In this document: positions 1 through 64,000 of the stretch, in pieces
Position numbering within the stretch: the stretch's first letter is position 1
Layout of the letters: each line of letters opens with the position of its first letter
Source of the DNA: Nemertoderma westbladi
Taxonomy: Eukaryota > Animalia > Xenacoelomorpha
NCBI GenBank assembly: GCA_032718475.1
Contig: JAUCBJ010008555.1
Span: 62,001 to 126,000 of the forward strand
DNA length: 64,000 nt
Direction: 5' to 3'
Program-made: the position numbers and the translations under genes
Notes under the pieces: generated by a model
Told to the model about the DNA's origin: nothing
Seen by the model: only the letters and a program-made list of their open reading frames with translations
The model's database searches: none

Positions 1-3000
1 GCTCCGATGTTATTATTTCCCATTTACCTTCAATATCTGACGACTGCTCCGATGTTATTATTTCCCATTTACTTTCAGTATCTGACGACTGCTCCGATTT
101 TATTATTTCCCATTTACTTTCAGTATCTGACGACTGCTCCGATGTTATTATTTCCCATTTACTTTCAGTATCTGAGGACTGCTCCGATGTTATTATTTCC
201 CATTTACCTTCAATATCTGACGACTGCTCCGATGTTATTATTTCCCATTTACTTTCAGTATCTGACGACTGCTCCGATTTTATTATTTCCCATTTACTTT
301 CAGTATCTGACGACTGCTCCGATGTTATTATATCCCATTTACATTCAATATCTGACGACTGCTCCAATGTTATTATTTCCCATTTACTTTCAGTATCTGA
401 CGACTGCTCCGATGTTATTATTTCCCATTTACTTTCAGTATCTGACGACTGCTCCGATGTTATTATTTCCCATTTACTTTCAGTATCTGACGACTGCTCC
501 GATGTTATTATTTCCCATTTACTTTCAGTATCTGACGACTGCTCCGATGTTATTATTTCCCATTTACTTTCAGTATCTGACGACTGCTCCATTGTTATTA
601 TTTCCCATTTACTTTCAGTATCTGACGACTGCTTCGATGTTATTATTTCCCATTTACTTTCAGTATCTGACGACTGCTCCATTGTTATTATTTCCCATTT
701 ACTTTCAGTATCTGACGACTGCTCCGATGTTATTATTTCCCATTTACTTTCAGTATCTGACGACTGCTCCATTGTTATTATTTCCCATTTACTTTCAGTA
801 TCTGACGACTGCTCCGATGTTATTATTTCCCATTTACTTTCATTATCTGACGACTGCTCCGATGTTATTATTTCCCATTTACTTTCAGTATCTGACGACT
901 GCTCCGATGTTATTTTTTCCCAAATACTTTCAGTATCTGACGACTGCTCCGATGTTATTGTTTCCCATTTACTTTCAGTATCTGGCGACTGCTCCGATGT
1001 TTTTATTTCCCATTTACTTTCAGTATCTGACACTGCTCCGATGTTATTATTTCCCATTTACTTTCAGTATCTGACGACTGCTCCATTGTTATTATTTCCC
1101 ATTTACTTTCAGTATCTGACGACTGCTCCGATGTTATTATTTCCCATTTACTTTCAGTATCTGACGACTGCTCCATTGTTATTATTTCCCATTTACTTTC
1201 AGTATCTGACGACTGCTCCGATGTTATTATTTCCCATTTACTTTCATTATCTGACGACTGCTCCGATGTTATTATTTCCCATTTACTTTCAGTATCTGAC
1301 GACTGCTCCATTGTTATTATTTCCCATTTACTTTCAGTATCTGACGACTGCTCCGATGTTATTATTTCCCATTTACTTTCAGTATCTGACGACTGCTCCG
1401 ATGTTATTATTTCCCATTTACTTTCAGTATCTGACGACTGCTCCGATGTTATTTTTTCCCAAATACTTTCAGTATCTGACGACTGCTCCGATGTTATTAT
1501 TTCCCATTTACTTTCAGTATCTGACGACTGCTCCGATGTTATTATTTCCCATTTACTTTCAGTATCTGACGACTGCTCCGATGTTATTATTTCCCATTTA
1601 CTTTCAGTATCTGACGACTGCTCCGATGTTATTATTTCCCATTTACTTTCAGTATCTGACGACTGCTCCGATGTTATTATTTCCCATTTACTTTCAGTAT
1701 CTGACGACTGCTCCGATGTTATTTTTTCCCAAATACTTTCAGTATCTGACGACTGATCCGATGTTATTGTTTCCCATTTACTTTCAGTATCTGACGACAG
1801 CTCCGATGTTATTTTTTCCCAAATACTTTCAGTATCTGACGACTGCTTCGAGGTTATTATTTCCCATTTACTTTCAGTATCTGACGACTGCTCCGATGTT
1901 ATTATTTCCCATTTACTTTCAGTATCTGACGACTGCTCCGATGTTATTATTTCCCATTTACTTTCAGTATCTGAGGACTGCTCCGATGTTATTATTTCCC
2001 ATTTACCTTCAATATCTGACGACTGCTCCGATGTTATTATTTCCCATTTACTTTCAGTATCTGACGACTGCTCCGATTTTATTATTTCCCATTTACTTTC
2101 AGTATCTGACGACTGCTCCGATGTTATTATTTCCCATTTACTTTCAGTATCTGACGACTGCTCCGATGTTATTATTTCCCATTTACTTTCAGTATCTGAC
2201 GACTGCTCCGATGTTATTATTTCCCATTTACTTTCAGTATCTGAGGACTGCTCCGATGTTATTATTTCCCATTTACCTTCAATATCTGACGACTGCTCCG
2301 ATGTTATTATTTCCCATTTACTTTCAGTATCTGACGACTGCTCCGATTTTATTATTTCCCATTTACTTTCAGTATCTGACGACTGCTCCGATGTTATTAT
2401 TTCCCATTTACTTTCAGTATCTGAGGACTGCTCCGATGTTATTATTTCCCATTTACCTTCAATATCTGACGACTGCTCCGATGTTATTATTTCCCATTTA
2501 CTTTCAGTATCTGACGACTGCTCCGATTTTATTATTTCCCATTTACTTTCAGTATCTGACGACTGCTCCGATGTTATTATTTCCCATTTACTTTCAGTAT
2601 CTGAGGACTGCTCCGATGTTATTATTTCCCATTTACCTTCAATATCTGACGACTGCTCCGATGTTATTATTTCCCATTTACTTTCAGTATCTGACGACTG
2701 CTCCGATTTTATTATTTCCCATTTACTTTCAGTATCTGACGACAGCTCCGATGTTATTTTTTCCCAAATACTTTCAGTATCTGACGACTGCTTCGATGTT
2801 ATTATTTCCCATTTACTTTCAGTATCTGAGGACTGCTCCGATGTTATTATTTCCCATTTACCTTTAATATCTGACGACTGCTCCGATGTTATTATTTCCC
2901 ATTTACTTTCAGTATCTGACGACTGCTCCGATGTTATTATTTCCCATTTACTTTCAGTATCTGAGGACTGCTCCGATGTTATTATTTCCCATTTACCTTC

Positions 3001-4289
3001 AATATCTGACGACTGCAACGATGTTATTATATCCCATTTACTTTCAATATCTGACGTCTGCTCCGCTGTTATTATTTCCCATTTACTTTCAGTATCTGAC
3101 GACTGCTCCGATGTTATTATATCCCATTTACTTTCAGTATCTGACGACTGCTCCATTGTTATTATTTCCCATTTACTTTCAATATCTGACGACTGCTCCA
3201 TTGTTATTATTTCCCATTTACTTTCAGTATCTGACGACTGCTCCGATGTTATTATATCCCATTTACTTTCAGTATCTGACGACTGCTCCATTGTTATTAT
3301 TTCCCATTTACTTTCAGTATCTGACGACTGCTCCGATGTTATTATATCCCATTTACTTTCAGTATCTGACGACTGCTCCATTGTTATTATTTCCCATTTA
3401 CTTTCAGTATCTGACGACTGCTCCATTGTTATTATTTCCCATTTACTTTCAATATCTGACGACTGCTCCGATGTTATTATTTCCCATTTACCTTCAATAT
3501 CTGACGACTGCTCCGATGTTATTATTTCCCATTTACTTTCAGTATCTGACGACTGCTCCGATGTTATTATATCCCATTTACTTTCAGTATCTGACGACTG
3601 CTCCGATGTTATTATATCCCATTTACTTTCAGTATCTGACGACTGCTCCATTGTTATTATTTCCCATTTACTTTCAGTATCTGACGACTGCTCCGATGTT
3701 ATTATATTCCATTTACTTTCAGTATCTGACGACTGCTCCATTGTTATTATTTCCCATTTACTTTCAATATCTGACGACTGCTCCGATGTTATTATTTCCC
3801 ATTTACCTTCAATATCTGACGACTGCTCCGATGTTATAATTTCCCATTTACTTTCAGTATCTGACGACTGCTACGATGTTATTATATCCCATTTACTTTC
3901 AGTATCTGACGACTGCTCCGATGTTATTATATCCCATTTACTTTCAGTATCTGACGACTGCTCCATTGTTATTATTTCCCATTTACTTTCAGTATCTGAC
4001 GACTGCTCCATTGTTATTATTTCCCATTTACTTTCAATATCTGACGACTGCTCCGATGTTATTATTTCCCATTTACCTTCAATATCTGACGACTGCTCCG
4101 ATGTTATTATTTCCCATTTACTTTCAGTATCTGACGACTGCTCCGATTTTATTATTTCCCATTTACTTTCAGTATCTGACGACTGCTCCGATGTTATTAT
4201 TTCCCATTTACTTTCAGTATCTGACGACTGCTCCGATGTTATTATTTCCCATTTACTTTCAGTATCTGACGACTGCTCCGATGTTATTC
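1..4289 (+). repeat. 45-bp minisatellite (~95 copies, continues beyond the window) whose unit spans the exon 1 splice acceptor
   Basis: Unit tttcccatttactttcAG/TATCTGACGACTGCTCCGATGTTATTA; 180-bp higher-order period visible at 2221-2760. Confidence 0.97.
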
Positions 4290-4388
4290 CTGACTGCCCT
4301 GACGGGGCTCGATGTACCGATATTTTCGGCCAGGGCTCCAGCTGTACCTGTTTACCTGGTTACGATGGCGACGGTACTGTTTGCACGG
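4263..4388 (+). CDS. Exon 1 in window (EGF: SDDCSDVIPDCPDGARCTDIFGQGSSCTCLPGYDGDGTVCT)
   Basis: tttcag acceptor is the last unit of the 45-bp array; donor G/gtaagt; 6-Cys EGF pattern. Confidence 0.85.
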
Positions 4389-7300
4389 GTAAGTTATTTT
4401 TATTGTATTCATATCCGTTAGTTTAGGAACTATTCAGTCAAACATGTTTTTAATCAATTTCTATTTGATATTCACGATCACCTTTGTACTTTTTTACTTT
4501 TTACTTTTAACACCTTTTTACTAATAATTATTTTATTATATTGAAGGGCTATAATCATGATCCCTGTGATGTGAGGTATGTGGTTTGAGACAAGTGTAAT
4601 TTCGTAATTTCGTAATATTTATCATATTTATTTACTTTAGACATCAATGAATGTGTGACTTTGGGTTCTTCCGCCTGTCTCCCCATGGCAACATGTAACA
4701 ACACCCCCGGCGGTTACACCTGCTCATGTCCAGTCGGTTACTATGGAGACGGAAAGATTAATTGCGACACGGACCACGAATGTACAGCAGGGTTGAATTG
4801 CGACGAAAGTTCGGCTCATTGTGAAAACACAGACTACGGTGCACATTGTGTCTGTGATGCGGGTTAGTTGCTCTTCCTTCAAAGTATTCTAGATTTTTCC
4901 TTTTATCACTATCACTATCATCATTATTACTTTAATTTTAATTTTGAAATAACTTGTTGGCGTTTAAGTTTTAATTTTCATCAGTCAAGGTAAATCCTTT
5001 GCCTATAGTGGTAAGTTGTCTTCTTTGACTTCCGGTCGGGAGGCCGTGGTTCGGTCCCTACACGGAGCAGCACTTTTTGGGCACAGTGCTTTATAAATGC
5101 TGCAGCTTAGGCCAACCCAGGCTTTCATCCTTGACTGTTCGGCAAATGGGGGAATGAAGGTAATTTGGGAAACATAGTGGAAGAGTTTAATGTCGGAAGA
5201 TTGCCCTTATGGTGAACAGGTATTCCCTATGGCTTAATAATTAATAAGCCTAAAATTTATTCTCCCACTCACTGGTAAATTTTTGTTTCATCATTTTAGG
5301 TTTCATCGGCGATGGAGTGACTTGTGAGGATATCAATGAATGCACAGCCAATAGGGATCCCTGTCCCGAATCCAACACGCATTGCGAGAACTCCCAGGGG
5401 TCATACAGCTGTCCTTGCAACTCTGGGTTCGAACCCAGTCCAGGTAACTATAACACAGATTTATAGGGAACTCACCAAAATCACATCTGTTGAATATTTT
5501 CATTTGACGTAAATCTTTGGTCTGCTCGAAGAACCAAGAAGTTTTAGTAACTAACAATTAAATAACGTTATAACGTCGCCCTTACGGATAGTGGCGTAAG
5601 TTGACCTCAAGTGTAATAAATTTTAGTTTATTGTTTTGGTTAGAAAATACTACCACTGTAACCTGCACCTTACCCTTAATATTTAATATTTGGTCACAAC
5701 ACACATAGTTTTGTTGTTTGCGGTCATTTTGCGTCACTAACTCGGTCGTTAATAATACGAAGCCTCTTGGCGCCGTCGCAATCAACCCAGTAGGCCTATC
5801 TGTGACTCACAATGCCAGAATCCCGCTGCGATCCCAGCCACCTGTCCAATTGTTGGGAGGAAACAAAAGTTCATTAATATTATTATTATTATATTTTATT
5901 AATATTATAAGGATTATTTTGTAGACGGAAATGGTTGCGTCGATATAGACGAGTGTAGCAACGGCGAGGCGAACTGCGATGTGAACGCGGTTTGCGAGAA
6001 TTGCCCCGGAGGCTACTCCTGTATATGTAACGATGGTTACTTCGGTAACGGGCACACCTGCTTCGGTTAGTGTATTACCGTATAGGAGGCCAGTCGATCA
6101 CTCGGTTAATAAATACAATGTCCGCGTCGCGTCGATGTTATAATGTATAAAACCTTCATTTAATGTAACAATATAACATAAATATAACAATAAACTGCCA
6201 TTTTCTCTCTCTCTCTCTCTCTCCGCAGATGTTGATGAATGTTCCCGTGGTAACCACAACTGTTCGCCCAACGGGGAATGCCAGAATACTGCGGGAGGTT
6301 ACGAGTGTGTCTGTAGAGACGGTTACCTTGGGGACGGGTTTGTTTGCGACCAAGATAACAGTTGCCAGGTGGGTTGTTTTTAGTTAGTAAAAGGTACTTA
6401 ATACTTGACAGCTTAAATTTTTAATAAAGCGAACGATAATATTACACCGCTTAATATATCGTCAGGTATATTTTTTGGATGAGACGCCAGGTGTTCTATT
6501 ATCCATATTTTAATGAAAATTTATTGATCCGAATCAGATAATTAATCGATTTCTAGATTAATTCTGATCAATTGTTTGTTGTTTCTAATTAATTTAAATG
6601 TGATAATTAATAAATTGTTACAGAGTATCGGCGGGTGTTCCGCTAACGCTATGTGCACCAGACAAAATGGACAGGCACACTGTGAATGTAACCATGGTTA
6701 CGAGGGCGACGGACATATATGCACCCCAGTTAACGAGTGTGCAGACAGGTGTGTGAATAAACATTTTATATTTCTTACTTATTTCCCTACTTAACTTTTT
6801 TACTTTTAATTACCTCTATTTATTATCATTTCTGCTTTTTATTTTGTAGTTCCTTGAACCGTTGCCATGCCAACGCACAATGTACAGACACCCAAGCTGG
6901 CTATAACTGTGATTGTTTACCTGGGTTCCAAGGCGATGGATTCGTCTGTTACGGTAAGTTTTATTTTTATTCGAAAAATATTATTAATTATTAATTATGA
7001 TGGAGTTGATTAATATATTTTTTGGACAACTAAATTTAAATATTTTGAAATATTTCTTAGATGAGAACGAATGTATTTCCGATCCATGTGTAAACGCCGT
7101 CTGCATAAACAGCGCCGGTTCCTACGAATGTGTCTGTAAACCTGGTTACCAAGGCAACAACTGCGATAACGTAAACGAATGTCTCGGAGATCCTTGCCAC
7201 GAGTTGGCGACCTGTGCCGATTCCGACGGGAGCTTTGTGTGTACATGTATCGAAGGTTTGTCTATAATCATTTATTTATTATTAGAAAGCCAGGCTATAA

Positions 7301-10300
7301 GAACAAAACTAAATCATAATTCGGTTTCTGGGTTAGTCCGAAGCGAAAAGATAAACAAATATTTAACCATCTTATCTAATACCGATATCACTATGAAGCA
7401 ACCAATTTAATATATTATGCATGCACTGCGGCAGCTCCAAACCAAAACTCTTTTTGACTTTTCGAGATAAACGCGTTTAAAGTTTTTGGACTTTAAACAG
7501 CTGGCATTTGGTTGAAATTTAATTTGATGACTTATAATTTTGTGTACCTTTACAAATTGTACATATATATTAGTGCCAAAACTTTTTTTTAAATTTATTC
7601 CTTACTTTTCATATAAATCGACTTACACGGTTTTGGTATGGTAGATAAGAAAACAATTGTAATTTTTGATGCATCCATACCCAGTAACGTCATGATTCCC
7701 ATTTCAAAACACAGAACTAATTGCCCACACCAAAACCCAGTAAACTAACATTTAACTTTTCCAATCAGTTACCTTTCCCATGCCAAAACCAAGTAACTGA
7801 CAAGTCCCTTCGCCAAAACCCAGTAACTCTGCTGACTTCCTTCGCCAACGGTTAGCGAAAACAAAGAGGCAACATTCTAGAATATAATATTCTAGAACAT
7901 TTAATTATTTGCCTACGTCTGTTGCGTTGCCGGAGTTACTGGTTTTTTTTTGGTTTGGCATAGTATCTGCATTCGGGAAATCTCACGTCAAAACCCAGTA
8001 TCTCAAACTGCTGGAATCCCAGTAACTCGGTTTACTGGGTTTTGACGTAAATCTGACATTGACAATATACATACTGGGTTTTGAGTTGGACAATTTGTCT
8101 TTCGGAAACGATACTCGATTTTGTTCAGAAAATACCGGTGAAAACCCAGTAAAGAATTTTGCTCGAAACCCAGTAAGTGCAGTTACTGGGTTTTGGCGTA
8201 GGATTTTGGGATTTTTGAGCACATACTGGGTTTTGATGGAGTAACTTTTTCAAAATAACACCAGAAAGGATAAACGAAACCCAGTAACTAGCATTACTGT
8301 GTTTCGACGTGGTATTTGCTCTAAATTAGCTAATTTAGTTAATTAATTAATTGTTAATACTGCGAAATCGGTTAATGCTATGGTTTCGAAACTGAGTCAG
8401 ATGAATTCTACGCCCCCAAAAACCCCAAAAATCGAAAAAAATAGATTTCGAAAAAAATTGGCATACTGGGTTTTGGTTTGGAGCTGCCGCCTGTATCATA
8501 AGAATAATTCCTAATAATATAATAATAATATTCATGTAATTGTAATTGCAATAATTTTTTGGTTATGAATGCATTATTTTTGTAACATATTTTACAGAAA
8601 AGCGTTGGCACCGTAATTTCTTATTTTATTGGCCTTTTTAAGCAGATTTTTTAAACATTGCATTTTAACTGGGCTTTGGATAAATACCGAATTAAATTTT
8701 TGTTGGTGTATTTTAAAGCAATAGGTGGAACCAAACAAAGACCGTAAATTTTGATTAGTATTATTTTTGCATATTCTTAAGCCAAACTAAAAAAACGAAG
8801 TCCTATAAAATAATTACGTAATTTATATACAATTTATTGTGTTTGTTGTTGCTTAGGAACCGTTGGTAACGGAGTAGATTGCGTCGATGAAGATGAGTGC
8901 GTCACTGGCCACAATTGTATGGGCGACCACGTCTGCGTGAACCAAGAACCTGGATACGACTGCCAATGTCCGCCGGGCACACGGTCCATTGTCGGTTCCT
9001 GTATCGGTGAGTAGCCACACACACGCATATTGTTACTCAAAAACTCCCATATTTGTGGGTTTGTAACACCCTAATAGCTAAGAGCATTGAAACTAAGTCC
9101 CTTGCTGTTGCTGTTGGTTCCTGATTTCTGGACAGACAGACCTGTAACAATTTATAATCGTTTTATTGTTGTTTTTGTTTTTTCTTATTACACAATATAG
9201 ACATCGATGAATGCGCTGAGGGGACTGATACCTGCCATGATGATGCTACATGTACCGATACGATTCCATTTTACACTTGCGAGTGTAATCCTCCGACAAT
9301 AGGGAACGGACATCAGTGTGCAGGTTGGTAGCTATGGTAATCCTCCGACAATAGGGAACGGACATCAGTGTGCAGGTTGGTAGCTATGGTAATCCTCCGA
9401 CAATAGGGAACGGACATCAGTGTGCAGGTTGGTAGCTATGGTAATCCTCCGACAATAGGGAACGGACATCAGTGTGCAGGTTGGTAGCTATGGTAACCCA
9501 CCGACAATAGGGAACGGACATCAATGTGCAGGTTGGTAGCTATGGTAACCCTCCGACAATAGGGAACGGACATCAATGTGCAGGTTGGTAGCTATGGTAA
9601 TCCTCCGACAATAGGGAACGGACATCAGTGTGCAGGTTGGTAGCTATGGTAACCCACCGACAATAGGGAACGGACATCAATGTGCAGGTTGGTAGCTATG
9701 GTAACCCTCCGACAATAGGGAACGGACATCAATGTGCAGGTTGGTAGCTATGGTAATCCTCCGACAATAGGGAACGGACATCAACGTGCAGGTTGGTAGC
9801 TATGGTAATCCTCCGACAATAGGGAACCGACATCAATGTGCAGGTTGGTAGCTATGGTAATCCTCCGACAATAGGGAACGGACATCAATGTGCAGGTTGG
9901 TAGCTATGGTAATCCTCCGACAATAGGGAACGGACATCAATGTGCAGGTTGGTAGCTATGGTAATCCTCCGACAATAGGGAACGGACATCAATGTGCAGG
10001 TTGGTAGCTATGGTAATCCTCCGACAATAGGGAACCGACATCAATGTGCAGGTTGGTAGCTATGGTAATCCTCCGACAATAGGGAACCGACATCAATGTG
10101 CAGGTTGGTAGCTATGGTAATCCTCCGACAATAGGGAACGGACATCAGTGTGCAGGTTGGTAGCTATGGTAATCCTCCGACAATAGGGAACGGACATCAG
10201 TGTGCAGGTTGGTAGCTATGGTAATCCTCCTACAATAGGGAACGGACATCAATGTGCAGGTTGGTAGCTATGGTAATCCTCCGACAATAGGGAACCGACA

Positions 10301-13300
10301 TCAATGTGCAGGTTGGTAGCTATGGTAATCATCCGACAATAGGGAACGGACATCAGTGTGCAGGTTGGTAGCTATGGTAATCCTCCGACAATAGGGAACG
10401 GACATCAGTGTGCAGGTTGGTAGCTATGGTAATCCTCCGACAATAGGGAACCGACATCAATGTGCAGGTTGGTAGCTATGGTAATCCTCCGACAATAGGG
10501 AACCGACATCAATGTGCAGGTTGGTAGCTATGGTAATCCTCCGACAATAGGGAACGGACATCAATGTGCAGGTTTGTAGCTATGGTAACCCACCGACAAT
10601 AGGGAACGGACATCAGTGTGCAGGTTGGTAGCTATGGTAATCCTCCGACAATAGGGAACGGACATCAGTGTGCAGGTTGGTAGCTATGGTAATCCTCCGA
10701 CAATAGGGAACCGACATCAATGTGCAGGTTGGTAGCTATGGTAATCATCCGACAATAGGGAACGGACATCAATGTGCAGGTTGGTAGCTATGGTAATCCA
10801 CCGACAATAGGGAACGGACATCAATGTGCAGGTTGGTAGCTATGGTAATCCTCCGACAATAGGGAACGGACATCAATGTGCAGGTTGGTAGCTATGGTAA
10901 TCCTCCGACAATAGGGAACCGACATCAATGTGCAGGTTGGTAGCTATGGTAATCCTCCGACAATAGGGAACGGACATCAGTGTGCAGGTTGGTAGCTATG
11001 GTAATCCTCCGACAATAGGGAACCGACATCAATGTGCAGGTTGGTAGCTATGGTAATCCTCTGACAATAGGGAACGGACATCAATGTGCAGGTTGGTAGC
11101 TATGGTAACCCACCGACAATAGGGAACCGACATCAATGTGCAGGTTGGTAGCTATGGTAATCCTCCGACAATAGGGAACGGACATCAATGTGTAGGTTTT
11201 CTAGTGTAGATTTTCGGGTTATTGTCCTGTTTTATAAAACCGGTCCATATCTTCAGGTTATTGTCCTGTTTTATAAAACCGGTCCATACCTTCAGGTTAT
11301 TGTCCTGTTTTATAAAACCGGTCCATACCTTCAGGTTATTGTCCTGTTTTATAAAACCGGTCCATATCTTCAGGTTATTGTCCTGTTTTATAAAACCGGT
11401 CCATATCTTCAGGTTATTGTCCTGTTTTATAAAACCGGTCCATATCTTCAGGTTATTGTCCTGTTTTATAAAACCGGTCCATATCTTCAGGTTATTGTCC
11501 TGTTTTATAAAACCGGTCCATACCTTCAGGTTATTGTCCTGTTTTATAAAACCGGTCCATACCTTCAGGTTATTGTCCTGTTTTATAAAACCGGTCCATA
11601 TATTCAGGTTATTGTCCTGTTTTATAAAACCGGTCCATATCTTCAGGTTATTGTCCTGTTTTATAAAACCGGTCCATATCTTCAGGTTATTGTCCTGTTT
11701 TATAAAACCGGTCCATATCTTCAGGTTATTGTCCTGTTTTATAAAACCGGTTCATATCTTCAGGTTATTGTCCTGTTTTATAAAACCGGTTCATACCTTC
11801 AGGTTATTGTCCTGTTTTATAAAAACGGTCCATATCTATAGGTTATTGTCCTGTTTTATAAAACCGGTCCATATCTTCAGGTTATTGTCCTGTTTTATAA
11901 AACCGGTCCATACCTTCAGGTTATTGTACTGTTTTATAAAACCGGTCCATATATTCAGGTTATTGTCCTGTTTTATAAAACCGGTCCATATCTTCAGGTT
12001 ATTGTCCTGTTTTATAAAACCGGTCCATATCTTCAGGTTATTGTCCTGTTTTATAAAACCGGTCCATATCTTCAGGTTATTGTCCTGTTTTATAAAACCG
12101 GTCCATATCTTCAGGTTATTGTCCTGTTTTATAAAACCGGTCCATATCTTCAGGTTATTGTCCTGTTTTATAAAACCGGTCCATATCTTCAGGTTATTGT
12201 CCTGTTTTATAAAACCGGTCCATATCTTCAGGTTATTGTCCTGTTTTATAAAACCGGTCCATATCTTCAGGTTATTGTCCTGTTTTATAAAACCGGTCCA
12301 TACCTTCAGGTTATTGTCCTGTTTTATTAAACCGGTCCATATATTCAGGTTATTGTCCTGTTTTATAAAACCGGTCCATATCTTCAGGTTATTGTCCTGT
12401 TTTATAAAACCGGTCCATATCTTCAGGTTATTGTCCTGTTTTATAAAACCGGTCCATATCTTCAGGTTATTGTCCTGTTTTATAAAACCGGTCCATATCT
12501 TCAGGTTATTGTCCTGTTTTATAAAACCGGTCCATATCTTCAGGTTATTGTCCTGTTTTATAAAACCGGTCCATATCTTCAGGTTATTGTCCTGTTTTAT
12601 AAAACCGGTCCATATCTTCAGGTTATTGTCCTGTTTTATAAAACCGGTCCATATCTTCAGGTTATTGTCCTGTTTTATAAAACCGGTCCATATATTCAGG
12701 TTATTGTCCTGTTTTATAAAACCGGTCCATATCTTCAGGTTATTGTCCTGTTTTATAAAACCGGTCCATATCTTCAGGTTATTGTCCTGTTTTATAAAAC
12801 CGGTCCATATCTTCAGGTTATTGTCCTGTTTTATAAAACCGGTCCATATCTTCAGGTTATTGTCCTGTTTTATAAAACCGGTCCATATCTTCAGGTTATT
12901 GTCCTGTTTTATAAAACCGGTCCATATCTTCAGGTTATTGTCCTGTTTTATAAAACCAGTCCATATCTTCAGGTTATTGTCCTCTTTTATAAAACCGGTC
13001 CATATATTCAGGTTATTGTCCTGTTTTATAAAACCAGTCCATATCTTCAGGTTATTGTCCTGTTTTATAAAACCGGTCCATATCTTCAGGTTATTGTCCT
13101 GTTTTATAAAACCGGTCCATATATTCAGGTTATTGTCCTGTTTTATAAAACCGGTCCATATATTCAGGTTATTGTCCTGTTTTATAAAACCGGTCCATAT
13201 CTTCAGGTTATTGTCCTGTTTTATAAAACCGGTCCATATCTTCAGGTTATTGTCCTGTTTTATAAAACCGGTCCATATCTTCAGGTTATTGTCCTGTTTT

Positions 13301-16300
13301 ATAAAACCGGTCCATACCTTCAGATTATTGTCCTGTTTTATAAAACCGGTCCATATATTCAGGTTATTGTCCTGTTTTATAAAACCGGTCCATATCTTCA
13401 GGTTATTGTCCTGTTTTATAAAACCGGTCCATATCTTCAGGTTATTGTCCTGTTTTATAAAACCGGTCCATATCTTCAGGTTATTGTCCTGTTTTATAAA
13501 ACCGGTCCATATCTTCAGGTTATTGTCCTGTTTTATAAAACCGGTCCATATCTTCAGGTTATTGTCCTGTTTTATAAAACCGGTCCATATCTTCAGGTTA
13601 TTGTCCTGTTTTATAAAACCGGTCCATATCTTCAGGTTATTGTCCTGTTTTATAAAACCGGTCCATATATTCAGGTTATTGTCCTGTTTTATAAAACCGG
13701 TCCATATCTTCAGGTTATTGTCCTGTTTTATAAAACCGGTCCATATCTTCAGGTTATTGTCCTGTTTTATAAAACCGGTCCATATCTTCAGGTTATTGTC
13801 CTGTTTTATAAAACCGGTCCATATCTTCAGGTTATTGTCCTGTTTTATAAAACCGGTCCATACCTTCAGGTTATTGTCCTGTTTTATAAAACCGGTCCAT
13901 ATCTTCAGGTTACTGTCCTGTTTTATAAAACCGGTCCATATCTTCAGGTTATTGTCCTGTTTTATAAAACCGGTCCATACCTTCAGGTTATTGTCCTGTT
14001 TTATAAAACCGGTCCATATATTCCTGGTTATTGTCCTGTTTTATAAAACCGGTCCATATCTTCAGGTTATTGTCCTGTTTTATAAAACCGGTCCATATCT
14101 TCAGGTTATTGTCCTGTTTTATAAAACCGGTCCATATCTTCAGGTTATTGTCCTGTTTTATAAAACCGGTCCATATCTTCAGGTTATTGTCCTGTTTTAT
14201 AAAACCGGTCCATATCTTCAGGTTATTGTCCTGTTTTATAAAACCGGTCCATATCTTCAGGTTATTGTCCTGTTTTATAAAACCGGTCCATATCTTCAGG
14301 GAATTGTCCTGCTTTATAAAACTGGTCCATATCTTCAGGTTATTGTCCCTTTTTATAGAAACTGTTCAACGCTTTAGTATTTTCTTTACTGTGTTACAGA
14401 GCCAGGCCCCTGCCACAATCACGACTGCTCCAGCCCAATCGGTTCGGTTTGTGTTGAGGTTGACGGAGCTGCTGTCTGCGAATGTCCACCGGGTACAATA
14501 TATATAGAGGCTACGGATGAGTGCTTTATAGACGACCCATGCGCCGCTCTAAACGAACCACGTAAGTTATCAGTTCACGGTCACGGTAAATGCGACACGT
14601 CATTGGCTATTATATAAGTTCTTACGTGTGTTTGATAGGTGATTGGTTTTCTTACAAATGGTTGTCATATACAGTACTGTGGGATTGATTTGTATTATGA
14701 CATTTACCAAACTAAAATACGTAAAAGTAACAGTAAACTACTTATTTACACTGTAATAAATTGTTTAATATACTTTCACTTTCAGCTGGACAATGCGGAG
14801 GTGTAGCCAATGCGGAATGCGTTGCCCTAGGCGACGGTAGTGGTGGTACTACATGTGTATGTAAGGCAGGATTCAGCGGTGACCCAGAAGTCTCTTGTGA
14901 TCGTAAGTGAACTATTGTTTTACTTACCTGTTGAACTACTCGAAATGTCCAGTAATTTTAATTCGCAAATAATGGTCTATAAAGTTAGAGTATAGGTTTA
15001 TAGTATTTTCTACCGTATTCTAGATGAAATTTAGAATAAGTCATTAAAAGTGCGTTACCAATCTTGATATCGTATTTCCGATTGGACTACAAAATATATC
15101 TTTAGAACGTATTACTTTATATAGCCTCTGTCACCCACTGTGGTTAACCCAACTATCACCTGTCCTCCTCCCAACCAATAGTTCTAGAACGTGGTATTTT
15201 ATGTTGCAGCTGACCCCAGTTGCGGGGGCGACCCATCTACAACGTGTCCACCCAACGAGTCCTGCATTGGATTGGACGCCAACAACAATCCAATATGCGT
15301 ATGTTTCCCAGGGTTCACCCGCAATGCTGCCGGAATTTGTGAGGGTAAGAATGTTGAAACATATTAAATATACAGGATAATTAATAATCATTTAATTATT
15401 AATAAATATTCTAGAACCCATGTTCAAAGAATCAAATACTTCAAACCCCAAATCCCATGTTAAAACATAATATATTAACTATGGTTTAATAGGCCTAAAT
15501 AAAAATGACTAAAGATTTGTTAATTAAAATTATGAATTTGGTGCCTTTTAAATCACATAACTTGTTTTGTAATTAAATTTAAACACAAAAATAATCAAAA
15601 ATTTATCCCTTTTAGATGACGATGAATGTGCTGATTCGCCTAACGGTAACGCCGATTGCCATGACAACGCCCACTGTGTGAATACTCCAGGAGGATATTA
15701 CTGCGAATGTAATGAAGGATATGTTGGAGACGGCCACGAATGTGTTGGTAAGTAATTACTACGACTTACTATAGGAAATACAAATTCAAAAAACAAAAAA
15801 TACAACCTGTTCCTTTCCCTAAATTCGGTAATAATCAATGTCGATTGGCCTATATAAATATGTGATTTGCTTCAATAATTATTCCTCCCAGTCTCAACTA
15901 AGTCTATAATGTATGAGTTGAGTTACTGACATTAGCCGGCCGATTCAGTAATTATTTCCCTCCCGTTTCAGACGAGAACGAATGTAACCGACCAGTGAAC
16001 CCGTGTCCCGGAGACTCGCAATGTATCAACAAACCCGACGGCTACGTGTGTCTCTGTCCGGAGGGCTACCACCCCCGACCCAACGGCGGTTGCGATGACG
16101 ACAACGAGTGCGTGATGCAGACCCACAACTGCGACGCAAACTCGGAGGTCTGCGTGAATTACGAGGGAGGATTCAGCTGCGAGTGCGCCACGGGATACGT
16201 CCCGACAGCCAATGGATGCCAAGGTGAGATACTATAATACAATCCAACAATCCAAGGTAAGATACCGTTTCTACTCAAAAGATAGCCAATAGAATCGAAG

Positions 16301-19300
16301 GTAAGATAGGATTTTGTTGTTACCATAACGATGAGAGAAGTTCAGATACAGTTTGTCGATAAACAGTTAGTATTTAGGTGCGAAGAATTCGAATTCATAA
16401 TATATTCTGATTAAGATTGTCTTCCTTCAGGTACCAAAAGAGGAAGTTAAGATACGTATTGTCACTGATCTGTCAATTAGAGTGTTGGAGTTGCATCTTA
16501 TATTATTTTATATTTTATCTCTGTAATTTGCTCCCCAACAGACGTCAACGAATGTAACGCGGCTGACGTCTGCGGATTGATTGGAATTTGTACAAACAGC
16601 TTGGGATCCTATTACTGTGACTGTCCCCAAGGATACAGACGTGTTGGCAGCGCCTGTGAAGGTAAATTATTCTTTAAGATATTGTGTGAAGAGTGGGAAG
16701 TGTTAACTTAGGTTTTTTTTACGTGACGTCTAGCTAGTGATACTTAGCAAATGAACAAAATATATTACAGCATCATCTTTTATAATTTTTGACAGTAAAC
16801 GTTCCCGCGTGTGGCAAACCAAACGTGACGAACTGGGCAAACCTACACGCCATTGATTATTCACATATCTTTTACATGTGAACATTTGTATCATGCCACT
16901 GATTGGTCACATTATTATAAAGCGTTTATTATTTGTTGTAACTGCTCCTACCCAGATATCGACGAGTGCAGTGAACCCGATGGTAGCGCGTACGCCGACG
17001 ATTGCGAGTCCACCGCGATGTGCGTCAACGACCCGGGCAGCTTCCATTGCGTCTGTAACCCCGGTTACACGGGGTCCCCCTGCGCCGACGTCGACGAGTG
17101 TTCCGGATCCGCTGTCTGTGACGTCAACGCGATCTGCGAGAACCGCGACGGCTCCTACAGCTGCCAGTGTATGGAAGGTTTCGACGGTGATGGTTCGACT
17201 TGCGTCGATGTCAACGAATGTCAGATAATGTGAGTCCCATTTGTACTGGGGACGCAAATTGCCGGGCTACAATATAATTCCAAGTAGTATTTTCAGGTTT
17301 ACCTTCTATCTGAGCTGCTATAAGAATGGTTAGAGCTTCAAACTTCCAAACTGGTGGTCACCTGTTCGATCCCACATCAATGCCAACTTGACTAAACTGT
17401 CTCCAAAACAAATTAAAGACTGTCTGTGCAATAGAACTGAATTAAATAGAAAGGCTAGGGTCAGGGGAGAGTGGCTGAACCGATTAGCTCTACTGTAGAG
17501 GCCTGATAGGCCGAAACGTACGTATAGCTCTGGTTCAATCCCCCCCCCCCCCCCCCTCCTTCTTCCTTTAATTTTTCTCATTTTTTTCCATTTATGAACA
17601 ACTTATTACAATATCATTTAACAGCTCAACTACAATTCATTTATTTAATCAAAGTTGCAATAGGAGCGTTATTGTTTGAGCCTATTATTTAATTTTGTAT
17701 TGCAGCGCCGACTTATGCGGAATGTTTAGCAACTCTCATTGCGAGAACACAATAGGAAGTTACGAGTGCATCTGCAATGCCGGTTTCAACCAAGATAAGA
17801 ACTGCGACGATATAAACGAATGCGAGAACGGCCAACACGACTGTCACGTAGACGCCTATTGCGTGAATACAAACGGAGGATACAACTGTGTCTGTAGGGA
17901 TGGGTACGAAGGCGACGGGCGTATACAGTGCAACAGTTAGTCACATAAGTATAGCTGTGCGTATATAGTGCAACAGTTAGTCACCTAAGTATATAGACGG
18001 GCGTATACAGTGCAGCAGTTAGTCACATAAGTATAGACGGACGTATATAGTGCAACAGTTAGTCACATAAGTATAGCTGTGCGTATATAGTGCAACAGTT
18101 AGTCACCTAAGTATATAGACGGGCGTATACAGTGCAGCAGTTAGTCACATAAGTATATATACGGGCGTATATAGTGCAACAGTTAGTCACACAAGTATAG
18201 ACGAGCGTATACAGTGCAACTGTTAGTAATATAAGTATAGGCGGACGTGTACAGTGCAACAGTTAGTCACACAAGTATAGACGAGCGTATACAGTGCAAC
18301 TGTTAGTAACACAAGTATAGACGGACGTATATAGTGCAACAGTTAGTCACACAAGTATAGACGGACGTATATAGTGCAACAGTTAGTCACTTAAGTATAG
18401 ACATGCGTATATATTGCAACAGAGTATAGACGGGCGTATATAATGCAACAGTTAGTCACTTAAGTATAGACGGGCGTATATAGTGCAACATTTAGTCACA
18501 CAAGTATAGACGGACGTATATAGTGCAACAGTTAGTCACACAAGTATAGACGGACGTATATAGTGCAACAGTTAGTCACTTAAGTATAGACGGGCGTATA
18601 TAGTGCAACAGTTAGTCACACAAGTATAGACGGTCGTATATAGTGCAACAGTTAGTCACTTAAGTATAGACATGCGTATATAGTGCAACAGAGTATAGAC
18701 GGGCGTATATAATGCAACAGTTAGTCACACAAGTATAGACGGACGTATATAGTGCAACAGTTAGTCACACAAGTATAGACGGACGTATATAGTGCAACAG
18801 TTAGTCACTTAAGTATAGACATGCGTATATAGTGCAACAGTTATAGTCACACAAGTATAGACTGACGTATATAGTGCAACAGTTAGTCACATAAGTATAG
18901 ACGGACGTATACAGTGCAACTGTTGGTAACATAAGTATAGACGGACGTATATAGTGCAACTGTTGGTAACATAAGTAGGCGGACGTGTACAGTGCAACAG
19001 TTAGTCACATAAGTATAGACGGGCGTGTACAATACAACAGTTAGTTACTTAAGTATAGACGGACGTATATAGTGCAATAGTTAGTCACACAAGTATAGAC
19101 GGGCGTATATAGTGCAACAACTCCCTTTTCCTTTCTTTTTACTGTAGGCCTACCGGTATTGGTATACAATTAATTACCCCCAGTTAAGTTTAAATTACTC
19201 CAAGTACCGTTTTTCTACATCGTATATACCACCAGTCAGGCAGTACCGTTTTCTATATCGTACATACACACTTACCGGTATTAATATATAAATGTTATTT

Positions 19301-22300
19301 TTGTCGAATAATGCCTTTTATACCGGTACTTTGTACCAGTATTCCGGCACAAAATATTTGACCTGCCACACGTAAAAATACACTGTTGACTCTCCCGTGG
19401 GCAGTCATGTGGGGTCTGATACCTGCCTCACTGTTGCTTAAGCGTTGGCGTACTGTGCTACAGCCAGTTTCTTGTTGTATAGTGAACTAGAATTATATTG
19501 GGTGATGGTTGTTTTATATTTGTTGTCCGTTTATGTAAGTTGTATTTTGGTTTGTTTATGTAGAAGTACAGTTTTCGTACATAGCCCGACTCGACTGACA
19601 TTGCGCGTTGTTTTATTACTCACAGCCCCATTCCACTGGCCACTTTTTCTTGTTTGTTCAAACTTTAAACTTACTAATAATGCATTATATTGTTTGCAAG
19701 CCAGTAACAACCAAATGTTTCTACATTATCCGACAAAATGTGGCTGTCTATCATTGGGACACTCAAGGGAGGTTTCGGTTGCAAAATTGAGTTTCTTTAT
19801 TAACGCGCTCGCATTCAATCGTTTTGTATTTACAAATTACGGGCAGTTATGATAATGAAATATGGACAATAAAAGCACTAATAAATAACATAATATATTT
19901 CGATAACGTAGTAAAAATATGGATAAAATAAGGGGAGGGGAAATGAATGAATCATTTACTTCGAGTATATGTGGTTACAAATATCAGCAGAAATAAAGTG
20001 TTATATCAAAGTAAATGAAATGGGACGAATGAAAAGGCGTGCAAGTGAGTGGACGGGAGCGGGCGAGCGAGCGAGCGAGCGAGCGAGCGAGCGAGCGGTA
20101 AAAAACAATTTGTGACAACCGGTGGAGAAAATAGGAAGACTGACGAAATTGCTCAGAATGAAGTATTAGTATATAATGGTAAATTATTACATCGCGAGGT
20201 GATAACAGGAGGTCAAGATGCTGAATGGAGGGGGTCAGGCCTAAAACATGAGGTTTGCATTGATGTAACACATGACAGGCATACTAGGGCTAACAAATTA
20301 GTAGATTCGACCAATGAATGTGCAGAGATTCAATAATTCTGTTTGAGGTTGATGGGCGTTGTGAAGGGTTATATTATTAATTATATAATATAATGTCAGT
20401 ATATATCGAGAGGGGGGTGGTTATATGAGTGAACATGTGGCATCCCGCTTTCACCTGGGGCCACTTACAGTACTTGATAATGTTAGTGGGACTGAGGGGG
20501 GGTTTATTATATGAATGAAATGTGGAATCCCGCTGTAACCCGAGTCCACGTACTGTACAAAATGATCATGTTAGTAAGACAAGACTTGGGGGGTTTATTA
20601 TATGAATGAAATGTGGAATCCCGCTGTAACCCGAGTCCACGTACTGTACGAAATGATCATGTTAGTAAGATGGATGGGTGTGTCGTACGTATTTTGATGA
20701 TTTAAATGGTCAGATTATATTGAGGGTGCCGCACCAAGTCAAGGAATTTTGTTAGTTTCTGCTATAGATAGACTGGTCAATCTACGGGAATGAAAGTCTA
20801 GTTTTTCGGTATGTGTGTGTACAAGTATGCAAACATGCGAACCTTTTGATTAACATACCGGCGACAACAATGACATAATTTGGGGACGAAGTGAGTATTA
20901 CAATTTTGGGACAAAACGATAAATACATAACTGAGGCGAAAATAAGAGAGGACAGGGCGTCAAGTACTAACACAATCAACTCACGTGTAGAGTTAGTAAG
21001 AAAGTGAAAGTAATTGAGAGGGTGAGGTCAAGTACTAGCACTAACAACTCGCGATCGGAGTTAGTAAGAAAGTGAAAGTAATTGAGAGGGTGAGGTCGAG
21101 TACTACCACAATTAACTCACGTGTGGAGTTAGTAAGAAAGTGAAAGTAATTGAGAGGGTGAGGTCGAGTACTACCACAATCAACTCACGTGTGGAGTTAG
21201 TAAGAAAGTGAAAGTAATTGAGAGGGTGAGGTCGAGTACTACCACAATCAACTCACGTGTGGAGTTAGTAAGAAAGTGAAAGTAATTGAGAGGGTGAGGT
21301 CAAGTACTAGCACTAACAACTCGCGATCGGAGTTAGTAAGAAAGTGAAGTAATTAACACAGAGTGAGAGAGAGAGTGAGAGAGAGACAGGGAGAGAGAGA
21401 GAGAAATCGATTAAAGGCGGGTAAAGCGAGTGAGGTAAAGTAAATCGAGTGATATAAAGTGAATGTTAAAGGAAATGTTAGAGCGTTGGTTGACACACCG
21501 CCCCTCTTGGCAGGGAGTGCCAAAATGAGACATAGGAAAACCAACGCGATATAGATAGTGATAGGGTGTAAGGAAATACTCAACCGCCACCATACTAAAG
21601 GGTTAATATCAACAACGAGTTAGTACGTGTGAGATAATGAGAGAGTTCCATGTTCGAGGCGACGCGACATCGAATTTGAGTTCGAAACAATGTTACATCG
21701 AGTTTGTGTTCAATCGGAGTTCTTCAGTCCGTTTCCGTCGTCCTCAGGTGTACGTCCCCAATATGAGAGCATCTCATCGGGATCGGATCCCTCCAACAGA
21801 CAAAGTTTACTAACGGGACGGAGGAGGTCAGACTTGTCGTAGGCAACGCGAACAGTGCGAACTCGTCCATCTTTACCGGGCCGAACCTCAGAAACTCGTC
21901 CGATTCTCCACGAGTTTCTAGGGAGTTTCTCATCTGTAATGATCACGACATCGTCCACCTTGAGGTTCCTCTGGGGCGCGGTCCACTTGGAACGTTTGTG
22001 GAGCGTAGGGATATATTCCCGAATCCATATGTCCCAGAAACGATCAGACAGGCCCTGTGCTTGTCGCCAGGATTTGCGGCCGAGCTCGTCTTTACGGTCA
22101 AACTTCCCTGGTGGGGATAGTTGGACAGGGTTCCTGAGGAGGAAGTGCCGAGGAGTAATCGGTTGGTCGGCGGTCGGATCGTCGGTAACCGGGGTCAGTG
22201 GACGCGAGTTGAGGATTCCTTCTACCTCGGCCAGCACTGTACGAAAAGTGTCCTCGTTGATACGGGTTGAGTCCTTGATGGTGGCGTATAGAGAGTCCTT

Positions 22301-25300
22301 GACGCTACGAATGAGGCGTTCCCATACTCCAGAGGTATGGGGGGCAAGCGGTGTCTGAAAATGCCAGGTGCAGTCCAATGTTCTCAAGTGTGAAGTCACT
22401 TTGTCTTGGTCAACTCGAGCGAGGGATTCTTTGAGCTCGGATTCGGCGCCGACAAAGTTCGTTCCGTTGTCGCAGTAGAGGTGCTGAGGGGTTCCCCTTG
22501 TGGCGATGAAACGTCGTAATGCGTTGATAAAACGGTCAGTTGAGAGGTCCTCTACCATATCCAGTGCAATCGCCCTAGAATTAAAACAAATGAATATAAT
22601 GCCGTATCGTGTAATCAAGGACCTCATTCTCTTAAAGAGAAAAGGGCCAAATAGGTCCATACCTGTAAAAGCGAAAACAGGTTTATATGGAGTGAGTCGT
22701 GACTCAGGTAAATCGGCCATTATCTGGGTCATCGTGCGAGAATGCAATCTCTTGCAAGCAATGCAAGCACTAAGCATGGTTCGTATCAACGATCTTGCAT
22801 TAATGATCCAATAACGCTCTCTAAGGAATGCCAGACTGTGACTTTGTCCGGCATGGCGAAGTCTGATGTGTACATCATGTATCAAGAGCCTGGCATAGTG
22901 ACAATTCTTCGGTATGAGGATAGGAAAGCGCGCGTCGTAGGACGTGGGTGCTCGCGCAACGCGGCTCCCTAGTCTCAGATATCCGTCGTCTTCGTCAAAA
23001 AAGGGAGATAGTTTCCGGATTGTACTCACCTTGGGGATTGGGGATCCAGACTTTAGAGCTGTATACTCACCTGGGAAGCCAACTCGTTGAACGTACTGTT
23101 CAATGCGCTGTTTGGCAGTGACGAGCTCCGATGAGGTCAACTTACGAGGACTACCGGGTTGTAGAGGACCACGTTTATGTCTTAGGTATTCAAAGAAACG
23201 AATGAACCAAGACACACCGCGTATGAGTCTGTATGACTTATAATAGTGCTGTATAAGTTTGTCTGTAGGGGGCGAAGGGGCCATGGTGTTCATAGCATAG
23301 ACTCGGGTGTCAGACTTAAGCTCGGGATCGTCGGAGGGTAATGTATAAGGCGCGTTGTGCGAGACCGGCCAGTATTCTGGAGTAAGAGACAGAAAGTCTG
23401 GGCCCCGAATCCATTGTTCCGTTTGTAGGAATCTCTGAGGCAATAACCCACGACTCGCATAGTCAGCGGGGTTAAGATTCCCCGGGCAATGATGCCACTG
23501 ATCCACAGTGGTATGACCATGAATAAGGCTGACTCGGTTGGCTACGTAAGGCTTAAAGCGACGGGATTCATTTCTCAAGTAACCTAAAGTAACAGTTGAG
23601 TCAGTCCAGAATGTCATAGAGCGGATGGGCATGTCAAGTTCTTGCCGAACTTGTACAGTCAAGTCGACGGAAAGATGTGCTGCTTGTAATTCAAGCCTGG
23701 GGATAGAGATATATCTGAGGGGGGCACTACGGGCCTTGGCAATCAAGAAGCCAGTGGTAATGGCGCCATCGGGTGTGGTTGTACGAAGGTAACTCACCAT
23801 TCCATACCCTTTGTCGCTGGCGTCCGAAAAGGAATGAATGTCGTAAATGTTGTCAGGTAAAGGAATAGGGGTGTAAGTCCGGGGTATGCAGAAGTCGACC
23901 AGTAGCGTGAGTTGTAATTTCCACTCGTTCAATCGGGTCTCTAGTGGTAGTGGAATAGGGTCATCCCAGCCAAGTTTATGGCGCCATATATCCTGCAGCA
24001 GGATACGCAGTAAGAGGGTAACAGGGCCCAAGAAACTCAGAGGGTCGAATAGAGAACTGACTAGAGATAGGACACCTCGCTTGGTGGACGGTGTGTCCTT
24101 CAGCCGTATGTCAATCGATAGCGTGTCATTCACAGTGTCCCAAACAAGTCCAAGGGCTGTGGTGATAGCTGTCTGTATGTCAGAGTCACGAGTGGTATGA
24201 GTCGGGATGGCAAGGTAGGTTGGGTCTAATGACTTGAGAAATTCGGAATCGTTGGAATGAAACTTGGTGAGGTGAAATCCCCCAAGCGATAAACATTCGA
24301 TCAAACTTTTAGCGAGATCTACAGCTTCTAATGGGGTTTGAGCACCAGACATACCATCATCGTAATAAAACTCGTTTTGAATTGTTTCATTGACTCTTGG
24401 AGGGTATCGGTGTGCGTTGTCGGAACCTGTCCTTCGCAGAGCTGTGAGAGCGATAGTTGGGGAGTCCCCTGCTCCAAAGATATGGACTTCCATCCAATAT
24501 TCTGTAGGACTGCGATCCATGTCGCCATTCTCCCACCACAGGAATCGTAAGGAGTCCCTATCTTCCGGGTTGACTTCGACCTGGTGGAACATAGATTTTA
24601 TATCGCACGAGAATGCTACAGCATGGCGACGGAATTTGCAAAGTATTCCAGACAGTAGGTTGGATTGGTCGGGTCCATTGATTAGGTTGGCATTCAGAGA
24701 AGTGCCAAAGTAGGGTGCAGCTGCGTTGAACACAACTCTAATCTTGTTGGGTTTCTTGGGATATAGAACGTAATGGTGCGGCAGGTACCAAGAACGAGGG
24801 CCATGCGAGTCAATCTCAGATGGGGTGAGTTTCCTTGCGTATCCCTGTGATATATAGTCTTCAACCTGAGTGGTATAGAGAGTTAGAACTTCCGGTTTCT
24901 TCCTGAGACGTTTCCCCAACCAAACTAAACAACGTTGTGCGTATAATTTATTACATGGGAGCGTTACATCGTCTCGTTTCCACAGGAGACCTAGTGAGTA
25001 ATGTCCGTTGGGTTTAAGGCGCATGGCCTGCAGTATGGATTGGGATCGAAGGTTTAAGGGGGACATTTCCTTTCCTAAGGAAGACGAATGTACTTCCATC
25101 TCCCAGAATCGTCTAAGGTTCTGTTCTAGGTCGTTTAAATATGAAATGTTAGGATGTTGAGATTGTTTGGATGATGACTTGGGACTGAATGGAACCAACG
25201 TAGTCATTGTCGGGTGTGGGTTCTGGGTCACTTCAGAGTTTGAATCGGAACCAGGGTCAAAAGTAGCTGCAGTTCGTTCAGGGGGAGAATGTCGGTCATT

Positions 25301-28300
25301 GAGTGTATCCAAGTCGTTAACGTCAGATAGGGTACAATGTATTTGTGAGGTGGGATAAATGTCAAGGTCATCGTCTGGGGCAAGATTAGGGCCACAGACT
25401 GACCATCCAAACGGAGTTTCAACAGCGTACGGATGAGTCTGGGGGTTCGGGCCCCAGCGAGATTGAAGTTGCATCAAGGCGACTGGGGCATCCTGTCCCA
25501 ACAAGACTGTTACTTGAGGGATGTCTAAAGGGGGATGACTCAAGTCTAAGTCAGCTAAGTGGGGCCATTCTCTGATATTCCAGCGCCTTGGGGTTACAAA
25601 GTTATCTCTAAACCCTTTCATGACATCGAAAGTGACATTCACTAGTGTAGGGGTCCCATTACTGCTGACAGGAGAGACATTACACTTGATAGCGCCGACT
25701 TCTATGAGTCTCTCTTTGTCTAGACAGGTACTAATTGGGATGGTCCTATACTGAGTGCAATGGAGACCTAATGGGGGCAAGTTTCGGTCATCGAGTATTG
25801 ATTGGTCAGAGCCTGGGTCAATCAACGCGTATGTTGTAAGTGACATTGTGGTATGATCTGAAGTGAGACGAACAGGGACTGTCTGTAGAACAGTATTTCT
25901 CTTTTGAAATCTGTGAAGACAGGTATTTCGTGAAGACATAGGGGGATGACTTGTCACGTGTTTGTTAGGGGCTGACGCAGTGGAGCGAGGCATGGGTGTG
26001 GGTGTGGTAGCGGATGAGTGAGGAATTCTAGTAAATGGCGCATTGGGGGGATGCAATAGTGAATGATGTTTATTCGACTTGCACGTCTTGCATGTATATT
26101 TAGACAAGCAGTCAGCGGTCAAATGGCCTCGTCCAAGGCAGTTGCGGCACATGTCATGGGAAGGATAATTTGCAACGAAGTTATCTTTATCATGATATGT
26201 GAGGTTTAGGAAGGAATCACAGCCATAGATTTTATGACCTCCATCGCAGTACATGCAGCGAAGTCTATTCTGGCTGGTGGCACTGGTGGTTTGTGCACCA
26301 TCTATGGGTAACTGAGGAGCATTGGGAGGAAGGCTAGGTCTAAGAGGGGTTGTAGACGTAGTCCTAACTTGTTTTGGTACTGCTGAGGTGAGTGCCGGAA
26401 AGCTAGCTGGGGGTCGGGTCTTTGGTTTACCAGTGCCATAGTAATTCAATACGCTGACTTCCTGGTCTAGGAAGTTGACAAGATCAGAGACCTGAGGTTC
26501 CACTCGTTTGTTGGTATGAAGTTTGGTTGCGTGGCGGGTCCAGCGATTAACCAGTTCGATAGGCAGCCTGGAAGCTAAGAGATCCATATTGCTGGGGTCA
26601 TTCAACCGGGTCGAACTACCAATGGATTCCAGGGTGGCGTGGCTAATCGATATATCGTCGATAAACTTTAATAAGTCGGCTGCCGTGAGGTTCAGTCTAG
26701 GGCCCTGGGTCAGCTGGTTCAAGATAGACCTTGAGACTTCCCTGGGGTGTCCGTACCTCTTGTCGAGTTGGGCCCAAGCCAGCGTATACCCATTGTCTGA
26801 GCTGCGGTATAACTCGGCAACGCGGCGGGGTTCACCAGCTGTGAACTGTATGAGATAGATATGTTTCTCATTGTCAGGGATAGGTTTAGAGTCTATAAGG
26901 TCGTAGAATGTCTGCTTAAACTGGACATAGTCTAGTAACTTGCCGTCGAATTTGGTTGGTTGCAATGTGGGTAACGTCAACTTTAGGAGGGCAGATTGTT
27001 CTGAGTTGAGGCTACCAGCAAGGGGTCTAGGAATAGTTGAGTCAGATTTGTAATCGAGTGAATGTTGAGGAACAGTGGGGACGGGAGTTTGGGATGAGAG
27101 TGTGTGATGGTTACTGATGGTGTTTGGGTTGGGTAATGTTTGTGCAGATGATTGATGGTGATTCGTGTGATTATTTAAAGGTCGGGCTGACAGAGTAGAA
27201 GGGCAAATATTACCAAAGTTAACCAATGGATCTGCCGAGTGGTTGGTAGGTACAGATGGTAGATGTTGGAATGTTGCCAATGACTCTACAGTCGGGGGGT
27301 TAAAGGGTGCGACATCAGGGTTTAAAGTTGATGGCAAGGATGCGGGTACACAACTCACGGTATGCGGGAGGACCACAGATTGCGTGGTTTTGTGAGCAGT
27401 GACAGGGGGGTGATTAGTCGAGCAAACTATTGGGATAGCGGTGGTGATGTTGATGCTGGGACGTGTCGTCACAGTCATAGGTTGTGAGGGTAGCGAGGGG
27501 GGAAATGACTGGGTAGTGCAGGGGTAAGGGGATGGTAGAGTTACAGTAGGCGCGGTTGTTGGGATATTGTCGGTGGATAAGGTAGTAATTGGTACCGGTA
27601 TAGTAGGAGTGGGACCACTACATACAGTAACAACGCTGTTTCGGTTTTGTTCATTAATTTCGTTTGCGTAAAATTCCGCCTCCAGTTCTAGCTCTCTGCA
27701 TTTTGCATCGCGTTGAATCTGCTTACTCCTCTTAGATAATTCGTCTAAATGTTGGTACGTTTGCATTTGTGCCTTATATTTCATAAGTTTGAGTCGAGTA
27801 GCGCGAGCTAATCCACTCAGTTTAGAACTGGAGACGGCTGAGATCGTGGGGTGAGAGTTTATTTGACTTACCGAATCTCCAGGGTTCACGTCTGCTATTC
27901 TCGACTTTACCTGATTACCAATATTACCGTTTTGAGTTTCCACAGTTTTCGTCTGCGCGTTGTCCTGTGTGACAGAGCTCACAACACTCAAGGGGTTGGA
28001 GGGAATCCCCACTAAGTTGACCGAAGTCGAGACTGGAACCTGAGGGGAAACTAAGGGACTCGCATCAGTGTTGTTCGAATTATTCACACTGACGCCTAGA
28101 TTTAAATGGTCGTTAACTACCAGTACTGACAGTGCTGCAGGTACCGGTAATGGGTTATTTTTATTATACTCAACCGGTAGGTCTATAGGCATGATAGGCC
28201 TAATTGTATTTTGAAACCCAGATTCGTTATGGATTACGAAATCTCTAGAGGCGTTTAAAAAATCAGTTAATAATTCCTGGTCACATGTTTCCCTATTGGG

Positions 28301-31300
28301 ATTAGGGTTATCGGGTGCCGATACCGGTAGGCCTATTTCATTGCTCTGTAAGCCTACATTTGCATTTAGTAAAGTTAGGTCCGGTGATGAAAAGCCACGA
28401 AAAGGTGTGGGATTGTGATACTCATCTATGCAGGCTGTAGTGAGGGAACGACGGACGTGTCTCCGTCCCGCACTAGATGTTTCGTCACCTAAGGGGGTTA
28501 GTGTAAAATCACCATGAGAATGATTTATGTTATCTGTTGCTGTTGGGTGGGGCAGTGCGAGCGAAGTCATCCTTGCCCGTTCTGAAGGAAGATTTGGTGG
28601 GTCTACTACGGGGATAGATTCACTTTGTGCGTCCTCCTGATAATCGGCATATTTGCGCTCCAGTTGATAATACCGGGCTTCAGCCTCGGCGTAATCATGT
28701 GTGAATTTGTTATAAAGTGTATTATTCTGAGCCCGAAAGTTAGGGATAAGTAAAATTTGATGTGTTTTGCTCCGGTACTTACCGAATGATAGTTTGAAAG
28801 TGTTGAACGACGCGTCGATTAAGCCGTCCTGTACAGGGCCGGTTAGCGAGAGGTGGTAGGCGAGTGCGTTGTGGGCGCGTGTAAATGAAGATTTAAGTCC
28901 ACTCAGAGCACGCGAATCGAGAGCTCGCAAATCGTCGACATTTGGAGAGCCACCGTGGTCAGAAGTGATGGAGGAAGAAGCATCCTCGTCGAGTTGGTGT
29001 TGGCTACCGGTAGCAGTAGCCATGGCGGGCTGTCAGGCTGATGCGTACTGGCTGACTGGCGTAGGCCTACGGTGTACTGGTGTATGGCAGTATAGTGCAG
29101 TGCAGTAGGCAGTAGCGTACTGCAGTACTGGAATGTAGGCCCAGCTACACTAATACTGTAATAGGTCCACTGTCAAAACCCTAGGCTGCTAGGCACTAGG
29201 CTACAACAGTGTGTTTGTTTGAAAACGCCCTAAGCACTAACTACAGAACTAAGATGCCGGTGGAAAAGAAATTGTTTTTTACTGAAAGTGTCTATCATTG
29301 GGACACTCAAGGGAGGTTTCGGTTGCAAAATTGAGTTTCTTTATTAACGCGCTCGCATTCAATCGTTTTGTATTTACAAATTACGGGCAGTTATGATAAT
29401 GAAATATGGACAATAAAAGCACTAATAAATAACATAATATATTTCGATAACGTAGTAAAAATATGGATAAAATAAGGGGAGGGGAAATGAATGAATCATT
29501 TACTTCGAGTATATGTGGTTACAAATATCAGCAGAAATAAAGTGTTATATCAAAGTAAATGAAATGGGACGAATGAAAAGGCGTGCAAGTGAGTGGACGG
29601 GAGCGGGCGAGCGAGCGAGCGAGCGAGCGAGCGGTAAAAAACAATTTGTGACAACCGGTGGAGAAAATAGGAAGACTGACGAAATTGCTCAGAATGAAGT
29701 ATTAGTATATAATGGTAAATTATTACATCGCGAGGTGATAACAGGAGGTCAAGATGCTGAATGGAGGGGGTCAGGCCTAAAACATGAGGTTTGCATTGAT
29801 GTAACACATGACAGGCATACTAGGGCTAACAAATTAGTAGATTCGACCAATGAATGTGCAGAGATTCAATAATTCTGTTTGAGGTTGATGGGCGTTGTGA
29901 AGGGTTATATTATTAATTATATAATATAATGTCAGTATATATCGAGAGGGGGGTGGTTATATGAGTGAACATGTGGCATCCCGCTTTCACCTGGGGCCAC
30001 TTACAGTACTTGATAATGTTAGTGGGACTGAGGGGGGGTTTATTATATGAATGAAATGTGGAATCCCGCTGTAACCCGAGTCCACGTACTGTACAAAATG
30101 ATCATGTTAGTAAGACAAGACTTGGGGGGTTTATTATATGAATGAAATGTGGAATCCCGCTGTAACCCGAGTCCACGTACTGTACGAAATGATCATGTTA
30201 GTAAGATGGATGGGTGTGTCGTACGTATTTTGATGATTTAAATGGTCAGATTATATTGAGGGTGCCGCACCAAGTCAAGGAATTTTGTTAGTTTCTGCTA
30301 TAGATAGACTGGTCAATCTACGGGAATGAAAGTCTAGTTTTTCGGTATGTGTGTGTACAAGTATGCAAACATGCGAACCTTTTGATTAACATACCGGCGA
30401 CAACAATGACATAATTTGGGGACGAAGTGAGTATTACAATTTTGGGACAAAACGATAAATACATAACTGAGGCGAAAATAAGAGAGGACAGGGCGTCAAG
30501 TACTAACACAATCAACTCACGTGTAGAGTTAGTAAGAAAGTGAAAGTAATTGAGAGGGTGAGGTCAAGTACTAGCACTAACAACTCGCGATCGGAGTTAG
30601 TAAGAAAGTGAAAGTAATTGAGAGGGTGAGGTCGAGTACTACCACAATTAACTCACGTGTGGAGTTAGTAAGAAAGTGAAAGTAATTGAGAGGGTGAGGT
30701 CGAGTACTACCACAATCAACTCACGTGTGGAGTTAGTAAGAAAGTGAAAGTAATTGAGAGGGTGAGGTCGAGTACTACCACAATCAACTCACGTGTGGAG
30801 TTAGTAAGAAAGTGAAAGTAATTGAGAGGGTGAGGTCAAGTACTAGCACTAACAACTCGCGATCGGAGTTAGTAAGAAAGTGAAGTAATTAACACAGAGT
30901 GAGAGAGAGAGTGAGAGAGAGACAGGGAGAGAGAGAGAGAAATCGATTAAAGGCGGGTAAAGCGAGTGAGGTAAAGTAAATCGAGTGATATAAAGTGAAT
31001 GTTAAAGGAAATGTTAGAGCGTTGGTTGACAGTGGCGGATAGCCACAACAAACCATATTCAAAATTTTCACGTTTTATTATGGTTCTTATTGGTTTGCAA
31101 ACAGTACCCAGTGGCATCCAGTGTATGTTTTATTAGCCACAGTAGTATATTCAATTACCTTCCAACCATCTTCCATATCGATCCTTCTTTGCGGTGATAT
31201 AGAGAGTAACCCTGGCCCGCTCTCTGTATGGCACCATAATGTCCGCAGCCTTTTACCAAAATTAAATAACAAAATCTGCACTGACAAGTTAAAAATAATT

Positions 31301-34300
31301 TACGACACTATCTTAGATTTAAATATTGATATTTTTATTGTAACGGAAACATGGTTTTTAAAATGTACGGCAGCTGACCATGAAAGTGAGCTGAACAAAC
31401 ACTCTTATAAATACTATAACAAACCCCGCGCTGACAACTCGGGGTACGGTGGTGTCGGGTTATTTATCAGGGAGTCATTACCCCATCTCAGACGCACTGG
31501 CAGGGCCTTTAACTCGCAAGGTCTAGAATTAATATTTATTGATATTTTCATCGTAAAATTAAAAGTTCTCGTGATTGGTCTTTACACACCCACCGAACCT
31601 ACTGCACAGTACTGGGATACCTTGTACGATGTTATTTGTAACATCACGACAGCGTATAAATATGATGGAATTCTTCTTTTAGGTGACTTTAATACCAACT
31701 GTTTTCACCAAACTCCTTTTCTAGTAAACAAATTCTGCTCTTTAACTGGTTTTACCCAAGTGATAAACTCTATAACTCGATCCCAATCCCAATCTTGCAT
31801 TGACTTATTATTCACTAATTTACTTCCCCTGAAAATTAAGGCGGACGCACATGCTGATATTTGTTTTGACAACAACCTTCCTATTTCTGACCACTCGCCA
31901 ATTTTTATCGACTTAAACGTTGATATCAAACCGCCACCCCTTTTCATTCGTACCGTATGGGATTATGACAAAGCGAACTGGGGAGAATTCAGACAATTCC
32001 TAAATAGCAAATGTCTTAGTAGCTACTTTGGTGCACATGCCGATGACCCTGTTGAAGGTGTTAATTTTCTCACAGAGACTTTACTTGAAGGTACGAATAG
32101 ATTTATTCCCAGCCACAAAATAAAAACCAGATCCAGCGACCCTAAGTGGATAAATAATGAGTTGCGCTCACTGTTCAGGCGCAGGGAAAGGCTACACAAA
32201 CGAGCCAAAGGGACACCCAACAACTCAAATCAATGGGTCATTTTCAGAAAATATCGAAATTTTGTCACTCAAAAAGTTCGCTTAGCTAAGGCTTCATATT
32301 CTAGTGAATTGTATTTATCAACCAAAAGTTCCAGCAACTTAGACTCTAAGAAATGGTTTTCAATAGTAAAGTCGGTACTGGGGAAAAACAAATTATCATC
32401 CATCCCGTTCTTATTTGATGGCGACACAGCGGTGTATGAAGCCTTTGACAAAGCCCAAGTTCTAAATAACAGATTTGTCATTAATTCCACTTTACCAGGT
32501 TTATTACCGACGACCCCAGTACAATCCACACCTCAGACAGCACCACCGCTAGTACATCCCACACACCAGCCTGTACCACCGGTGGTACTTTCTGTAGTAC
32601 CTCCAGTGCTTCACCCCATACCCCTGACTGTACCACCGGTAGTACATCCCACACCTCCGATTGTACCTCCAGCAGTGCACCCCATACCCCAGACTGTACC
32701 ACCGGTAGTGAGTGAGTGTTTAAAGCTCATCTATCCCATCATAGTAGACATGTACCGTACAACAAGAGTCCCACAAGAAATGAAAACAAATAAGTTGGTG
32801 CCAGTTCCAAAGAAGGGCAACCTAACACTCTATGGTTCTTTTCGGGGAATCTCATTGATCTCGATTGCTGCAAAACTATACAATAGAATTCTATTAAATC
32901 GCATCAGGGATCCCATTGAGAGACTACTACGTGGAAATCAGAATGGGTTCCGTAAAGGTCGTGGGACCATGGAGCCCATTTTGGCACTTAGAAGGATAAT
33001 TGAAGAGTTATCAAAAAAGAAAGACAGGCATCTGGCTGTTATCTTTGTTGACTTCTTCAAGGCCTTTGATTCAGTCTCTCGCTCACGTATGTTCAGCATA
33101 CTTTCATTATATGGGATTCCTGATGAAATTATTGCAGCAATCAGATCAGTATACGATGGTTCGGCAGCATTTGTGTCTACTGTTGACGGTGACACAGAAC
33201 CATTTGAAGTGTTATGGGGCGTCCTCCAAGGAGACACACTTGCACCATTCTTGTTCATTATTGTGGTTGACTATGTTCTACGCATGTCCTTAGATCATCA
33301 TAATGATGATGGGGTGATGATAACTCCACCTACTGGCTCCAGAAGTCGAGGAAATCCTGCCAAGTACCTAACTGATCTAGACTTTGCTGATGACTTAGGA
33401 GTACTCTCAGAATCATTAGAGGGAGCCCAACGGCTCCTCAGCTCATTAGAACATGCTGCTTCTAGTGTTGGTCTTTTTATTAACTCCAGAAAGACCAAAA
33501 TTCTTACAGTTAACTTTGAAAGTCCTCAGCAAGTCTCTGATCGGATGAGCATAAGCTCAAAGGATGGTATGCTTGAGCATGTGGACGACTTCTGTTACCT
33601 GGGATCATGGATCCGGAAGTCAGGTGAGGACCTTCGAATACGTAAGGGAAAGGCATGGGCAGCCTTGAATAGGCTTTCCAGGATTTGGAAGTCACCTAGA
33701 ATTAATCGGAAACTTAAGGTCCGATTATTTAGAGCAGCAGTAGTTCCAGTACTCCTCTACGGGAGTCCATGCTGGGCTCTAACTGCTGAGGACACCAAAT
33801 CTCTGGATGGCACATTCACAAGAATGCTACGCCGGGTACATTGTGCCAAGTACAATGCACACATCTCCAACCAGACACTATATAACATTGGAGGTGTCTC
33901 ATTGGTTCCCCCAAGCTTGACACTAGAACAAAATCGCCTCCGCTTTGCAGGACATTGCTTTCGCCGTGAGGACCAGCCAGTGCATAATCTTGTACTTTGG
34001 CAGCCTCATGGAGTGAATAAGCATGGTGGACAGCCCATGACTTTCTTGAGACGCATCTTAAAGGACACTGGCCTTAAAGATGCGGATGATCTAGCAAATG
34101 TCATGGGTGATAGGGAGTTGTGGCGGTGCAATTTTGTTGACAAGCCGGCACAGCATTCTTAAAAATGCAGCTGCAATGCAGCATGCCGATCCTAGTAGTA
34201 GTAGTACATCCCACACCTCCGATTGTACCTCCAGCAGTGCACCCCATACCCCTGACTGTACCACCGGTAGTACATCCCACACCTCCGATTGTACCTCCAG

Positions 34301-37300
34301 CAGTGCACCCCATACCCCAGACTGTACCACCGGTAGTACATCCCACACCTCCGATTGTACCTCCAGCAGTGCACCCCATACCCCTGACTGTACCACCGGT
34401 AGTACATCCCACACCTCCGATTGTACCTCCAGCAGTGCACCCCATACCCCAGACTGTACCATCGGTGGTATATCCCGTGGACCTGCAGCGGTACATCCCA
34501 TACCACAATCTTTACCCCCGACTTCACTACACCCCGACCCCTCTACTGTTCAGGGCGTCCCTGAAGAAGCAGTCCTAGAGCACATACAGATTTCAGAAGA
34601 GGACGTAGGTTCAGGTATTTCATCCTTAAAAACGAATGGATCTCCTGGTATCGATGGAATAAGTAACAGAGTTATTAAATCATTATCCGGCTCTTTAATA
34701 GTTGGTCTAACTATTTTATTTAACGCGTTACTTAACATTTCTATTTTTCCACAATCCTGGAAGTATTCTAATATTACTCCAATTTTTAAAAAGGGAGAAT
34801 TTTATAATTCTGGCAACTATCGCCCAATTTCTTTATTAAATAACCTTTCTAAGCTTTTTGAAACTGTTGTCAGAAAGCATATCTGGAATTTCCTATGGCA
34901 TAAAATATCGAAACGACAATCAGGATTTATTCCCGGCGATAGTTGCCAAAACCAACTTCTCTTCCTATACGACTCCTGGTGCCAGGCCTGGGACGAAGGC
35001 GACGTCACACAAGTAATATTCTGTGATGTCACAAAAGCCTTTGACAGGGTATGGCACGCAGGTCTCCTTGAAAAATTATATAGAATGGGAATCCGCGGTC
35101 GTTTATTGGCATGGTTCCAATGTTATTTATCAGGGCGTTGGCAGCGTGTAGTACTAGATGGGACATGCTCACTGTTTCTGGCGGTGCTCGCAGGCGTACC
35201 CCAGGGAAGTGTGCTCGGTCCCATCTTATTTATTATTTATATAAATGACCTTGTTGATGTATTGTCGGCAAACTGTTCACTGTTTGCTGACGATACATCT
35301 CTTTCATCTAGAATCAGTCATCCTGTTGTGCGCGCTCACTTTCTTAACCACGAACTTCATGAACTACACACTTGGGCTACTAAATGGCTCGTAACTTTTA
35401 ACCCAGAGAAAACCATTGTAATGACTATGTGTGGTTCCATCCCCTACCAGACAGCAGGGGCATACCCAAGGGGGGGGTAGTGGGGGTAATTACCCCCCCC
35501 CCCCCGTCAGAAAATTGGAATGTTATTAAAAAATGTGTAATATCAAGAGAGGGATGATTTGTGTTCCGCGAAAGTGTTTAAAGTACATACACCACCAAAA
35601 GTACTGTTTTGAGGAATTCTAGTCTATTCGGTGTCGGTGTATTCCCTGACCAGCTTGTGTGAATGAACTCCATTCACACAAGCATATAACATTGTCAATA
35701 ACTCCTGTGGTGTCCTACCATTACATCATTATTAATTCAGTAATTTCCTTTATATGTTATAGTCTCTTTGTCTTTCAAATATTCAATTATTGAACAATTA
35801 ACATTCAACATGATTAACATTGAGGCGGGATATTAATTCGCCAAGGCGGGATTTGCGTCCCCCCCCCCCCCCTGTCTCCCACTGGTAATCAATTTTAAAT
35901 TTGAGTTTTACCCCCCCCCCCCCCCCCCCCCCCCCCCACCAGAAAATCCTGGGTACGCCCCTGCCAGACAGTGCCACTATATCTAAATGGTGAGGCCCTT
36001 CCGTGTGGTGAGACTCACAAACACCTGGGACTGGTATTTTCTTCCAATTTCAAGTTCAATGACCATGTCCTAGAACTAATTAACTCAGTTTCGAGAAATC
36101 TATTGGTTCTGCGGAAAACTAAATACGTCCTATCCAAAGATGCAATACTAAAAATATACAAAACATTTATACGTCCTAAACTGGAATACGGCTGTGCGGT
36201 CTGGAACAACATATCTCAAGAAATGTCTGAACTACTTGACAATTTTGAACTTGAAATTCTAAGAATTGCCACTGGTGCTCCATCTCGCACTTCACATAGC
36301 AAGTTATATACCGAATGCAACATACAGAGTCTCTCTTCCAGGCGCTCAGCCATCTGCTTAATAACTTTTTATAAAATTATTAACAAGTTAACTCCGGAGT
36401 ACTTATTTTCCAGAATCCCAATTACAGTGGGGCAAAACCCATCACATAGTTACCCTCTCAGAAACAGCGCCAACATTTCCCAAATATCGTACCGTAAAGA
36501 CCTTTATGGCAAATCTTTCTTTCCAAACACTATAAAAAAATGGAACGATCTCCCTTTTTCAACACGTTCACTCCCTCTCCCGACGTTTAAATCCCGACTC
36601 ATTTCAAATAATGTTATCAAACCATTTTACTGTGTTGGAACCCGCAAATTTCAAATCATTGTCTGCCAGTTGCGACTGCGGTGTAGTAAATTATCTGCAG
36701 ACATGGTATCCAGGCACCTTCAGGACTCACCTGAGTGCACCTCATGCGGTGCTGCCACAGAAAACGCCTTTCACTTTTTTATAACTTGTCCGAGTTACTC
36801 TGGTGCCCGCCGTACACTGAAGGTTGGGTTGGAAGCTCTAGGGGCTTCACTGTCATTAAACTCTGTTTTAGAGGGACAAGGTATATCTGCGACCGATTAC
36901 AACAAATATTTCTCCCTTCTAAACACCTTTATTGTCTCTACTCAGCGTTTTCGGCTACTTTCACAATAAAACAAAACCATTAGCCCAAAATATTTACTTA
37001 CTTGCTTGCATATATACCTTTTCCCTTCAACTGTCTTTGTTAGCTAATTAAATAGATTCATTTGGTAATGTAAATTAAATTTCACTGTATGTTGCTACAT
37101 TATATTATTTTTATTTTTTATGTTTATTGATGTGCCTTCTATTTTGTGGCTTGGGTTGTGAGTCAGCGCGCCCGTCGGTCTAGTATATTTTTATTTTATA
37201 AAGTTTATTGTTTACCATATATTTACAACTGTCACTCCTAGCAACTCTAATCTGATATAATAACTAAGCTGGATATAGGGCCTTATCTGTCCGAATTGTT

Positions 37301-40300
37301 ATTGTTATTGTCAATTGTCATAATGTGACCCTGTTAAGCTTAATTCAATATACAGTCCTACCGCTAGAGAAAACAGTTAGTCACATATATATAGACGGGC
37401 GTATATAGTGCAACAGTTAGTCACTTAAGTATAGACGGGCGTATATAGAGCAACAGTTAGTTACACAAGTATAGACGGACGTATATAGTGCAACAGTTAG
37501 TAACATAAGTAGGCGGACGTGTACAGTGCAACAGTTAGTCACATAAGTATAGACGGACGTATACAGTGCAACAGTTAGTTACATAAGTATAGACGGACGT
37601 ATACAGTGCAACAGTTAGTCACTTAAGTATAGACGGGCGTGTACAGTACAACTGTTAGTAACATAAGTAGGCGGACGTGTACAGTGCAACAGTTAGTCAC
37701 TTAAGTATAGACGGGCGTGTACAGTGCAACAGTCAGTCACATAAGTATAGACGGATGTGTACAGTGCAACAGTTTGTCACATAAGTATAAACGAGCGTAT
37801 ACAGTGCAACAGTTAGTCATATAAGTATAGACGAGCGTATACTTTCAATAACTGTGGAACAGCTATTCATGTAATTTTTGTGTTTATTTTGTTTTTAATC
37901 ATTTTAATATCGCGTTGATTATGCGTTTCTCAATCACCCCGTATAATATTTGCAGACATCAACGAGTGTCTGAGAGGCACACACAACTGCGACCTTTTGC
38001 ACGGTATCTGCCATGACACCCCCGGTGGCTACACCTGCTCCTGTGAAACCGGTTACTATGGAAACGGTTTCTTCTGTGATTGTAAGTAGCAGCCGTGATA
38101 AAAAAGGCGCAAACTAATTTATTCTTAAACCTTTTTCTGTTTTAAAACTCTCTCTGTGCCCGTATACATATTAATAATTAATAATATAATTATTGTCAAC
38201 TATCCTCTGTCCCAAGTTCTCCTCTTTCACTTTAATTTATCTCTAGATATGTGCCGCGAAGGTGTTTGTCCACCGCTTCAGACCTGCGTCGTGGTAAACA
38301 ACCTCCCGACCTGCGTCTGCGTGTGCGAAGACCCACTTTGCGAGCCGTTGCCCGGCCAGGTATGCGGTAGTGATGGCAACACGTACTCCGACGCAGAGAG
38401 TCTGTTTTTGACGGCCTGTCACTCTGGCGAAGCAATTACCATGGAATACGCAGGGGCGTGCGCAGGTGAGATTATATAGTTACAAAAAGTTTAATTAACG
38501 TTGGTCCTATAGCAGTTGTTGTTAAATCCCTTGTCTTCAATTTAGTTCTCTGGCTATAGTGGTCGTGGTTCGTCTGGTTTTATATAGTTATCAGGGTAGT
38601 GCTGATCACTGAAATTAATTTCAAAGAATTTCAGTTCAGTTAAATTTTATATTTAAGTTTTCCATCGTCTCTAAATTCAGTGTCAGTTTACCATATCACT
38701 GAAAATTATTTTGTTATTTCAGTTTCAGATGACCAATTTATTTTATTAATTTCAGTTTCAGATTGCTAAACAATTTCAGTAATTTCAGTTTTATTTCAGT
38801 TTCAGTGTTTATTGCAGCAGTTTGGATGAGTCCGTACTGGGATAAGACTTAAGACTTTGTGCGAATTTCTTGGCCAAATAGACGAAGAAAACTTTACTTT
38901 TAATTTTTACGCTGTTTTTTAACGTCTTATTGTTTATCATACGGGTACGGGTATCTTGTAGTTTTGTGTAGCATTTATGCGCAATAAATTTATTAGGGTG
39001 TGAGCTGCTTAAAGTTAGGTAGTGAGGAGAGATAAACAACCGACGTTTGAACCATGAAGGTCTCGCTCTATAGGCCCCCGTCGGTAGAATTAATTACTTC
39101 CCGGTGTCCATTAGTGATTTAGTCCACTCCAAATATTTATATTGATCCGTTTCCTAGGTGATTGCACCGCTGATATCTTCTGCCGCCCGGGAACACATTG
39201 CGAGGTTGTAGACAACCGACCCCAGTGTGTCTGCGACCCCTGCAGTGATGAGGAGTTGAACAGCGGGATCCTCTGCGCCTCCGACGGGGAGGTTTACGAT
39301 AATATCTGCGCGTTCAACGAACACAACTGTTACTATAGTAGCGTCTTAACCATCGTCAACTTCGGTGAATGCAACAGAGGTAAGTGGAGCGTGTTGCCGC
39401 TGCAACATATAACCCCCATCCCGACTGCCAAGTAAAAATTAAAACCAAAATAAAAATACCAAATTTAGACACTAAACTGCTAAAAGCGTGCACTGTTTTT
39501 TTTGTACCCGGTACGCTTTGTATTTTCTGTTTGTTGGTTCTTGGAAAACCCGCGCAGCCAAGAGACGAAACTGGAACTCTGCGTACAGGTTCGGGTCAGG
39601 TTGTTACTGTCGGTCTGCCCGTCGCAAGGAACTGTACCTAAATAACAGGTCTAGTTTCATGACATTTCGATAACTTATTTATCTTATCTATATTATTTAA
39701 CTAAATTATACTTTTAAAGGCAACGAAAACTAATTTTAGTTTGAGATTGTTTGAATAATTTCCCATAGATTGTAGCTACAGTGATTGGTCGGATTGGTCC
39801 CAGTGCAGCGCTCTCTGTGGGGAAGGCGTTAGGATTTCTACCAGAGCGATTAGTAAACAGGCCACTGGTAACGGGGAACCTTGTGACGATACTTCATTGC
39901 AACGGGAAATGCCGTGCGACTTGCCGCCATGTCCCGATAGTAAGTTTATAGTACCGATAGTAGGTTTATAGTACCGATAGTAAACTTATAGTACCGATAG
40001 TAAGTTTACTGTATAGTACCGATAGTAAGTTTATAGTACCGAAAGTATAGTACCGATAGTAAGTTTATAGTACCGATAGTAAGTTTATAGTACCGATAGT
40101 AAGTTTATAGTACCAAAAGTAAGTACCGATAGTAAACTTATAGTACCGATAGTAAGGTTATAGTACCGATAGTAAGTTTACTGTATAGTACCGATAGTAA
40201 GTTTATAGTACCGAAAGTAAGTACCGATAGTAAACTTATAGTACCGATAGTAAGGTTATAGTACCGATAGTAAGTTTACTGTATAGTACCGATAGTAAGT

Positions 40301-43300
40301 TTATAGTACCGAAAGTAAGTTTATAGTACCGTTAGTAAGTTTATAGTACCGATAGTAAGTTTATAGTACCGAAAGTAAGTACCGATAGTAAACTTATAGT
40401 ACCGATAGTAAGGTTATAGTACCGATAGTAAGTTTACTGTATAGTACCGATAGTAAGTTTATAGTACCGAAAGTAAGTACCGATAGTAAACTTATAGTAC
40501 CGATAGTAAGGTTATAGTACCGATAGTAAGTTTACTGTATAGTACCGATAGTAAGTTTATAGTACCGAAAGTAAGTACCGATAGTAAACTTATAGTACCG
40601 ATAGTAAGGTTATAGTACCGATAGTAAGTTTATAGTACCGAAAGTATAGTACCGATAGTAAGTTTATAGTACCGATATTAAGTTTATAGTACCGATAGTA
40701 AGTTTATAGTACCGATAGTAAGTTTATAGTACCGATAGTAAGTTTATAGTACCGATAGTAAGTTTATAGTACCGATAGTTAGTTTATAGTACCGATAGTA
40801 AACTTATAGTACCGATAGTAAGGTTATAGTACCGATAGTAAGTTTACTGTATAGTACCGATAGTAAGTTTATAGTACCGAAAGTATAGTACCGATAGTAA
40901 GTTTATAGTACCGATAGTAAGTTTATAGTACCGATAGTTAGTTTATAGTACCGATAGTAAACTTATAGTACCGATAGTAAGGTTATAGTACCGATAGTAA
41001 GTTTACTGTATAGTACCGATAGTAAGTTTATAGTACCGAAAGTATAGTACCGATAGTAAGTTTATAGTACCGAAAGTATAGTACCGATAGTACGTTTATA
41101 GTACCGATAGTAAGTTTATAGTACCGTTAGTAAGTTTATAGTACCGAAAGTAACTTTATAGTACCGATAGGAAGTTTATAGTACCGATAGCAAGTTTATA
41201 GTACCGATAGTAAGTTTCTAGTACCGATAGTAAGTTTATAGTACCGAAAGTAACTTTATAGTACCGATAGTAAGTTTATAGTACCGATAGTAAGTTTATA
41301 GTACCGATAGTAAGTTTATAGTACCGATAGCAAGTTTATAGTACCGATAGTAAGTTTATAGTACCGATAGTAAGTTTATAGTACCGATAGTAAGTTTATA
41401 GTACCGATAGTAAGTTTATAGTACCGATAGTAAGTTTATAGTACCGATAGTAAGTTTATAGTACCGATAGTAAGTTTATAGTACCGATAGTAAGTTTATA
41501 GTACCGATAGTAAGTTTATTTTTACCGATAGTAAGTTTATAGTACCGATAGTAAGTTTATAGTACCGATAGTAAGTTTATAGTACCGATAGTAAGTTTAT
41601 AGTACCGATAGTAAGTTTATAGTACCGTTAGTAAGTTTATAGTTTGTTTGTAAGATTATTGTCCGGATAGTGAGTTTGATAATGGTTTAGATCAATAAGT
41701 CCCTTGTCATGTATTTATCATCAATATTCAGTAGTTTCTTTCATGCCGAGAGAAATTAATGCAAAATTAGTTTTTATGTACAGTGCAATATTATTACAGT
41801 ATTATAAGTTTGTAAGTAGTGTACTAAAACTACAACTGAATTTCTTTCAGTTTGTACATTAGGCTCACACTACCACAATACCAATACCAGCATGCATACA
41901 TCTTGCTACATTTAGCATTACACTAAAAAAATGATCAGCCAATTAGATTGGGTTTTGCAGAAGTCGGGGAAACACGAAAAGATTACAAAACTGGCCATTC
42001 AGGGCCACCATATTACACTACGAATTTATCGTTTGGTAATAATGAGTCAGAATTACTATTACTAAAATTACGCAATGTAACCCACGTATTTATCTCCAGC
42101 TGTTTGTTTCAATCACGTCTGCCCTAACCACGGGGTATGCTATGCTATCGCCGATGGTGTCCCTGGATGCCGATGTCTCACCTGTGTCGGAGTACCTGTG
42201 GACCCAGTCTGCGGTTCGGATGGAATTACCTACAACTCTGAATGCCAGCTCAAGCGATTGTCGTGTCGCAACAGCATTTCGGTTACTATGGTGAAGAGTG
42301 GATCTTGTAGTGATGGTAAGCTAATTAATACATTACTTGTAGAGTTTGGATCGTCGTTTGGCGAAGAATTATTTACTTACAGTATTATTATTACCTTTAG
42401 GTTTGTAATTATTAGTAATTGCGTTACCGTATTACCCTGTACTGGTTGTAGTTGCGTTACCGTATTTGTTTTTTTTGTACCTGTAGGCTACGCCCACAGT
42501 CAATGTATCTATTTAATATTTATAACCATAAATGTTACAGCAATTAAGCACAATAACAACATTTAAGCACATTCATTAGCCTAATATTACAAACATAATT
42601 ATAAACTAATTTTTATTATTAAATAATCTTACCGGTAAATTTATTAAATCACGAAAATGAGCAATTATAGACCTCTATTTATAAAAAAAAGAAACACCGC
42701 ATGGTCCCTCCAATCTTACACCACCCGCGCGTCCGCAATGGCTACCAAGATTGAGGTATCAGCCATATCAAGCATCGCCTTAGTGTCGATCTGCTTCCGT
42801 GAACACACATTATTACCGAACGTAATAAAACGAAGCTGATTTTGCGGCGAAGCCACTGAATCGCTTCATTGTAGCTGATCTATCTCTTCACTGCTAGCTA
42901 ATGAGCGAGACGTTTGGTGAAGATACGTGCACTCTGACCCATTCCTCCAGTAGCCGCTAGAATGAAAGGACAGAACGTTGACATTCTACATCCCGAACCC
43001 GCTCTTCATATTGGGCCCCCTTTCGGTTCTCGTGATGGTTATAAGCTCTATCGACGCCCAAAGAAGAATTGGACGGTGCTAGGGGGTTTTAAATACAGAA
43101 ATATCGATCAACAGTTTCTCATAACGACCTCCCCAGAAACCACTGACAGATACATCTAACCGAGCACCCTCATCCCTTGTGGTTGTAGAGCGATGGAATG
43201 TTTCCCAGGTGATTGTTGGAGTACAGGCTCGATTGAAATGTCATGAGCAACCTCGGTTAACGTGTTTTCAATGAAATCTCTGATTTCATTGTGACGGACC

Positions 43301-46300
43301 GACGGAAATCCACCTGTGGGGCATGATAAAACATGGTTTACTGTGAACCGCCCCCCACAGGCACATTCCACTGGTGTCACCTGCAACTGCCATCCGAACC
43401 TAAGCTGGATCGCATCCCTGAACTCTGACTAGGTGAGGTGATAGTTGTGCTGGGTTGATGGTCTGGTGTTGAGCCAAGCCGATGCTCCCTTCTGTGAAGA
43501 TAAGATTCGTAGTTTTTCCTGCACTGGGGATATTGCGACCTGTATACTTTGTATTTCTTCTGCAACCCTTGTGTTTTGCTCCAATTTGATAGCTTTGGAT
43601 GCTTCTTTCTGTTTTTCCCTGACATCGGCCATTGTATCCATCAATTCAATTCGCTCCATCAATGGCTCACTGATGGCTCTTGAGTTATCGTATTCCTTAC
43701 TAAGATCTGATGGAATGGGTATGCCGAGTCCTCCCAATCTTGTTAGCAGCGCTATTAGTTTCTGTTCAGTTTCAGATAAGTTTACTCTGTTCCCCAATTT
43801 CATTAGGAAAGTCTTGACTGCCTCGTCGAGTGGTGCCAATAGCAGCTCGATGTTGGGGATTACCCGACAAATGAACCGCCACTTCGCAGAGAGTCCTAAG
43901 GAAAGACAGGTAAATGCACAATGCGGGTCAATGTCTGCGATCGGACTCAATCGCTCCACCTGTCGAACAAAAGACTCGACCTTATCAAGAACAAACTGCC
44001 GAATGGAATCGTCGCTACCAACAGCACCGCCCAGGATCCTATGACCACCTGCAGATATCTGCACATTTGTTCCTGCATACAGCATCCTCGCCTCTTCTAA
44101 TAACTCGAGTTTTACTATTAACCAAGTTTTTGAGGCATTTGGAAAATACCCTTATTTAGGTCCCCATTCGACCAATTCTCATATCCTAATATTTTCTTGG
44201 TTGTTTTAGACGACCGCTAGCATTGGCGTCATCGGCAAACCACTTCTGGGAAGTGGTGGTTACGGCGCCGAGTCTATCAATGAGGAGAGTGATGCACAGT
44301 CCATATCCAGGCATTGCCACTGGACATCCCTGAGTCATTCCTTCAGAGACATGATGGATTCTCCATCTATAAACAATTTGGATGGTTTTTTATAGTAGTT
44401 AAGCATTGCCTTGTGCAAAGAGGGCCATATGTAATATATGTTATTTGTTGTATGGAGTGTATGTGTTGGTGTATGGAGTTTGGGTTGGGCAGTTTTTCTG
44501 GACAACTCTCAATTCATTTATATTTTATTGGTCTAACGTTGCAGCAGCGAAAGAGCGAAGAATTACACAGCTTCGTTTGCAAAAGAAACTGTCGGTTTTG
44601 AGAACGGTCGAGACGAAAAGAAAGCTGGAGAATTTGCCCTTTTGGCTTGTTAGGGAAAGATTGAAATACGAAGATGAAAATCTACCGGTTCGCGGGGGTT
44701 TATTGGCAGTGGTCAATTTATCTTCGACTGCTTTATCAGGCGAGGAGAAATCACTCCTCTCGCGAGGTTTTAAGTTTGTACCGACGAGGAAACAGAAGGA
44801 AGATGATATCTCATATTGGAGTTTCAAAGTTAGCAGCAAGACTTAGATCACGGATAAACTGGCAAGATCCCCAGGCGGACACGATCATAATGGAGTCAGT
44901 TTCTGACGATACGGAGAACATAGACGACACCGGGGCTGTAGTTACATTGGGTTCAGGTAGGATCTACGAGCTCGCGCGGGACGATATCCCGGATTATATT
45001 TTGGAATTTTTACAATTCCGGGTACCTTATAAGACTAGATACGTGGCGCCTAGATGTAATGATACTGTTGTCGAAGGGTTTATTCAACAGCTTCATTCTC
45101 GTTTGGACCAATTGGGTATATCAACAGCGAACAAGAAGACCCAATCAAACGTATCGAAGAGTGAACAGAAGGCCCTACGAGTTTTAAAGAATAGAGAAGA
45201 TTTAGCAATTGTTCGCGGCGATAAAACTCACAGCATTATTTTTTGAACCAGGACGAGAAGCAAAGAGAAATAGACAGACTCCTCGGAGACACGGACACGT
45301 ACGAACTACTTAAACGAAACCCAACAAATAAGTTTTGAGCGGAACTAAAGAGAACCGTAAACCGATTTAATTCCAAGCAATCCCGACGTGGGATACGTCT
45401 TTCCCTTATTCAAAGATCATAAACTGATAGATGAGTGGATCGAGTGGGAAGACGGGAAGATAATTCCTAAAGCTCGACTTATAGTTTCTTCCACAGGAAC
45501 TTTGTCCGAGCCTTTAGGCAAGTTCCTCGAGCATATATTGAACCCTATTCTGGTGAAAGAGTCTTCTTATACGAAGGGATCTTGGGATTCATCGTCGAGA
45601 ATTCCACAAAGGTTAGAAGATGGTTGTACATTTCTATCCTTGGACGTTTGTGAAATGTATCCAAGTATACATCATGATTTAGCTCTAGAAGGAGTCAGGT
45701 CGACACTTACGCAAGAGGATTTTGATAACAGGAGTGGATATACAGTCTCACAGGTGACTGATGCTCTCATATTTGTTAACTCACAACTACTTCTGGAACA
45801 ACGGTTTCTACTACGTCATGAAGAGAGGTGTAGGGATGGGAGCTCCCTACGGGAAATCAGTCAGCGTAATTACCGTCGAAAGAATTCACAAGCACGTTAG
45901 CTAAGTAACTTTACACAGTGCGATATTTTTGGATGTTTTTGTGGACGACGCGGAAGCGATCTTTGATGCAGTCTTATCAGAGGGAGAGGAGGGTAAAGAT
46001 AGTATCAGAGACTCGTCAACCAGGTATGTATGGAAGTATACGGCACAGATGATATTAGATTCACCATCTATTTTTCACAGACCCAAGCAATTTTTCTGGA
46101 TCTAGAGTTGAGGTACGATAAATATACAAAGGCAGTCACTCGGGGGGTATAAGATACCAAGGCAGTCACTCGGGGGGTATAAGATACAAAGGCAGTCACT
46201 CGGGGGGTATAAGATACTAAGGCAGTCACTCGGGGGGTATATTTCAAGCCCCAGTCAAAGAAGTATCCGTTACCATTCGATCGTTTTCATAACAAAAAAG

Positions 46301-48593
46301 TTTTAAAAAACGTTGTCAAAGGGCAGTTTACAAGGTTTAGCAGAATTTCGAACTCGAACGAGGAGTTTGTTGCGGCGAGAGACAGATATTTAACCGACTG
46401 CTGGTCGGTTGGTTATCCTTCCGATTACCTCGATCGAGCCCTGTCAGTGGAGAGTTTTAGGGCTCAAAGGTTACCAGAGGATGACGAAGTATTTAGAGCG
46501 TATTTACCTGTTACGGGATATTTTGAAGACTGCATAACTCCCGTCGTCAAGCAGTTTAAACCTCAATTGGAGGAGAGAGGAATCCGCGTTCATTTGGCCA
46601 ACAGTTCTTCAATGAATCTGGAGAGCTTGTTAATAAAGAAGAGAGACTCTATTGCGGAAAGGGGAAACCACAGGTGCGATGCCCCCAGATGTAAACCCTG
46701 TGAACTAATAATTAACCCGACTAATAAGCCTTGGGGGGACCCGATTGTAGGTAGTTTTTCGTGTGCGTCTGTCCGAGTTATTTATTGTATTTTTTGTTGT
46801 TTGCATCCTGACATTTATTACATTGGTCAGACAGAGCAAACTTTATGAGACAGAATGAACGGGCACAGGGGAGTTATAAATAAGTTTAGAGGGGGCGTAC
46901 AGGACAGAGACGGCGAATATTTATTAGGAGAGCATTTTCTAGATTGCGACGGATTGTTAAAGGCGGCAGTGTATAGGTCTTTCAGATCCCATGCTGATAG
47001 AATTCATACTGAAGCCTTTTTAATAAATAAATTTAAACCCCCACTTAACCGTTATTTCCCAGCTGTTTAATTTTTCCATTCCTCACTTAAACACAAGCCG
47101 ACGAACTGTTATTTTCCGATTGTTTAATTTGTGGCTCTGTTTTAAATTGCGAATTAATGTTCAGTATCTAATTCTCCTCAATTAACGTGCAGTATCGTAG
47201 TTTTCTTCCCCAGTTGCTATAATTTGTTAATTTTATTATTATTTATATTCTCCCCTACATGGTGCTATTATACTATCTGCCACCTGATTACTACTTAAGC
47301 AACCCGTTCCTACTTGTATACAGAGAAGACTAGCTACAGTTTTCTTATTACCGTGCTAGCTTCCTACCAGACAGTTTCCTGGTTCTGTAACAATACCCTA
47401 AGTCTGCACTACGGGCTATGCGCTACAGTAGTCTAGTTCGTGCTGCCTACACGGTCTATCCTACTATGCCTACATACCCCCTTGACTCCTCACTTGGCGC
47501 CCTCAGTGCCCACAAGTATTACGGTACTATGTACCCTTCTGCTACGGTATGCGTACATACCCTCCCTCAACTCCTCACGTGGCGCCCTCAGTGCCCACAA
47601 GTTTACGGTACTATGTACCCTTCTGCTACGGTATGCGTACATACCCCCCCCCCCCCTCAACTCCTCACGTGGCGCCCTCAGTGCCCACAAGTTTACGGTA
47701 CTATGTACCCTTCTGCTACGGTATGCGTACATACCCCCCCCCCCCCTCAACTCCTCACGTGGCGCCCTCAGTGCCCACAAGTTTACGGTACTATGTACCC
47801 TTCTGCTACGGTATGCGTACATACCCTCCCTCAACCCCTCACGTGGCGCCCTCAGTGCCCACAAGTTTACGGTGCTATGTACCCTTCTGCTACGGTTTTA
47901 TATGCGTACATACCCCCCCTCAACTCCTCACGTGGCGCCCTCAGTGCCCACAAGTTTACGGTACTATGTACCCTTCTGCTACGGTATGCGTACATACCCC
48001 CCTCATGCGTTACCGTATTACCCTGTACTGGTTGTAGTTGCGTTACCGTCCGTATTGCCCTGTACTGGTTGTAGTCGACGCCCCATCCCCTAGGTGACGG
48101 AGGCTCGGAACCCCTGGAGTGCATGGTATTGCCGCACTCGGTGTCTGTGCTCAACGGTTGCGGCGGGGAGGCCGTGTACGACGAAGGAATATGCCGCGGC
48201 GGTTGCGGAGACTTCCAGGGCCACTGCTGTCTACCGGACCAACAGTCGGATCTCGACGTTGTTAGTGTATGTGCCGACGGGTCGCCAACTTCCCAGAGTG
48301 TGTCGGTAAGTAATACAATCTACCTTGTCTATTATATTTATTATAATAGACATAAATCAATAATAACAGGTTACAGTTTTATCTCGATTTTATCGATTTT
48401 ACACTGGAGATGGATGCGACTAAGCCCCCCCCCCCCCTGCCCCCTCCCCCTTCCATACCCACCTAGATGCTGCATTTATGATAGATCTTAAAATATCTAA
48501 ATGACACATCCCGGGACGATAATTAATAATATAATTGTCTTTGCTTTACAGGTTGTGTCTTCGTGTAGTTGTCAACCAACTCCAGAAGATTAA
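4263..48593 (+). CDS. Spliced gene (5' end outside window): fibrillin-like cbEGF-repeat extracellular protein, ~24 EGF + FOLN/Kazal x2 + TSP1 + FOLN/Kazal + C-terminal cystine knot
   Basis: Exons 4263-4388, 4641-4862, 5300-5443, 5925-6065, 6229-6368, 6624-6748, 6850-6953, 7061-7255, 8857-9006, 9201-9323, 14400-14561, 14786-14902, 15210-15344, 15616-15747, 15972-16223, 16542-16661, 16956-17229, 17706-17935, 37956-38081, 38247-38465, 39158-39379, 39769-39939, 42100-42315, 48094-48305, 48552-48593. All are flanked by AG/GT (last exon ends at the stop) with matching phases. They join into one 4100-nt frame with D[IV][ND]EC cbEGF starts, ending ...SSCSCQPTPED-TAA. Confidence 0.9.
4641..4862 (+). 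CDS. Exon 2, cbEGF plus first part of the next EGF
   Basis: tttag/AC ATC AAT GAA TGT (DINEC); donor gttagt. Confidence 0.9.
5000..5225 (+). mobile_element. tRNA-derived SINE with Nin-domain-like core
   Basis: A-box-like gcctatagtggtaag, B-box-like ggttcggtccc, then ggccaacccaggctttcatcctt...cggcaaatg, resembling the Nin-SINE domain (recognised by eye). Confidence 0.55.
5300..5443 (+). CDS. Exon 3, cbEGF
   Basis: GFIGDGVTCEDINECTANRDPC...; AG/GT flanks, phase 1-1. Confidence 0.9.
5925..6065 (+). CDS. Exon 4, cbEGF
   Basis: DGNGCVDIDECSNGEANCDVNAVC...; AG/GT flanks. Confidence 0.9.
6229..6368 (+). CDS. Exon 5, cbEGF
   Basis: (CT)n tract then cgcag/; DVDECSRGNHNC...; donor gtgggt. Confidence 0.9.
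6624..6748 (+). CDS. Exon 6, EGF
   Basis: SIGGCSANAMC...VNECAD; phase 0-2. Confidence 0.88.
6850..6953 (+). CDS. Exon 7, cbEGF second part
   Basis: SLNRCHANAQCTDTQAGYNCDCLPGFQGDGFVCY; phase 2-1. Confidence 0.88.
7061..7255 (+). CDS. Exon 8, cbEGF plus most of the next cbEGF
   Basis: DENECISDPCVNAVC...; AG/GT flanks. Confidence 0.9.
7428..8490. mobile_element. Non-autonomous DNA transposon (MITE-like) with 21-bp TIRs
   Basis: gcggcagctccaaaccaaaac at 7428-7448 and its reverse complement at 8470-8490; many internal aaaacccagta motifs in both orientations. Confidence 0.7.
8857..9006 (+). CDS. Exon 9, cbEGF
   Basis: GTVGNGVDCVDEDECVTGHNC...; donor gtgagt. Confidence 0.9.
9201..9323 (+). CDS. 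Exon 10, cbEGF
   Basis: DIDECAEGTDTCHDDATC...CNPPTIGNGHQCA; donor CAG/gttggt lies in the first unit of the 52-bp array. Confidence 0.88.
9285..11198 (+). repeat. 52-bp minisatellite (~37 copies) spanning the exon 10 splice donor
   Basis: Unit GTAATCCTCCGACAATAGGGAACGGACATCAGTGTGCAG/gttggtagctatg = last 39 exon nt + first 13 intron nt. Confidence 0.97.
11218..14360 (+). repeat. 39-bp minisatellite (~80 copies), intronic
   Basis: Unit gttattgtcctgttttataaaaccggtccatatcttcag, with internal palindromes gttttataaaac and accggt. Confidence 0.97.
14400..14561 (+). CDS. Exon 11, EGF
   Basis: EPGPCHNHDCSSPIGSVC...; acag/ acceptor and /gtaagt donor. Confidence 0.87.
14786..14902 (+). CDS. Exon 12, EGF
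   Basis: PGQCGGVANAECV...CVCKAGFSGDPEVSCD. Confidence 0.87.
15210..15344 (+). CDS. Exon 13, EGF
   Basis: PDPSCGGDPSTTCPPNESC...CVCFPGFTRNAAGICE. Confidence 0.87.
15616..15747 (+). CDS. Exon 14, cbEGF
   Basis: DDDECADSPNGNADCHDNAHCVNTPGGYYCEC... Confidence 0.9.
15972..16223 (+). CDS. Exon 15, two cbEGF
   Basis: DENECNRPVNPC...DDNECVMQTHNC...; donor gtgaga. Confidence 0.9.
16542..16661 (+). CDS. Exon 16, cbEGF
   Basis: DVNECNAADVCGLIGICTNSLGSYYCDC... Confidence 0.9.
16956..17229 (+). CDS. Exon 17, two cbEGF plus start of the next
   Basis: DIDECSEPDGS...DVDECSGSAVC...DVNECQI; donor gtgagt. Confidence 0.9.
17311..17560 (+). mobile_element. tRNA-headed SINE-like element ending in a degenerate minimal hammerhead ribozyme motif
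   Basis: A/B-box-like gaatggttagagc...gttcgatccc; ctgtaga-ggcct-gat-aggcc-gaaac-gtac-gta at 17493-17524. Confidence 0.5.
17706..17935 (+). CDS. Exon 18, cbEGF
   Basis: ADLCGMFSNSHCENTIGSYEC...DINECENGQHDC...; donor A/gttagt lies in the first unit of the 40-bp array. Confidence 0.9.
17914..19119 (+). repeat. 40-bp minisatellite, left part (~30 copies), spanning the exon 18 splice donor
   Basis: Unit GACGGGCGTATACAGTGCAACA/gttagtcacataagtata. Confidence 0.95.
19745..21495 (-). repeat. 3' LTR of the BEL element (1751 bp) with internal tandem repeats
   Basis: Matches 29289-31031 by eye except for two extra GAGC units; ~62-bp internal repeats at ~20960-21350. Confidence 0.95.
21710..29023 (-). 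CDS. BEL/Pao Gag-Pol polyprotein, 2437 aa, uninterrupted
   Basis: Gag FDG motif, three Zn knuckles (CMYC..H..C, CRNC..H..C, CKTC..HH..H), protease ALIDPGS, RT FYYDDG, RNase H FSDAS/IPRLEL, integrase HHCC + DDE, C-terminal DGRVR; order PR-RT-RH-IN. Confidence 0.96.
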   Translation of the reverse strand: MATATGSQHQLDEDASSSITSDHGGSPNVDDLRALDSRALSGLKSSFTRAHNALAYHLSLTGPVQDGLIDASFNTFKLSFGKYRSKTHQILLIPNFRAQNNTLYNKFTHDYAEAEARYYQLERKYADYQEDAQSESIPVVDPPNLPSERARMTSLALPHPTATDNINHSHGDFTLTPLGDETSSAGRRHVRRSLTTACIDEYHNPTPFRGFSSPDLTLLNANVGLQSNEIGLPVSAPDNPNPNRETCDQELLTDFLNASRDFVIHNESGFQNTIRPIMPIDLPVEYNKNNPLPVPAALSVLVVNDHLNLGVSVNNSNNTDASPLVSPQVPVSTSVNLVGIPSNPLSVVSSVTQDNAQTKTVETQNGNIGNQVKSRIADVNPGDSVSQINSHPTISAVSSSKLSGLARATRLKLMKYKAQMQTYQHLDELSKRSKQIQRDAKCRELELEAEFYANEINEQNRNSVVTVCSGPTPTIPVPITTLSTDNIPTTAPTVTLPSPYPCTTQSFPPSLPSQPMTVTTRPSINITTAIPIVCSTNHPPVTAHKTTQSVVLPHTVSCVPASLPSTLNPDVAPFNPPTVESLATFQHLPSVPTNHSADPLVNFGNICPSTLSARPLNNHTNHHQSSAQTLPNPNTISNHHTLSSQTPVPTVPQHSLDYKSDSTIPRPLAGSLNSEQSALLKLTLPTLQPTKFDGKLLDYVQFKQTFYDLIDSKPIPDNEKHIYLIQFTAGEPRRVAELYRSSDNGYTLAWAQLDKRYGHPREVSRSILNQLTQGPRLNLTAADLLKFIDDISISHATLESIGSSTRLNDPSNMDLLASRLPIELVNRWTRHATKLHTNKRVEPQVSDLVNFLDQEVSVLNYYGTGKPKTRPPASFPALTSAVPKQVRTTSTTPLRPSLPPNAPQLPIDGAQTTSATSQNRLRCMYCDGGHKIYGCDSFLNLTYHDKDNFVANYPSHDMCRNCLGRGHLTADCLSKYTCKTCKSNKHHSLLHPPNAPFTRIPHSSATTPTPMPRSTASAPNKHVTSHPPMSSRNTCLHRFQKRNTVLQTVPVRLTSDHTTMSLTTYALIDPGSDQSILDDRNLPPLGLHCTQYRTIPISTCLDKERLIEVGAIKCNVSPVSSNGTPTLVNVTFDVMKGFRDNFVTPRRWNIREWPHLADLDLSHPPLDIPQVTVLLGQDAPVALMQLQSRWGPNPQTHPYAVETPFGWSVCGPNLAPDDDLDIYPTSQIHCTLSDVNDLDTLNDRHSPPERTAATFDPGSDSNSEVTQNPHPTMTTLVPFSPKSSSKQSQHPNISYLNDLEQNLRRFWEMEVHSSSLGKEMSPLNLRSQSILQAMRLKPNGHYSLGLLWKRDDVTLPCNKLYAQRCLVWLGKRLRKKPEVLTLYTTQVEDYISQGYARKLTPSEIDSHGPRSWYLPHHYVLYPKKPNKIRVVFNAAAPYFGTSLNANLINGPDQSNLLSGILCKFRRHAVAFSCDIKSMFHQVEVNPEDRDSLRFLWWENGDMDRSPTEYWMEVHIFGAGDSPTIALTALRRTGSDNAHRYPPRVNETIQNEFYYDDGMSGAQTPLEAVDLAKSLIECLSLGGFHLTKFHSNDSEFLKSLDPTYLAIPTHTTRDSDIQTAITTALGLVWDTVNDTLSIDIRLKDTPSTKRGVLSLVSSLFDPLSFLGPVTLLLRILLQDIWRHKLGWDDPIPLPLETRLNEWKLQLTLLVDFCIPRTYTPIPLPDNIYDIHSFSDASDKGYGMVSYLRTTTPDGAITTGFLIAKARSAPLRYISIPRLELQAAHLSVDLTVQVRQELDMPIRSMTFWTDSTVTLGYLRNESRRFKPYVANRVSLIHGHTTVDQWHHCPGNLNPADYASRGLLPQRFLQTEQWIRGPDFLSLTPEYWPVSHNAPYTLPSDDPELKSDTRVYAMNTMAPSPPTDKLIQHYYKSYRLIRGVSWFIRFFEYLRHKRGPLQPGSPRKLTSSELVTAKQRIEQYVQRVGFPGEYTALKSGSPIPKVSTIRKLSPFFDEDDGYLRLGSRVARAPTSYDARFPILIPKNCHYARLLIHDVHIRLRHAGQSHSLAFLRERYWIINARSLIRTMLSACIACKRLHSRTMTQIMADLPESRLTPYKPVFAFTGMDLFGPFLFKRMRSLITRYGIIFICFNSRAIALDMVEDLSTDRFINALRRFIATRGTPQHLYCDNGTNFVGAESELKESLARVDQDKVTSHLRTLDCTWHFQTPLAPHTSGVWERLIRSVKDSLYATIKDSTRINEDTFRTVLAEVEGILNSRPLTPVTDDPTADQPITPRHFLLRNPVQLSPPGKFDRKDELGRKSWRQAQGLSDRFWDIWIREYIPTLHKRSKWTAPQRNLKVDDVVIITDEKLPRNSWRIGRVSEVRPGKDGRVRTVRVAYDKSDLLRPVSKLCLLEGSDPDEMLSYWGRTPEDDGNGLKNSD
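29289..31031 (-). repeat. 5' LTR of the BEL element (1743 bp)
   Basis: Direct repeat of 19745-21495. Confidence 0.95.
31121..34162 (+). CDS. Chimeric ORF: 2A-like motif + CR1-type APE endonuclease + Pro-rich repeat, fused in frame to an RTE-type reverse transcriptase
   Basis: GDIESNPGP; APE motifs; after 32710 RTE-like motifs FRGISL, DFFKAFD, GVLQGDTLAPFLF, LDFADD, YLGS. Confidence 0.8.
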   Translation: MYVLLATVVYSITFQPSSISILLCGDIESNPGPLSVWHHNVRSLLPKLNNKICTDKLKIIYDTILDLNIDIFIVTETWFLKCTAADHESELNKHSYKYYNKPRADNSGYGGVGLFIRESLPHLRRTGRAFNSQGLELIFIDIFIVKLKVLVIGLYTPTEPTAQYWDTLYDVICNITTAYKYDGILLLGDFNTNCFHQTPFLVNKFCSLTGFTQVINSITRSQSQSCIDLLFTNLLPLKIKADAHADICFDNNLPISDHSPIFIDLNVDIKPPPLFIRTVWDYDKANWGEFRQFLNSKCLSSYFGAHADDPVEGVNFLTETLLEGTNRFIPSHKIKTRSSDPKWINNELRSLFRRRERLHKRAKGTPNNSNQWVIFRKYRNFVTQKVRLAKASYSSELYLSTKSSSNLDSKKWFSIVKSVLGKNKLSSIPFLFDGDTAVYEAFDKAQVLNNRFVINSTLPGLLPTTPVQSTPQTAPPLVHPTHQPVPPVVLSVVPPVLHPIPLTVPPVVHPTPPIVPPAVHPIPQTVPPVVSECLKLIYPIIVDMYRTTRVPQEMKTNKLVPVPKKGNLTLYGSFRGISLISIAAKLYNRILLNRIRDPIERLLRGNQNGFRKGRGTMEPILALRRIIEELSKKKDRHLAVIFVDFFKAFDSVSRSRMFSILSLYGIPDEIIAAIRSVYDGSAAFVSTVDGDTEPFEVLWGVLQGDTLAPFLFIIVVDYVLRMSLDHHNDDGVMITPPTGSRSRGNPAKYLTDLDFADDLGVLSESLEGAQRLLSSLEHAASSVGLFINSRKTKILTVNFESPQQVSDRMSISSKDGMLEHVDDFCYLGSWIRKSGEDLRIRKGKAWAALNRLSRIWKSPRINRKLKVRLFRAAVVPVLLYGSPCWALTAEDTKSLDGTFTRMLRRVHCAKYNAHISNQTLYNIGGVSLVPPSLTLEQNRLRFAGHCFRREDQPVHNLVLWQPHGVNKHGGQPMTFLRRILKDTGLKDADDLANVMGDRELWRCNFVDKPAQHS
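32540..34500 (+). repeat. 66-bp coding tandem repeat (VVHPTPPIVPPAVHPIPxTVPP) of the CR1-like element, split by the RTE insertion
   Basis: Copies at ~32540-32709 and 34206-34500. Confidence 0.85.
32710..34205 (+). mobile_element. 5'-truncated RTE-clade LINE with a (TAG)n tail
   Basis: Interrupts a repeat unit at ccggtagt/acatccc; ends in tagtagtagtagt, overlapping the target GTAGT; RTE-like RT and C-terminus. Confidence 0.8.
34500..36969 (+). pseudogene. RT and C-terminal zinc-knuckle part of the CR1-like ORF2, disrupted by the MITE
   Basis: Removing the MITE and one TSD joins ...SIPYQT/VPLYLNG... in frame; frameshift relative to the APE frame near 34470. Confidence 0.85.
35455..35963. mobile_element. 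hAT-type MITE (509 bp)
   Basis: TIRs CAGGGGCATACCCAAG / reverse complement CAGGGGCGTACCCAGG; 8-bp TSD CCAGACAG at 35447-35454 and 35964-35971. Confidence 0.92.
37372..37845 (+). repeat. 40-bp minisatellite, right part (~12 copies)
   Basis: Same unit as 17914-19119, resuming at aacagttagtcac. Confidence 0.93.
37956..38081 (+). CDS. Exon 19, last cbEGF
   Basis: NINECLRGTHNCDLLHGICHDTPGGYTCSC...; phase matches exon 18 across the 20-kb intron. Confidence 0.9.
38247..38465 (+). CDS. Exon 20, FOLN + Kazal
   Basis: CREGVCPPLQTCVVVNNLPTCVC...VCGSDGNTYS... Confidence 0.88.
39158..39379 (+). CDS. Exon 21, FOLN + Kazal
   Basis: CTADIFCRPGTHCEVVDNRPQCVC...LCASDGEVYDNICAF. Confidence 0.88.
39769..39939 (+). 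CDS. Exon 22, thrombospondin type-1 repeat
   Basis: DCSYSDWSDWSQCSALCGEGVRISTR...PCDLPPCPD (WxxWxxC motif); donor A/gtaagt lies in the first unit of the 20-bp array. Confidence 0.88.
39934..41643 (+). repeat. 20-bp minisatellite (~85 copies) spanning the exon 22 splice donor
   Basis: Unit CCGATA/gtaagtttatagta, with shorter and longer variant units. Confidence 0.96.
42100..42315 (+). CDS. Exon 23, FOLN + Kazal
   Basis: CFNHVCPNHGVC...PVCGSDGITYNSECQLKRLSC. Confidence 0.88.
42464..44445 (-). mobile_element. 5'-truncated, decayed CRE-like (restriction-like endonuclease) non-LTR retrotransposon
   Basis: Minus strand: TQGCPVAM, WFADD, RLGGLG, GASAWL, CACG..NHVLSC..RHNEIRD, RLD; A-rich 3' end near 42470; stops and frameshifts. 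Confidence 0.7.
44450..47070 (+). mobile_element. Decayed Penelope-like element (RT + GIY-YIG endonuclease, Neptune-like linker)
   Basis: LSRGFKFVP, GDK, SLDVCEMYPSI, FVDD, FLDL, CDAPRCKPC linker, VIYCIFC..YIGQT..RMNGHR, EAFLI..LN; several frameshifts; 30-bp x4 internal repeat at 46124-46240. Confidence 0.85.
47480..48005 (+). repeat. ~83-87-bp minisatellite (~6 copies) at the 3' end of the Penelope-like element
   Basis: Unit ctacggtatgcgtacataccc..tcaactcctcacgtggcgccctcagtgcccacaagtttacggtactatgtacccttctg. Confidence 0.9.
48094..48305 (+). CDS. Exon 24, C-terminal cystine knot
   Basis: ECMVLPHS...GICRGGCGDFQGHCCLP...VCADGS (CxGxC, CCxP); cctag/ acceptor gives the required phase 1. Confidence 0.82.
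48552..48593 (+). CDS. Terminal exon 25 (VVSSCSCQPTPED*)
   Basis: tttacag/ acceptor; CxC closes the cystine knot; TAA stop; AATAAA near 48850. Confidence 0.82.
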   Translation, partial: VVSSCSCQPTPED

Positions 48594-49088
48594 CTCCCAT
48601 ATTATTCTAAAACCTTTATCTTCAACAGAAACTTGACATTGACGGGTCATATAGGTTATATATAAACGCAATACAACTAAGTAACTATTTATTTGCGTCC
48701 GTGGGTGGTTTGGTGGTGGTATACTCTATAACTATACTTACTTATAAACTCTTAGTTAATATAAATATACTAATTAATTATAATATTTTGGTGCATTTAT
48801 CGGTATACTAATCTCTGGCCGTTCTTACCGTTAAAACTCGTTCGTTAAAATAAAATTAAACCAAAAACGATATAGTTCAGGGTCCATTACCTTCCTTTGG
48901 TTCATAATAATAACAATATAGTTTTGGGTTTGAATTACACTGTATTAGTAGATATAGTAACACGGGATTTATTAAATATACGAGATTCCTGTAACGCATT
49001 TGTTTATTTTTCAACAATTCCGGTAAATTGAGAAGAATATTATGGTTTTGTTCATAAATTGTAAAAAACGAGGAAGTACGTCCCCGGG

Positions 49089-49142
49089 GGTTGAACCTGC
49101 GCTATTCCTACGTTTCGATCTATCAGGCCTCATCAGTTGCTA
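49089..49142 (-). ncRNA. Degenerate minimal type I hammerhead ribozyme motif
   Basis: Minus strand ctgatga-ggcct-gat-agatc-gaaac-gtag-gaa-tagcgcaggttcaacccc, homologous to 17493-17545. Confidence 0.5.
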
Positions 49143-49425
49143 CTGATAGAAGTGGATTAGATGGAGGGTAGGGGTCAGGGCTAAGAGGCTGAGCTGGTAC
49201 GTAATTCTTCCGGTGACGCGCTTCATTGTTTTTTAAATTTCTGAACAAAACCATAATATTACATCATTAATTAAGTAGGCCTACAGTTGTACGACAATAT
49301 ACTCAAGGACATGGCCTATGTATGTAGGTTAAATACCGACTGAATGTATACCCCTGTTCAAATTGTCGGCGCGTATCAGAACTAAAATGATTTAGTCACT
49401 AAATTTTAGTTTTAAAATTATACTG

Positions 49426-49603
49426 TAATCAAGGTCACCTTAATAACAAGGCCTGATGTAGGTTATTACTAATCAAGGTCACCTTAATAACAAGGCCTGA
49501 TGTAGGTTATTACTAATCAAGGTCACCTTAATAACAAGGCCTGATGTAGGTTATTACTAATCAAGGTCACCTTAATAACAAGGCCTGATGTAGGTTATTA
49601 CTA
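49426..49603. repeat. 44-bp tandem repeat x4
   Basis: taatcaaggtcaccttaataacaaggcctgatgtaggttattac. Confidence 0.9.
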
Positions 49604-51374
49604 AAAATACAAAATGGCGGGGAAGAAAACCCACATTTGTAATTATTCGCAAATTGATTTAGTATTTCTGTTTTCATGATAAATTCATTGTTCTAGAATT
49701 TAGGTTATTGCAGGTTGTACAGTTTTGAAAATGTAAAATATCATATCGTTCTTTAATTTTGATAACATCTCCGGACGTTATTGGTGAAATTGAAAACGGT
49801 TTTCTGATTCTGAATCTGCAGATGAAGCCGTTTCTAATGAAATCTAGATTTCATTGAAAGATGAAAAATATAGCCGACGGAGGTGGCTAATTATTGCCAA
49901 ATATACGATATTTAACTGCTTGTTATATCGAGATAGTTCAGAAATTGAAAAATCCGGCCAGGCCTGCCTGCAGTAAGTATATACATAAGGCCATGCAGCC
50001 GGAATTTACTAGCTAGCTTGAGGGTTTAGATTACACCATCTCCCTCACCCCCCTTAATTTTGGGAACAGTCCCGTATGCTCCGTATGCGACGTTCCGTCG
50101 CATTTTCTAAATTTTTTTACGAAATATAGAGGCGAAAATTATGACTAATTTGGAACTAAATTACCATCGTTGACTTCCTCACAACATTTCAAAAAAATAT
50201 TGTGTTCTAGAACACAATATTATCAGAACATTATATTTCAGAACACTAGCTATCGCAAATCAAAATCAAGGTACTGTATATTTTTAGATTTTATTTTTTT
50301 TATTTTTTGGTAACAGTTCCATATAGCAGTCACTACATTTTTATAACATAAGTCATTGTTACCATGGCAACATTGTAGAGTTCTAGAACAAAATATAATT
50401 ATTATACACTATTCTAGAACATAAATAAAATAAAAAATATATTGTTCTAGAACATATAGCTAGTCATTTTTCAAATTTAAAATGGCTAGTAATTAAAATA
50501 AAACTACATTTTTATAACATAAATCATTGTTATCATGCAAAAAATGTAAACTGCTATAATATCAATATTTTAAACATGAAATATCATCCGCAATATTTTC
50601 ACATTTTTTATAATTACAAAAAATTTACTACTATTTACTACTTATATAATTTTCAACAAACATGCCTGGTGATTGTCCTTTATTTCTAATAATTGCTAAC
50701 CGAAATTTAATATTCTGGAATGTCAAAATCATGCTATCACAGGTCTTGCTCTCTGAATGGACAGTTTATTTTATTTGCAAATATTGACTTTTAGAAATAT
50801 GATTCACAATTGACGAATTATAAAATAAAATGTTGGCAATTTTAACTTATTATTTAGACTGACAAACCGAATAAAAATTGTGTTTTATAGAATTGGTAGA
50901 CAATTTTTAAAATTTTTCATTCTGCTTATTTCCATGGCAACGGGAATGTAAACAAATTCAAATGTAAAATATTATGATAGACTATTATTTCCATCAATCA
51001 CCTACCAAATCTCAAGGGAAGAATCCATTGTCGCCTTGAAATACAGGCGCGCAAAGTTTGAACTTTGCACCCGGTTACCTTGGCAACTATAAGATAAAAA
51101 TTCCAGAAACACATTTTATAACATTACTATGAATCCTAGTCATCATATCCCCCTAACCAAAGTAAGGCCTAGCACATAAGAAGTTTCGAAGGAAATATTA
51201 TGAAAATAGTGTCATAAATTGGGGAAAGATCGGCCTCCGCTAATTTCAGCTATTCGTTCGCGCATGACCTGTTATTTGTTATTTCTGTTATTTGGCCTAT
51301 ACCCTCAAAATTCTTATTATAGCAAATTTTTGCAAACTTTTTTGGAAATGTTCTTGAACATGTCGTATGTTTAA

Positions 51375-52096
51375 GGGGGGGGGGGGGGGGGGGGTACACC
51401 ATTTTCGGACAACTCTTCGATTTATCACTCTCAGCGTTTCAAAATTATTTGATTTTGGCTAAAATTTGGCATATAGGTGCCTAAGATGCTATTCTACATG
51501 ACAGGTCAGAAAATTTTTTTTTTTCGCTATTTAATATTAGTTAATACTAGTTAACAACAAAAAAACTTGGTTGCGCTTAAAACCCTAAAGCTTTTACAGT
51601 TTTGAACCTAATCACATGAAAGTTTTTTTATATGATAGATCAAAGATGGGGCAACATAACTATCAGGCGAAATTTTGTTAAAATAATTCTGCACCGCTAG
51701 GTGGCGCTGCAAATTTATGCAAATTTTTAGGTTTTTTATAAATAGTATTAAATTTTATTAACAAAAAATTTCGAAAAGTTGCCTGATACTTTTATGCAGG
51801 GTGGCTATCTAGACACCCACAGGAAGTTTCAGACTAATTACTCAAAAATTGTAGAAGTAGTAGGGTTTTGAAGTTGACAATTTCATGAAAAAAATATTTG
51901 GAGATAATCGACCTTTCATTATACATAGTAATAGTAATTTCAATAGGATTCCCTAAATGGAAATTTACATAACTTGAAAACTAAAAGAGCTATTAAATAG
52001 CGGTTTTTAGATTTGGAAACACCATTCAATGGTGCATTATATTAGACCATTAAAAAAAATTAGACATATTTTGGACCAAAATGGTGTACCCCCCCC
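51375..52096. mobile_element. MITE with TTAA target duplication (Kolobok-like GG termini)
   Basis: ttaa-(G)n-tacaccatttt ... aaaatggtgta-(C)n-ttaa. Confidence 0.8.
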
Positions 52097-54255
52097 TTAA
52101 TAATTTATATAATAAAATATTCAAGAACAAATATTCTTTGTTGTCTCCCCTAAATCCCGTAATAATTCCTATATATCAAAATTTCCGTACTAAAAGTGTT
52201 ATTTATTTTTTACGCAAATTGTGTTATATAGTACGCAAATTGTGTTATATTGTACGGAAATTTGTAGCATTTTTGAAATCGTCAAGTTGTATTAATTTTC
52301 TAGAATATTAGCTACAGCATTTTTACATAATTATACTAAGGTAAGGATTCCACATGAACATTATTCTATTGGCCTACAATTATTCTAGAAAATTTTAAGT
52401 TTCCCATTTCATTTAGCGCAATGGAGGCTACTTATACTATACAGAGACTAGGCCATCATAAATAATTTTAAAGTTATTCTGGTATGTATTCAAGGTTATC
52501 ACTTAGCCACAGTTGTGAAAAAATATAGCACTAAATTTTTTATCCTAATTGAGCGACAAGTCGTAATTACGAATGCGGCCCCTTAACTGGGCAACTCTCT
52601 CCCTCTCCGCTATATTTTTTACAAATCTTTAATGATATCAGGAAAACTTTGAAATATAGATAGGCAGTATGAACTCGAATTTTTCGGTAGGTGGGAGAAA
52701 TTAACTTTCTCACTACTTACTTTGCAAGCGTTTGCAAAAAGTGTCTCCTCAATATTGCACCCTTTGTACATCAAGAAATATTGGTATCTTTTTGCTGCTT
52801 TGTTGTTGCCGCTGGAAAGGCGGCATACAAGAATACAAGAGTAATGTATGTAAAGTGCAGGCTGACTTGACTGGCATATTGGCATTATTGCATTTCCTCT
52901 GATGTTTTGTGTGGCCATTTATTTGGTACGCAGCAAACTTCGGCCGGAGAAAACTTCGCTCTCAAAATGATTATTAGCAACATTGTTTATTGTTTTGGTT
53001 AGAAAAAGTCATATGTAACCTGCCGTTTCTGTAATCTGCTCATTTCCCCCGATCAGACGAAGATTGGACGCGGGTGAAGACGCGCCAAACCATTTATTTA
53101 ACTAATATTCTTGAAATACAAAACTATTTACATGATTGTGTGAAAACTAGCACTTCTCAGAGTTATGACCCGAGTGTATTTATGTAACGAGCGAGTGGAG
53201 CGAGTGAGGTTTACATAAATATAAACGCTGTTAACAGAACAGTGCCCTTTTCACACAATGGCTGAATGATGTATTGGGTGCGTAATTTTGTTACATTATG
53301 TAAACTTGTCTGCGTTTTCAACGCTTAAAATTATTATATTTAATATTGAAATGTTCACTCTCTAGTGATATAAGTGAAATTGATATCCTTTTTAAGAAAT
53401 TGCTTGCAGTTATTGTAACAAATGTAACGTAAATAATGTTACACTTACAGTACAATATGGCTCTCATCGATAGACTGAGAACAGTCAAGACGTTTAGGAG
53501 TTTATTGCTATTAAATTATGAATACTTTACAGGGTTCCGTCCTATAGGCCGCAATGCTGTAAATGGTACCTCGCTCGTTGTGGAGATATCACTAGAACGC
53601 TGATAAGTTGTCATAATAATGTAACAAAATACATAATATGTTCTAGAATGGTTTGTATGTTAAATAGTCCGATGGCAGAGGTATGAGAATGAAAATGGTG
53701 GGAATGGGCGTCGCCTAAGTCCTGAGTGCCTTGGAGTGAGTTTCACAAAACGGTAGATCCATCTCTTAGAAACGCTGACCAACCATTCTGCCAAATTAAC
53801 TACAGCTGTGTCACAATGTATCTACAATGTTCTCCTGTACCACCATATTAAACAAAAACCCCCATGAGAGGATCAGCTTAGCCTGACTTCGCTGAGACCC
53901 GAGCCGTGAAATATGTCTTCCGCCAATGAAGAAAGAGCAACAATGAGTAATAATTCAATTAAACTGATTAGTCTGTCACCTGCCCGCAGTCGAAATATTG
54001 AGGGAGGGAATTTTCTACTGTAACATCATCAATGGTCAGTCTATTTACATAGAGAAATTAAATAAAAACGCTTAAATTACTTACTGTATTATTACTTGTA
54101 ATTATTTCCCGCTAAAATATTGAGTTTTTTTAAATAGAGTCCGTAATAAATACCGTTATTTATATTATCCCCCAAAAATTCCATGCCCCATTTTCTTTAC
54201 TCTCCCCCAAACAAAACCCTTTTAGAATTGTTAACCTTCTCAGGGAGACAACACA

Positions 54256-54432
54256 TTTATTGAACTGTTATTTGTTATTTTGTACGGATATTTTGTACTC
54301 GTAACTATTATTTCGTCCTCGGACGTGTTATAAGTCCTCGGCTTCGCCTCGGACGTTATAACAGTCCTTGGACGAAATAATAGTTACGCGTACAAAATAT
54401 CCGTACAAAATAACAAATAACAGTTCAATAAA
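54256..54432. repeat. 177-bp near-perfect palindrome (fold-back element)
   Basis: tttattgaactgttatttgttattttgtacggatattttgtac... and its reverse complement around a central ctcggcttcgcctcgg. Confidence 0.88.
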
Positions 54433-56989
54433 GATAGATATAGTTACATCTTGACGAATACATTGGCAGAATACTAATACATAATTATTTTTTCACTTTA
54501 TTCCACATATTTTCACATTTTCATTATTTATCTATCACAGTCGGTGCATGTGGTTTTCGTGAAATTTCTGATTAATAATTATTGCACACTGCATTATTTC
54601 CGGAATAACTGTTTAAGACACTACAGTACCAATGTATATTGGTACATATGGCATGATATAGAGATGGTGTAATAAAGTATTATTCAGAAATTCATTGTGA
54701 AAGCATACAAATTGAATCTGAGATTGCTTGGTTTCTATATTTCTTAGACATGATATCTCTATTTTCAATTTCATGAAAAACATGAAATTAAAGGGGAGCA
54801 TTTAATTCGGCTAATTCGGCTAGAGTTCCGTGTAGCTCTACATTTTGAAGAGTTCTAGAACAATAGAAAATAATTATCTCAGACTATTCTAGAACATAAA
54901 TAAAATAAGAATAATAATGTTCTAGAACATATAGCTATTTTTTTAAATTTTAAAATAGCTAGTAAATTAAAAAATATTATTTTTAAATAAATTTCTAAAT
55001 AGACTTAAATTAATCCCGGTATTGATTATAGAGTTGTTGGCACTGGTATAGCTTGTGTGACCATTTTTGAAATTTAAAAAATTCAGAAATTTGTGTTATT
55101 GGTAAGTGTTCTAGAACATTAGTAGATATGTTTTTTTATGGTGGCTAGTGTTTTTTTTACTGGCTGATATTTTTTTAAATTATGTAAAAAATGTGAAAAC
55201 ATTGATATTTCAGGTTTGAACTGTTGCAGAATAAATTAATGACCAAAAATATTGATGATATTATAACAGTTTACAGTGCATATTAATTTTTTTTATTTTG
55301 CTTACATTTTCAAAAAATACTAGCGAGTAAAAAAGGTAGTTCCGTATGAACTACATTTTTAAAACATATATCATTGTTACTATGGCAACGTTGAAGAGTT
55401 CTAGAACAATAGACAAGTAATATATAGTATTCTAGAACATAAATAAAATAAAAATTATAATGTTCTAGAACATATAGCTAGTTCTTTTTAATTTAAAATA
55501 GCTAGTAAATAAAAAAAAATTTAGATTTAAAATCGATAGTACAGTATATTTAAAATAATATTATACAATATAAAGTAGGCCTATGTTAAAACAAATATTA
55601 TACCTTTAAATTGATATGAATAAAAGTGTTTTTGAATACAGAATATGTTTTTAATTAGTTTGTCTAATGTCTAATTGTTTAATCTATTGGGAATTTACAT
55701 TTGATTGCCTTTAATAATTCATTGAATCCATTCAATTTTCCCTTACGTATCTGACGTCTCCACAAGTATTCGATAAGATTTCCAGAGAATTTATATTTCT
55801 ATCACTACATATGCTTTGCTACCATACTGTACATAAAAAAACTTTTTATTACTAGCTATTTTAAATTTAAAAAATTACTAGCTATATGTTCTAGAACAAT
55901 AATTTTTTATTTTATTTTGTTCTAAAATAGTGTATATTATATGTTACTTGTTCTAGAACTATTCACTGTTGCCATGGTAACAATAATTTATGTTATAAAA
56001 ATGTAGTGTTATATGGAACTATTACCTAAGTTTCGGCTAGAGTTCCGTATGTGCCAACATTTTCTGTTTGCTCTAAAATGTGTTTAGTTTACTAGCTACT
56101 ACTTTTTGATGTTAGTGTGAAGTATTCTCGGATATTTCGAATTATTTTCTTGTTAAATAATGTTCTAGAACATATAATTTTTTGTTCTAGAACATTTTTA
56201 AAAAATTGTATTTTTTTGTTTTCTTAACACTTTTTTGTATAATTAACATATATCTAGTAATTTTATGTACTCAAGTAATAATTTACAATTATAGCTAGTA
56301 ATTTATATCTATAGCTATAGCCTATAGTCTATAGTTATATCTAGCTAGCCCTAGCTAACATTTTAAAAAATGTTCTGGAATGCTATCGTTATGGTTAGTT
56401 GTTCTGTATTCCAATTTTTTTTAATTAAACAATCATTTTAATAATTCTTTTTAAAAGAACAAATATTCTAGAATATTTTTTTTCTCGAAAATTGATAATA
56501 AAAATGTTCTAGAACATTTGGTACATGTTCTAGGACATTTGGTACATGTTCTAGAACATTTAATAAATTTTCTAGATCTCTTGCCAATAGAAAAAAAGCA
56601 GGCAAAATAGCATACCCCCCCCCCCCCCCCCCCCCCTAAAAATTGTTTACTAGCTAGTATTTGCTATTTCTTTTTATGAACATTCCAGAACATGTTCTCT
56701 AATTTATAAAAAGTTTATAAATGTTCTGGAACAAATAATTTTGTTTTGTTCTACTGTAGAAAAATTTTAAAAAATTATAAAAAAATTAAATGTACTAATT
56801 TTACTTTTGAATAATGTTCTCGAACATCTTCGCTAATCAGAGCTGGAAAAAAAAGTTCTAGAACAAGTAATTTTTGTTATAGAACTTTTTTAAAAATATA
56901 AAAAATATATTTTTTTAAATTTTTCTAGAATTTGTTTCATATAATTTTTATCGTTGCTGGCAAGATGAGTGGGTGGGTGGGGTGTAGCA

Positions 56990-59355
56990 ATAATTTCAAA
57001 ATTCAAAGATAAGTTGGCTAATAAAGATTTAGGTTTAATCTCCGCTCAACTCGAATCTGATACCTCAGACGCTATGTTACATAAATTAAACTTAATGGTG
57101 CAAGAAACGATGAAAGATTCTATTGTTTATCCGAAGACAGAAACCAAAACTATGTCGACTGCTCATTCAGAGTACAGATAGTGGGAGAATTTGCTTGCCG
57201 ATAACGAATCAAAATCTATTTGGAATGCGATAAACTGGAAAGGTGCGATAGCGCAGAACCACGAAATTACATCGAACAAGCCAACAGACAATGAGTTTCA
57301 TTCACATTTCACCAATTTGCTTAATCGACCATGTCCCGCCACAGTTGACTCGATCGACACATCGTCGTCGCCATATATACCAATATTAGACGATCCTATA
57401 TCTCCAATTGAAGTGGACGACGCTTTAAATCATTTAAAAGCTAATAAAAGTGCAACCGGAATAGCACCGTGCTTGTTAAAAAGTTTACCAATTAATTTTA
57501 TTGTGTTCCTTGCATTAATATTTAATACCATATTTTTGTCAAGTTCTATCCCTTGTCAGTGGATTTATAGTAAGCTTAGCATTCTGTTCAAAAGGGGCAA
57601 CAGAAGCAATTGCAATAATTATAGAGGTATATCCGTTAGTGATTCTTTGTGCAAAATATATGATAATATTTTAGCGAGTAGGTTGATACGCTGGTTAACA
57701 CCCAATAGGGCACAAGCAGGCGGTCAGAAACATTGTTCGTGCTTCGAACAAATTTTAGCGCTACGACTAATTATAGATCACGTTAAGTACAAGACAGTGA
57801 AGTTGTTTATAATTTTTGTAGACTTTAGCAAAGCGTACGATAGGGTTGATCGTGCCATGCTTATTTCTAAATTAGTCATTTTAGGTTGTGGTGTAAATAT
57901 GATAAACGCTATTAAGGCTCTTTATAGAGTTACTAAGTTACAGTTAAATAAAACCGAAATCGATTTTAATACAGGAGTCCGCCAGCCAAGGGGCACCGAG
58001 TAGTTTATTTTTGTTTACAGTATATATAGATGCTATGGTTGCTATGTTTGACGCTTTTACCAGTAATAACGAATACTTAGGAGCATTGAATCCACTTCTA
58101 TTCATGGACAACACTGCTATTTTAGCAGAAAGTATAGGAGTCAATGTTTGAGGAGGTTTTAATTAATTTTTGCACATCTCATAGTATGAGTATCAATGAA
58201 CTGAAAACTAAATTTATGGTAATTAACGGTACTCGAGACGATAGGGCTAATCTTGTAATAAGTAAAGGTGATAGCTATATTACAGTAAAAAATACAGATG
58301 CTTATGTTTACTTAGGAGCGCATTTTACCCAAGACGGAAAACTTAAATCTGCAATTAAATTACATGCGAAGGAAGTGGAAAAACATGTTAGGAAGTTTGG
58401 GATATTTTGCGCCTCTAAGACTAATATGCCGTTTATATTAAAAAGATCCGTTTACAATAGTGCAGTATTAGCAGCAGTTTTATATTCTTGCGATACTTGG
58501 CTGTCTGAAGTAGGTAGTAATGAGATTAGGTCACTTTATATCAGATTAGTAAAATTACTACTTAATGTAAGAATTACAACGCCCAATAAGTTATGTTTGG
58601 TTGAATTAGGTATGCCAGAAGTAGACTCTATGATTTATTCAATTACACAGAAATCTTTAATTCGATTAATGAAAAACTGGAATCCTGAAGATCCCGTATA
58701 TAAGGCTTATGAGATCTGTAAGAAATCAAACTCTCCCGGATACAGATATATAAGCAAGCTTTTGAAGAACGAATCTAATATTTTATAAAGACAGATAAAC
58801 TTAAATTACAAGCTAAAATTATGAATAAAGCGATAAATCAAAGTAAATTTAAAATCTATACGGAAATAAATCCTACTCTAGAATGCCATAAAGTATATTC
58901 AGAAAAGATTTTTATTCCAGATTCAAAAAGGGTTGACTTTAGTCGTTTTAGACTGAGTTCACATCGTCTACGCATAGAAATGGGTAGGTGGTCCAGAACT
59001 CCCAGATGTGACAGAGTTTGCAGTTGTGACTCAGTATCAGTGCAGTCAGAACACCACGCCATTTTTGATTGTCCTTTTACAAAGGAAATAAGAACTAAAT
59101 ACAATATACAGTAGTAGCAATTAATAATTTAAAGGAATTAATGGATTTGTACGATAGCTCCACAATCTGTAAAATAATAAATGAAGTAATTAACTCGTTT
59201 TAGGTCATAATTAATTAAAAATTAATTAATATTTTTCTTGGACTAATATCTTTGCCGCATTTTATTAATATATACTCGATTTATTTGGTGAAATTATGTA
59301 AATATTTTTGTGCGTTTAGTTAGATATTATGTCAATAAACTTATATATATATATA
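56990..59355 (+). mobile_element. Decayed, 5'-truncated APE-type LINE (RTEX/CR1-like RT)
   Basis: NYRGIS, FVDFSKAYD, GVRQ, degenerate LFMDN, YLG, RLSSHRLRIEMGRW..C.C..EHHAIFDC; stops and frameshifts; aataaa then (TA)n at the 3' end. Confidence 0.82.
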
Positions 59356-59690
59356 GCTAGTATTTTTTTAATAACTAATTTTAAAAGAAGGATTTCACTG
59401 CACTGAGGTAATATATTCAGAAATTAATTACATAGAAGACTTACACTGTATAAGTAATAAATAAATTCCTCTAAACTCAAATCAGTCATTTTTACAACAT
59501 GTAATCATAAAGCTATAGAAATTAAAATAATCTATAAAATATAATAATTACCTTGATATCAAATAAAACATTATATATATTGACAAATATAATATGTAAG
59601 TTTTTTAAAAATTGGCTCTTAGAACAACAACAACCTTTATTGATCTTGTAAAGGTTGTAAAAAAAATTATGTATTAGTGATGTGATAGTT

Positions 59691-60422
59691 ATGGAACTAA
59701 AACAACCATTATTGATCTTGTTGTTGTACACTCTGCACCTGTCGATGAAACTTCTGGTCTGTGATGGGGTGAATTGTACAGAATCATTTAATGCCAAGAT
59801 AACTGCAAAAAATCCATCAACGATGGATGATGAATGGAATATGGAGTTTATTAAAAATGCCAATGAAGCAGATAGCATGTTCGGAAAATTGAATAGCACC
59901 AATTGTTCATCGTGTGCCCGCGTATCTAACGCTGTATTGGCCACGCACTTCGTTTCACGCACCAAATACTTATACGAATTCGAGATGAATCTATGTGTCA
60001 GTGAATCCTTCTTCCCGGAATATCTGTGCCGACCCGTAAGTGAGAGCGAATGCGGTAGTGGTAATCCTTTCCGAGAAGATGTACAAGAAACTCGCGGTTT
60101 ACCTTATGCCATTATATATAACTATAGTTCCTTTTTCACTGAAGCTTATTCTGTGTGCCAACTCCAGTGTTGCGATAATGAGGACTTCTGTGGTGAACCC
60201 GTTACGTGGAATAACAATATCGTGGGAAATGTTCCCGGTGGGAAGATCAACTGGAATGCGAAACCGACGAACGATAAACCACCGGTTTTTGAGGCAAGCA
60301 CTACTGTTAGTCAACAGGAAGATAGTTCCGAATCAGAAGGGTCTACAAATGCTTGCTCTCATTCGGGTATCGTGTTATTGACTTGTATAATACCCATGGT
60401 GGGGCTAAACATAAGGTTGTAG
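59691..60422 (+). CDS. Intronless secreted/GPI-anchored Cys-rich protein, Ly6/uPAR three-finger-like (243 aa)
   Basis: N-terminal hydrophobic signal (LLILLLYTLHLSMKLLVC), 10 Cys ending CCDNEDFC, Ser/Thr/Glu spacer, C-terminal hydrophobic tail (GIVLLTCIIPMVGL). Confidence 0.62.
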   Translation: MELKQPLLILLLYTLHLSMKLLVCDGVNCTESFNAKITAKNPSTMDDEWNMEFIKNANEADSMFGKLNSTNCSSCARVSNAVLATHFVSRTKYLYEFEMNLCVSESFFPEYLCRPVSESECGSGNPFREDVQETRGLPYAIIYNYSSFFTEAYSVCQLQCCDNEDFCGEPVTWNNNIVGNVPGGKINWNAKPTNDKPPVFEASTTVSQQEDSSESEGSTNACSHSGIVLLTCIIPMVGLNIRL

Positions 60423-60631
60423 AATTCTACAATGTCGTAAGAAGAATATACTGTAGATAATAACTAATAATAATAAGATATGCTATTAAACTGAAACATA
60501 TTGTACTATCCCACATTTTCTATACCTCTAATATTTTCTATATATTATTGCACTTTATTGCCATGAACGTAATAATAATAGTGCTTTATTTCTCTTTTAT
60601 ATTTTTAAAAGTAAAAGTATCGGTAAAATAT

Positions 60632-60925
60632 CAGCGATAGCGCCAGGGTGCGATTTTGGGGCAACCATCGATCCCATTCAAATAATAGAATCGATTAATA
60701 TTAATGCCAGGCGACCCACGAAGATCGAGGTCGAACAATACCAGTACCTGGACAGCATCGATTTCTCCGTACCCGAACTGGGCGTCCCGAAAGTATCCCT
60801 CATAGTTGGAATGGACTGCCCGATGGCCCACAGGAGGTTTTCCTGCCGATTCTGAGATGATGGGGAGAGAGGCCCAATGGCGATTTGCACGCCATTTGGA
60901 TGGACACTCAGCGGCCCAATCAAGT
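60632..60925 (+). pseudogene. BEL/Pao protease-region remnant
   Basis: QYLDSIDFSVPELGVPKVSLIVGMDCPMA..*..PMAICTPFGWTLSGP aligns by eye with HLADLDLSHPPLDIPQVTVLLGQDAPVA...PYAVETPFGWSVCGP of the intact BEL ORF; internal TGA. Confidence 0.65.
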
Positions 60926-61899
60926 CTAGAATTCCGTTCAGCGTGTCGGAATCCTCAGGGTGCATGTTTGCAGGCAAAATGAGAGAAATGGAGGACGAAG
61001 GAGCAGAGGAGAAACCAGAGACAAGCGATGAGGAGGACCCATATGAGAAGCAGGCCGAGGAAGAAAACAAGGAGTCGGGGATGGGTATGGATCTGGAACC
61101 ATGCATAGTGGAGCGTGGTGAGAGGGTGGAGGACAGAGAAATACCGCCGACTGATGAGTCAGGAAGAGAAACAACAACAAGAGAGAGGGCGGAGGAGAAT
61201 GGGGAGTATCGGTATGGGGATGGAGAAGAGTGGACAGCGAGATGTCCGGAGAGGTGTCCGGATCAGACGCTGGTCCAGTTGAGAGGCATACTGGTGGGGA
61301 GGAGATCGAGTAAGAATACAAAGTGGAAAGGGAGAGGATGTGGGAAGATTAGACCAGGGGCAGAGAAGCCCATGATGAAACGTGACAAAGGAGGCAGGAA
61401 AGTGGGAGAGGGCATGTTGTACATGCATAAGGGGGTGGTAGAGTGCAAAGGGGCATTAAATGGTAAGCCATTACGTGTACCGATGGATGACCGGGGGTCA
61501 TAGGGGGCTTTAATGCCAGCGCATATATTAAGCGGGAGGAAAAACCCGACTTAAGGGTGAAGGAGAAGGGAAGGTCAATTCCAAAAGAGTTGGAATTGAG
61601 AAGAAGAGTGGGGCGAAGATTAAGAGGACCAATAGGTGGGCAGTAGGATAGTTGCCTGCTGTAAGAATCGCCCTTAGGTTGTTGAGTCATCCAATATGTT
61701 GGATTGAGGGGGGTGGGAATGAGGGCGAGACGCCCTTCTCACACATAAAAATAAAAATATAAAATAAATAACAAGCAAATAATAAAATAAGTAGTAAGAT
61801 AGTAGAAAGTAATAGTAGTAGGTAATACGTAGTACTAAGTAAGGTACATAGTACCGTAGAAGTTAGAAGTTCTGGGCACTGAGGGCACACATAGGAGCA

Positions 61900-63365
61900 G
61901 TAGCAGGGTACTTAGTACCGTAGAGGTTGTGGGCACCAAAAGCGCCATGTGGTAAGAGAGTAGAGGGTATGGTATGTAGATATACCATAGAAGTAGTAGC
62001 AGAGGGTTTGTGGGCACCGAAAGTGCCACGTAGTAAGAGAGTGGAGGGTATGGTATGTAGGTATACCATAGAGGTAGTAGCAGAGGGGTTGTGGGCACCG
62101 AAAGCGCCACGTAGTAAGAGAGTGAAGGGTATGGTATGTAGGTATACCATAAACGTAGTAGCAGAGGGGTTGTGGGCACCGAAAGCACCACGTAGTAAGA
62201 GAGTAGAGGGTATGGTATGTAGATATACCATAGAAGTAGTAGCAGAGGGGTTGTGGGCACCGAAAGCACCACATAGTAAGAGAGTGAAGGGTATGGTATG
62301 TAGGTATACCATAGAAGTAGTAGCAGAGGGGTTGTGGGCACCGAAAGCGCCATGTAGTAAGAGAGTGAAGGGTATGGTATGTAGGTATACCATAGAAGTA
62401 GTAGCAGAGGGGTTGTGGGCACCGAAAGCGCCATGTAGTAAGAGAGTGAAGGGTATGGTATGTAGGTATACCATAGAAGTAGTAGCAGAGGGTTTGTGGG
62501 CACCGAAAGTGCCACGTAGTAAGAGAGTAGAGGGTATGGTATGTAGGTATACCATAGAGGTAGTAGCAGAGGGGTTGTGGGCACCGAAAGCGCCACGTAG
62601 TAAGAGAGTGAAGGGTATGGTATGTAGGTATACCATAAAAGTAGTAGCAGAGGGGTTGTGGGCACCGAAAGCACCACGTAGTAAGAGAGTAGAGGGTATG
62701 GTATGTAGATATACCATAGAAGTAGTAGCAGAGGGGTTGTAGGCACAGAAAGTGCCACGTAGTAAGAGAGTAGAGGGTATGGTATGTAGGTATACCATAG
62801 AGGTAGTAGCAGAGGGGTTGTGGGCACCGAAAGCGCCACGTAGTAAGAGAGTGAAGGGTATGGTATGTAGGTATACCATAAAAGTAGTAGCAGAAGGGTT
62901 GTGGGCACCGAAAGCACCACATAGTAAGAGAGTGAAGGGTATGGTATGTAGGTATACCATAGAAGTAGTAGCAGAGGGGTTGTGGGCACCGAAAGCGCCA
63001 TGTAGTAAGAGAGTGAAGGGTATGGTATGTAGGTATACCATAGAAGTAGTAGCAGAGGGGTTGTGGGCACCGAAAGCGCCATGTAGTAAGAGAGTGAAGG
63101 GTATGGTATGTAGGTATACCATAAAAGTAGTAGCAGAAGGGTTGTGGGCACCGAAAGCACCACATAGTAAGAGAGTGAAGGGTATGGTATGTAGGTATAC
63201 CATAGAAGTAGTAGCAGAGGGGTTGTGGGCACCGAAAGCGCCATGTAGTAAGAGAGTGAAGGGTATGGTATGTAGGTATACCATAGAGGTAGTAGCAGAG
63301 GGGTTGTGGGCACCGAAAGCACCATGTAGTAAGAGAGTAAAGGGTATGTAGGCATACCATAGTAG
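61900..63365. repeat. 81-bp minisatellite (~18 copies)
   Basis: Unit agtagtagcagaggggttgtgggcaccgaaagcgccacgtagtaagagagtgaagggtatggtatgtaggtataccataga. Confidence 0.95.
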
Positions 63366-64000
63366 TAGTAGGGTACATAGTAAGAAGGAAGTAGGAAGGT
63401 AGATAGGATGATAGCACAGACAGGGGGCAACATAGATAAAAGATTTAAATAAAACTAAGAAAAATTGGCACTTTGGGGGTGGTAGAGAACACAGGACATT
63501 GTGGAGCAGTGGGGATGGGCCAGCTCATGGGGCTTGTCTGCCACAAGCCGATGGACTGGGGCAAGTCCGAGAGGAGTACGGAGCGGAACTGGCGAACTCG
63601 CTGAAATGAGGAGCGAGGCCAGGGAAACAGGAGATATATCAGATCCGAAAGGGAGCGATAAAGATATATCAGAAGAGATATATCTTACAGGAGGATTGGA
63701 TAATGATAGGTGTATTAAACCTATTCATGGCTGTGGTTATCGGAAGAGAGCCGACAGTGTTTCTGCTATCAGAAGCACCTCTAAATCACAGGAGAGCCTT
63801 TAAGGTGGCCTTTGAGGGTCTTGTAGACCACCCGGGGCTGAAGGGCAAGTCGGTGCACTACGATAGCCGACACCTAGTGGACAGAGAGGTGGACACACCG
63901 TACAAGAGGTGGAAGAAGTTGGTAGCATATTTGAGGGCCCATGGGGATTTCCTCAGGGGAGTTGGCAAGGATACCAAAAGGACACCAACCATCGACCTGG

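What the first reader, a model, noticed from the sequence alone, without database searches (positions are those of the whole stretch)
1..41643. Four independent minisatellites each built from one of the gene's own exon-intron junctions
Seen: four unrelated arrays each have a unit that straddles a functional splice site. They are 45 bp at the exon 1 acceptor (~95 copies), 52 bp at the exon 10 donor (~37), 40 bp at the exon 18 donor (~42) and 20 bp at the exon 22 donor (~85). In every case the real site is the exon-proximal terminal copy and the array extends into the intron. The exon stays intact while dozens of near-identical decoy sites sit beside it. Inference: four hits in 25 exons suggests either a process that seeds tandem duplication at splice junctions (transcript-templated repair, R-loop or spliceosome-linked breaks) or a splicing rule that picks the exon-proximal site among identical competitors. 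I do not know of this as a named mechanism.
Basis: partly seen in the sequence, partly recalled or inferred. Interest (0 to 1): 0.85.

Follow-up and report, generated by a model that had tools for sequence, protein, structure and literature searches.

The report
Four "mirage" splice-site minisatellites, one gene
In one animal extracellular-matrix-type gene, four exon-intron borders are copied head-to-tail about 37 to 95 times into the neighbouring introns, the assembled transcript uses only the copy next to each true exon, and this is a large example of a repeat type already named "mirage" in lancelets and known from human genes, likely tolerated rather than useful.

Summary
Observation confirmed. 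A 25-exon EGF/Kazal/TSP1 gene carries four unrelated arrays whose units straddle a real splice site. A spliced contig uses the exon-proximal site at all four. At the acceptor array, 41 of 75 decoys are in frame and stop-free, so NMD cannot explain that choice. DNA contigs support arrays A, C and D; B's size is only weakly supported.

Four of five is above a survivor-only null (P about 0.01), but P is 0.06 once small arrays or two-fold persistence are counted, and the gene was picked post hoc.

The thing has a name: 'mirage' minisatellites (PMC3087553, PMC3902484). First-donor choice was shown for human F7 (PMC1557585). Spliced-mRNA templating is not supported. The scan already noted this pattern on many other pieces of this genome and in two other genomes (unchecked). 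A junction-directed seeding process stays open; no genome was held to test it.

The parts
1..4288 (+). Array A: 45-bp acceptor mirage, at least 95 copies (19 intron + 26 exon nt); open at the window's left edge; real acceptor AG|4263
   Evidence: spliced contigs of X4 and X5 enter at 4263
4263..48590 (+). Host gene, last 25 exons: calcium-binding EGF repeats, two Kazal-type exons, spondin-like TSP1, Kazal, cysteine-rich C-terminus; 5' part outside the window
   Evidence: GT..AG joints and contig coordinates
9285..11198 (+). Array B: 52-bp donor mirage, about 37 copies (39 exon + 13 intron nt); real donor 9323|GT
   Evidence: X4 contig matches exon 10 over 124 letters (9200-9323) and exon 19 starts at the expected record position
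11213..14362 (+).
16215..16310 (+). Possible decayed donor mirage at exon 15: two partial copies of the donor context 33 and 77 nt downstream
   Evidence: 14 and 13 of 18 matches against a control maximum of 12 in 23 other introns; weak
17914..19119 (+). Array C, first part: 40-bp donor mirage, about 31 copies (22 exon + 18 intron nt); real donor 17935|GT
   Evidence: X4 loose end shows unique exon-18 sequence, one unit's exon part, then exon 19
19120..37371 (.). Nested retroelement insertion splitting array C at a decoy exon|intron border: non-LTR elements plus a BEL/Pao LTR element (LTRs 19745-21495 and 29289-31031, 99.5% identical)
37372..37842 (+). Array C, second part, about 12 copies
39931..41643 (+). 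Array D: 20-bp donor mirage, about 82-87 copies (6-9 exon nt); real donor 39939|GT
   Evidence: X4 contig leaves at 39939 straight into exon 23 sequence

Best explanation
These are four independent 'mirage' minisatellites: short genomic stretches spanning an exon-intron border are repeated head-to-tail into the intron, the assembled transcript splices only at the copy joined to the whole exon, and the arrays likely arose as ordinary DNA-level tandem duplications that grew by slippage or unequal exchange and were tolerated. Shown: the units are contiguous exon-intron DNA; the proximal site is used at all four; the exon-derived parts of decoys show no coding constraint. Inferred: decoys lose because they carry only 6-39 nt of exon (exon definition) and, for donors, because the first site is taken, with NMD as a backstop for B, C and D but not A. 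Inferred: the excess at junctions comes from short ancestral introns (median 253 nt), longer persistence of arrays anchored on a copy under selection, and choice of this gene after the fact, rather than from a process aimed at splice sites.
For: Arrays and exon model. Proximal use: the 4823-nt X4 contig enters at 4263, places exon 19 at record 3329 and ends exon 22 at 4066, exactly as predicted with no decoy included; X5 agrees at exon 1. Decoys neutral: 10 synonymous to 44 other distinct changes against 58 to 215 possible, Fisher P 0.71; a stop-making change sits in 25 of 42 C decoys. No consistent gradient away from the functional copy. 0 of 35, 0 of 37 and 0 of 72 donor decoys are in frame and stop-free. 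Under the null, 12-30% of tolerated placements straddle a junction; with two-fold persistence P(at least 4 of 5) is 0.062, three-fold 0.14. Array E and arrays inside retroelements show frequent tandem growth away from junctions. Precedent: PMC3087553, PMC3902484 (passages), PMC1557585 (abstract, introduction, discussion).
Against: The plain survivor null is exceeded: P 0.010 (any straddle) and 0.0024 (full site) on host introns, 4e-5 and 9e-6 with mobile DNA counted, 0.011 for 4 of 15 arrays of all kinds. The persistence factor is assumed, not measured. Array E also carries a CAG|GT motif, so all five large units hold a splice-like signal. Unchecked scan notes describe the same pattern on many other pieces of this genome, some with hundreds of copies, which if true weakens the post-hoc argument. 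Contigs drop rare forms, so low-level decoy use is not excluded.
Confidence: 0.6

Rival explanations
1. Junction-directed origin: in this lineage duplications are seeded or expanded preferentially at exon borders, through transcription- or splicing-coupled breaks, R-loops on unspliced RNA, or recombination at the exon-intron chromatin and GC step. The splicing rule then lets them survive.
For: 4 of 5 large arrays at junctions, P 0.002-0.01 on the host-intron null; a possible sixth, decayed case at donor 15; sharp GC step, exons 53.5% against plain introns 33.3%; PMC3087553 calls the generating mechanism unclear and the phenomenon possibly general in cephalochordates.
Against: One gene, chosen post hoc; P 0.06 with small arrays or two-fold persistence; 44 of 49 junctions show no clear copy; unit ends fall 6-39 nt into exons and 11-19 nt into introns with no shared motif; no genome was held for the decisive test.
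Confidence: 0.25
2. Signal-dependent tolerance or use: long arrays persist only if they carry splice signals, for example spare donors that bind U1 and guard a suddenly long intron from premature cleavage, or AG|GT points used for stepwise (recursive) splicing. U1 protection and recursive splicing are recalled concepts, not read here.
For: GT is nearly invariant in donor decoys (changes 0/0 of 35, 1/0 of 34, 1/3 of 76) while the G of AG is the most changed position in A (19 of 93). B and E units hold CAG|GT.
Against: Changes inside an array are not independent and many other positions are also invariant. Neighbouring introns carry 5.5-18 kb of mobile DNA without such signals being evident. E's donor score (5.7) is below all 24 real donors (6.4-11.6). 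Contigs cannot show intermediates.
Confidence: 0.1
3. Assembly artefact, or repair templated by spliced mRNA.
For: B's size is only weakly echoed in DNA contigs (bin depth 120.5 against about 34 in X1, 47.8 against about 24 in X3). No long read spanning an array was seen.
Against: Copies differ in patterned ways and C is split by retroelements. X1, which carries a haplotype 1.4% different from the window, shows a 45-nt go-back joint at depth 2294 against about 31, and bins of 552 (C) and 2994 (D) against 25-29. No unit contains exon-exon sequence.
Confidence: 0.03

Closest known systems
Lancelet 'mirage' minisatellites (Adh3, globins BflGb6 and BflGb9, troponin C, PGBD5). Seen: matching passages of PMC3087553 and PMC3902484; the primary Adh3 paper (PMC117041) was not held
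   Same: [quoted passage not shown]
   Different: 37 to at least 95 copies against 3-6 for BflGb6; kb-long arrays that dominate their introns; one split by an 18-kb retroelement nest. The host is not shown to be a lancelet: its closest Branchiostoma EGF proteins are 50-51% identical, like crinoid and fish ones.
Human donor-spanning VNTRs: F7 IVS7 (37 bp x5-9), 6-16 (25 pseudo-sites), CBS IVS13 (15-20), lamin B2, PDGF. Seen: abstract, introduction and discussion of PMC1557585
   Same: First monomer spans the exon-intron border; the most upstream donor is used (F7, lamin B2, PDGF).
   Different: Three donor arrays and one acceptor array in one gene, with more copies. In 6-16 and CBS two nearby pseudo-sites are also used; that level of use could not be measured here. 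The paper's rule concerns donors only.
Intron gain by duplication across AG/GT proto-splice sites (Rogers model as summarised in PMC3087553; PMC3265369 seen only as a search listing)
   Same: Tandem duplication of DNA holding splice signals.
   Different: No new intron or exon is formed in the contig seen; the decoys stay intronic.

Membership tests
Mirage minisatellite | Head-to-tail repeat whose unit spans an exon-intron boundary of the host gene | tested here: met
   A, B, C, D. Not met for array E.
Mirage minisatellite | Many copies keep the AG or GT signal | tested here: met
   76 of 95, 36 of 36, 38 of 39, 73 of 77
Mirage minisatellite | Regular splicing is not disturbed | tested here: met
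   One X4 contig at all four sites, one X5 contig at A only; rare forms not visible in contigs
Mirage minisatellite | Length polymorphism or somatic instability | not testable with these tools
   Short-read contigs give no copy number
Mirage minisatellite | Host is a cephalochordate (where the name was coined; not a structural criterion) | tested here: inconclusive
   No close lancelet match among proteins up to 2000 aa; four unnamed distant hits for exon 24
F7-type donor VNTR with oriented 5' splice-site choice | Pseudo-sites are functional when the authentic site is mutated | not testable with these tools
   Needs minigenes; only proximal use was seen
Recursive splicing ladder | Exon-to-internal AG|GT junction intermediates (recalled definition) | not testable with these tools
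   Only contigs available; CAG|GT present in B and E units, absent at the decoy borders of A, C, D
Insertion templated by spliced mRNA | Unit contains exon-exon junction sequence | tested here: not met
   0 of 4 intron parts resemble the neighbouring exon (upstream exon end)

The most novel reading that the evidence does not exclude
This animal has a genome-wide process that seeds or amplifies tandem repeats at exon-intron borders, driven by transcription- or splicing-coupled DNA breaks, so that its introns grow mainly by copying their own splice sites; and its spliceosome picks the last of at least 76 near-identical acceptors without help from NMD.
Probability: 0.25. Interest if true: 0.75.

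Novelty: new member of a known kind. Interest (0 to 1): 0.38.

Why it matters
The structure is known, so this locus alone is not a new kind of element. Two things remain worth having. Array A is a natural test of 3' splice-site choice: 41 in-frame, stop-free decoy acceptors precede the real one and the transcript skips them, which a donor-scanning rule or NMD does not explain. And PMC3087553 leaves the origin of mirages unclear; a genome this rich in them would let a junction-seeding bias be measured against survivor bias for the first time in the literature I could search (searches found no genome-wide count).

Tried and rejected
No whole genome is held, so the genome-wide enrichment test was not run. 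No run was listed as RNA; X4 and X5 were treated as RNA because all their listed joints along the gene are GT..AG at predicted introns. X3 is identical to the window over 2142 nt and may be its source, so it is not counted as independent. Purifying selection on decoys through exchange with the exon: looked promising in B (37 of 52 copy-weighted changes synonymous) but not overall (P 0.71). Polar growth from the functional copy: Spearman -0.18, 0.21, 0.24, -0.27, inconsistent. A branch point supplied by the preceding decoy in A (CTGAC, 39 nt upstream): the motif class is as common after donors (8 of 21) as before acceptors (10 of 25), so it is a lead only. Selection against decoy AGs: 19 of 95 lost, but in 6 related haplotypes, not independent. 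Weak donors as targets: B and C rank 21 and 23 of 24, D 12; too few. Higher GC in junction units: 31-49% against 36% for E; no. Taxon placement by homology: agrin and generic EGF hits only, unnamed RT hits at up to 56%, unnamed exon-24 hits. Near-place look-up gave nothing. PMC10078293 and bioRxiv 2022.06.16.496473 (passages) do not treat junction-spanning units. PMC117041 was not held; its count of Adh3 arrays is unknown to me. No supplements were read.
Full report
Observation. Tandem Repeats Finder lists the four arrays at the stated places and sizes. Reading the sequence gave a 25-exon model on the + strand with GT-AG introns, compatible phases and no internal stop. Pfam finds calcium-binding EGF, Kazal and spondin-like TSP1 domains in 4 of 5 exons scanned. 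Each unit straddles a junction: A 19 intron + 26 exon nt at the exon 1 acceptor; B 39 exon + 13 intron at donor 10; C 22 + 18 at donor 18; D 6-9 exon nt at donor 22. Most copies keep the dinucleotide (76 of 95, 36 of 36, 38 of 39, 73 of 77). The five large units are unrelated (0 of 10 pairs above shuffles).

Corrections. A fifth large array (E, 39 bp x81, 11213-14362) fills most of intron 10 and touches no junction. C is split by 18.25 kb of nested retroelements, among them a BEL/Pao element with 99.5% identical LTRs, so C is older than that insertion (inference). A is cut by the window edge. That the intact site lies at the exon end of the array follows from the geometry of any such duplication; only its use needed a test.

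Which site is used. Six runs were listed, none recorded as RNA; four were laid. X4 and X5 give contigs whose joints along the gene are GT..AG at predicted introns, so I treat them as RNA. One 4823-nt X4 contig enters at 4263 from an upstream exon, matches exon 10 over 9200-9323, shows unique exon-18 sequence followed by one unit's exon part and exon 19, and leaves 39939 straight into exon 23. Its coordinates (exon 19 at 3329, exon 22 ending at 4066) equal the prediction with no decoy included. X5 agrees at exon 1 and does not cover the rest. Contigs drop rare forms, so minor decoy use is not excluded. For B, C and D no decoy is both in frame and stop-free (0 of 35, 37, 72), so NMD could hide their use; for A, 41 of 75 are (the open frame 1757-4426), so the proximal choice there should be real splice-site selection (inference).

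Artefact check. X1 carries a haplotype with 15 differences in 1079 and 15 in 1011 nt. It shows a 45-nt go-back joint at depth 2294 against about 31 and raised bins at C (552) and D (2994) against 25-29. B is raised only to 120.5 against about 34, so its size is not confirmed. These depths are sums over contigs, not copy numbers. X3 may be the window's source.

More than chance? With arrays collapsed and mobile DNA removed, introns have a median of 253 nt and 12-30% of tolerated placements straddle a junction. Four of five has P 0.010 (0.0024 if a full site is required; 4e-5 or less with mobile DNA counted). Four of 15 arrays of all kinds has P 0.011, and four of 8 host-born arrays including small ones 0.062. 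The unseen first intron was set to the median and the mobile-DNA limits are coarse. If junction arrays last twice as long because one copy is held by selection, P is 0.062 (the factor is assumed). The gene was chosen for showing the pattern. A scan of all 49 junctions found the four arrays, one weak relic at donor 15 (14 and 13 of 18 against a control maximum of 12) and two single marginal scores just above control (donor 21, acceptor 11) that I do not count. So there is an excess over the simplest null, but this locus cannot separate seeding from persistence and ascertainment.

Mechanism. Shown: units are contiguous genomic exon-intron DNA with no exon-exon sequence, which rules against spliced-mRNA templates but not against R-loops on unspliced RNA. 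Decoy exon parts are free of coding constraint (P 0.71) and show no consistent gradient from the functional copy. Inferred: a short duplication across the border, growth by slippage or unequal exchange, tolerance because only the terminal copy is joined to a whole exon. For donors PMC1557585 (abstract, introduction, discussion read) shows that identical downstream sites are functional but lose to the most upstream one. For the acceptor I rely on exon definition as described in that discussion; it was not tested here. Leads without support: the only branch-point-like motif 15-50 nt before the real exon 1 acceptor lies in the exon-derived part of the preceding decoy (control no different), and GT is nearly invariant in donor decoys while AG is often lost in A (events not independent).

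Known kin. PMC3087553 (passages) describes tandem repeats spanning either boundary in lancelet globins and Adh3, names them 'mirages', says they do not disturb splicing and that their origin is unclear. PMC3902484 (passage) adds troponin C and PGBD5. PMC1557585 lists five human genes. The primary Adh3 paper was not held. Three structural criteria are met here; length instability could not be tested. The host could not be placed: lancelet EGF proteins are 50-51% identical, like those of other phyla. Eight searches found no genome-wide count of such arrays; the library lacks most subscription papers.

Earlier scan notes. The name 'mirage' and two of the papers came to me from unchecked notes, and I read the passages myself. 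Those notes and searches report the same pattern on many other pieces of this genome, in another invertebrate genome, and in an octopod where it was said to be rarer than chance. I could check none of those loci and use them as leads only.

Verdict. Real, correctly seen, and a large, dense new member of a known kind. Interest is moderate: it rests on the in-frame acceptor array as a test of 3' splice-site choice and on the open question of junction-directed origin, which I put at 0.25.

Noticed in passing
window 19745-31031 (-): BEL/Pao LTR retrotransposon with a 2440-codon open frame, 1.75-kb LTRs 99.5% identical and a 5-bp target duplication; inserted into a non-LTR element, which itself holds a second RT element (about 32700-34200) and sits inside array C.
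   Followed up: partly
window 11213-14362: Array E has a pyrimidine-rich CAG|GT motif in each unit and is an open frame of 1055 codons on the + strand with no Pfam match; it starts 14 nt after array B ends and is not in the transcript contig.
   Followed up: partly
window 19119/37372, 32639-32709/34201-34271, 42420-42463/48006-48049: Three mobile insertions lie inside tandem repeats, two with long flanking duplications (71 and 44 bp); the one in array C falls at a decoy exon|intron border.
   Followed up: no
window 16215-16310: Two partial copies of the exon 15 donor context, possibly a decayed mirage.
   Followed up: partly
window 41640-41700: A degenerate copy of the D unit seems to lie just past the array's end, suggesting an older, longer array (seen by eye output).
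   Followed up: no
window 59661-60422 (+): A 253-codon cysteine-containing open frame without introns and without Pfam match, ending in a hydrophobic stretch; by eye like a surface-anchored protein exon.
   Followed up: no
window 7300-8500 and about 5610-5750: High-copy repeats inside introns 8 and 3 (depth 10-fold to several hundred-fold above single copy in DNA contigs).
   Followed up: no
window 61925-63348: 81-bp x17.6 array in G-rich sequence downstream of the gene, likely part of a mobile element.
   Followed up: no
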